Shown piece after piece: positions 1 to 32,849 of a DNA stretch of 32,849 nucleotides (positions are counted from its first letter, which is position 1; each line of letters starts with the position of its first letter). The position numbers were made by a program, and so were the translations under genes. The stretch lies in the sequence record DRR378314_1877; one strand, 5' to 3'. The notes beneath the pieces were generated by a model. It had not been told where the DNA came from, made no database searches, and saw nothing but the letters and a program-made list of their open reading frames with translations.

Positions 1-63
1 TTACAATTTTCAGTGCGTCTTACTGACTTCCCAAAATTGAGTTTCACTAATAAATATAACAAT

Positions 64-92
64 ATTCCCCTTCACAGCTTTGGAGGGGGAAT
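64..92. terminator. Possible intrinsic terminator hairpin downstream of the left-end minus-strand operon
   Basis: ATTCCCC (64-70) pairs with GGGGAAT (86-92), extendable by wobble pairs. It lies about 150 nt past the Rid stop, and the T tail is imperfect. Confidence 0.35.
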
Positions 93-241
93 TCATTTTC
101 ATTCATAGTTGGTTGGTTGGTTACAAAAGGAATATCGCTTTTCGGCTCCTACATGGAAATCCAACGGCTGTTGACCAGCGTCCTCGGCGGTTTACTTTTT
201 GATGGTAGAAAGGAAGGTATATATAATATTTGGCATCAAAT

Positions 242-823
242 TCAATCTGGCATTACCTCCACTATCATTTCGATCTCCACGGCTATATTCCCAGGAAGGG
301 ACCCCATACCCACTGCAGCGCGGGCATGTTTACCCCTATCTCCAAATACGGCCACCATTAAATCTGAATATCCATTGATCACCTTGGGATGATCAGGAAA
401 ATCCGGTCCTGCATTTACCATACCCAAAACCTTGACCACCCTTACTACCTTATTTAAATTTCCCAATTCCGATTTTAAGACCGATAATTGATTAATCCCC
501 GTAATTCGTGCGGCCTCATAACCCTCCTCTATCGTTAAATCTGTCCCGACCTTGCCCTCTATATTTTCGCCATTGGCTTGCAAAGGGCCTTTTCCAGAGA
601 GAAAGATGAGATTTCCAGAGCGAACGGCATTTACATAATTGGCTACAGGAGCACTGGCTTCCATTAAGGTTATGCCCAGTTCCTTAAGTTTTTCCTCTGG
701 ATTGTAATCGGCCGGAATCGTTGGGGTTTCAATATTAACTGCCGCCTCCACATCTTCTTTTTTTGTATTGCAGGACATGGTTATAAAGGCTATTAATGGG
801 ACTAAAAAAAACTTAAAATTCAT
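242..823 (-). CDS. RidA/YjgF/YER057c/UK114 family protein (Rid1-like) with a lipoprotein signal peptide
   Basis: Motifs PVANYVNAVRSGNLIFLSGKGP, INGYSDL, GKHARAAVG (catalytic Arg) and AVEIEMIVE. The N-terminus MNFKFFLVPLIAFITMSC is an SPII lipobox. Confidence 0.9.
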   Translation of the reverse strand: MNFKFFLVPLIAFITMSCNTKKEDVEAAVNIETPTIPADYNPEEKLKELGITLMEASAPVANYVNAVRSGNLIFLSGKGPLQANGENIEGKVGTDLTIEEGYEAARITGINQLSVLKSELGNLNKVVRVVKVLGMVNAGPDFPDHPKVINGYSDLMVAVFGDRGKHARAAVGMGSLPGNIAVEIEMIVEVMPD

Positions 824-860
824 ACGCTTGCTTTTAAAACTAATTTCTATTAATTACTAA

Positions 861-2075
861 TTACACATTTTCCAACACTTCCTTTATGCGTTTGGCGACT
901 ATTCTTTCCTGACCCGGATCCATCATCCAAGTAGTTATGCCTATAGTTTCCTTGTCGCCCACAGTGGCTATGGCAGGGTGACCTTCCATTAACTTTTTCC
1001 TGGCTTCCTCTGGACTAATCTTAACCAAATTGCTATCCCATTTAATACGTAGGGAAGGAACGTGGTTGGCATAAGGTGGTACATGTATTTCTGTCTGCAC
1101 CCCTTTTACGGATAAGGCACTGTCGCTAATTAATTTGATTTGATTTTCCCATAGCTCCCATTCCTTTTCATGATCTTTGGCCAAATACATTTCCAGGGCC
1201 ACCAGCATCCCCAAAACCTCTTCCTTGTTTACTTTCATCCCCCTACCAATTGTGCTTCCACGTGGTGGAGTATGTATCCTAGCCGCTTTGATGAGATCCC
1301 TTTTGCCCAATAACAATCCAGCACTTTGAGGTCCTCTAATTCCTTTTCCTCCTGAAAATGCCACTAAATCGAACCCCATCTTGGTAAACTTGAATAAGTT
1401 CTCCACTGGGGGTACGTCCGCGGCACAATCTATAAAAGTCGGAATACTGTGTTTTTTCCCAATAGCTAAAAATTCATCATATTTAATCTCACCATTGTCC
1501 GTATTGGCATTTAAAAACCAGAGCATTGCCGTGTTTTTATTAATGGCCTTCTCCATCTCCTTGGCTGTTTTTACCACCACTAGTTTGGCACCAACATTTA
1601 AAAGGGCATGGGTATAACCAATATTATGGCCTTCCTGAATTATTACTTCGTGCTTTAGTCCGGTAGTATCAGGAAGTTGGGCAGCTATTTCGGAATCCAT
1701 TCCAGAAATTACCCCTGCAAGCCCAATGGACATGGCCCCGAAGGCACCAGAAGAAACAGTGGCATATTCGCACTCTAACAATTCTGCAATTCGTTCACCA
1801 ACCTTGTCCTGAAGGTCATCCAAATCTACATATTCCGTAGCCCCAAAAACAATTGCCGAAGTAACCTCTTCGGACATTAGAGAACCGGTCATAGATGTAT
1901 AGGTTCCCGCTGCATTGATAAATGTTCGTATACCCAGCTCCTTGAAAAAATTTCGTTTTGCCGGTTGGGTTACTGCAGCACCAAGTAATTGTGGCGTTAA
2001 AAGTCCAGTACCTACCAATCCGCCCACCACAGGAACACTGGATAAGGTTTTCAATAATTTTCTCCTACTAAGCAT
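861..2075 (-). CDS. SelA-like/DgaE-family PLP-dependent enzyme (putative ammonia-lyase) with a Tat signal
   Basis: Motifs INAAGTYTSMTGS, IDCAAD, FSGGKGIRGPQSAG (PLP lysine) and IGRGMKVNKEE. The N-terminus has SRRKLLK followed by a hydrophobic stretch. Confidence 0.85.
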   Translation of the reverse strand: MLSRRKLLKTLSSVPVVGGLVGTGLLTPQLLGAAVTQPAKRNFFKELGIRTFINAAGTYTSMTGSLMSEEVTSAIVFGATEYVDLDDLQDKVGERIAELLECEYATVSSGAFGAMSIGLAGVISGMDSEIAAQLPDTTGLKHEVIIQEGHNIGYTHALLNVGAKLVVVKTAKEMEKAINKNTAMLWFLNANTDNGEIKYDEFLAIGKKHSIPTFIDCAADVPPVENLFKFTKMGFDLVAFSGGKGIRGPQSAGLLLGKRDLIKAARIHTPPRGSTIGRGMKVNKEEVLGMLVALEMYLAKDHEKEWELWENQIKLISDSALSVKGVQTEIHVPPYANHVPSLRIKWDSNLVKISPEEARKKLMEGHPAIATVGDKETIGITTWMMDPGQERIVAKRIKEVLENV

Positions 2076-2135
2076 AATTCATATTTTATAGATTAATCAA
2101 ATTCATTTCCTGTAAGCAATTGCCTTTAAACAGGT

Positions 2136-3389
2136 TTACTTCGCATTCCATATAGGCCTGGAAATACCATTAAGATCCCAGACCACATCTCCCTCCCTTA
2201 GGGTTAGCTCGCATTCCAATTTTTGATCGCCCAACATTTTTTTCCCCTGCGTATCAATAAACCCAAAGTTCCCCTTTCTAAGATTTAGAATTGTTAGGTC
2301 CGCCACGGCCCCAACCGTAAGGTGTCCCAAATCCGTGCGTTTAATATATTGGGCAGGATTCCAAGTCGCACACTCGATTACCTGTTTTGGGGTCAACCCC
2401 ATATTGATGAACTTCGACATAATATTGAGCATATCCTTCATTCCCCCGTTCATACTTCCCGTATGCAGATCCGTGCTTATGGAATTAGGTAAAAAACCCT
2501 GTTTTATGGCCGGAATGGCTTGCGCAAATACAAAGCTGCCACCGCCATGGCCTACATCAAAAATAATCCCACGTTTTTGGGCGTCAAAGACATACTTGCT
2601 TACCTTCCCATTTTCATCCACCACAGGAGTTCTTCCTTTTACATGGGCATAGGCATGGGTAAAGATGTCCCCAGGACGAAGCTTTTCCATAAGCAATGTT
2701 TCTAGGGACAACTCGGGTTCACTACCTCCAAAATCGATCATAACTGGGATATCGGCCATGGTACCCGCTGAAACCACCCTATTTACGGGTTCCCAATCAA
2801 AACCGCTATAATGGGCCAATTTTACCCCTACTATTGTTCCCTTGTGCTGTGAGGCAACATAAGCCGTCATTTTAGGGTTCATATCCTCTATATTTTGCTC
2901 AATGGCACCTCCCTTCATGCCCGACCCTATAATGTTCAAGAAGGACAATACCCTTGTTTTGGATTTATCGATCGTCTGTGCCTTGAACGTTTTAAAATTC
3001 TTCCATCCTGCTCCACCTACATCCACAATAGTGGTGACCCCACTTCTAAAGGTAAATCCATCAGGGGGCAAGGCACTAAAACTATTACTTAAGTACGCAT
3101 CCTCCTCGGTCCCAAAAAAATTGTGCCCATGAATATCAAGAAGTCCGGGAGCCACTATTAACCCCTTTGCATCTATCACCGTTTTGGCCTGGTTTTCTGG
3201 AATTTTGGAATCGACTTTTGCGATTTTGCCATCCTTTATGGCTACATCCATAACTTGGTCCAAATTATTTTTTGTGTCGACCACATGCCCACCCTTAATT
3301 AAAATGTCGTAGTCCTGTGCGCTCAAGGAAATAGTTGCCGCAAGCAATAGAATAATAACCCAAATCCGATTTTTTAGTATATTTTTCAT
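2136..3389 (-). CDS. Amidohydrolase/deacetylase family metallohydrolase (COG3964, dihydroorotase-like), Sec-exported
   Basis: Motifs PGLLDIHGH (HxH), SGVTTIVDVG, VGVKL (carboxylated Lys position), THAY, FDVGHGGGSF and ISTDLH. The signal peptide ends in ISLSA-Q. Confidence 0.85.
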   Translation of the reverse strand: MKNILKNRIWVIILLLAATISLSAQDYDILIKGGHVVDTKNNLDQVMDVAIKDGKIAKVDSKIPENQAKTVIDAKGLIVAPGLLDIHGHNFFGTEEDAYLSNSFSALPPDGFTFRSGVTTIVDVGGAGWKNFKTFKAQTIDKSKTRVLSFLNIIGSGMKGGAIEQNIEDMNPKMTAYVASQHKGTIVGVKLAHYSGFDWEPVNRVVSAGTMADIPVMIDFGGSEPELSLETLLMEKLRPGDIFTHAYAHVKGRTPVVDENGKVSKYVFDAQKRGIIFDVGHGGGSFVFAQAIPAIKQGFLPNSISTDLHTGSMNGGMKDMLNIMSKFINMGLTPKQVIECATWNPAQYIKRTDLGHLTVGAVADLTILNLRKGNFGFIDTQGKKMLGDQKLECELTLREGDVVWDLNGISRPIWNAK

Positions 3390-3432
3390 TTTTTAAAAAT
3401 ATTAGTTGATATAAACACCTCGCATATAAATT

Positions 3433-5151
3433 CTATAAACTGCTTCTTAGCTTCTTTACTTCTTCTGCTTTTATCTCCCCGGCATCATTCCCAAAATTGG
3501 TCCTGATGTAGGTCAGGACATCGGCCACTTCTTCATCACTCAAAAAACTATGTTGTGGCATTACCCCATTGTAGACCGCCCCGTTCACCTCCATGGAACC
3601 TTCCATTCCATTTAAAATAATATTGATCAATCTCTCTTTGTCACCAATTACCCATTCCGTTCCATTCAAAGGTGGAAATCTACCCGTGGCACCTCTACCA
3701 TCCTGTTGATGACAGGTACTGCAATAAGTATAATAAATCTTTTCACCTCCCGTAAATTCTCCCGCCATAAGATTATCCTTGGTTTCTTCCGGCGTTCTAA
3801 TGTGGGCCAATAGCTTTCTTTTTTCCATTTCCACTAATTGTTCCCTGCCAAAATTATTTTTGTCACCCTCAAAAACTATCTTCCATATCCTTCCCTTTAC
3901 TGAATCGGAAATGTACATACTGTCGTCGGGTCCAAACGCAATACCCATAGGCCTATACTCCGCATCTTTAACACTTACGATGGGATCTACCCCAGCAAAA
4001 CCATCGGCAAAAACTTCCCAATCCCCGGAAGGCTTTCCGTCCTTAAAAGGAACAAATCCAACAAAATACCCGGATTGTGGGTAAGGTGCTCTGTTGGTTG
4101 ATCCATGAAAAGCTATAAATGCCCCATTTTTATACCGCTCTGGGAGCTTATCCCCATCATAAAAAACCAAATCGTTTGGTGCCCAGTGTCCAGGAAAGCC
4201 CATTATAGGGTCATCAAATTCCTGACATCTCCCAATTATGTTTCCGTCGCCCCCATATTCAGGAGCAAGCACCTTTTTCTCCTGCATTTGGTCATAATAA
4301 CAATAGGGCCATCCAAAATTTGAACCTTCAGTAACTCTTATAAATTCTTCAGAAGGGAGCAAGGCACTTTCCCAACCGGAATAGATATTTGGAAATAATC
4401 TCAGCAAATCATCCCGTCCGTGCATTACAATATACAGATTTTCATCCTTAGAATTCCAATCCATTGCCACAACACTGCGTATCCCAGAGGCATATTTGTA
4501 ACCATCCTTTTGGGTCTGTCCCAGTTTGTTGGCATCAAAACGCCAGACACCGCCATGGTCCTCCAATTGTGGACATGGATCCATTCCCGGGGCTCCCGGA
4601 GTTCTTTTAGGGTTTTGACATGCATTGGAAGGGGCTCCAAAAGGAACATACATATTGCCTTTATTATCGAAAGCAATGGGCTTGCCTATATGTTCGTGCT
4701 TTCCATGTTCATGGTCATCGGTCATGACTATTTCCATTTCCCCTTCAGGTATTAAAGTTCCCGGTTTTAATTTATACCGATAAATAACCAGTTCAGAACT
4801 AAAATATAAATAGCCATTATAGATTCTCATCGCCGTAGAATAACTCCATTTTTGAAGCGTACGGTACGCCCCAAATTTTTCTATTACCTCGGCCCTGCCA
4901 TCATTATTTTTATCTTGAAGTGCAACTATGCCCCCTTTTTCATTGGAGTTTCTAAGTTTGCCGTACAATATACCATCGTCCGTCATAGCCATATGCCGAA
5001 CCCTTTCCTCTATACTATCCACGACCACCACCGCCTTAAAACCTTCAGGTAAAAATAGGCCTCCGTTAGTTGGTTGTGGCTCACATTGGACCAATAAGAA
5101 TACCGGGGCAATACAAAAAATTAGTTTTTTGAAATACGGGGAAATAGGCAT
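3433..5151 (-). CDS. PQQ-dependent sugar/sorbosone dehydrogenase-like beta-propeller fused to a C-terminal class I cytochrome c; probable lipoprotein
   Basis: Propeller motifs GIRSVVAMDW, HGRD, FGWPYCY, FPGHWAPND, AFHGS and RPMGIA. Heme motif CSTCH with a distal MP. ATG 5151 gives MPISPYFKKLIFCIAPVFLLVQC (lipobox) and is preferred over the ORF-track start at 5214. Confidence 0.85.
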   Translation of the reverse strand: MPISPYFKKLIFCIAPVFLLVQCEPQPTNGGLFLPEGFKAVVVVDSIEERVRHMAMTDDGILYGKLRNSNEKGGIVALQDKNNDGRAEVIEKFGAYRTLQKWSYSTAMRIYNGYLYFSSELVIYRYKLKPGTLIPEGEMEIVMTDDHEHGKHEHIGKPIAFDNKGNMYVPFGAPSNACQNPKRTPGAPGMDPCPQLEDHGGVWRFDANKLGQTQKDGYKYASGIRSVVAMDWNSKDENLYIVMHGRDDLLRLFPNIYSGWESALLPSEEFIRVTEGSNFGWPYCYYDQMQEKKVLAPEYGGDGNIIGRCQEFDDPIMGFPGHWAPNDLVFYDGDKLPERYKNGAFIAFHGSTNRAPYPQSGYFVGFVPFKDGKPSGDWEVFADGFAGVDPIVSVKDAEYRPMGIAFGPDDSMYISDSVKGRIWKIVFEGDKNNFGREQLVEMEKRKLLAHIRTPEETKDNLMAGEFTGGEKIYYTYCSTCHQQDGRGATGRFPPLNGTEWVIGDKERLINIILNGMEGSMEVNGAVYNGVMPQHSFLSDEEVADVLTYIRTNFGNDAGEIKAEEVKKLRSSL

Positions 5152-5487
5152 TGATTGTATATTTAATAAACCTGTGATTGACTCTCCATCATGGGCAATT
5201 TTCACCAAAACCAATTATTCCCCAAGTATGATTTGGACTGGAATTGTTGTATTACCCGATAATAATATATTCAGCCTGCATGTAATTCCTGCCTTAAACT
5301 TTATAAGATGTGTACGAACACATCTTAAATTTAATAATACTTTGGAAAACCTACCTATTTTATTACCAATATTTAACAATTAAATTGTCCAATTGAAATA
5401 AAAGTGCGATTTCTATTGAAGGATTACAAAAAATATCCCTTTAAAATATCTTGTTCCTGAAATGACTTGGAATTACCCTGTTATTGT

Positions 5488-6216
5488 TTATTGAAAAATC
5501 AGTTTGCCAAAAAATTCGGGTCTGTGATAATCGGGCTTTTCGGTTCCAACCGGATTCCAGGTCAAATAATGGCGTTGGGAAGTAGCATCGCCACATTTAT
5601 AAAAATTTGCAGTGCTCTTTAAGCCCTTTAATTTAATTTCAGGATTATGGGTGAGGATCTCAGCAGGTATTATTATGGTCATTTCCCAAGAAAAATCGCC
5701 CGTCCTTTCCGTAAAAGTTTGAGATCCCAGGGAGCTTTGTACCTCAATCAAATTCTTTATAGTATTTGGGTCAACAAATTGACGCTGACCTCTTCCTGCT
5801 CCATAAGCCAAATGGACGGTGCCTATACAATTGAATTCAAAATTATAATAATCCCCATTCCCTAGAGGGTCAAAAAAAAATTCCACACAACTATCGCGGG
5901 CCACAGGACCATTGGTTTCCCCAACACTGGCTAGAATGTTTTTTTCCTTAACGTAATATTTTATCCAAATAGCATTGTTGCTATGTGCTATCCTAAATGC
6001 TACACTTGGCCGATAAGAGAATTGATCCCAATTTATTAAGTCGATTGCCTGCAGTTCAGCATGCTCTTCCAAGAGTCGGGATACCTGTTCCAAACCAGCT
6101 TGTCCTTTAAATTCTATTTCTTTGACCTTTAGCATTTTCTCCTGACTTTGTATTTCAGATTTGCAAGACATCATTATCCCGCATAGGCACAAAATAAAAA
6201 ATTTCCTTTTACACAT
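5488..6216 (-). CDS. Carbohydrate-binding family 9-like (DOMON-like) lipoprotein
   Basis: Motifs DSCVEFFFDP, YYNFEFNCIG, ANFYKCGD and PDYHRPEFFG typical of CBM9-like proteins. Probable ATG 6216 gives MCKRKFFILCLCGIMMSC (lipobox); the ORF is open to 6240. Confidence 0.8.
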   Translation of the reverse strand: MCKRKFFILCLCGIMMSCKSEIQSQEKMLKVKEIEFKGQAGLEQVSRLLEEHAELQAIDLINWDQFSYRPSVAFRIAHSNNAIWIKYYVKEKNILASVGETNGPVARDSCVEFFFDPLGNGDYYNFEFNCIGTVHLAYGAGRGQRQFVDPNTIKNLIEVQSSLGSQTFTERTGDFSWEMTIIIPAEILTHNPEIKLKGLKSTANFYKCGDATSQRHYLTWNPVGTEKPDYHRPEFFGKLIFQ

Positions 6217-6318
6217 ATGGCAAATCTTATAATAGTACAAATTAGCTAAAATTTGTCATCCACACTTCATGAAGCCAGAATTATGAACATAGGAATAAAC
6301 AAACCTTATAAAGGCACA

Positions 6319-7338
6319 TTACTCCCCACTTAGTAGACTACTCAAAATTTCATAGGACTTTAAACGGTCCTGATGATCAAAAATGTGGGATACCGCCATT
6401 ATTTCATTGACCCGGGTTGCTTCAATAAAATCGGTAAGCTGTGCCTTTATAGTTTCTCTTGATCCTACAAAACTATAGTGCATCATTTGTTGTATTTGGG
6501 CTTTTTCCATCCCCTGCCAAATACCATCCATACTCTCTACTGGCGGTGGCAAAGGCCTTCTTGTATTCCTTATAATTCCTAGGGCCAATTGTTGAAGGCT
6601 GGTCTCCAAGAATCTGGCCTTTTCGTCCGTTTCAGCAGCAATCACATTTACACAGGCAATAGTATAGGGAGCCTTACATTGTAGTGAAGCCTCAAAATTT
6701 TGATAGTAAAGCCTAAGGGCCTCGTGCAAATGGGTTGGTGCAAAATGACTCGCAAAAGCATATGGCAATCCCTTTGCACCCGCCAATTGAGCACTAAAGG
6801 TGCTTGAACCTAGTAAATATATTGGAATCTCCAGGCCTTCTCCAGGAATGGCCCGCACCGCTGCATGACTGTTTTCTTTAGAAAAATAGGTCTGTAAGGC
6901 CACTATATCCCTTGGAAAATCATGAACAGTTTCCGTTCGATCCCTCCTTAAGGCTTTTGCCGTTAGTTGATCGGTTCCCGGAGCTCTTCCCAAACCCAGG
7001 TCCACTCTCCCTGGATAAAGTGTCTCCAAGGTGCCAAATTGTTCCGCCACAATTAAAGGGGCATGATTGGGCAACATAACTCCTCCAGAGCCTACCCTAA
7101 TTGTCTTGGTACCTTGGGCAATATGTCCTATTAAAATTGGTGTGGCAGAACTCACCAAGCTTTCCATATTGTGATGCTCGGAAATCCAAAACCGCTCAAA
7201 ACCCAAATTTTCCACATGTTGAGCCAATTCCAAGCTTTTCTGTATGGATTGCAGTGCTGTTGACCCCTCGGCTACAGGCACCAAATCCAATACAGAGAGT
7301 TTTATGTTTCCTATGTTCTTGCCGTTATTTTGCACCAT
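6319..7338 (-). CDS. LLM-class flavin-dependent oxidoreductase (luciferase-like monooxygenase, YhbW-type)
   Basis: Motifs LSVLDL, FWISEHH, RVGSGGVMLPNHAP, LGLGRAPGTD, LLGSS and FASHF. Confidence 0.9.
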   Translation of the reverse strand: MVQNNGKNIGNIKLSVLDLVPVAEGSTALQSIQKSLELAQHVENLGFERFWISEHHNMESLVSSATPILIGHIAQGTKTIRVGSGGVMLPNHAPLIVAEQFGTLETLYPGRVDLGLGRAPGTDQLTAKALRRDRTETVHDFPRDIVALQTYFSKENSHAAVRAIPGEGLEIPIYLLGSSTFSAQLAGAKGLPYAFASHFAPTHLHEALRLYYQNFEASLQCKAPYTIACVNVIAAETDEKARFLETSLQQLALGIIRNTRRPLPPPVESMDGIWQGMEKAQIQQMMHYSFVGSRETIKAQLTDFIEATRVNEIMAVSHIFDHQDRLKSYEILSSLLSGE

Positions 7339-7462
7339 TTTCCAGATATTTTTAAGTGAATTGGAAAAGTTTAGTCGAACAGGATTATCATTCCTTAAAA
7401 CGAAACAAATTTATGAAGTTTACCATCCAAAAAAACGAACAAATTACCCTTGAGAAGCAAAA

Positions 7463-8869
7463 TTACTCCCGCTCATAAATAATGGTAAGGCCCGGATTTT
7501 CTTTTTTTAATTGGATTATGTCTGTCTTTGTCACTTGGGTTTGCCACAGGTAAATAGTCTTAAGCTTGGTGAGTTTTGGCACCAGCTCCAAAATACCTTT
7601 TGAAACTTTAGTGCCATAAAGATTAAGCGATTCCAAATTCTCCAACTGCGACAAGCTTTTTAATCCCGTATCGGTAATTTCATTTCCTTTGAGGTCAAGC
7701 TTTACCAAATTATGTAATAACCCGATTTTTTCGAGATACACGTCCTTCACCTTGGAATTACCCAGGTTTAACCAAACCAAATGCTCTTTTAGACCTAAAA
7801 GAACGTCTATATCGGAAGCCTTAAGAGTGTATTCACTCAAACTGTAATTGGCGTCCAGAAAATAATTATCCTTCATCAAAGGATTGATTACAAATCCACG
7901 ACTTATTAAGGAATCGACCACAGCCCGATCGGGAGGAGGAATTTTATTATTAAAAAGATTGTTCTTATCCAATCCAAGATAGTTACTTACCAAAGAGGAG
8001 AGTGATTTTTCTGTATCCAATTGGGTAACAAAACCGCTGGACGGTGCTCCCATTTTGATCCACCATTTGATCAACACTACTTCTTGGTCCGTCAACGGCA
8101 GTTTTCCCTCTGAAGGCATAAAATCGTCATGCTCCATAGGTAGGGTAATCCTTCGTACCAATTCACTCTTCAGGGCATCGCCCGGTACAATGGTGTTATC
8201 ACTTTCACCTCCAAGCATCATCATCTGATAGGAAGTAAGCATAAGGCCTCCTTTCTTTTTCCCTTCGTTATGACAACTAACACATTTGGATTGCATCATG
8301 GGCAATACCAAATCCAGAAACACATCAGCAGAATCCAATACGGCAACTTTTTTACGTGGCTCCATCTTGGAGGGCAATCCGGCCATATTCCTAACGGGAT
8401 TGGGGGCATATTGCAATAAATAGGTGGAACCATGGGTAAGGTTACCCCCCAAATGGCCTGTGAACATGAGTAAAAAACCGATTAAAAAAACTAAGATCCA
8501 TTTAGGAACAGATAGGGAGTTGTTCCATTTTTTATTGATATAGTAACACCCAAAGGACAAAAACATTACTGCAATACCAGCCCATTGATGATAAAACAAG
8601 GTATCCTCATCATAATCGCCACTAAGGGATAGGAAATAACCAAAAATTACAGCCACAACTGCACTTACCGCTCCCATAAACCATGCTAATGGGGTGTAAA
8701 TAGCCAAAGGCTTGTATTTGGGCCAGCGGGAAGCCATTTGTATCAAAATGGCCATAATAAGGAAACCTATGGGAAGATGTACCACTACTGGGTGAAATCT
8801 TCCTAAAAACAGTAGAATATCTGGCGGATTATCCAAAATACCCCCAATCATTAACAAAACAAAACCCAT
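7463..8869 (-). CDS. Membrane protein with a DUF2231-like TM domain, a planctomycete-type cytochrome c domain and C-terminal leucine-rich repeats
   Basis: About 4 TM helices with GRFHPVVVHLPIG, HQW and GHLGGNLTHG. Heme motif CVSCH with HDDFMP. LRR units LVWLNLGNSKV, LVKLDLKGNEI, LESLNLYGTKV and LKTIYLWQTQV. Confidence 0.85.
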   Translation of the reverse strand: MGFVLLMIGGILDNPPDILLFLGRFHPVVVHLPIGFLIMAILIQMASRWPKYKPLAIYTPLAWFMGAVSAVVAVIFGYFLSLSGDYDEDTLFYHQWAGIAVMFLSFGCYYINKKWNNSLSVPKWILVFLIGFLLMFTGHLGGNLTHGSTYLLQYAPNPVRNMAGLPSKMEPRKKVAVLDSADVFLDLVLPMMQSKCVSCHNEGKKKGGLMLTSYQMMMLGGESDNTIVPGDALKSELVRRITLPMEHDDFMPSEGKLPLTDQEVVLIKWWIKMGAPSSGFVTQLDTEKSLSSLVSNYLGLDKNNLFNNKIPPPDRAVVDSLISRGFVINPLMKDNYFLDANYSLSEYTLKASDIDVLLGLKEHLVWLNLGNSKVKDVYLEKIGLLHNLVKLDLKGNEITDTGLKSLSQLENLESLNLYGTKVSKGILELVPKLTKLKTIYLWQTQVTKTDIIQLKKENPGLTIIYERE

Positions 8870-8874
8870 TTATG

Positions 8875-9819
8875 CTATTTAAGAGGAGTACCCTTCAAAG
8901 GTTTTCCATTGGTAGTCAAAATCTGAAAGTGATGCACCCTATGTCCGTCATAACTCCAGACCAAGGATTTATCGGGAGACACCTCAAACAGTTTTATTCC
9001 CTTTTGTGCCCCGTAACTGGCAATTACCGTATTTCCGTTGGGTAATCTTTGAGCTCCGCAAGGGTCAACAAATGGAGACTCCTTTACATGGGAATTGTTT
9101 ATTTCCCAAACCACTTTGCCATTGGCATCAAACTCTACCACCTTGTTCCCATGGGTTAAAGTAACTAAGGTATTGCCATTATCCAAGCGAATGGCCGTAA
9201 AGGGCCAATTTTCTGCTTCCCTACCTCCCAAATCTGCCAAATCCGTTCTAAAAACATTCACCACATTACCGTCTGGTTGGTATTCCTTAACGGCAAAGGC
9301 CAATAAATGGGGTGCCAAGTAATTTCCATTCGTCAATTTCCTGGCCATTCGTGTCTGCATATGAATATTATCGGTATCTGGTTTTAGAGGAACACTTTTA
9401 ACCACCTCCCCTTTTTTATTGACCTCAACTATTCTTGGATTTGATCCTGATTCGGTAATCATAGTATTGCCATTGGACAAACGCACCGCAGTTCCCAATT
9501 CCATAGTTTTCTCTGCTCGGGAATAGGTGAAAACCACCTTCTTTTTCTTATTGTATTCCCGCACTTCGTCTGCCCAACAAATAAGGATATTGCCATTATT
9601 TAAGACATAACCGTCCCTTGCGCCCTTTTTTCCGGAATCCCAAATTTCCTCCCCATCCTCTCCAATAATCCCTGTAAAATTCGGTCCCGCTATAAAAAAC
9701 GAATGCCTAATTTCTTTTGCCTTTATGGGGAAATGATCAGGTTGAAAAGTAATGCCCTGATTTACAAAAAACAGGGGGGACATCATTAATAAGAGCAGTC
9801 CTTTGCTAAAAATATTCAT
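8875..9819 (-). CDS. Secreted beta-propeller repeat protein of unknown function
   Basis: N-terminal signal-like segment. Five (R/K/V)LxNGN blade repeats: VLNNGNIL, RLSNGNTM, KLTNGNYL, RLDNGNTL, RLPNGNTV. Confidence 0.7.
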   Translation of the reverse strand: MNIFSKGLLLLMMSPLFFVNQGITFQPDHFPIKAKEIRHSFFIAGPNFTGIIGEDGEEIWDSGKKGARDGYVLNNGNILICWADEVREYNKKKKVVFTYSRAEKTMELGTAVRLSNGNTMITESGSNPRIVEVNKKGEVVKSVPLKPDTDNIHMQTRMARKLTNGNYLAPHLLAFAVKEYQPDGNVVNVFRTDLADLGGREAENWPFTAIRLDNGNTLVTLTHGNKVVEFDANGKVVWEINNSHVKESPFVDPCGAQRLPNGNTVIASYGAQKGIKLFEVSPDKSLVWSYDGHRVHHFQILTTNGKPLKGTPLK

Positions 9820-9846
9820 TCGCGTGTATTAAAATTAAAGTTTGGT

Positions 9847-11298
9847 TTAGGCTAAAATATCCTTTACAAGGTTCCCGTGAACATCCGTCAATCTCATGTC
9901 ACGGCCCCCAAATCGGAAGGTCAATTGTTTGTGATCCAATCCCAGCAAGTGCATAATGGTTGCATGTAGATCATGTACCGTTACTTCGTTTTCTATTACT
10001 CGGTAACCATATTCATCGGTTTTGCCAAAGATAGTACCTCCTTTAACACCCGCTCCTGCCATCCACATACTAAACGCGGACGGATTGTGGTCCCTACCAT
10101 CCGTTCCCTGTGCGAAGGGTGTTCTTCCGAATTCTCCGGTCCAAACCACCAATGTTTCCTCCAAAAGTCCACGGGACTTTAAATCCTTGAGCAGTCCGGC
10201 TATAGGTTGGTCAACGGCATGTGCATTTTTTTCATGGCCTTTTTTTAAATTACTGTGCTGGTCCCATCTGTCAACACCTGGACCAACGTTGGGACAAGTA
10301 AGTTCTACAAACCTAACGCCCCTCTCTATCAACCTTCTTGCCAAGATGCATTGAGAAGCATACCCCCTCAAATTGGGATCATCGGAATCCATGCCATACA
10401 GTTTTTTGGTGGCCTCAGTTTCCTCCTTAAACTCGGTAAGTTCTGGAATGGAGGATTGCATTTTATAGGCAAGTTCATAATTGGAAATGGCAGATTCCAC
10501 GGCATCGGCCTCTCCAATTTTCCCAATTAAACTATTATCCAATTGTTTAATAAACTGAAGTTTTTCCTCCTGAAGATTTTTAATGCCTTCCCTTGGGTTG
10601 ATATTGGCTACAGGTTCTGGACCAGATTTAAATACAGAAGCCTGATAGGATGCCGGCAAAAACCCATTCTTAAAATTGTCCAATCCTCCTGGGGGAACCA
10701 GCCCTCCGTCCAGAACAACATAGCCAGGTATATTTTTATTCTCGCTCCCCAATCCATAGTTCATCCAGGCACCCATACTTGGGCGTCCCTGTAAACCACT
10801 ACCGGTATGTAAAAAATAATTGGCATTGGTATGTTCCGGAAAATTGGAAACCATGGATCTTATTAGAGCAATGTCGTCTACGCAGGTGGCAATATGTGGA
10901 AACAGATCGCTCACCGGCATCCCACATTCCCCGTATTGCTTAAAATCCCATGGACTTTTTAATATCTTGCCCACATTGTCGAACTGTGTGGCATCTACCT
11001 TAAATTTCTTTCTTGGATCCTCCCCGTTCTCCTTGGTGAGACGCGGTTTGGGATCAAAGGAGTCCACTTGCGATACTCCCCCATCCATATAGAGAAAGAT
11101 TACGTTTTTTGCCTTGGGCAAATAATGCGGTCCCAAATAAAGGTTGGAAGCAGTTTCTAGGTGACTTGCCCTTTTGCAACCAAATGGCAGGGTCCCAAAA
11201 AGGCCCATAAAAGCCAGTGACCCGAAACCTCCGGCCGATAAGCCCAACATTTCCCGACGGGAAATAACCCTTGGTTTAGTATTGTGATGATGGCCCAT
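9847..11298 (-). CDS. DUF1501 domain protein (sulfatase/alkaline-phosphatase-like fold), Tat-exported
   Basis: SRREML twin-arginine motif. Motifs KAKNVIFLYMDGGVSQVDSFDPKP, ARRLIERGVRFV, WDQH, GEFGRTP, GRDH, HDLHATI and RLTDVHG. Confidence 0.92.
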   Translation of the reverse strand: MGHHHNTKPRVISRREMLGLSAGGFGSLAFMGLFGTLPFGCKRASHLETASNLYLGPHYLPKAKNVIFLYMDGGVSQVDSFDPKPRLTKENGEDPRKKFKVDATQFDNVGKILKSPWDFKQYGECGMPVSDLFPHIATCVDDIALIRSMVSNFPEHTNANYFLHTGSGLQGRPSMGAWMNYGLGSENKNIPGYVVLDGGLVPPGGLDNFKNGFLPASYQASVFKSGPEPVANINPREGIKNLQEEKLQFIKQLDNSLIGKIGEADAVESAISNYELAYKMQSSIPELTEFKEETEATKKLYGMDSDDPNLRGYASQCILARRLIERGVRFVELTCPNVGPGVDRWDQHSNLKKGHEKNAHAVDQPIAGLLKDLKSRGLLEETLVVWTGEFGRTPFAQGTDGRDHNPSAFSMWMAGAGVKGGTIFGKTDEYGYRVIENEVTVHDLHATIMHLLGLDHKQLTFRFGGRDMRLTDVHGNLVKDILA

Positions 11299-14273
11299 TA
11301 TATAAGGTATATGAATTCTTTTAAATTAAAAATACTATGACAATACTCTTTCCATAATGCCAATTCTTGGTTATCCGAAGCATCTGCCTTTCCCTCCATG
11401 GTCCTCAGCATATCAAAAAAATTGGATGCCTTCTCAAGTTCTTCCGAAGTTGCCAAACGTGAAAAAGCCTGTATATAAATCCATTGTACTTTTTCCTCAA
11501 AACTGACCAATCCTTTTTCCAATAACTTTCCGGCCATGATTTCTGCCTGTTGTTCAACCAATGGATCGTTCATTAATATCAAGGATTGCGAAGGCACATT
11601 GGTAACGTTCCTACTCCCAAAAGTGCTAAAGGGAATTGGACGGTCAAAGGTGGTCATCATTGGCTCCAAGAAATTCCTTCGGACCTCCAAATAAATACTT
11701 CTCCGGCCTTCCCCATCTATAGGCCCTGATTTCCCAGGCCGGCCACGACCTTGCATAAATTCTGTAAGATAAGTAGCTACTGGTGGCCCGTACATAGTGG
11801 AATCCAAACTTTCTGTAACTACCAGTATTCCATCGCGAATGGCCTCAGCCTCCAACCTTCTTACAGGAAATGAAGCCAAATAAATATTGTTGGGATCCTT
11901 ATTGGCCAGCAAATCATTCCTTAAAGTACTCCTTTTAAAAGTCTCTGAAGTAACTATTGCCCTTATCATGCTTTTTATGGACCAGCCATCATTCTGAAAT
12001 TTAACAGCCAGGTAATCCAAGAGTTCAGGATGGGATGGCAATTTTCCCTGAAGGCCAAAATTGTCAACAGTTTCCACAATTCCTCTCCCAAACAAATGGT
12101 GCCAAATCCGGTTTACCATCACACGGGATGTTAAAGGATTATCCTTGTTCAACATCACCTCAGCTAATTCCATACGACCGCTACCTTCAGATTTAAATAC
12201 GGAATCGCCCAATGACAATACCGATAAAAATCTCCTAGGAATAGGTTCTTCGGAAGGCTCCTTATAGTTGCCTCTATTAAAAATAGGACTGTCAATTCCG
12301 TAACCATCGTATATCCCATTAAAAAAGGAATCGGTTTTTAATCTATTGGCCAATTGTTGGCTACTATCCACCACCGGTTTCAATTCAGGGAAATTTAAAG
12401 GCAATTTTCCCTTTTTAAGATCTTCGTTAAGCATTTTAACTTTGTACGGAGAGATATCCAAGGTGGCCCAATTATCATTGACCTGTTCCAAGCTAATCCC
12501 ATTTTCCATATCGGCCGGCCATTCGCCATCATAGGCAATGGCATATTGTGCCTCAATATATGCATCCTCAGGTAGATTATATATGTGGCGCTCATAACCC
12601 CCTGGTATAATTTCAATATATGCCTTTCTGCCTTTCCAGGCCGCCACGTTAAAAACAAAATTATTCCAGTTCCCGGTATTCACCCTTTGGTCCATTCCCC
12701 CATAAATGGGATTTTGGATCAATTGAAAATTGTCTATAATTATTCTAATACTACTGTTTTGACCAAGGGCCCTAACCCCAATAAAATCTTTATCCAAGAC
12801 CATATTCGGAGATCGCAAGGCTCCAAAAATTCCCATTCCCATTGCCTTGCTGGAAGCCTTCCCGTCCTGCAATCCAAGCAATTTACCGGTAGCCGGATCT
12901 ACTATGGGGTCGCCCAGGGTAGATCGCTGTCCAAAAGCAAAACCATCACTGGTCCAACCATCAAAATCGCTGCCTCTAAAGTCGCCTATAAGGGTATAAT
13001 TTGTATTTGTCGTGGCTACTGCAGTATTCTGCGCAAGTTCTGCATTTTCAGCACTATTTTTCTCTGTTGACCATTTACTGGCCACCAACTTTCGCATATA
13101 GGCTTTAAGATCGACCAATTCCTTGGCCGCCAATTTTTTGTCCTTACTAACATCGGCAGGAACAGGCGAAAACCTGGTACTTTCCATTACCCCATAAAGT
13201 GCATAATAATCCGCCGCAGTAATGGGATCGAACTTATGGTCGTGACATTTTGCACAGGAAACCGTCAATCCCTGAAAGGTCTTGGTAGTAACGTCTATCA
13301 TATTATCAATACGATCTGCCTCGTCCTGGCGCACATCAACAGGACTATGGGTGCCTTCACCCATTACATAGAAAGTAGTACCGAGCCTAGATTCGGAAAC
13401 TCCGGTTTCCTTATTTTCCCTAGTATTCTCCAATAAGTCCCCAGCGATATGTTCTTTTAAAATTTGATCGTAGGGTACATCCTCGTTAAATGCCCTGATC
13501 AAATGGTCACGGTATTTCCAGGCACCCGTTATGGTATAATCAAATTCGTGGCCCTTTGTTTCGGCGTAGCGCACCAAATCCATCCAATGTCTTGCCCATC
13601 TTTCCCCAAAAGCAGGTGAATTCAAATAAACATCTACCATATTATTATAGGCCACCTTAGTGGTATCAGCAATAAATTTCTGTACCTCCTTTGGATTTGG
13701 AGGTAAGCCGGTAAGTAAATAGGATACTCTACGGATAAGGGAATTTTTATTGGCAATTGGAACTTTTTCCAAGCCTTTCACTTCCATTTGCTTGCCTATT
13801 AAAAAATCGATGGCATTGGGGTCTTCTAGGTCCATTTTGGTTTCCGGGCTAATAAAGGACCAATGTTCTTTCCATTGCGCCCCTTGATCAATCCACTTGT
13901 TCAAAAGGGCTTTTTCCCTCTCGGTAAGTTTCAGATTGGTCTCAGGTGGTGGCATTATCTGGCCAGGATCTTCGTTATAAATACGCTGCACCAGATTACT
14001 TTTGGAAGTCTTCCCTGGCACAATGGCATGACCGCCTTCCTTGAGCGCCGCCGTGGCACCTTCGTAAGTATCCAGTCGCAATTCCGCTTTTCTACTACTT
14101 GGGTCGGGACCGTGGCACAAATAACAATTCTGTACCAATATGGGTTTTACGTGAAAATTAAAATCGACCACTTTAGGTAAAGGTTCAGAGAACTGTTGTG
14201 ATCTATCACAAGAAATTCCGAGAACACCTAGGCTACAAAATAAGATCAGGACATTAATTCTACGCAAATACAT
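11298..14273 (-). CDS. PSD1/planctomycete cytochrome c domain protein (PSCyt1 + DUF1549 + DUF1553), lipoprotein
   Basis: Lipobox LGISC. Heme motifs CYLCH (with MPP) and CAKCHDHKFDP. Motifs GERWARHWMDLVRYAET, RVMVNRIWHHLFGRGIV, PSHPELLD and RRLEAEAIRD. ATG 14273 is preferred over TTG 14279. The stop overlaps the next start (TAATG). Confidence 0.92.
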   Translation of the reverse strand: MYLRRINVLILFCSLGVLGISCDRSQQFSEPLPKVVDFNFHVKPILVQNCYLCHGPDPSSRKAELRLDTYEGATAALKEGGHAIVPGKTSKSNLVQRIYNEDPGQIMPPPETNLKLTEREKALLNKWIDQGAQWKEHWSFISPETKMDLEDPNAIDFLIGKQMEVKGLEKVPIANKNSLIRRVSYLLTGLPPNPKEVQKFIADTTKVAYNNMVDVYLNSPAFGERWARHWMDLVRYAETKGHEFDYTITGAWKYRDHLIRAFNEDVPYDQILKEHIAGDLLENTRENKETGVSESRLGTTFYVMGEGTHSPVDVRQDEADRIDNMIDVTTKTFQGLTVSCAKCHDHKFDPITAADYYALYGVMESTRFSPVPADVSKDKKLAAKELVDLKAYMRKLVASKWSTEKNSAENAELAQNTAVATTNTNYTLIGDFRGSDFDGWTSDGFAFGQRSTLGDPIVDPATGKLLGLQDGKASSKAMGMGIFGALRSPNMVLDKDFIGVRALGQNSSIRIIIDNFQLIQNPIYGGMDQRVNTGNWNNFVFNVAAWKGRKAYIEIIPGGYERHIYNLPEDAYIEAQYAIAYDGEWPADMENGISLEQVNDNWATLDISPYKVKMLNEDLKKGKLPLNFPELKPVVDSSQQLANRLKTDSFFNGIYDGYGIDSPIFNRGNYKEPSEEPIPRRFLSVLSLGDSVFKSEGSGRMELAEVMLNKDNPLTSRVMVNRIWHHLFGRGIVETVDNFGLQGKLPSHPELLDYLAVKFQNDGWSIKSMIRAIVTSETFKRSTLRNDLLANKDPNNIYLASFPVRRLEAEAIRDGILVVTESLDSTMYGPPVATYLTEFMQGRGRPGKSGPIDGEGRRSIYLEVRRNFLEPMMTTFDRPIPFSTFGSRNVTNVPSQSLILMNDPLVEQQAEIMAGKLLEKGLVSFEEKVQWIYIQAFSRLATSEELEKASNFFDMLRTMEGKADASDNQELALWKEYCHSIFNLKEFIYLI

Positions 14274-14296
14274 TGTCAAAATTTTATACTCATTGT

Positions 14297-14327
14297 CAAA
14301 TATAAGCTTTCAAAATATTAATACCAA
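14297..14327 (-). promoter_or_regulatory. Bacteroidota housekeeping-sigma promoter for the PSD1/DUF1501 operon
   Basis: On the minus strand, TTG (14327-14325) - 20 nt - TATATTTG (14304-14297) matches the -33 TTG / -7 TAnnTTTG consensus, about 25 nt upstream of the ATG. Confidence 0.55.
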
Positions 14328-14499
14328 CCATTAAAATTGCACGGATAGGTATAAATTGTGCCTTGAAAGTACAAAAAATAAGGGTTGGACGGAGCTACAA
14401 CTTACCAATACCTCAACGAGGCCTTGCAGAATAATCGTGAGCCTGCTAAATTATTATAAGCGCAAATCTGGATTCCAAAATGAAAATCTATCCTGTGCG

Positions 14500-14551
14500 A
14501 CTTCTCCCCCGATAGCTATCGGGAGCCCCGCAAAAGGGACTCAGTAGAAGT
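14500..14551. repeat. REP-like palindromic element
   Basis: Perfect 16-bp palindrome CCCGATAGCTATCGGG (14508-14523), enclosed by ACTTCT (14500-14505) and AGAAGT (14546-14551). It is a GC-rich island in an intergenic region and resembles a repeat I recall from Flavobacteriaceae genomes. Confidence 0.65.
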
Positions 14552-14657
14552 GACTACTATTGAGATTACCCCTTATCTGCCAATTGACAAAAGCTGTTCA
14601 AGCCAATTAAGTATTACTTGACCAGCCAACACCTTAAAAATAGATGAAGTTCCGCTG

Positions 14658-15302
14658 TTAAAATAGAAGTTCTAGATCCACTATTTTATTAATAGAATGC
14701 TCCGCCTTGGGAACATCTCCAAAGCCATATTTGGCAAAAACAAAAGGAATTTGGTTCCCAATCGCCGCCGTATAATCTCCCATGGTATCCCCAATATAGA
14801 TGGGTTTGGTGAGTTTATTTCTTTCAATGACCATTTTTACGTTTTCAGTCTTTGACAAGCCCGTATTGCCCGAACATTCAAAATCTTTGAAGTAAGCACT
14901 TAAACCATGAAATTCATAAAAGGCTTCTATATAGCCGGCCTGACAATTACTGACTATAAACAGATCATACTTTTTACCTAAGGTTTTCAAAGTTGCCTCC
15001 AATCCATGGTACAAAACCCCTCCGGACTCCTTAATGTCATTTACCTCCTGTACATAGCAACTATTCATAACTTGAAATTGCTGCTCTTCGCTTAAATATG
15101 GAAATAATTTCTTACCTACCAAATCGTGCTGCATTCCCAAAATACCCTGTATATCTTCCTCCGAAATGGGGTTTTTAATACAATCGAATCCATTCAAAGC
15201 TGTATGCCAAGCCTTAATGCTCATGGGCATAGGGTCCCATAGGGTTCCATCCAGGTCAAAAATGATGTTTTCAATATTGTCCCTTAAATCACTCAGAGCC
15301 AT
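14658..15302 (-). CDS. HAD-superfamily hydrolase (phosphatase)
   Basis: Motif I IFDLDGTL, motif II VSN, conserved Lys in SKTEN and motif IV YIGDTMGD. No signal peptide. Confidence 0.9.
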   Translation of the reverse strand: MALSDLRDNIENIIFDLDGTLWDPMPMSIKAWHTALNGFDCIKNPISEEDIQGILGMQHDLVGKKLFPYLSEEQQFQVMNSCYVQEVNDIKESGGVLYHGLEATLKTLGKKYDLFIVSNCQAGYIEAFYEFHGLSAYFKDFECSGNTGLSKTENVKMVIERNKLTKPIYIGDTMGDYTAAIGNQIPFVFAKYGFGDVPKAEHSINKIVDLELLF

Positions 15303-15330
15303 TTTTTAAAAGTTTTAAATAGTACAGGTC

Positions 15331-16338
15331 CTAAATTAAGTTGACTACCTCACCTGTTTCGGCCGATTTATAGGCCGCATCCACAATGTCCAGCACCATT
15401 TGTCCTTCCGAAAGTCCTGGAACCGGTTGTTGTCTGGTTTTGAGACATTCAACAAAATACTCCATTTGACGGGTATAGATTATTTGGTCGCAGTGATCCT
15501 CCCTTTTTGGAAGCTCGGGCACTGTGGTTACCGTACCTTCACCTTCCTTCATTTTTAAAAATGTAGGAAACAGATTGGCATAACCCTTTGTGCCAAACAG
15601 ACTGGTACTAGCTTCAGGTCCGTCCATATGTGGATGCCACCATCCACTTTCAATGATGCTTTCCGTGCCATTGTCCCAAGTAATTACCAAGATTCCCGTG
15701 TCGTCTACATCATAATCCCCAAATTCCGTGGAAATTCTGGCATATACCTTTACGGGTTTTGGATCTCCCAAGATATATCTTACTGCATCAATGGCATGCA
15801 CCCCCATATCTGCCAAGGCCCCGCCCCCGGCCAACTCCTTTTTGGTAAACCATCCGGAAGGGCCCCAATTTTCATGTATTCCGTAGCCCTTGGTCTTAAA
15901 TACTCTTCCTATTGTTCCCGAGGCTACGGTATCCTTTATATAACGGGTATCGGTATCGAAACGCCACATATGACCAACCATCACCAATTGGTTATGCTTG
16001 GTTGCTACCTCAGCTATTTGTTTGCCTTCATCACCACTCATTCCCATGGGTTTTTCAAGAAAAACATCCTTACCATTCTGCAAAAACTCTATGGCATAGG
16101 GAGCGTGAAATTGATTGGGAGTACTTATAATTACCGCATCCAGATCATCCCTTTTTACCAATGATGAAATATCGATCAAAGCCTCTTTAATATTGTATTT
16201 AAGGGCAAATTTTTGGGCATTATCTAGGTTTTTGGACACTACGGCCGCTATTTCAACATCGGCCAAGGTTTGCAGTCCACGAGCGTGATAATCCGATATA
16301 AATCCCGCACCTATTAGGGCTATTTTAATTTTTTCCAT
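15331..16338 (-). CDS. Gfo/Idh/MocA family NAD(P)-dependent oxidoreductase
   Basis: Rossmann motif IGAGFIS, STPNQFH, EKP and GGGALADMGVHAID. No signal peptide. Confidence 0.92.
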   Translation of the reverse strand: MEKIKIALIGAGFISDYHARGLQTLADVEIAAVVSKNLDNAQKFALKYNIKEALIDISSLVKRDDLDAVIISTPNQFHAPYAIEFLQNGKDVFLEKPMGMSGDEGKQIAEVATKHNQLVMVGHMWRFDTDTRYIKDTVASGTIGRVFKTKGYGIHENWGPSGWFTKKELAGGGALADMGVHAIDAVRYILGDPKPVKVYARISTEFGDYDVDDTGILVITWDNGTESIIESGWWHPHMDGPEASTSLFGTKGYANLFPTFLKMKEGEGTVTTVPELPKREDHCDQIIYTRQMEYFVECLKTRQQPVPGLSEGQMVLDIVDAAYKSAETGEVVNLI

Positions 16339-16381
16339 TTTTTATAAATTACTTAAATTTCTATGGCCGGGCAGTAGCGTT

Positions 16382-17200
16382 TCAATAGTCATTTTCAAAA
16401 GCTTGAAGCATTTTTGATAACTTATCGGTCAAAATAAAATCGACCCCCGCATCCAATAATTCCTTAACGCGCCCTTCCTCTTCGGAATGAAAATAATTAA
16501 TGCGAATCCCATTATCCTTTAGCTTTTTTAAGTCCGTCAGAATATTTTCATCGTCCCTACTGCTTCTTAATTGAAGAAATGCAAAGCCATTTTCTATGGT
16601 CCCATTTATATATTCAGCGCGGGTAGATAGGCGCTCCATATTACACATCATTATATTTGGATTTACACGCCTTACCCCTTTTGCTGCCTCATTTTCACAG
16701 GCAATAACAGCCTGATGGATTCTGTCCGCTGAAATCACGGCTTCGGCTGTTGCGGCTCCCAAACGTTCGTCCCCTTTTAAATGGATGTTAAGCCAGATAT
16801 TTCTGGGCATAATTTCCAGCGCCTCCTGTAAGGTGGGAACCCTTTCTTTCTTAAACTCTTTGGATTTCCATTTGCCCGCATCCAACCTTTTTATTTTCCT
16901 CAATGTAAGATTCTTCACCAGTCCTCGGCCATTGGTGGTCCTATTTACCTTGTCATCGTGCATAATCACCAACTGATTGTCCTTGGTCATATGAACATCC
17001 AACTCTATCATCTGCGCTCCTAAACGAATAGCCTCCCCAAAGGCTGCCAAAGTATTCTCCGGATGGGTCTCATTGGCCCCCCTATGGGCACCAATGCCAT
17101 TTTGGGGCATATTTTCATTTTCTGGGAGATCCATGGAATCTTGACCAAAAACAAGATTATTCCAAGTGAAAATAGCGAGAAGGCCTATAAACAATTTCAT
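16382..17200 (-). CDS. Glycerophosphodiester phosphodiesterase family protein, secreted
   Basis: Motifs AHRG, PENTLAAF, IELDVHMTKD, VIMHD..NRTTNG, RVPTLQE and GVDFILTD. N-terminal signal peptide. Confidence 0.88.
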   Translation of the reverse strand: MKLFIGLLAIFTWNNLVFGQDSMDLPENENMPQNGIGAHRGANETHPENTLAAFGEAIRLGAQMIELDVHMTKDNQLVIMHDDKVNRTTNGRGLVKNLTLRKIKRLDAGKWKSKEFKKERVPTLQEALEIMPRNIWLNIHLKGDERLGAATAEAVISADRIHQAVIACENEAAKGVRRVNPNIMMCNMERLSTRAEYINGTIENGFAFLQLRSSRDDENILTDLKKLKDNGIRINYFHSEEEGRVKELLDAGVDFILTDKLSKMLQAFENDY

Positions 17201-17254
17201 CTGTTAAAAATATTATTTTCTAAAAGCTACAACTTTAGCACCACCAATACTGCC

Positions 17255-18538
17255 CTAGTCCATTAATTCCTCGGCATGGGTATAAATCTTTTTTATGGCA
17301 TCGGCCACCAAATCCATATCCGCTTTTGTTCCCATTAACACCTTATGATGTACACAAACCGACTCTTCCTTAAAAATACGTTCACAGACCGGTAAAGAAA
17401 ATCTTTTTGGATCAATAGCTTTCCAATAGGCATCATTTAATTTGTGTCTGGAAGGTTTTGTATGTGGTACGTACAATGAGCAATTATTTAAAGGCTCATA
17501 GCAGGCATCCACAATTATACCCAATTCCGCTTCCAGGGCGGATCTAAACCTCTCTATAGGCAAATTCTTGAACTTGCTTGAATCGTATCGAAAAGCAAAA
17601 TTGAAATAAGCCTTTTTGGTTTCCCGATCATCTCTTTTTAACGGGGTCACCCCTTCTATTTCCTTTAGAAGCGTATTTAAATAAACCCCATTGGCGTCTC
17701 TGTTTGCGTTCTGTTCTGGCAATCTTTTTAAGCCTTCTACCAGTATAGCTGCTTGAAATTCGGTAATCCGATAGTTACCGGACTGAATAAAATTACCGTC
17801 ATCACCATAATCCCCTATCCCTTTGTCGGCACCGATCAACGAATCTCCTTCCGGTCTGCGACCAACATTTCTCAGGGCATCCATTTTTTCTGCCAAATCA
17901 GTATCATCCGTAGTAATAGATCCCCCTTCACCAGCAGTTAAATGTTTTGATAATTGAAAACTGAAACTCCCGACATTACCGATACTTCCGGCTTTTTTAC
18001 CTTTCCATTCACCTCCGTGCTTGTGGGCACAATCCTCAATTACATAAAGGTTATGCTTCTTGGCAATGGCCATTATCGCATCCATATCCGCAAAGGCACC
18101 GTAGAGATGTACTGGCATAATAGCTTTTGTTCTTGGAGTTATGGCCTTTTCTATTTCTTTTGGATCTATACACCAGGTATCCTCACAAATATCCACCAAT
18201 ATGGGGGTAGCATTTACATCGATTACCGTGGCAGCAGTAGCTTGCCACGTTAGGCCAGGGACAATAACCTCGTCACCAACGCCTATACCCAAGGCTTCCA
18301 AAGCAATTTGCATGGTTATGGTACCGTTTACAACACATATGGCATGTTTTGTCCCCGTATATGCCGCAAATAGTTTATTGAACTCCATTTCCTTTGGCCC
18401 ATTATAGGACCAAACCCCACTATTCAGGACCTCTATCAGAGCAACTTCCTCTTCCTTCCCCCAGACCGGCCATTTAGGCCAGGGATTCTTATTGGTATCG
18501 CGACTAGGTAAGCCGCCATTTATTGCTAGTTTTTTCAT
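17255..18538 (-). CDS. DegT/DnrJ/EryC1/StrS PLP aminotransferase, BtrR/StsC/RifK-like subgroup
   Basis: Motifs WPKWP, ALGIGVGDEVIVPGLTWQATA, PVHLYG, IEDCAH, SFQLSKHLTAGEGG (PLP Lys), NYRITEFQAAIL and HHKVL. ATG 18538 is preferred over TTG 18544. Confidence 0.9.
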   Translation of the reverse strand: MKKLAINGGLPSRDTNKNPWPKWPVWGKEEEVALIEVLNSGVWSYNGPKEMEFNKLFAAYTGTKHAICVVNGTITMQIALEALGIGVGDEVIVPGLTWQATAATVIDVNATPILVDICEDTWCIDPKEIEKAITPRTKAIMPVHLYGAFADMDAIMAIAKKHNLYVIEDCAHKHGGEWKGKKAGSIGNVGSFSFQLSKHLTAGEGGSITTDDTDLAEKMDALRNVGRRPEGDSLIGADKGIGDYGDDGNFIQSGNYRITEFQAAILVEGLKRLPEQNANRDANGVYLNTLLKEIEGVTPLKRDDRETKKAYFNFAFRYDSSKFKNLPIERFRSALEAELGIIVDACYEPLNNCSLYVPHTKPSRHKLNDAYWKAIDPKRFSLPVCERIFKEESVCVHHKVLMGTKADMDLVADAIKKIYTHAEELMD

Positions 18539-18567
18539 TGTCAATGGTTGTTATAATAAGATTTCGT

Positions 18568-19689
18568 TTATAATTTTTCAGGGTCCAAAACTACATGCTT
18601 CACGGTCTTTCTATTCCATGTATACACTATATGTACCATTCCGTTAGGGTTTTGAATCAGGGTGGGGTACGAATATTCCTCTCCCTTTTTGTCTGTTGTT
18701 GCTGTTAAGGGTTCCAAATCCAACACTCTCTTCCATATTTTACCGTCTTGGGAAAGACCTACGCTCAAGGGAACCCTATCCTCGGATTCAATGGTGGTAG
18801 GATTATAGATCAATAAATGTCGACCGTCCTTTAGCGTAATGGCATCAATCCCTGAATCAGGATTGGGAAGATCCGTAGCAGTCATTTCGCTCCAGCTGAA
18901 TCCACCGTCATAGGACCAATTTTGCCCTATTACCCCCTGATAGGTTCTGCTTAATAATTGGATGGTATCGTTGCCGTGATCTAGGATGGCCGGTTGTATG
19001 GCCTTAAATGTTTTACCATCGTTCAAAGGGGCCGTTTTGGTCCATGTTTTTCCAAAATCCACACTTCTTTCCAAATGGATTTTATGACCTACCGTTTCGC
19101 TCTCGGTACTGGAAGGTGATAAAATATCCCCATTGGATAAAGTAACTGGTCTATTCTTTATCGGTCCCAAAATACTGTCTGCCAATCTGATAGGCGAAGA
19201 CCAGTTTAGACCATCATCCTCAGAGGTCTTGTACATTCCCCACCAATATAATGGATCGGGACCAACTTTGTAAAAGAGTATCAAAGGTTTATTTTGAGGT
19301 TTAAAAATAACCGGATTCCAACTTGGATATCGAATTCCATCTTCCTCCACGCCATTGGCTACCTCTACCGGGGTTGTCCATTTACCTCCCATTTTTCTAG
19401 AAACCCAAATACCTACGTCATTGTTTTTTTCTTCCGTTCCCCCGAACCAGGAAGCCACCAGAATACCATTACTAACATCTATAGTTGGAGCATGACATTG
19501 GGGCGTTAAGCCTTGGCCTATGGGGTAAATGTATTCTTCAAGGGCTATGGCGGGATGCTTAGCAGAAGTTTCCGAGCTATTTACCTTCACCTTTTCCTTA
19601 CATGACGAAGCCGATATTACAAGGGCAATAGCAACTAAATTTTTTACACAAATTAACATAGTAACAGTAATTAAATGTCTGCTAATCAA
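18568..19689 (-). CDS. BNR/Asp-box beta-propeller (sialidase-fold) lipoprotein
   Basis: Asp boxes SEDDGLNW, SVDFGKTW, SYDGGFSW and SQDGKIW. Also EYSYP and lipobox SASSC. The start is uncertain (TTG 19689 or ATG 19659). Confidence 0.85.
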   Translation of the reverse strand: MISRHLITVTMLICVKNLVAIALVISASSCKEKVKVNSSETSAKHPAIALEEYIYPIGQGLTPQCHAPTIDVSNGILVASWFGGTEEKNNDVGIWVSRKMGGKWTTPVEVANGVEEDGIRYPSWNPVIFKPQNKPLILFYKVGPDPLYWWGMYKTSEDDGLNWSSPIRLADSILGPIKNRPVTLSNGDILSPSSTESETVGHKIHLERSVDFGKTWTKTAPLNDGKTFKAIQPAILDHGNDTIQLLSRTYQGVIGQNWSYDGGFSWSEMTATDLPNPDSGIDAITLKDGRHLLIYNPTTIESEDRVPLSVGLSQDGKIWKRVLDLEPLTATTDKKGEEYSYPTLIQNPNGMVHIVYTWNRKTVKHVVLDPEKL

Positions 19690-19716
19690 AACAAGGAAAA
19701 GAACTCTTTCTTGGGA

Positions 19717-22290
19717 CTATTCCAAATTCCATCCCTCTACCTTCAATTCGGCCTCGGAAGTTCCTTTAAAATTGGCGCAAACCATGCGTTCCTCCCCTGG
19801 TAGTAAGTTTATAAAATTATCTTCCCAGAATATGGGCAATACAAGTTCTCCCGTCCTTTTATCCACTACCTTTAGGTTAATTAAAAATGCTATATGATCA
19901 CCGTTGTTCTTAAGTGCTACCTTGATATTTTGCTGTTCACTGTCCTGCTCAAAATAATGTGATTGCCCCAACTGGGTTTTAGGCAGCTCATTCAACTGGG
20001 TAAAGTCTGCATATACCTTACTGGGGGTGTGAAATGCAAATGGCCCCAAATCGGCCTCATAGTCCAACACCTCCTCTTTGGTGGATAGCCAATAAAAATT
20101 ATTGCTGATCTCTACACCTGTTTTATCCAACAAACGAAGATCTACAAAATAGGTAGTGGTAAGCCCTTTGAGTTTCCCTAATTCCAAAATAGATTTTGAT
20201 GAATCCGGATCCAAAGTAAAGTTTACCTTATCCTCGAACAACATCTCCGACCCTATAGAATATACTCTAATATGGGCGGTTAATTTTTCCTCCGTCCCTT
20301 GGCGGTCATTAATGGCATATATGTGTTTATCCCCATAATTGTAAATAAGACTTAGGGGCAAACATGCTTTTTGGGTAGCGTAAAACGCTGCTGTAGGGTT
20401 TAAATAATAGTCGTACAACTGCCAATACATCTTTGGCCAGGCCGCATTCAACATCCATTGGACAATACCCGTGGATTTCTTTTTGTTGACTTGAAAAGCT
20501 TCGAACATAGGCCGCATAAGCTCATAGTTCATGGCCTGGGCCTTTCTATCGAACTCTTCCAAGGAACTGGGAGCTCCATATTTTTCATCCATGGCCTTGG
20601 TAAATCTACTTAAATCGGCAAACTCATACCGTCCGCAATGAAAATTCCAGGCTTCGCCCATTGGCCACAATTGTTCTTGAGGAATCATCTTTTTTAGACT
20701 TTCCAATTGGGGAATCTGAGCTCCGGGACCGGTTTCTGTATTAAACCCATAGGCACCGCCAAATTTGGTGTCCGTAAACCAATAAACCGGGGCAGTATAG
20801 GCATAGGGACCCAACATCTTTACACCGGAGGATCCACTAATCTCACTAATTACATCCTCACTGCCTATAACGTGTTGATCACTGCCCACACCACCTGTAG
20901 AATTTAAATAAGGCCTTGTGGGATCATACTTGGCGAAAGTGTCTATATATTTTTGCTCCAATTCCGTAATCGGCACCTTGTCACTGGCAACAGTCCAAAC
21001 AAAGATACTTGGGTGGTTGCGAAGCCATATCACCTGATCTTCCCAGGCTTGGGCAACATGGGAAATATGCTCTGGCTTATATACACCTCCAAATCGCTCA
21101 TTGACCGGGACCCCCATATGGATCTCATGCTCCCAATGGCAACTCCAACCTACCATTAACAGTATACCATGTTCATCACAGAGGTCGTACAATTTGTGGT
21201 CTTTTCCCCAAAATCCTTCCAAACGAATACAATTGAGATTCATTTGTTTTACGTACTTCACTTGGGCCTCAATACTTTCGTCCGTATCCATCAACAGCAT
21301 ATCATCTGTCCAACCGGCACCTTTTATCAATACCTTTTGTCCATTTACCTTATAACCTCTATGAATATCGTTTAACCAATAATCCTGTATATCGCGAATT
21401 CCAAATCTCAGCTGGGCAGTATCCAAGACCGTCTCCTTGGCAACAAATTTTAAATCCAGATTATAGAGATCGGGATTCCCCAAATTAATGGGCCACCAAA
21501 GTTTAGGCTCCTTAAAATTAAGTCCCACAAACTCCTTACTGTCAAAGGTGATCAGCTTTTTATTATTGGGGGACAAGCTTATATTTTTCTTGAACACTAT
21601 AGCCCCTATGGTCCCTACTAAATCTCCAGAAATTTCAGCCTTGGAATAATTGGTCAGTTCCGCCGAAACAGTAATGTCGGCCTCTTTCAAGGTCTTAAGA
21701 TTTACCTTGGTCTTCACAAAGGGTTTTTCAATTTGTACCCCACCATGAAGGTGCAAGGTTACAGGCCTAAAAACACCCATGTCCCCATCTGGAGGGGCAG
21801 GATTCCAATCTACAAAACCTATACTAAAATCGCCGGGTTGGGGTGGAATTACCTCAATGGCCAAAATATTGGATCCACTTTTAATATGTGTACTTACATC
21901 AAAAGAGGTAATTCGAAATGCCCCGTCTATATCAGTGGCATCGGCGATGAGTTGTCCATTTAACCAAACATTGGCCTTATAGTTTATACCGTCAAATTTT
22001 AAGCTGGCAAACTCATTGGATTGCTCCTTTGTAAGTTCAAAACTGCTTGTGTACCACCAGGATACTTTAAATAGTTCTGTTGGGATGGCCTTTAAATTCT
22101 CCCCAAAATATGGGTCTTCGTAAACCCTGTTGGCCACCAAAGTGCTCAAAACGGTTGAAGGAACGACGGCGGGTAACCAATTTTCCGAAATTGTGGGGTT
22201 CGTAGAGATATCACTCCCCTTTTCCGAAACTTTACTTGAACTCTGGATTCTCCAATTATCCGATAACTTTATTTGGACGGACTTGTGCAT
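19717..22290 (-). CDS. Glycoside hydrolase family 2, exo-beta-D-glucosaminidase (CsxA)-like, no signal peptide
   Basis: Motifs FDGINYKANVWLNG, LWWP, FGIR, IRLEG, LRNHPS..ASD, KMLGPYAYTAPVYW, GFNTETGPG, WMLN and WQLYDYYL. Confidence 0.85.
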   Translation of the reverse strand: MHKSVQIKLSDNWRIQSSSKVSEKGSDISTNPTISENWLPAVVPSTVLSTLVANRVYEDPYFGENLKAIPTELFKVSWWYTSSFELTKEQSNEFASLKFDGINYKANVWLNGQLIADATDIDGAFRITSFDVSTHIKSGSNILAIEVIPPQPGDFSIGFVDWNPAPPDGDMGVFRPVTLHLHGGVQIEKPFVKTKVNLKTLKEADITVSAELTNYSKAEISGDLVGTIGAIVFKKNISLSPNNKKLITFDSKEFVGLNFKEPKLWWPINLGNPDLYNLDLKFVAKETVLDTAQLRFGIRDIQDYWLNDIHRGYKVNGQKVLIKGAGWTDDMLLMDTDESIEAQVKYVKQMNLNCIRLEGFWGKDHKLYDLCDEHGILLMVGWSCHWEHEIHMGVPVNERFGGVYKPEHISHVAQAWEDQVIWLRNHPSIFVWTVASDKVPITELEQKYIDTFAKYDPTRPYLNSTGGVGSDQHVIGSEDVISEISGSSGVKMLGPYAYTAPVYWFTDTKFGGAYGFNTETGPGAQIPQLESLKKMIPQEQLWPMGEAWNFHCGRYEFADLSRFTKAMDEKYGAPSSLEEFDRKAQAMNYELMRPMFEAFQVNKKKSTGIVQWMLNAAWPKMYWQLYDYYLNPTAAFYATQKACLPLSLIYNYGDKHIYAINDRQGTEEKLTAHIRVYSIGSEMLFEDKVNFTLDPDSSKSILELGKLKGLTTTYFVDLRLLDKTGVEISNNFYWLSTKEEVLDYEADLGPFAFHTPSKVYADFTQLNELPKTQLGQSHYFEQDSEQQNIKVALKNNGDHIAFLINLKVVDKRTGELVLPIFWEDNFINLLPGEERMVCANFKGTSEAELKVEGWNLE

Positions 22291-22303
22291 TCTATATGTT
22301 TTA

Positions 22304-22534
22304 TTATTCCTTCTTGGATTTTAATTTCTTCATAGTTCTTTTTGCCTTCCACATCATTCCGCCACCAATGGATATTAGTATTAAACCAGCAACCATATCG
22401 GTCATATGTTCTACGAAGGTTTCTGTATAGATCATTGCAAAAAGTACAATAACCCCAAAAGCCATAATGAAAAATCCAAGAGCATTGTTAATTTGAGCGG
22501 CCTTTAAGCCCGCATTTATTTCATTTGTCTCCAT
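22304..22534 (-). CDS. Small two-TM membrane protein
   Basis: 76 aa with two hydrophobic helices and a Lys-rich tail. ATG start, with 13-17 nt gaps to its neighbours. Confidence 0.75.
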   Translation of the reverse strand: METNEINAGLKAAQINNALGFFIMAFGVIVLFAMIYTETFVEHMTDMVAGLILISIGGGMMWKAKRTMKKLKSKKE

Positions 22535-22551
22535 ACTTTTTTATTAAGGGG

Positions 22552-22767
22552 TTAAAAATGATTATAGATCGATGCCAAAATACAAAGTACGGCAATAGAC
22601 CATAGTTTTAAATTATTCCACCAGTGCCGATCTTCCTTGGCAATACCCTGGTAAACATACTCTGTAGGCAATAACAGCACCAAAAGTCCTATTAGGGCGT
22701 ACAAAGAAAGAAATATCATTTTTGCAGTTTCTTGCGAAACACCGGAAAGCCAGTCAAAATTGAACAT
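22552..22767 (-). CDS. Small two-TM membrane protein
   Basis: 71 aa with two hydrophobic helices around a WWNNLKLW loop. The ATG lies 1 nt after the SSS stop codon. Confidence 0.75.
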   Translation of the reverse strand: MFNFDWLSGVSQETAKMIFLSLYALIGLLVLLLPTEYVYQGIAKEDRHWWNNLKLWSIAVLCILASIYNHF

Positions 22768-22768
22768 A

Positions 22769-24277
22769 TTACAGTTTTTTATTTTCCACTAAAATTTTTG
22801 AACTAAACACCAAGCCTTTAAGTTGTTCTTCGGTATGTTTCTTGGTGAGCAGACTTACTACAACATTAATTATAAACCCTAACAGGAAGGACCACCAGGA
22901 AATATAGAGAAAAGGATCTTCTATGGTGAAGAATTGTTCCTTAAATACATTAAGATATATGGCAAATCCAATACCTATGACCAATGCCGAAAGACCTCCC
23001 CATTCCGTAGTTCGTTTCCAGAAGATTCCTAAAAGAAGAATGGCGAATATGGGTCCTTGGAAATAGGACATAAAGGTTTGTATGGCCACATAAATCCCTG
23101 GGAAATCGCTGCTAATTGGTGAGGTAGCAACTCCAATAAGCAACAGCACCAAGGTGGTTATCTGCCCTACTTTTAAATAATGTTTGTCATCCGCCCCTTT
23201 TTTAATAAACGGTTCGTAGATATCCTTTGTAAATAAGGTGGCCGTTGAATTTAACAAGGAATCCACACTGGACATAAGCCCTGCAAAAAATGCGGCGAAC
23301 ATAAGTCCGACCAAACCGGGAGGCAGAATGGATTTGATCATCATTGGCAGCGCCTGATCTCCGTCCAGCAATCCGGGATGAACCACTACAGCCATAAGCC
23401 CAGGAAACAAAACCAAGATTGGAATAAACATTTTAAGTGCAGATCCAAAAATCATACTCGCCTTTGCGTGCCATTCGTTTTTGGCGGTAAGACAGCGCTG
23501 TACAATAGATTGGTTACCTATCATATATGCATTGGCCATAACAAAGGTTAGACCAAATAAAATTCCAGTCCATGGAAAGGGCGATTTCGTATCCTGTGGT
23601 TGTATAATATCGAAATGATTGCGATATTCGGGTCCCATTGTAGCGATTTTATCTACCATATTATCCCATCCTCCAACTTCGTAAAGACTCAGAAAAACTA
23701 AGGCAAAGCCTCCTATAAACATTATAACGAACTGAACAACATCGGTCATTATTACAGCTGTAATACCCCCGAAATAGGTATATAGACCAACCACACCGGC
23801 AGTGGCAACAATGGATATCCAGATGGGCCACCCCATGAGTACATTTAATAGAACTGCACTGGCCCAAAAAAGAACCCCCAAATCCAAGGCAAAAAACAGG
23901 ATCCAGGTAACAGAAGCAATAGTCCTTACCTTTTGGTTATACCTTCTTCCCAGGTATTCCGGAATAGTGTACATACCCCCACGCCAGAAATAAGGAATAA
24001 AAATAAAGGCCGCCAGTAACATTGCAGGAACTGAACCTACCCAATCAAAGTTGCCGACAGAAATACCATATCTATAAGCTTGGCCGGATACCCCCACAAA
24101 ATCCAATGCCCCAATGTCCGATACTACGATCGACATACCAATGGCCCAGAAAGGTAGGCTTTTGCCTCCTAGAAAATAGTCTTCGGAACTATTGACAAAT
24201 TTTTTGAAATATAGCCCCAGTAATAGCATTCCTATTATATAAGCTATTACAATAAAATAATCTATCCCTGCTAACAT
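22769..24277 (-). CDS. Sodium:solute symporter (SSS/SLC5, sugar-type)
   Basis: Motifs EDYFLGGKSLPFWAIGMSIVVSDIG, TIPEYLGRRY, GGITAVIMTDVVQ, NQSIVQRCL and AGLMSSVDSLLNS. About 13 TM helices. Confidence 0.93.
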   Translation of the reverse strand: MLAGIDYFIVIAYIIGMLLLGLYFKKFVNSSEDYFLGGKSLPFWAIGMSIVVSDIGALDFVGVSGQAYRYGISVGNFDWVGSVPAMLLAAFIFIPYFWRGGMYTIPEYLGRRYNQKVRTIASVTWILFFALDLGVLFWASAVLLNVLMGWPIWISIVATAGVVGLYTYFGGITAVIMTDVVQFVIMFIGGFALVFLSLYEVGGWDNMVDKIATMGPEYRNHFDIIQPQDTKSPFPWTGILFGLTFVMANAYMIGNQSIVQRCLTAKNEWHAKASMIFGSALKMFIPILVLFPGLMAVVVHPGLLDGDQALPMMIKSILPPGLVGLMFAAFFAGLMSSVDSLLNSTATLFTKDIYEPFIKKGADDKHYLKVGQITTLVLLLIGVATSPISSDFPGIYVAIQTFMSYFQGPIFAILLLGIFWKRTTEWGGLSALVIGIGFAIYLNVFKEQFFTIEDPFLYISWWSFLLGFIINVVVSLLTKKHTEEQLKGLVFSSKILVENKKL

Positions 24278-24454
24278 TGATTTGGCATTTTGGTTAATTA
24301 CCTACAAATTAAATTCAAATAGAGGTGATTGAATAAGTAAATCTTATTTCATTTACATGGTATATTGACATAAGACCTAGTTTTTTGACTTATTTCAGGG
24401 CAATTAAGTTAAAATTATAGCAGTTTGTATAATGAATGAAATATCACATAATAA

Positions 24455-24483
24455 ATATTGATATGACCTACCTATATCAATAT
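24455..24483. promoter_or_regulatory. Inverted repeat, candidate operator in the divergent promoter region
   Basis: Perfect 10-bp arms: ATATTGATAT - N9 - ATATCAATAT. Confidence 0.4.
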
Positions 24484-24671
24484 ATATAATACCACTACCT
24501 ATTTTAACCATAAAATCGGTCCCAAATAGTGAGGTTCCAAAATGGTGCAGTATACCTTTAAGAAATATTCTTACCAAAAATCAAACATATCTTAACCTAA
24601 AATTTTCAATATCATAATATTGACCCGAAAAGAGGTAAAATTCCATAAGTATCTAATAAAATACTATGCTT

Positions 24672-24698
24672 TTTGTCGATTATTTTACAATAGTTTTG
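24672..24698 (+). promoter_or_regulatory. Candidate Bacteroidota promoter for susC
   Basis: TAGTTTTG (24691-24698) matches TAnnTTTG about 36 nt before the ATG. TTTG at 24672-24675 gives a short 15-nt spacer. Confidence 0.4.
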
Positions 24699-24734
24699 TT
24701 AACGAAATGCTAATTACTCAACCAATTAATATAA

Positions 24735-27700
24735 ATGAATATGAAAAAAAGCAGCTTGAAATTTTTGACTTTCCTTTTGTTCAGCATGGTTTCTGGAATC
24801 ATGTTGGCACAACAAGGTGTAACGGGAGTCGTCAGCAGTGATGATGGCGAATTGCTCCCTGGGGTGTCCGTGGTAGTAAAGGGAACTACCACTGGTGTTA
24901 CCTCTGATTTTGATGGTATTTACAGTATTACTGTTCCCAACAGTAGTGCTGTTTTGGTGTTCTCCTATTTAGGAATGGAAACGAAAGAAGTGGCGGTTGG
25001 TAATCAAACCACCCTTAACGTAACTATGGCAACCTCCTCCGAGCAATTGGACGAAGTTGTAGTAACCGCTCTGGGTATATCTCGTGAAAAGAAATCCTTG
25101 GGATATTCTGTAAGTGAGGTAGGAGGTGACGCTTTAGATAACGTTCCTCAAGAGAACGTTTTAAACGCTCTTTCGGGTAAGGTATCCGGGGTGAATATCA
25201 ATTCTACTGGTGGTGCAGGTTCTACTGTAAACATTAATGTGAGGGGCGCAGCTTCGCTGTCCAGTGACAACCAACCATTATTTGTAATCGATGGTTCTCC
25301 TGTAATTAATACAGCGAACAACATTACAGAAATAGGTAGGGATAACAAAGTGGATTACGGTAATGCCATTTCTGATATCAATGCAGACGATATTGCCAGT
25401 GTTACAGTTCTAAAAGGTGCCAGTGCAGCAGCACTTTATGGCTCTAGGGCAGGTAACGGGGTTATATTAATTACAACCAAGTCTGGAAAATCTAAAAAAG
25501 GATTGGGAGTAACTATTAATACCAGTACTGTTTTTGATATTCCTAGTCGTTTCTTAGATACCCATACTAGGTTTGCAACAGGTTCCAGACCTTATACCGA
25601 AGATAATTTCCCGGCGAATTCTTATGGTGCCATAATCATTGGTGAAACTGCTTCAGCATGGGCAGGTCCTGAACTGGACAAAGGCATCATGGCAATCCAA
25701 TGGCCATATAGCGCAGAGGAAATAGCTAGTGGTGTTCCTGTTCCAAGGGAATTGAAGTCGTACAACAATCCAAAGAATTTCTTTCAAACGGCCGTTACAA
25801 CAACCAATAATATTTCTATCCAGGACAATACGGAAAAAATTAATTATAGGTTGTCCTATTCGGATCTACAGAACAAGGGAAACATCCCTAATACGGATTT
25901 ACACAAACATAGTATCAGTTTAAATTCATCATTGAAGTTAAACGAAAAATTTACGGTTAGTACTAGTCTTAACTACACAAAAACTGGTGCGGACAACAGA
26001 CCTGTTGGTAACCGCGGGGCCAACGCAATGCAGGCAGTTTACGAATTGAACCCACATATTGATGTGCGTCAAATGAAGGATTATTGGTTACCAGGTTACG
26101 AAGGCATCTTCCAAAATTCACCTTATAATTTTGGGGACGATCCAACAGAAACCGAATGGAACAACCCTTATTTCTTAGCTTACGAGAACAACAATGGTTT
26201 TGAAAGAAACAGGTTTTATGGTAATGTTAAAGGAGAGTATAAAATCACCGATGATCTAACAGGGATGGTTCGTTACAACATGGATGAAATTAACGAAGTA
26301 CGAGAAACCAAATTGTCTAAAGGATATACTGGAGACATGAATGGGGCCTATGGTATCAACAAAATTTTCACAAATGAAACAAATGTCGATTTCTTATTAA
26401 CTTATGCCAAAAGACTGGAAGGATGGGATTTCTCAATATCTGGAGGAGGCAACAAAAGGGTTTTAAAAGGAAACAATTTGTTAAATTCTACCATAAATAG
26501 AGGATCTGGACTTTTAACTCCAGGATTGTTCACTTTATCCAATATTGCCAACGACAATTTAATTTACTCTTACAACAGTTACGAAAAACAAGTAAATAGT
26601 TTGTATGGAATGGCTAGTATTGGTATTAAAGATATGTTCTATGTAGACGTTACAGGAAGAAATGATTGGTCCAGCACCTTGCCAGACAATAACAATTCCT
26701 ATTTTTACCCTTCCGTATCCACTAGTTTATTGGTTAATAGGCTTCTTGGTTTTGGCAACGGGGTATCCTTATTAAAACTTCGTGCCGGTTATGCCGAAGT
26801 AGGTAACGATACAGGGGCATACAACCTACAACCTACTTTAAATGGTGGTACCTCATGGGGATCAGGATCTTTGTTATCCGTGCCCTCTACGCTACTTAAC
26901 CCTGATTTAAAACCAGAAAGTATATCCTCTTGGGAAGGAGGAGCTGATTTGGCCTTCTTTAACAATAGGTTAAGTATGGATTTTACATATTACACCGCCG
27001 ATAACGAAAACCAAATTTTTGGAATTGCGCTACCTATCTCCTCAGGATATAGCTCTAAAAACACCAATGCTGGTCTATTGAGAAGTACAGGTATAGAAGC
27101 TGGTTTAAATGCTAACATCATAAACTCCAATGATTGGCGTTGGGATATGGGCTTCGTGTTTAACAGAAACCGAACCAAGGTAATTGAATTGGCTGAAGGT
27201 ATGAATTCCATTACCTTTTGGACCGATGCCCGTGGTGGTGCCATAACCTGGGTTGGTGAAGAAATAGGAAATATTTTTGATGCTGCCCTAGTGCGTGTTG
27301 AAGATCCTAACTCGCCTTATTTTGGATGGCCTATTATTGATGATTCCGGTTTTGAGAATAGCGACAGAACTAGAGAAGACGCGGACGGAAACAGGGTTGC
27401 TCCAATTATTGGCAACTTTAACCCCGATTTCACTTTAGGGATGACCACTTCCGCTTCTTATAAGAACTGGAGCATCTCCATGAATTTTGACTGGAGAAAA
27501 GGTGGACAGTTTGTTTCACAAACCCACAGATACGGAGAATCTGATTTACATACCCAACGATGGATTGATAAATTGCATAATTTTAATGACATTTCCGATA
27601 TTCCTGCGTACTTAAGGGAAAATGCGGACCAATTCTTATCTGAAGATGGTGAATTTTATGTATTGGTTGGTGGGCCTACAGCAGCAGATGGTGGTCTTCC

Positions 27701-28154
27701 TTATACCGAAGGTGGAATTACATTGAACGATGGTGTATTTATGCCAGGGGTTCAAGGAGATTATGACGATAACGGCAACTTCATAGCTACAGCCGAAAAC
27801 TTAGGAGGTCCTGGAACTGTAGTTACAAGATACCAAGATCACTACGGATGGGACTTTACCAGAAATGCAACTTTTGATTCCGATTTCGTAAAATTAAGAG
27901 AAATTTCACTTACTTATTCCGTGCCAAGCAAACATATAAAACAAGTAGGACTTCAAAATCTAAATATATCTTTATTTAGCCGAAATATTATCCTATGGAC
28001 CAAGGCCGATATAGGAATCGACCCTGAGATGGCTTTCCAGCACGAATCAAGTACACAAGGAGGAAGTGGTATCCAATTTAAGCAAGGTATAGAGCGCTTT
28101 AATATAAATCCATTTACTATTCCAATAGGTTTCAAACTTAACGTAAGTTTCTAA
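24735..28154 (+). CDS. susC: SusC/RagA family TonB-dependent outer-membrane transporter
   Basis: Signal peptide, N-terminal extension (PGVSVVVKGTTTG), LDEVVVTALG, plug motifs PLFVIDG and VLKGASAAALYGSRAGNGVILITTK, RNDWSSTLP, LKPE and a C-terminal Phe. Confidence 0.96.
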   Translation: MNMKKSSLKFLTFLLFSMVSGIMLAQQGVTGVVSSDDGELLPGVSVVVKGTTTGVTSDFDGIYSITVPNSSAVLVFSYLGMETKEVAVGNQTTLNVTMATSSEQLDEVVVTALGISREKKSLGYSVSEVGGDALDNVPQENVLNALSGKVSGVNINSTGGAGSTVNINVRGAASLSSDNQPLFVIDGSPVINTANNITEIGRDNKVDYGNAISDINADDIASVTVLKGASAAALYGSRAGNGVILITTKSGKSKKGLGVTINTSTVFDIPSRFLDTHTRFATGSRPYTEDNFPANSYGAIIIGETASAWAGPELDKGIMAIQWPYSAEEIASGVPVPRELKSYNNPKNFFQTAVTTTNNISIQDNTEKINYRLSYSDLQNKGNIPNTDLHKHSISLNSSLKLNEKFTVSTSLNYTKTGADNRPVGNRGANAMQAVYELNPHIDVRQMKDYWLPGYEGIFQNSPYNFGDDPTETEWNNPYFLAYENNNGFERNRFYGNVKGEYKITDDLTGMVRYNMDEINEVRETKLSKGYTGDMNGAYGINKIFTNETNVDFLLTYAKRLEGWDFSISGGGNKRVLKGNNLLNSTINRGSGLLTPGLFTLSNIANDNLIYSYNSYEKQVNSLYGMASIGIKDMFYVDVTGRNDWSSTLPDNNNSYFYPSVSTSLLVNRLLGFGNGVSLLKLRAGYAEVGNDTGAYNLQPTLNGGTSWGSGSLLSVPSTLLNPDLKPESISSWEGGADLAFFNNRLSMDFTYYTADNENQIFGIALPISSGYSSKNTNAGLLRSTGIEAGLNANIINSNDWRWDMGFVFNRNRTKVIELAEGMNSITFWTDARGGAITWVGEEIGNIFDAALVRVEDPNSPYFGWPIIDDSGFENSDRTREDADGNRVAPIIGNFNPDFTLGMTTSASYKNWSISMNFDWRKGGQFVSQTHRYGESDLHTQRWIDKLHNFNDISDIPAYLRENADQFLSEDGEFYVLVGGPTAADGGLPYTEGGITLNDGVFMPGVQGDYDDNGNFIATAENLGGPGTVVTRYQDHYGWDFTRNATFDSDFVKLREISLTYSVPSKHIKQVGLQNLNISLFSRNIILWTKADIGIDPEMAFQHESSTQGGSGIQFKQGIERFNINPFTIPIGFKLNVSF

Positions 28155-28184
28155 TTAGGCACTTTAAACAAAAAACAAAAAATC

Positions 28185-29879
28185 ATGAGTAAAATAAATA
28201 AGATATTTAAACTATTTCTCGTAGTTTGTCTACTGTCCGCTACTTCGTGCGACAATGAGCTTACAGAAATTAACCAAAACCCCAACGGGGTAGATCCGAG
28301 CCAAGGCAATCCAAGTTTTTTATTAACACAAGTGATGGTGAATACCGCTTTGGACGTAGGCAGTAAAGGCTATAGTGGAGAATTATCTGCCTTTGTGCAA
28401 TACACCCAAAAAGATTCTTGGGGCAACAACAATTACGATTGGGATGGCAGTGGATGGAACACCTACTACGGAAACTTGCGTAGTGCTAAATTAGCACTGC
28501 AACGGTCTCAAGAATTAGGTTATACCTTACATGAAGCCATTGCCCAAATATTAATGGCGCAGAACTTTGTTACTTTGGCAGATTACTATGGAGACGTTCC
28601 TTATTCAAACGCTGTACAAGCTGACGAAGATGTTATTTTGCCAACTTACGATTCCCAAGAAGCTGTATATAAGGGGGCTATTGCTGATTTTGTAGCTGCT
28701 GCTGCTTCAATATCCAACAATATGGGCAACTTGGAAGCCTTTGGTGCCAGCCAAGATATTTTCTTTGGAGGCGATGCCGAAAAATGGATGAAATACGCCA
28801 ACTCCTTGGCCCTACGTTATTACATGCGATTGTCTGAGAAAGACCCATCTTATGCACAAGCAGGGGTAACGGCCACATTGGCGAAACCTTTGATCAGCAG
28901 TGTGGATGAGGAGTGTGCCTTGGCCTATATAGGTACATCTGATGGAACTGCACAACCTAGCAACAGTTCAACAGGAGGAGCATCTGCCTTCAATCGTGTT
29001 AAGCCTTGTACTACTTTTACCGATAGATTAAGGGAACTTAATGACCCAAGAGCCAATATTTGGTTTGCACCTGTTGCAATTCCAATTAAAGTTGTGGCTG
29101 CAGCAGACGTTCCTGGTGGAGAAGATGATGTGGTTGTAGATGGAGTACGTTATATCAATGAAGAAACTCTTGCAGATAATGGTCTAAAGATATATGACAA
29201 AAATACCTGGAAAGCCGATCGTTTGGCTGGATTAAGTTTGGTAGATACTAGTAGCACCTATGTGGGTCTCCCAGTATCGTATCAAGGATCGGAGCCATAC
29301 ACCTATAACTTGAACCCTAACCCGGTACAAGGTGGAGGCAATGTACATGTTTCATTAATGAACGATCAGTTTAAAGAAGCTAGTGGAGATTTCTTAAAAG
29401 CTAGGGTTCTGTCTTATGCGGAAGTTTGTTTCTTAAAAGCAGAAGCTGCCCTAAAAGGTTGGGGTACAGATGCAGAAGGAAACTATAACAAAGGAGTACA
29501 AGCATCTTTGGATACATGGGGAATTGGCGATGAATATGCAGATTATATAGATAATGCCGAGGTTGCCTTTGATGGTACACTAGCCCAGATCATGGAACAA
29601 AAATGGATAGCCAACTTTGCTACCGCTTCTGAGGCATATTTGGATTGGAGACGTACTGGACTTCCTGATCTACAGACTGGACCTTTTGCCCTATCGTCAG
29701 TAATCCCAGTTCGTTTTCAATATCCTGATGAAGAAAGAAATATTAATGAAGCTAATTACAATGCAGCATTATCTTCATTGGAAACAACCAGCCACACCAA
29801 CGATGTGCCCGGAAAATACGAAAATGACACACCATGGTCCAAACCTTGGATATTACAGGGGGTTACAAAGCCTTGGTAA
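28185..29879 (+). CDS. susD: SusD/RagB family nutrient-binding lipoprotein
   Basis: Lipobox SATSC. Motifs YGDVPYS, PTYDSQE, W..YANSLALR, DPR, YAEVCFLKAEA, QKWIA and EAYLDWRRTG. Lies directly after susC. Confidence 0.94.
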   Translation: MSKINKIFKLFLVVCLLSATSCDNELTEINQNPNGVDPSQGNPSFLLTQVMVNTALDVGSKGYSGELSAFVQYTQKDSWGNNNYDWDGSGWNTYYGNLRSAKLALQRSQELGYTLHEAIAQILMAQNFVTLADYYGDVPYSNAVQADEDVILPTYDSQEAVYKGAIADFVAAAASISNNMGNLEAFGASQDIFFGGDAEKWMKYANSLALRYYMRLSEKDPSYAQAGVTATLAKPLISSVDEECALAYIGTSDGTAQPSNSSTGGASAFNRVKPCTTFTDRLRELNDPRANIWFAPVAIPIKVVAAADVPGGEDDVVVDGVRYINEETLADNGLKIYDKNTWKADRLAGLSLVDTSSTYVGLPVSYQGSEPYTYNLNPNPVQGGGNVHVSLMNDQFKEASGDFLKARVLSYAEVCFLKAEAALKGWGTDAEGNYNKGVQASLDTWGIGDEYADYIDNAEVAFDGTLAQIMEQKWIANFATASEAYLDWRRTGLPDLQTGPFALSSVIPVRFQYPDEERNINEANYNAALSSLETTSHTNDVPGKYENDTPWSKPWILQGVTKPW

Positions 29880-29922
29880 ATAAAGATTGAGTTTCATTTA
29901 TTGAGTTTTGAGTTAGTTTTAG

Positions 29923-29950
29923 AATGCCCCGGGAAATCGGGGCATTTTTT
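29923..29950 (+). terminator. Rho-independent terminator after susD
   Basis: AATGCCCCG (29923-29931), loop GGAAAT, CGGGGCATT (29938-29946), followed by a T run. Confidence 0.88.
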
Positions 29951-30150
29951 ATTCCTACCAATCCAGAACAAAAAAAATGTTCCAAATCCCTCTTTGTCCT
30001 CCCAAAATTATAATTGCATATGGACAAGAGAGGTAAACCTTTGGATTAAAAATAGTATCTAAGGTATGTTTGATAAATTCTTAATTGTTAATCAACAAAA
30101 AGCCGGTACTATCTTACTCGACACCGCCCAATTCGGAAGAATTTGGAACA

Positions 30151-30357
30151 CTAAACAGTACAACTATCGCCTTCCTTTTTTACCCCCAATTTGAATAAAA
30201 TCTTTTCCATAAGGCACCATTGTGTAAATGCAGATTGAAAAAGATTAACACCTACAAAAACGGTAAACCACAACCAGTTTATGTTTACGTATACGGCCAA
30301 TACAACACTAATAACTACAAAAGCCCCGGCAATTGCCCGGATATACCTGTTGATCAT
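30151..30357 (-). CDS. DUF2892 (YgaP-like) small membrane protein
   Basis: Motif R..R..AG, two TM helices, then FVGVNLFQSAFTQWC and a C-terminal Cys. Confidence 0.85.
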   Translation of the reverse strand: MINRYIRAIAGAFVVISVVLAVYVNINWLWFTVFVGVNLFQSAFTQWCLMEKILFKLGVKKEGDSCTV

Positions 30358-30378
30358 AATATTATTTTTTAAAGGTTA

Positions 30379-30684
30379 CTAAATATATTTTTCTATGGGA
30401 ACCACGGCAGCCCTTATGGGATTGTTGGTTTCCAAATTATTGTTGAATTCAGAAATAAGTTGAAAAAGGATATCAATATTCTCTTCTGTGGTAAAGGAAA
30501 AAAACATGGCAGATTCTACACCTCCTTTTTCACTAGGGAACCAATTTGAAGCCATGAGCACTTGGGCTGGATTTTTATATCCATCTATATCGGAGCCACT
30601 AAAGCTTTCAATATTTGCTTTTTTAAAGAGTTTTAGAGTTTCCTTGGCGAACTCCTCCACAACGGTTACTATGAGTAGTTTCAT
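30379..30684 (-). CDS. Conserved hypothetical protein, PII/GlnB-like fold suspected
   Basis: 101 aa starting MKLLIV with a beta-alpha-beta pattern, a G followed by a loop and a C-terminal VVPIE. PII size and layout, but no canonical PII signature. Confidence 0.55.
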   Translation of the reverse strand: MKLLIVTVVEEFAKETLKLFKKANIESFSGSDIDGYKNPAQVLMASNWFPSEKGGVESAMFFSFTTEENIDILFQLISEFNNNLETNNPIRAAVVPIEKYI

Positions 30685-30754
30685 TATTATTTATTTTTAG
30701 TTTCAATTCTATTGCCAAAATGATTTCTTGAGGCCTTACCTTCTTTGGGCTATA

Positions 30755-30868
30755 CCGGGCTCTCTTCGACTAAGCTTAGAGACCGGTCCATAAAATTTGG
30801 ATAAATAGCCATTTCCCACATAGATTAAATCAATTTCCTAGAGCGCTCCCTTCGACTCCGCTCAGGGA
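30755..30868. repeat. Two REP-like hairpins
   Basis: TCTCT-TCGACTAAGCTT-AGAGA (30761-30782, flanked by CCGG...CCGG) and TCCCT-TCGACTCCGCTC-AGGGA (30847-30868). Confidence 0.65.
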
Positions 30869-30898
30869 TCTGTAGAACTATCTCATTTAAACTAGCAA

Positions 30899-32849
30899 TT
30901 ACTTATAGTTCTTCCTTTCTATCATATAATACACCAAAGGCACCACTAACAAGGTAAGTACGGTAGAGACTATTGTACCTCCCATCAAAGAAATGGCCAG
31001 CCCTTGGAAAATTGGATCGAATAGGATTACAAACGCTCCAATAACCACGGTTCCCGCTGTTAATAGAATAGGGGTAGTCCTTACGGCACCGGCTTCAATT
31101 ACGGCCAGTTTTAAAGGAATACCTTCCGCCAATCGCAGATTAATAAAATCGATCAATAACACCGAGTTCCTAACCATAATTCCCGCTAGCGCAATCATTC
31201 CAATAAAGGAAGTTGCCGTAAAAAATGCATCCAACAACCAATGCCCCAATACAATCCCGATTAAGGAAAGTGGTATGGCCACCATCATCACTACTGGGGC
31301 CTTAAAATTTTGGAACCAGCCCACGATCAATATATAGATGATGAAAATTACCCCTAGGAAGGCCAATCCCAGATCCCGGAATACCTCCAAGGTTATCTGC
31401 CATTCCCCATCCCATTTTACGGTGTAATTATCCTCAAAATCGGGTTGCTTTATGTACAGCTCATCAATGGAATATCCCTTTGGCAAATTCATTGCCTTCA
31501 ACTTATCGGTCATTCCCAAAATGGCATACACTGGACTTTCCAAATCCCCGGCCATATCGGCCAGTACATAGACCACCCGCTTTTGGTTTTTTCTATAAAT
31601 ACTCTTGGCCCTTGTGGTCTGCTCTATAGCTACCAAATCTGCTATAGGGACCATATTTCCTTGCTGTGATTTCACCTTCAATTGGGCAATATCCTGAATA
31701 GTTGATTTTTCCTTTTCTTCCAAGGCCAATATCAAACCTATTTGAATGGAAGCATTTTCATCGTATAGATTGGTCACCGCCCTTTCCGACAGGGCCATAT
31801 TCATGGTATGGGCAATTTGTTGTGGTGCCACACCATAGAGCATTGCCTTTTCCTTGTCTATTATAAACTGATATTCCACTTGGTCTGCTTCTACCATCCA
31901 ATCCACATCCACCACATCCGGGGTGTTTTTCAAAATCTGCTGTACCTGATCTGCAATATCCATTTGTGTGTCATAATCAGGGCCATATATTTCCCCAACA
32001 ATAGTAGATAACACAGGAGGTCCAGGTGGTACCTCAACAATCTTAACATTGGCATTATACTTGTTCCCGATACGTTGTATCTCCGGACGTAATAAACTGG
32101 CTATCTCATGACTTTGGGCAGATCGGTCGCCCTTATCCAATAAATTTACCTGAATATCGGCCATATTACTTCCTCCCCTCATATCATAATGACGTACAAG
32201 TCCGTTGAATGTTATTGGTGCGGAAGTACCCACATAACTCTGGTAGTTTACCACCTCTGGACGGGTGTTCAAATATTGGGCAATCTCCTTTGCCACTACT
32301 CCCGTACGTTCCAAAGTAGTCCCTTCGGGCATGTCTATGACCACCTGAAATTCGTTCTTATTGTCGAACGGCAACATTTTTACCGCCACCGATTTGGTAA
32401 AGAACATCCCTATAGAACCCAATAGCAACAGAAAGGTAATTCCCAAAAACAACCATCGTTTCTTTTTGTTTTCGATCAAAGGGTTTTCAAACTTATGGTA
32501 CATTCTATATATAAAGGTTTCCTCCAAAGGTTTCTCTACCTTTTCCTCTCCTTTTTTATCCTTCTCCCTAAGAAATATATACCCCAAATATGGTGTTATC
32601 GTCAAGGCAACAAAAAGGGACAACAACATGGCAATTGAAGCTCCAATAGGCATCGGTGACATATAAGGTCCCATAAGACCGGAGACAAAAGCCATTGGCA
32701 ATACAGAAGCAATTACTGTAAAAGTGGCCAATATGGTTGGGTTGCCCACTTCATTAATGGCATACAGTGCAGCCTGTTTAAACGGCAGGCGTTTCATTTT
32801 AAAATGCCGGTGCATGTTTTCCGCAATAATAATGGAGTCGTCCACCACA
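30899..32849 (-). CDS. RND efflux transporter permease (AcrB/AcrD/AcrF family); 5' part lies outside the window
   Basis: TM4 VDDSIIIAEN, GPYMSPMP, AIPLSLIG, IGMIALAGIMVRNSVLLIDF and RTTPILLT. The frame is open at the window edge. Confidence 0.93.
   Translation of the reverse strand, partial: VVDDSIIIAENMHRHFKMKRLPFKQAALYAINEVGNPTILATFTVIASVLPMAFVSGLMGPYMSPMPIGASIAMLLSLFVALTITPYLGYIFLREKDKKGEEKVEKPLEETFIYRMYHKFENPLIENKKKRWLFLGITFLLLLGSIGMFFTKSVAVKMLPFDNKNEFQVVIDMPEGTTLERTGVVAKEIAQYLNTRPEVVNYQSYVGTSAPITFNGLVRHYDMRGGSNMADIQVNLLDKGDRSAQSHEIASLLRPEIQRIGNKYNANVKIVEVPPGPPVLSTIVGEIYGPDYDTQMDIADQVQQILKNTPDVVDVDWMVEADQVEYQFIIDKEKAMLYGVAPQQIAHTMNMALSERAVTNLYDENASIQIGLILALEEKEKSTIQDIAQLKVKSQQGNMVPIADLVAIEQTTRAKSIYRKNQKRVVYVLADMAGDLESPVYAILGMTDKLKAMNLPKGYSIDELYIKQPDFEDNYTVKWDGEWQITLEVFRDLGLAFLGVIFIIYILIVGWFQNFKAPVVMMVAIPLSLIGIVLGHWLLDAFFTATSFIGMIALAGIMVRNSVLLIDFINLRLAEGIPLKLAVIEAGAVRTTPILLTAGTVVIGAFVILFDPIFQGLAISLMGGTIVSTVLTLLVVPLVYYMIERKNYK

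Follow-up and report, generated by a model that had tools for sequence, protein, structure and literature searches.

Among the described systems that resemble the locus reported here, the Ong pathway of Pseudoalteromonas prydzensis serves for oxidised chitin: N-acetyl-glucosaminate is processed by the deacetylase OngB, the deaminase OngC and the RidA protein OngD, with KdgK also being part of the pathway, according to the sections of the paper used here (PMC9537276). The PLP enzyme DgaE is a cytoplasmic protein whose substrate, a 6-phosphate, is supplied by a PTS; its authors have placed three arginines (Arg301, Arg332 and Arg346) at the 6-phosphate, and His163 is said to keep the enamine from being released, both as stated in the portion of PMC9529869 that we draw on.

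The window, i.e. the whole stretch of 32,849 nucleotides of the sequence record DRR378314_1877 that we have analysed, comes from Arenibacter, a marine flavobacterium, and its DNA is 99% identical to that of the nearest genome. As the first-pass annotation had described, four minus-strand ORFs with short spacing each begin with an N-terminal export signal: an AA12/sGDH-like dehydrogenase-cytochrome c (positions 3433..5151, 572 aa counted from the ATG), a PRK09237/COG3964 amidohydrolase (2136..3389, 417 aa), a SelA/DgaE-like PLP enzyme with a Tat-type leader (861..2075, 404 aa) and a Rid lipoprotein (242..823, 193 aa), separated in this order by 43, 60 and 37 nt. Upstream on the same strand is the gene of a CBM9_2 lipoprotein (5488..6213; PF16011, 228 bits), a probable fifth member of the module, with a sugar-binding or electron-transfer role as an accessory. 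The PTS, kinase and DgaF aldolase, noted earlier as absent from the window, are indeed missing: of the 20 window ORFs that we have scanned with profiles, none matches a family of PTS proteins, sugar kinases or KDPG aldolases.

We propose, with moderate confidence, that the module allows Bacteroidota to catabolise N-acylated amino sugars extracytoplasmically, through oxidation and without phosphorylation; for this route we infer the substrates, products, cofactor and compartment. The lipoprotein dehydrogenase, presumably with PQQ, would oxidise the aldose at C1 to the lactone, its own cytochrome c domain passing the electrons to the respiratory chain; the lactone would open to the N-acyl-2-amino-2-deoxy-aldonate, spontaneously here and through SGL/PF10282 lactonases in the fuller clusters of related genomes; the acyl group would be taken off by the Sec-exported amidohydrolase, a PRK09237/COG3964 binuclear-metal enzyme. 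The PLP enzyme, leaving the cytoplasm folded and with its cofactor via Tat, would then eliminate the C3 hydroxyl in the manner of DgaE, and the Rid lipoprotein would turn the resulting enamine/imine into the 2-keto-3-deoxy-aldonate and ammonia. The last stage may be carried out in most relatives by an RraA-like aldolase with an export signal, another Rid protein and an SBF (PanS/BASS-like) transporter, and in Arenibacter by proteins from a paralogous cluster. If this is true, amino-sugar oxidation and the removal of acetate and ammonia would take place in the periplasm, a compartment new for such chemistry; in the literature searched, we have found no published description of an exported amino-sugar-acid deamination module.

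The proposed order, i.e. from N-acetyl-aminoaldonate to aminoaldonate and on to a 2-keto-3-deoxy acid and ammonia, is that of the Ong pathway, where the Rid protein is genetically required; however, the Ong enzymes are predicted to be cytoplasmic and are followed by a kinase, whereas the module proteins carry export signals, and the aldonate is supplied there by an extracellular LPMO, as against the proposed dehydrogenase here. OngB is described there as an enzyme of the D-aminoacylase type and OngC as a deaminase of D-amino acids, which sets them apart from PRK09237 and SelA-like proteins (PMC9537276, in the sections used here).

The dehydrogenase matches PF07995 (GSDH, 43.8 bits, cut-off 25) and PF00034 (Cytochrom_C, 42.7 bits), and is composed of a six-bladed AA12/sGDH-like β-propeller (residues ~24-445) and a C-terminal class-I cytochrome c (residues ~455-572), the latter matching haem-c domains with an E-value of 1e-23. 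The PDB folds closest to its AlphaFold2 model (pLDDT 85) are the AA12 PQQ dehydrogenases 6i1q, 6i1t, 6h7t and 6jt5 (TM 0.73, scaled on the target); next come the bacterial PQQ sugar dehydrogenases 3das, 7cdy, 3a9g, 2ism, 2g8s and 1c9u. The six-bladed propeller is common to the AA12 PQQ pyranose dehydrogenases of Coprinopsis (CcPDH) and Trichoderma (TrAA12) and to bacterial sGDH/Asd (YliI), and CcPDH is likewise a quinohemoprotein-style fusion of propeller and cytochrome (PMC6881789, in the part used here), but the cytochrome of the window protein is C-terminal and c-type, while that of the fungal AA12 enzyme is N-terminal, b-type and of family AA8. The solved AA12/sGDH enzymes are 12-18% identical in sequence to the window protein, for which both PQQ binding and substrate are predictions. 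In the alignment of 39 orthologues and paralogues, residues C477, C480 and H481 of the haem c attachment motif C-S-T-C-H (residues 477-481, positions 3709..3723, minus strand) are invariant, as is Cys23 of the lipobox-like leader (...FLLVQC); since M531 and P532 are also invariant, a methionine axial haem ligand is plausible. We describe the protein as a putative lipoprotein aldose dehydrogenase of the quinohemoprotein type, presumably dependent on PQQ; a PqqC search of the nearest genome has given no match, but the search's own control matched nowhere either.

The amidohydrolase scores 446.9 bits (cut-off 371) against NF006689/PRK09237, a family named "amidohydrolase/deacetylase" in NCBIfam, and begins with a Sec-type leader that ends SLSA/QD; its nearest solved structures are 8je0 ("Amidase", 7e-52), 2ogj, 8wzy and 2ics. 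Residues H87, H89, K190, H245, H281 and D307, which include the metal ligands, are conserved across 70 sequences. The protein shares the COG3964 subfamily and the ligand pattern with Atu3266 (2ogj, E 8e-41) and EF_0837 (2ics, E 4e-33), which, unlike the window protein, presumably have no export signal. For the window protein, we propose the role of an N-acyl-aminoaldonate deacylase. It counts against this role that the COG3964 enzymes so far characterised act as esterases on acetylated α-hydroxy acids, their activity on N-acetyl-D-serine being weak; Atu3266 and EF_0837 reportedly act as esterases on acetyl-(R)-mandelate.

The PLP enzyme matches PF03841 (SelA, 38.3 bits), and its best solved relative is DgaE itself (7lc0; phmmer 5e-33, family profile 8e-53), with which it shares the fold type and the Schiff-base lysine: Lys244 (codon 1344..1346, minus strand), the lysine of S-G-G-K, aligns with that of S-G-A-K in DgaE, is invariant in 22 sequences and is kept in 111 of the 112 family representatives. 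The position of the carboxylate-binding Arg226 of DgaE is also basic (Lys258/Arg259), and the proposed logic is similar, i.e. elimination from an aminoaldonate and subsequent aldol cleavage, although the aldolase is RraA-like in the fuller clusters and DgaF/KDPG aldolase in the DgaE route. In contrast to the PTS-fed, cytoplasmic DgaE, the PLP enzyme has a Tat leader and neither PTS nor kinase beside it, and both the phosphate-site arginines and the histidine pair of DgaE are missing: in the alignment, Arg301 is replaced by Ser341 and Arg332 by Asp374, Arg346 is unmatched, and His162 and His163 are replaced by Asn191 and Thr192. The absence of the three arginines bears on a requirement for a 6-phosphorylated substrate, which had been set as a test of the first reading; as far as the sequence can tell, the enzyme would not depend on the phosphate. 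The scores against the DgaE family profiles are far below the cut-offs (TIGR01437, 187 bits against 385; the other profile, 154 against 600) and strictly conserved DgaE residues are missing, so the reaction might differ from that of DgaE; the loss of the counterpart of His163, the residue said to stop enamine release in the portion of PMC9529869 used here, fits with dedicated Rid partners. The enzyme is a SelA/DgaE-like protein of fold type I and the proposed 2-amino-2-deoxy-aldonate ammonia-lyase of the module.

The Rid protein (PF14588, 68 bits; PF01042, 47.9 bits) is a YjgF_endoribonc-type lipoprotein, proposed to hydrolyse the enamine/imine released by the lyase; its nearest structures are 3d01, PA0814 (9bk9) and ACIAD3089 (9bkb), and Arg168 of the H-A-R-A-A motif and the cysteine of its lipobox-like leader (...ITMSC) are conserved in 64 sequences. 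The model of the CBM9_2 protein (pLDDT 91) is closest to 4jpq (TM 0.95) and to CBM9 modules with glucose/cellobiose (7nwo, 1i82), with the haem-binding relatives 2ivf_C and 7b04 being weaker matches.

Export signals have been judged from motifs and hydropathy, by eye and with a hydropathy script. The twin-arginine type leader of the PLP enzyme (residues 1-35, positions 1971..2075, minus strand) is Tat-like and begins with MLSRRKLLK, followed by a mild h-region; R4 and R5 are invariant, the pair being found in 76 of 76 full-length orthologues, and all 16 distant homologues have RR (12) or RK (4), so that the predicted leaders are conserved. A Tat-like leader occurs in 39 of 112 near-full-length representatives of the PLP family, and export signals are present on all the soluble proteins that the paralogous cluster encodes. 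Lipoproteins of Bacteroidota can be surface-exposed, and the lipoproteins of the module may thus be located either in the periplasm or on the cell surface.

The families of the module adjoin in 78 related loci. Among the related loci, 65 extend 6.5 kb or more beyond the PLP gene on its upstream side, and in these we have found the amidohydrolase in 63, the dehydrogenase-cytochrome in 57, CBM9_2 in 51 (directly upstream of the module), a second Rid in 50, the RraA-like protein in 39 and SBF in 35; a Rid gene follows the PLP gene in 61 of 74 loci, and the commonest order (18 loci) is CBM9-dehydrogenase-amidohydrolase-SBF-RraA-Rid-PLP-Rid. In distant Bacteroidota of other families and classes, the same families recur in shuffled order with lactonases, an RraA-like aldolase, an SBF transporter and an additional Rid protein. 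One locus (L088) holds, within 17 kb, three PLP enzymes, four amidohydrolases, two dehydrogenases, an SGL lactonase, RraA, SBF and both Rid types, and another encodes a lactonase-Rid fusion protein (L094:11514-13079). Further sugar-acid hallmarks of the distant loci are a PF10282 lactonase, a canonical GSDH, CBM9_1 proteins and a GntP permease, along with LacI/GntR regulators and SusC. In a sample of 401 Bacteroidota genomes, the PLP enzyme occurs in 10 and the amidohydrolase in 12, the positive genomes belonging to five families; in 10 of the 10 PLP genomes, the amidohydrolase is at most 5 kb away. Co-conservation, raised earlier as a check, is therefore borne out.

A route that leads from the sugar through lactone, aldonate and 2-keto-3-deoxy acid to cleavage would call for just such lactonases, an RraA-like aldolase and an SBF transporter, so the fuller clusters fit the proposed route. 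Their SBF transporter is of the 2-oxo/hydroxy-acid type (PanS/BASS-like), and their RraA-like protein, related to the HMG/CHA aldolase and RraA-like proteins 5x15 (1e-12) and 3noj (1e-7), keeps the Arg-Asp pair when aligned to 5x15 but, unlike these, has a Sec leader and an N-terminal extension of ~90 residues. The operon in the window lacks the RraA-like gene; it is a trimmed copy of the module, by itself without lactonase, aldolase and transporter; a paralogous cluster that has all three is located ~66 kb from the module in the nearest genome. GH18 chitinase and AA10 LPMO are absent from the nearest genome in family searches whose controls were both positive, and a chitin or GlcNAc source is thus not indicated.

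The dehydrogenase is the member whose link with the module could be loose, since at least one additional paralogue stands without any module family adjoining, and step 1 may be dispensable in some genomes, as three Arenibacter-type loci (L015, L018 and L073) hold CBM9, amidohydrolase, PLP and Rid without it. Together with its absence from the vicinity of the module in two of the eight distant genomes examined, its presence in 57 rather than all of the 65 loci, and the ready-made GlcNAc1A with which the Ong pathway begins (PMC9537276, in the sections used here), this would suit a rather unlikely alternative: the amidohydrolase-PLP lyase-Rid core takes pre-oxidised external sugar acids (e.g. aldonic-acid ends from the LPMOs or oxidases of others), the dehydrogenase being a general periplasmic aldose dehydrogenase and an occasional companion. 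In most loci, however, the dehydrogenase is on the same strand, directly upstream of the amidohydrolase, and two unrelated lactonase families join the module; as a lactonase is needed only where a lactone is made on the spot, they argue for the dehydrogenase step, and the lactonase-Rid fusion couples the lactone and imine steps. We also consider it unlikely that the substrates are N-acyl-D-amino acids that bear a β-leaving group (e.g. N-acetyl-D-serine or N-acetyl-D-threonine), whether exported or environmental and possibly from cell-wall turnover, their acyl and amino groups being removed in the periplasm and the sugar-type genes being unrelated neighbours: dehydrogenases, lactonases, CBM9 proteins, the GntP permease and sugar-type regulators co-cluster even when the order is shuffled, and an RraA aldolase-type protein would be useless once pyruvate or 2-oxobutyrate has formed. 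In favour of this alternative, a D-amino-acid centre is the target of DgaE-type enzymes (PMC9529869, in the portion used here). Serine/threonine dehydratases typically have Rid partners, and a COG3964 enzyme reportedly hydrolyses N-acetyl-D-serine weakly.

The missing His-His pair, strictly conserved in DgaE, the scores far under the family cut-offs and the catalytic versatility of fold-type-I enzymes leave some room, in our view very little, for an aminotransferase or other non-lyase, in a cluster that modifies or builds a periplasmic amino-sugar acid or detoxifies an amino-sugar antibiotic without feeding on it; the Rid proteins (one or two), the aldolase-like protein and the transporter for uptake indicate elimination and cleavage instead, and neither conserved genes for handling an amino donor or acceptor nor glycosyltransferases are found nearby. 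It is barely credible that the genes are adjacent through inherited synteny alone, with no link in function: most of the 79 loci do belong to one family, Flavobacteriaceae, and gene order is common among kin, but the families re-assemble in other families and classes with changed order and copy number, co-occur in 10 of 10 genomes of a sample where only 12 have the amidohydrolase, and are in one case fused (lactonase-Rid).

The first-pass annotation's reading, i.e. periplasmic oxidation and deamination of an amino sugar, is thus favoured by co-conservation, export signals and the missing phosphate arginines, but not in its suggestion that the operon may continue beyond the left edge: the operon ends with the Rid gene, and in the nearest genome the next gene begins 435 nt away. 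About 150 nt beyond the Rid stop codon, a GC-rich hairpin with a U-rich tract behind it (64..92, minus strand, from RNA folding) is a candidate terminator that would close the operon; its stem is also picked up on the plus strand, and the minus-strand form missed the T-run rule of the tool. The gene past Rid in the nearest genome, separated from it by a U-tailed hairpin and a dispersed repeat, encodes an AraC-type regulator that, among the related loci, occurs only in those of Arenibacter.

The window carries five genes on the minus strand in its left 6.2 kb: those of a CBM9_2 lipoprotein (5488-6213), a dehydrogenase-cytochrome c (3433-5151; PF07995 GSDH and PF00034), an amidohydrolase (2136-3389; NF006689/PRK09237), a PLP enzyme (861-2075; PF03841 SelA) and a Rid protein (242-823; PF14588 and PF01042). 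The last four, which the first-pass annotation had described as adjacent, are indeed separated by gaps of only 43, 60 and 37 nt, and the spacer between the CBM9_2 and the dehydrogenase genes measures 336 nt. The same annotation had proposed that this four-gene module deaminates amino-sugar acids in the periplasm; this reading, which is the best available one, passes every in-silico test that we have applied to sequences and models. The module is best described as a putative transfer of the Dga and Ong chemistry (i.e. that of the Salmonella ammonia-lyase for D-glucosaminate-6-phosphate and of the oxidised-chitin pathway) to the periplasm, where it would be carried out by other enzyme families, without phosphorylation and with a quinohemoprotein step placed first. 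A search of the main texts of papers has found no description of this Bacteroidota module.

The closest solved relative of the PLP enzyme is Salmonella DgaE (PDB ID: 7lc0), which is reached at 5e-33 with the single sequence and at 8e-53 with a 22-sequence profile; the PLP enzyme nevertheless scores under the DgaE cut-offs, with 154 vs 600 bits for NF047797 and 187 vs 385.3 for TIGR01437. According to the published work on DgaE, conservation of the pair His162-His163 is strict, release of the enamine is prevented by His163, which protonates C3, and the substrate has been docked with its phosphate at Arg301, Arg332 and Arg346 and its carboxylate at Arg226 (PMC9529869). The residues of the two enzymes were matched in pairwise and profile alignments, whose C-terminal part is less certain. 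Both enzymes share the fold-type-I SelA-like domain, and the Schiff-base lysine of the S-G-x-K motif is kept as Lys244 in the window enzyme and is invariant in 22 sequences; Arg226 corresponds to Lys258, adjoined by Arg259. In contrast, His162 is matched with Asn191 in both alignments, and His163 with Thr192 in the profile alignment or with a gap in the pairwise one; a His-His pair in this segment is found in none of 112 family representatives. In the less certain C-terminal alignment, Arg301 is matched with Ser341 and Arg332 with Asp374, while Arg346 is located inside an insertion that the window enzyme lacks. Moreover, DgaE is cytoplasmic and belongs to an operon with a PTS and DgaF, whereas the window enzyme carries a Tat-like leader and has no such operon: as had been noted from the outset, neither a PTS nor a KDPG aldolase is present among the window ORFs scanned.

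These residue differences lead us to conclude that the PLP enzyme is not a DgaE orthologue; it would rather be an enzyme of DgaE-like build that has neither the phosphate site nor the enamine-retaining residue. The missing phosphate site fits an unphosphorylated substrate, and the missing enamine-retaining residue would fit a need for Rid partners. The proposed independence of the enzyme from a 6-phosphate is thus supported, as the counterparts of the three arginines are absent, within the uncertainty of the C-terminal alignment. An arginine occurs at the Arg301 column in 8 of 39 representatives with a Tat-like leader vs 28 of 62 leaderless ones, a weak trend in an uncertain alignment.

The neighbourhood of the PLP gene has been compared across 79 loci, obtained by scanning the PLP protein against one genome per species; the PLP match covers at least half of the query in 78 of them, and the module proteins were placed on the loci by tblastn. 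Where at least 6.5 kb is present upstream of the PLP gene (n=65), the amidohydrolase is located beside it at 63 loci, the dehydrogenase-cytochrome c at 57, CBM9_2 at 51, a second Rid protein, of the L-PSP type, at 50, an RraA-like protein at 39 and an SBF transporter at 35; the amidohydrolase is found at 70 of the 74 loci with at least 1.4 kb upstream, and the window-type Rid follows the PLP gene at 61 of the 74 with at least 700 nt downstream. The most frequent order, CBM9-dehydrogenase-amidohydrolase-SBF-RraA-Rid-PLP-Rid, occurs at 18 loci and was checked on one of them (L020) by Pfam, and the window order, CBM9-dehydrogenase-amidohydrolase-PLP-Rid, occurs at 10; the latter is a trimmed form of the fuller cluster. 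At three Arenibacter-type loci (L015, L018 and L073), the dehydrogenase-cytochrome c is absent between CBM9_2 and the amidohydrolase, the remaining operon being retained.

Because the loci come mostly from one family, these counts are inflated by shared ancestry. A phylogenetic profile over 401 evenly sampled Bacteroidota genomes (PLP at E<=1e-20, amidohydrolase at E<=1e-40) places PLP homologues in 10 genomes and amidohydrolase homologues in 12, with the positives spanning five families. All ten PLP genomes also contain the amidohydrolase, the two genes lying at most 5 kb apart, and stretches from eight of the nine positive genomes other than G001, the nearest genome to the window, hold the same families in a different order and copy number; the expected co-conservation of the genes is borne out, also in the shuffled orders of distant Bacteroidota. 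One 17-kb stretch (L088) comprises three PLP genes, four amidohydrolases, two dehydrogenases, an SGL lactonase, RraA, SBF and both Rid types, and further neighbours in the distant loci are a PF10282 lactonase, a canonical GSDH of 379 residues, CBM9_1 proteins, a GntP permease, LacI and GntR regulators and SusC. In genome G367, a 521-residue ORF (L094:11514-13079, minus strand) consists of a PF10282 seven-bladed lactonase (residues 25-362) and a YjgF_endoribonc Rid domain (375-512), and adjoins PLP, Rid, RraA and amidohydrolase genes; this fusion directly ties the sugar-lactone step to imine hydrolysis. In one of the two genomes with an amidohydrolase and without a PLP homologue, the amidohydrolase homologue (G159:C1:3334022-3335236) is interrupted by an internal TAA stop and has the appearance of a module remnant undergoing decay.

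The remaining enzymes have been examined for the residues that their proposed steps involve. The amidohydrolase reaches 446.9 bits against the NF006689/PRK09237 cut-off of 371, and residues H87, H89, K190, H245, H281 and D307, conserved in 70 sequences, form the HxH, Lys, His, His, Asp pattern, which we take to be the metal ligands from the superfamily assignment. Its solved relatives are 8je0, entitled ‘Amidase’, of which no mention was found in the literature searched, 2ogj, 8wzy and 2ics. Entry 2ogj is Atu3266, whose reported substrates are acetylated alpha-hydroxy acids and, with weak activity, N-acetyl-D-serine; the latter resembles a truncated N-acetyl-aminoaldonate. The Rid protein (PF14588, 68 bits vs a cut-off of 35) is closest to 3d01, PA0814 and ACIAD3089 and is located outside the RidA subfamily proper (TIGR00004, 38 vs 106 bits); its Arg168, kept in 64 of 64 sequences, is by motif presumably equivalent to RidA Arg105, the arginine needed for imine hydrolysis.

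The dehydrogenase matches PF07995 with 43.8 bits (cut-off 25), and the sequence search returned no solved relative of its propeller. The structural model (pLDDT 85) comes nearest, with TM 0.73 on the target, to the Trichoderma and Coprinopsis AA12 PQQ dehydrogenases and next to bacterial PQQ sugar dehydrogenases; every one of the best-matching PDB folds is a PQQ sugar dehydrogenase, with a six-bladed propeller. The segment His244-Gly-Arg-Asp, His322, His349 and Arg400 are invariant, with His152 and His154 nearly so, and, compared as a sequence pattern, these residues fit the description of CcPDH (the Coprinopsis AA12 dehydrogenase) and sGDH and are candidates for the PQQ and Ca ligands and the catalytic His. 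In the cytochrome domain, a class-I cytochrome c (PF00034, 42.7 bits), C477, C480 and H481 (CSTCH) and the distal Met531 are invariant; CcPDH is likewise described as a propeller-cytochrome fusion, and the haem of the window protein is c-type. A PqqC search (TIGR02111) gave no match in G001, but the control matched in no genome either. The CBM9_2 model (pLDDT 91) matches 4jpq, a functionally uncharacterised protein from Bacteroides (TM 0.95), as well as sugar-bound CBM9 modules and, more weakly, haem-binding relatives.

Signals were called from motifs, hydropathy and conservation, and they agree with the export predicted earlier for the four proteins: a lipoprotein-type leader is found on the dehydrogenase and Rid, as well as on CBM9_2, a Sec-type leader on the amidohydrolase and a twin-arginine type leader on the PLP enzyme, where S-R-R-K-L-L-K fits an S/T-R-R-x-F-L-K-type motif and the h-region hydropathy is 1.79, vs 2.9-3.2 in the leaders of the Sec and lipoprotein types. 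RR occurs within the first 35 residues of every full-length PLP orthologue (76 of 76), and 16 distant homologues have RR (12) or RK (4). Conservation extends to the lipobox cysteines of Rid and the dehydrogenase and to RraA's Sec leader. Predicted export is thus a family trait; in an exhaustive search (736 clusters at E<=1e-30), a Tat-like leader is present in 39 of the 112 near-full-length representatives among the best 150 of the 736 clusters, and 62 lack an extension.

Genome G001 is 99% identical to the window over positions 1-5300, and 15 Arenibacter-labelled records, with 92-98% protein identity at the related loci, assign the window to Arenibacter (Flavobacteriaceae). In G001, the PLP enzyme has exactly two homologues (99% and 35% identity), as does the amidohydrolase (99% and 61%); the second pair is located about 66 kb away, within a ten-gene minus-strand cluster. 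This cluster consists, in order, of an apparently polytopic membrane protein of 390 residues (L004:12204-13376, minus), a dehydrogenase-cytochrome c, an SGL lactonase, the amidohydrolase, the PLP enzyme (L004:6174-7805, minus; 543 residues, 35% identical to that of the window), Rid, an RraA-like protein, DUF4440, a PanS-like SBF transporter (231 bits, under the cut-off) and a DUF7133-cytochrome c. The membrane protein has no family match in Pfam or NCBIfam (E<=0.01) and has weak homologues (31-33%) near the PLP gene of another locus (L082). All soluble members carry an N-terminal signal, with twin-arginine motifs on the PLP enzyme and Rid; thus, functions that are absent from the window operon appear to be encoded elsewhere in G001, likewise with predicted export. 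The longer form of the PLP enzyme recurs in genomes G116 and G287; its C-terminal extension in G001, about 135 residues, matches no family and has no similarity to Rid or other module proteins. A third dehydrogenase-cytochrome c paralogue (L005 6692-8479, on G001:C1; 55% identical) has no other module families alongside.

It is possible, if rather doubtful, that the catabolism of amino sugars is completed outside the cytoplasm, with uptake being limited to ammonia, acetate and small 2-oxo acids. Amino sugars would then be oxidised, de-acylated, deaminated and aldol-cleaved, all in the periplasm: the fused cytochrome c would pass the electrons from the initial oxidation straight into the respiratory chain, the deamination would fall to a PLP lyase exported via Tat and to dedicated, likewise exported Rid proteins, and the paralogous lyases and deacylases would be tuned to different epimers. 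If this scheme is true, energy, carbon and nitrogen would be harvested from marine amino sugars without ATP. Amino sugars make up a large fraction of the dissolved organic carbon and nitrogen in the sea, and Flavobacteriaceae rank among the chief consumers of these compounds. The proposed periplasmic route without phosphorylation would as such change models of amino-sugar turnover, ammonium release and respiration in Flavobacteriaceae; the module would also be a rare case of a PLP lyase at work in the periplasm and would, for the first time, place exported Rid proteins in a clear physiological context. As to annotation, many PLP enzyme homologues are currently named ‘selenocysteine synthase’ or ‘L-seryl-tRNA selenium transferase’.

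As to the sugar, the description of the Ong pathway has N-acetyl-glucosaminate from oxidised chitin pass through a deacetylase, a deaminase and RidA in the cytoplasm, with a kinase following; OngB, OngC and OngD are set apart by that description as other enzyme families (PMC9537276). The likeness of this pathway to the module is in the proposed chemistry only. G001 has neither a GH18 chitinase nor an AA10 LPMO (LPMO_10), the positive controls having matched for both; these results give no indication of an origin from chitin, which has been dropped as the assumed source of the substrate. That other genomes contain multiple paralogues of the lyase and the deacylase suggests several related substrates.

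A PUL-like block is located at 14658-29879, with SusC/SusD (plus strand), a sodium:solute symporter, a BNR_2 protein, a GH2 enzyme with an exo-beta-D-glucosaminidase Ig-fold domain, a DegT-type aminotransferase, GDPD, Gfo/Idh/MocA and HAD proteins. This block might deliver amino sugars to the operon; it is not conserved beside the module in other genera. Between the two, at 7463-14279, planctomycete-type proteins occur in this flavobacterium: PSCyt1-DUF2231-LRR, a Mala_s_1-like propeller, a DUF1501 protein whose leader is Tat-like and a 993-residue PSCyt1-PSCyt2-PSD1 protein.

At the other end, the suggestion that the operon may continue past the left edge is not sustained: in G001, the next gene past Rid, 435 nt on, is an AraC-type regulator, confined to Arenibacter loci among those compared and followed by a copper ATPase, and a hairpin rich in GC, followed by a U-rich tail (64-92), and a repeat are located in between, so the operon would end at Rid. 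A promoter and terminator scan, run without a Bacteroidota promoter model, gave counts close to those expected from shuffled sequence (27 vs 20.7 and 9 vs 7.5). In the seawater metatranscriptome X3, contigs of the RNA library (141-396 nt) touch all five genes and bridge none of the gene junctions; the runs with long pieces (X1 and X2) are probably DNA. No RNA family was found by an Rfam scan of positions 1-7500 (E<=0.1), and the short dispersed repeat at positions 1-54 matched no Rfam family. This repeat, present once in the window, has about 38 further copies in G001 (89-98% identity), four of which are spaced about 120 bp apart at G001:C3:642648-643059; in metagenome contigs, its depth is about tenfold higher, with loose ends on both sides.

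What the first reader, a model, noticed from the sequence alone, without database searches (positions are those of the whole stretch)
14658..29879. Atypical PUL that may encode an undescribed amino-sugar or aminocyclitol catabolic pathway using a BtrR/RifK-like aminotransferase
Seen: one tightly packed minus-strand operon (gaps of about 1-55 nt) runs SSS importer, two small membrane proteins, GH2, BNR lipoprotein, DegT aminotransferase, GDPD, Gfo/Idh/MocA and HAD, divergent from susC-susD. Known: a DegT aminotransferase + Gfo/Idh/MocA dehydrogenase + HAD phosphatase triad makes kanosamine in NtdABC/KabABC and RifK/L/M, and DegT enzymes normally sit in biosynthetic loci beside glycosyl- or nucleotidyltransferases. 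Here there is no such transferase, and no kinase, NagA or NagB; the neighbours are importers and hydrolases. Inference: the triad runs catabolically. An amino-sugar glycoside is imported, cleaved in the cytoplasm by GH2, transaminated to a keto sugar or inosose, and reduced to a common sugar or inositol. Candidate substrates are chitosan oligomers, kanosamine glycosides such as alpha,beta-linked neotrehalosadiamine, or aminocyclitol glycosides.
Basis: partly seen in the sequence, partly recalled or inferred. Interest (0 to 1): 0.85.

Follow-up and report, generated by a model that had tools for sequence, protein, structure and literature searches.

The report
Glucosamine-glycoside uptake and deamination cassette
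A marine Arenibacter carries a gene cassette, shared almost unchanged by several bacterial phyla, that seems to import a small glucosamine-bearing sugar, split it inside the cell and remove the amino group with a transaminase by a route nobody has described.

Summary
The gene run is real, at the stated coordinates.

In 80 related loci the conserved core is SSS importer, a 71-aa membrane protein, a cytoplasmic CsxA-type GH2 exo-beta-glucosaminidase, and a BtrR-like aminotransferase. A Gfo/Idh/MocA reductase follows everywhere except in Planctomycetes. HAD, GDPD and the BNR lipoprotein are lineage-specific extras.

In 301 Flavobacteriaceae genomes the aminotransferase occurs in 12. The same 12 carry the GH2 next to it.

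Most likely function: a small beta-glucosaminide is imported and hydrolysed, the amino sugar is transaminated to a keto sugar, and that is reduced to a neutral hexose. This is inferred, not shown. The substrate and the carbon that is deaminated remain open.

Accessory genes in relatives are phosphoesterases, ceramidase-fold amidases, esterases, GH92 and sialidase-like proteins, with no endo-glycanase. They point to a phosphorylated, acylated glycoconjugate; the lipid A/LPS core is the boldest candidate.

My searches found no paper on such a route. This scan noted the same cassette earlier on other DNA (e1-2135168).

The parts
24735..28154 (+). SusC-type TonB-dependent outer-membrane importer
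   Evidence: TIGR04056 scores 618.9 bits (cut-off 368.25); Plug and CarboxypepD_reg domains are present. A homolog is linked to the cassette in 42 of 52 loci with room. One 5.2-kb RNA-library contig spans SusC and SusD.
28185..29879 (+). SusD-like lipoprotein (SusD-like_2 type)
   Evidence: PF12771, 1.1e-78. A terminator-like hairpin lies at 29921-29948, just downstream.
22769..24277 (-). Sodium:solute symporter (SSS), inner-membrane importer of the glycoside
   Evidence: PF00474, 1.3e-80. TIGR00813 scores 330.5 bits and is over its cut-off. No equivalog cut-off is reached. It is 68-99% identical in 59 of 59 loci with room, including Planctomycetes.
22552..22767 (-). 71-aa two-helix membrane protein (sm2), predicted small subunit of the SSS
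   Evidence: It has no family hit over any cut-off. It sits directly next to SSS in 63 of 65 loci across phyla, and 19 columns are invariant. In the complex model the median score is 0.82 against a best control of 0.00. That mark was reached by 51 of 78 solved complexes and 2 of 108 mismatched pairs. The runs agree in at least 98% of contacts, and the partner pLDDT is at least 83.
22304..22534 (-). 76-aa membrane protein (sm1), second small ORF
   Evidence: It has no family over any cut-off. It is present in 59 of 68 loci and not detected in the Planctomycete loci.
19717..22290 (-). [quoted passage not shown]
   Evidence: It matches CsxA (2vzs) at 3e-140 over residues 13-855. The Ig_GlcNase domain is present. 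The residues aligned to CsxA E394, D469 and E541 (E358, D437, E519) are invariant in 69 of 69 orthologs. The SD motif and the Glu are the GH2_16 signatures according to passages of PMC12243196. It starts 13 nt after the preceding stop and has no signal peptide.
18568..19689 (-). BNR_2 sialidase-family lipoprotein (lineage-specific accessory)
   Evidence: PF13088, 1.6e-80. Solved sialidases match only at E of 0.004 or worse. The nearest Atlas clusters are all named 'sialidase family'. It is present in 20 of 59 loci.
17255..18544 (-). DegT-family PLP aminotransferase of the 2-deoxy-scyllo-inosose aminotransferase (BtrR-like) clade
   Evidence: PF01041, 3.6e-99. The best PDB matches are 5w70, 5w71 and 2c7t. 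The Schiff-base lysine K200 is invariant in 77 of 77 sequences. It is 67-99% identical across Bacteroidota, Planctomycetota, Calditrichota and Chlorobiota loci.
16382..17200 (-). Exported glycerophosphodiester phosphodiesterase (accessory)
   Evidence: PF03009, 4.4e-40. PRK09454 scores 145 bits, under its cut-off of 264. It has a signal-like N-terminus. It is present in 32 of 68 loci, all Flavobacteriaceae-type.
15331..16338 (-). Gfo/Idh/MocA NAD(P) oxidoreductase, proposed keto-sugar reductase
   Evidence: PF01408, 1.5e-27. The best NCBIfam hit is iolG at 166 bits (cut-off 355), so it is not an equivalog. Its PDB neighbours are mixed: DgpA, inositol dehydrogenases and 1,5-anhydrofructose reductase. 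It is present in 60 of 68 loci. K96 of the EKP motif is invariant in 67 of 67 sequences.
14658..15302 (-). HAD-IA phosphatase-like protein (Arenibacter-specific accessory)
   Evidence: PF13419, 5.5e-20. It is present in 18 of 65 loci, all Arenibacter. An unrelated beta-PGM-like HAD takes the same position in 10 other loci.

Best explanation
The locus is a PUL built around a mobile, cross-phylum cassette for using beta-glucosaminides.

1. SusC/SusD take up a small glucosamine-containing glycoconjugate.
2. Exported accessory enzymes trim it. Here they are the GDPD phosphodiesterase and the BNR lipoprotein; in relatives they are phosphatases, amidases, esterases and GH92.
3. The SSS transporter, with its 71-aa subunit, moves the remaining GlcN-beta-X glycoside into the cytoplasm.
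4. The signal-less CsxA-type GH2 releases glucosamine.
5. The BtrR-like PLP aminotransferase moves the amino group of the free, non-nucleotide amino sugar onto a keto acid. My preferred version is GlcN to the 2-keto sugar glucosone.
6. The Gfo/Idh/MocA enzyme reduces the keto sugar to a neutral hexose. In some relatives a ROK kinase then phosphorylates that hexose.

Shown: gene identities, localisation signals, conserved catalytic residues, co-conservation, and presence in RNA libraries.

Inferred: every catalytic step, the direction of the transaminase, its substrate, and the identity of X.
For: - GH2 is CsxA-like over its full length, with the acid/base Asp, the Glu and the nucleophile aligned and invariant. 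The SD/Glu signature of the glucosaminidase subfamily comes from passages of PMC12243196.
- GH2 has no signal peptide, while GDPD, BNR and SusD do. A glycoside must therefore be imported whole.
- DegT keeps its catalytic Lys (77 of 77). Its nearest solved relatives act on free cyclitols, not NDP-sugars.
- Co-conservation in loci with room: GH2 66 of 70, SSS 59 of 59, sm2 63 of 65, Gfo 60 of 68. The loci come from Flavobacteriaceae, Saprospiraceae, Bacteroidales and Rikenellaceae MAGs, Chlorobiota, Calditrichota and Planctomycetota.
- Phylogenetic profile: DegT is in 12 of 301 Flavobacteriaceae genomes. GH2 is in 13 of 301. The same 12 genomes carry the two genes adjacent.
- A ROK kinase lies directly after Gfo in 10 loci. 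This fits a neutral hexose as the end product.
- No glycosyl- or nucleotidyltransferase appears in any of the annotated neighbourhoods.
- RNA-library contigs from one seawater metatranscriptome study cover the operon and bridge GH2 and sm1. Flanking bins are empty.
- The complex model supports sm2 binding to SSS: 0.82 against a best control of 0.00. That mark was reached by 51 of 78 solved complexes and 2 of 108 mismatched pairs.
Against: - No PLP transaminase acting at C2 of a free aldose is known to me (recalled). Searches found none. Known DegT/Gfo pairs work at C3, or on inososes.
- The nearest genome already has nagB over its cut-off and a nagA-like gene just under its cut-off. GlcN could therefore be handled conventionally, and DegT/Gfo might serve another amine.
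- None of the enzymes reaches an NCBIfam equivalog cut-off.
- Gfo is replaced or missing in Planctomycetes. One Calditrichota locus has DegT-Gfo without GH2 or SSS within 4.4 kb upstream.
- Contigs from RNA libraries cannot show one transcript or induction, and all four runs come from one study.
- All function is inferred from homology and synteny.
Confidence: 0.4

Rival explanations
1. The cassette logic is the same, but DegT and Gfo remove a C3 amino group (or another non-C2 amino group) rather than the C2 amine of GlcN. One case is 2,3-diamino-2,3-dideoxyglucose (GlcN3N) from a lipid A backbone, handled as a reversal of the GnnB/GnnA reaction to give GlcN. Others are kanosamine or an aminocyclitol aglycone. 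GlcN itself would then go to a kinase and NagB.
For: Every characterised Gfo/Idh/MocA + DegT pair I know works at C3 or on an inosose: GnnA/B, WbpB/E, NtdC/A (recalled). After iolG, Gfo's next-best NCBIfam hit is an archaeal UDP-GlcNAc 3-dehydrogenase at 131.9 bits. DegT's best relatives act on inososes. nagB is present in the nearest genome. ROK kinases accompany the cassette in 10 loci.
Against: WbpE and NtdA are much weaker matches than the inosose enzymes (1.5e-43 and 1.1e-32 against 6e-98). It is unknown whether a CsxA-type pocket accepts a 3-amino sugar. No natural beta-GlcN aminocyclitol glycoside is known to me (recalled). No test was done here.
Confidence: 0.25
2. Oxidation comes first. 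Gfo oxidises GlcN at C1 to glucosaminate, which is an alpha-amino acid. DegT then transaminates glucosaminate to 2-ketogluconate.
For: The Gfo/Idh/MocA family includes aldose 1-dehydrogenases. Gfo hits D-xylose 1-dehydrogenase Gfo6 at 115.6 bits and the solved aldose-aldose oxidoreductase 5a02 at 1.1e-23. An alpha-amino acid is a chemically ordinary transaminase substrate (established PLP chemistry). The window also carries a DgaE-family lyase cluster at 242-3389, so sugar amino acids are plausibly part of this organism's diet.
Against: There is no lactonase, 2-ketogluconate kinase or 2-ketogluconate reductase in the core cassette. ROK kinases, the recurrent neighbour, act on neutral hexoses or hexosamines (family knowledge). 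No DegT-clade enzyme acting on sugar acids is known to me (recalled).
Confidence: 0.1
3. The direction is biosynthetic or salvage. An imported sugar or inositol is oxidised by Gfo and aminated by DegT to make an amino sugar or aminocyclitol such as scyllo-inosamine. This follows the pattern of 2-deoxystreptamine, rhizopine or kanosamine synthesis.
For: All characterised close relatives of DegT are biosynthetic. Gfo's best NCBIfam hit is inositol 2-dehydrogenase.
Against: No 2-deoxy-scyllo-inosose synthase, glycosyltransferase, nucleotidyltransferase or export gene appears in the window or in the annotated neighbourhoods. The invariable partners are an importer and an exo-hydrolase inside SusC/SusD loci. 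Neighbours in relatives are catabolic: ROK, GH92, phosphatases and esterases.
Confidence: 0.07
4. This is an ordinary chitosan or chito-oligosaccharide PUL. GH2 feeds GlcN into the standard kinase/NagB route, and DegT and Gfo are only passengers with an unrelated role.
For: CsxA is a chitosan enzyme. nagB is present elsewhere. A YdjC-type carbohydrate deacetylase accompanies the cassette in 4 loci.
Against: No chitosanase, chitinase or any other endo-glycanase appears in any of the annotated loci. DegT and GH2 co-occur in exactly the same 12 of 301 genomes and are adjacent in 66 of 70 loci across phyla. Passengers would not do that. GH2 lacks CsxA's C-terminal extension and its secretion signal.
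Confidence: 0.08

Closest known systems
CsxA exo-beta-D-glucosaminidase of Amycolatopsis orientalis (GH2 subfamily GH2_16, PDB 2vzs/2x09)
   Same: They are homologous over the whole catalytic core (3e-140, residues 13-855 against 57-890). The Ig_GlcNase domain is shared. The SD acid/base motif, the Glu and the nucleophile Glu are conserved.
   Different: The window protein has no signal peptide. It ends where CsxA still has about 140 further residues; that this extra part is a chitosan-binding module is recalled. The window protein is cytoplasmic, fed by a symporter, and not accompanied by chitosanases.
BtrR / RbmB / KanB L-glutamine:2-deoxy-scyllo-inosose aminotransferases (PDB 2c7t, 5w70, 5w71; the names RbmB and KanB are recalled)
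   Same: They are the best solved relatives over nearly the full length. The catalytic lysine is conserved. These enzymes act on free substrates that are not nucleotide-linked.
   Different: There is no 2-deoxy-scyllo-inosose synthase, glycosyltransferase or resistance gene nearby. The gene sits in an importer/hydrolase cassette of Bacteroidota and Planctomycetota. The presumed direction is deamination.
Kanosamine pathways NtdABC / KabABC and the RifK/L/M set
   Same: Each combines a DegT-fold aminotransferase, a Gfo/Idh/MocA dehydrogenase and a HAD phosphatase.
   Different: NtdA (1.1e-32) and AHBA synthase (3.7e-56) are distant compared with the inosose enzymes. The HAD is not co-conserved (18 of 65). 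No step here needs a sugar phosphate. The context is uptake and hydrolysis, not synthesis.
GnnA/GnnB (UDP-GlcNAc 3-dehydrogenase plus transaminase that make the GlcN3N of some lipid A; recalled)
   Same: It is the same two-enzyme chemistry, alcohol to ketone to amine on a glucosamine scaffold. Run backwards, it would fit this cassette.
   Different: GnnA and GnnB act on UDP-sugars in biosynthesis. Membership was not tested here, because no GnnA/B sequence or model was at hand.
Canonical Bacteroidota PULs with SusC/SusD
   Same: A SusC/SusD pair lies divergent from, or next to, the catabolic genes.
   Different: There is no endo-glycanase. The only clear glycosidase is cytoplasmic. No regulator is recognisable in the window. 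The core cassette also occurs without SusC/SusD in Planctomycetes.

Membership tests
GH2_16 exo-beta-D-glucosaminidase (EC 3.2.1.165) | Full-length homology to the CsxA catalytic core, including the Ig_GlcNase domain | tested here: met
   It matches 2vzs at 3e-140 over residues 13-855. PF18368 scores 7.6e-27.
GH2_16 exo-beta-D-glucosaminidase (EC 3.2.1.165) | An SD motif in place of the usual NE acid/base motif, and a Glu in place of the conserved His (passages of PMC12243196) | tested here: met
   The sequence VASD aligns with GSD469 of CsxA, and RLEG aligns with RLE394G. D437 and E358 are invariant in 69 of 69 orthologs. That E394 is the Glu meant in the paper is my own reading.
GH2_16 exo-beta-D-glucosaminidase (EC 3.2.1.165) | Secretion and a C-terminal chitosan-binding module, as in CsxA | tested here: not met
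   There is no signal peptide. The protein ends at the position of CsxA residue 890 of 1032.
GH2_16 exo-beta-D-glucosaminidase (EC 3.2.1.165) | Hydrolysis of terminal beta-GlcN | not testable with these tools
   This needs an enzyme assay.
2-deoxy-scyllo-inosose aminotransferase (BtrR type) | DegT fold with the Schiff-base lysine, and closest similarity to the clade | tested here: met
   PF01041, 3.6e-99. The PDB matches are 5w70 at 6e-98, 5w71 at 5e-89 and 2c7t at 5.4e-89, against 3.3e-57 for the next family. K200 is invariant in 77 of 77 sequences.
2-deoxy-scyllo-inosose aminotransferase (BtrR type) | Placement in an aminoglycoside cluster with a 2-deoxy-scyllo-inosose synthase and glycosyltransferases | tested here: not met
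   No such domain was found among the 21 window ORFs or the annotated neighbours of relatives. The rest of the genome was not searched for the synthase.
Kanosamine triad (NtdABC / KabABC) | Aminotransferase, dehydrogenase and phosphatase inherited together | tested here: not met
   The HAD is in 18 of 65 loci, all Arenibacter. Gfo is in 60 of 68 loci. NtdA is a distant match (1.1e-32).
myo-inositol 2-dehydrogenase (IolG) | A score over the TIGR04380 equivalog cut-off | tested here: not met
   The score is 166.1 bits against a cut-off of 355.
Polysaccharide utilisation locus | An adjacent SusC/SusD pair linked to glycan-processing genes | tested here: met
   TIGR04056 scores 618.9 bits and SusD-like_2 scores 1.1e-78. 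SusC is linked to the cassette in 42 of 52 loci.
Polysaccharide utilisation locus | A dedicated regulator (HTCS, ECF/anti-sigma or SusR type) in the locus | tested here: not met
   None is found between 14658 and 30684. AraC or LacI genes lie near some relatives.
GH33 sialidase / Kdo hydrolase (for the BNR protein) | Recognisable similarity to characterised sialidases, including their catalytic residues | tested here: inconclusive
   The BNR_2 domain is strong (1.6e-80), but solved sialidases match only at E of 0.004 or worse. The catalytic residues were not mapped.

The most novel reading that the evidence does not exclude
The cassette is the cytoplasmic end of a previously unknown bacterial pathway for eating lipopolysaccharide.

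Exported esterases, ceramidase-fold amidases, phosphatases and phosphodiesterases, a sialidase-like Kdo hydrolase and GH92 enzymes would strip acyl chains, phosphates, Kdo and mannose or heptose from LPS core-lipid A. The universal beta-1,6-linked glucosamine (or GlcN3N) disaccharide backbone would then be imported by the SSS and split by the GH2. Its amino groups would be harvested by the transaminase.

The different accessory sets in different lineages would mirror the diversity of lipid A decoration.
Probability: 0.15. Interest if true: 0.9.

Novelty: new variant of a known kind. Interest (0 to 1): 0.62.

Why it matters
Amino sugars are a large pool of marine organic nitrogen. The textbook routes for them all pass through phosphorylation followed by NagB-type deamination, or through glucosaminate lyase.

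A non-phosphorylative route of transamination plus reduction would be a new entry in amino-sugar catabolism. It would pass nitrogen straight to glutamate, and it sits in a cassette shared at 67-99% identity by sediment and seawater Bacteroidota, Planctomycetota, Calditrichota and Chlorobiota.

It would also give a physiological role to the very large, uncharacterised BtrR-like aminotransferase clade outside antibiotic producers: 6688 cluster representatives at E of 1e-30 or better.

If the upstream substrate proves to be the lipid A backbone, this would be the first bacterial route for LPS recycling. That matters for the turnover of necromass carbon and nitrogen.

The 71-aa partner of the SSS transporter is a further testable novelty.

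Tried and rejected
**GPI-anchor or glycosyl-inositol-phosphoceramide glycans as substrate.** This was attractive because of GDPD, the phosphatases, ceramidase-fold proteins, GH92, the IolG-like Gfo and the inosose-type DegT. I rejected it as the GH2 substrate because GlcN is alpha-linked to inositol in these lipids (recalled), and GH2 enzymes are retaining beta-glycosidases with the CsxA signature here.

**Aminoglycosides.** The same alpha-linkage objection applies (recalled).

**Heptose catabolism as proof of the LPS reading.** The RfaE-domain-I-like PfkB-HAD fusion (127.5 bits, cut-off 345) and the GmhA-like SIS protein (159-174 bits, under their cut-offs) occur in 3-4 Bacteroidales loci. 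They could equally serve mannose-phosphate metabolism, so I count them only as a lead.

**Link to the DgaE/RidA/amidohydrolase cluster at 242-3389.** It is not co-conserved. Only one locus (L045) has a RidA-like gene beside the cassette.

**The 13th GH2-bearing genome (G156).** It holds a 47-49% identical paralog with MFS transporters and a hybrid two-component regulator, and no DegT. This says nothing about the fate of GlcN.

**Literature.** Searches turned up no paper on this cassette, on a glucosamine transaminase, on bacterial LPS catabolism or on the function of PF10142. I read search listings and abstract starts only, except for passages of PMC12243196 and PMC3573668. One search failed on a term-syntax error.

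**Ceramidase-like and PhoPQ-related proteins against the PDB.** There were no useful matches.

**RNA depth.** The SusC/SusD contig has word depth 47.8 against 3-8 for the operon contigs in run X6. The tool states that contig depth cannot rank genes, so I draw no conclusion about expression level. Parts without cover prove nothing.

**Structure prediction and fold search.** I did not use them.

Full report
**1. What is in the sequence**

The window is from an Arenibacter (Flavobacteriaceae). The DegT protein is 95-99% identical to proteins of A. palladensis, A. algicola, A. echinorum and A. troitsensis.

- Minus strand, in order: HAD, Gfo/Idh/MocA, GDPD, DegT, BNR_2, GH2, two small membrane ORFs (76 and 71 aa) and an SSS symporter.
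- Gaps between these genes are 1 to 54 nt.
- Plus strand, across a 457-nt spacer: SusC and a SusD-like gene, followed by a terminator-like hairpin at 29921-29948.
- GDPD has a signal-like N-terminus and BNR a lipoprotein-like one.
- GH2, DegT, Gfo and HAD have neither. GH2 starts 13 nt after the preceding stop, so it cannot have a hidden signal peptide.

**2. Identity of the key enzymes**

GH2:
[quoted passage not shown] Beta-mannosidases reach only 5e-36.
- The residues aligned with CsxA E394, D469 and E541 are conserved. They are invariant in 69 of 69 orthologs.
- Passages of a 2025 GH2 subfamily study (PMC12243196) give two signatures for the glucosaminidase subfamily GH2_16: SD in place of NE, and Glu in place of a conserved His.
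- Unlike CsxA, the protein lacks a secretion signal and the last ~140 residues.

DegT:
- Its best solved relatives are three L-glutamine:2-deoxy-scyllo-inosose aminotransferases (6e-98 to 5e-89).
- The next families follow at 1e-57 or weaker. NtdA is at 1e-32.
- The Schiff-base lysine is invariant in 77 of 77 sequences.

Gfo:
- It is an ordinary member of its family with no equivalog assignment. The best hit is iolG at 166 bits against a cut-off of 355.
- Its PDB neighbours include DgpA, inositol dehydrogenases, aldose oxidoreductase and 1,5-anhydrofructose reductase.

BNR:
- It is a strong BNR_2 match but barely touches solved sialidases.

**3. The conserved unit**

A scan of one genome per species gave 214 pattern matches. 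Of these, 188 encode relatives, and the best 80 loci were kept. They are 66-99% identical to the window's DegT. They come from Flavobacteriaceae, a Saprospiraceae isolate, Bacteroidales and Rikenellaceae MAGs, a Chlorobiota MAG, a Calditrichota MAG and seven Planctomycetota MAGs.

I ran tblastn with the window proteins and counted only loci with enough flanking DNA, by criteria I set myself.

| Gene | Loci with the gene / loci with room |
|---|---|
| GH2 | 66 / 70 |
| SSS | 59 / 59 |
| 71-aa ORF (sm2) | 63 / 65 |
| 76-aa ORF (sm1) | 59 / 68 |
| Gfo | 60 / 68 |
| SusC | 42 / 52 |
| GDPD | 32 / 68 |
| BNR | 20 / 59 |
| HAD | 18 / 65 |

- Three of the four GH2 misses are contig-edge truncations. 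The fourth is the Calditrichota locus L081.
- Five of the eight Gfo misses are Planctomycetes.
- In four Planctomycete genomes the best Gfo-like protein is only 29-31% identical, although each genome has 80-111 family candidates.

The invariant core is therefore importer + small subunit + glucosaminidase + aminotransferase. The particular reductase is exchangeable.

An independent profile test agrees. Among 301 Flavobacteriaceae genomes (300 genera), DegT orthologs occur in 12 and GH2 orthologs in 13. The same 12 genomes have the two genes side by side. The 13th genome has a 47-49% identical paralog in an unrelated MFS/regulator context.

The distribution is patchy within the family, yet identity across phyla is 67-73%. 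That suggests a horizontally mobile cassette.

**4. Other evidence on the core**

- Contigs from four seawater metatranscriptome runs of one study cover the operon, bridge GH2 and sm1, and span SusC-SusD. Bins on either side are empty. This shows presence in RNA libraries. It does not show a single transcript or induction.
- A complex model places the 71-aa protein against the SSS. The median score is 0.82 against a best control of 0.00. That mark was reached by 51 of 78 solved complexes and 2 of 108 mismatched pairs. The runs agree in at least 98% of contacts, and the partner pLDDT is at least 83. This supports binding but does not show it.

**5. What the neighbours of relatives say**

I annotated neighbours in the related loci. 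Genes that recur are listed below; the counts are out of all 80 loci, many of which are cut short by contig ends.

| Neighbour | Loci |
|---|---|
| Purple-acid-phosphatase-like lipoprotein | 15 |
| PF10142 alpha/beta hydrolases | 11 |
| ROK kinase directly after Gfo | 10 |
| Beta-PGM-like HAD | 10 |
| Pairs of GH92 | 8 |
| GSU2086-family protein | 8 |
| Neutral-ceramidase-fold proteins with signal peptides | 5 |
| YdjC/HpnK-like deacetylase | 4 |
| BD-FAE esterase | 4 |
| M19 dipeptidase | 4 |
| RfaE-like PfkB-HAD fusion | 4 |
| GmhA-like isomerase | 3 |

- In most Arenibacter the purple-acid-phosphatase-like gene lies between GDPD and Gfo. The window lacks it.
- Three of the ceramidase-fold proteins score over the Pfam cut-off. 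In one locus the gene is inserted between GH2 and DegT.
- No endo-glycanase appears anywhere.

The upstream substrate therefore looks like a small phosphorylated, acylated glycoconjugate that ends in a beta-GlcN glycoside. It does not look like a polysaccharide.

**6. Mechanism**

The most economical reading is given as the best explanation, with confidence 0.4. Its steps are uptake, periplasmic trimming, SSS import, cytoplasmic release of GlcN, transamination to a keto sugar, reduction to a hexose, and phosphorylation by a kinase encoded in some relatives.

Arguments for:
- The chemistry of the last step has a precedent in the family. 1,5-anhydrofructose reductase, a 2-keto-sugar reductase, is among Gfo's solved neighbours. 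Its activity on glucosone is recalled.

Arguments against:
- C2 transamination of a free aldose has no precedent that I know of or could find.
- The nearest genome has nagB.

For these reasons I give substantial weight to two variants. In one, the pair removes a C3 amine such as that of GlcN3N (0.25). In the other, oxidation to glucosaminate comes first (0.1). A biosynthetic direction (0.07) and a plain chitosan PUL with passenger genes (0.08) fit the synteny poorly.

**7. The boldest reading not excluded**

The one abundant natural structure I can name that combines a beta-linked GlcN disaccharide, amide- and ester-bound acyl chains, phosphates, Kdo and often mannose or heptose is LPS core-lipid A.

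- Sialidase-like proteins are known Kdo hydrolases (passage in PMC3573668).
- The varied accessory sets would match the variety of lipid A decoration.
- However, LPS is so variable that gene content alone can hardly contradict this reading. GDPD also has no obvious target in it.
- I put it at 0.15.

**8. Comparison with what is known, and novelty**

The parts belong to known families. The combination and the implied pathway are not described in any paper my searches reached (listings and abstract starts only).

Earlier notes of this scan, all untested AI notes, are relevant:
- The same cassette on another genome, with the same reading (e1-2135168).
- A GH4-DegT-Gfo module (e1-1519778).
- Ceramidase-fold plus DegT pairs (e1-4783737).

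They agree with the theme of a transaminase serving amino-sugar breakdown. What I tested myself here is the co-conservation and the residue signatures.

**Verdict:** This is a new variant of a known kind of system, of moderate to high interest.

Noticed in passing
window 242-5214 (minus strand): This is a second possible amino-sugar-acid module. It holds a RidA-like protein (242-823) and a DgaE-family PLP ammonia-lyase-like protein (861-2075; TIGR01437 at 187 bits, under its cut-off of 385). It also holds an amidohydrolase/deacetylase that is over its cut-off (2136-3389; NF006689 at 446.9 against 371) and a glucose/sorbosone-dehydrogenase domain fused to cytochrome c (3433-5214). It resembles glucosaminate-type catabolism. 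It is not co-conserved with the cassette.
   Followed up: partly
window 7463-14279 (minus strand): These are Planctomycete-type genes in a flavobacterium: PSCyt1/DUF2231/LRR (7463-8869), a Mala_s_1-like beta-propeller (8875-9819), DUF1501 (9847-11298) and PSCyt2/PSD1 (11298-14279). In most Arenibacter loci they follow the HAD gene directly. In other genera they do not.
   Followed up: partly
window 16339-16381 compared with L013:12373-14151: Most Arenibacter relatives carry a 592-aa purple-acid-phosphatase-like lipoprotein gene between GDPD and Gfo (15 of 80 loci). The window has only a 43-nt gap there, and no copy elsewhere in the window.
   Followed up: yes
window about 14515-14545 (minus strand, downstream of HAD): A GC-rich inverted repeat (an arm of about 8-10 nt, a short loop, then the reverse arm) lies in the 378-nt spacer after the last operon gene. 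The terminator scan did not list it, because no T run follows.
   Followed up: no
L081 (Calditrichota MAG) 2940-14977: Here a 72% identical DegT and a 62% identical Gfo sit without GH2 or SSS. They lie behind a LacI-type regulator and ahead of a TonB-dependent receptor, an unannotated 1136-aa protein and a PorV-like barrel. The same trio was described in an earlier scan note (e1-2245627).
   Followed up: no
L061, L063, L066, L067 (Planctomycetota MAGs): A conserved secreted protein of about 730 aa with no family hit follows the SSS gene in 4 loci. A protein of about 920 aa with no family hit follows DegT in 2 loci. In L061 an aldo/keto reductase with a Tat-like N-terminus lies next to GH2.
   Followed up: no
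L052, L080, L086, L092 (Bacteroidales MAGs): A co-linear block follows the cassette. It holds a PF10142 hydrolase, a GSU2086-family protein, a PfkB kinase fused to a HAD domain (RfaE-domain-I-like), ROK, a GmhA-like isomerase and a PHP/CehA-like metallohydrolase. It may be a heptose- or mannose-phosphate branch.
   Followed up: partly
window 30379-30684 (minus strand): A 101-aa ORF between the SusD terminator and an AcrB-type efflux gene has no Pfam or NCBIfam hit.
   Followed up: no
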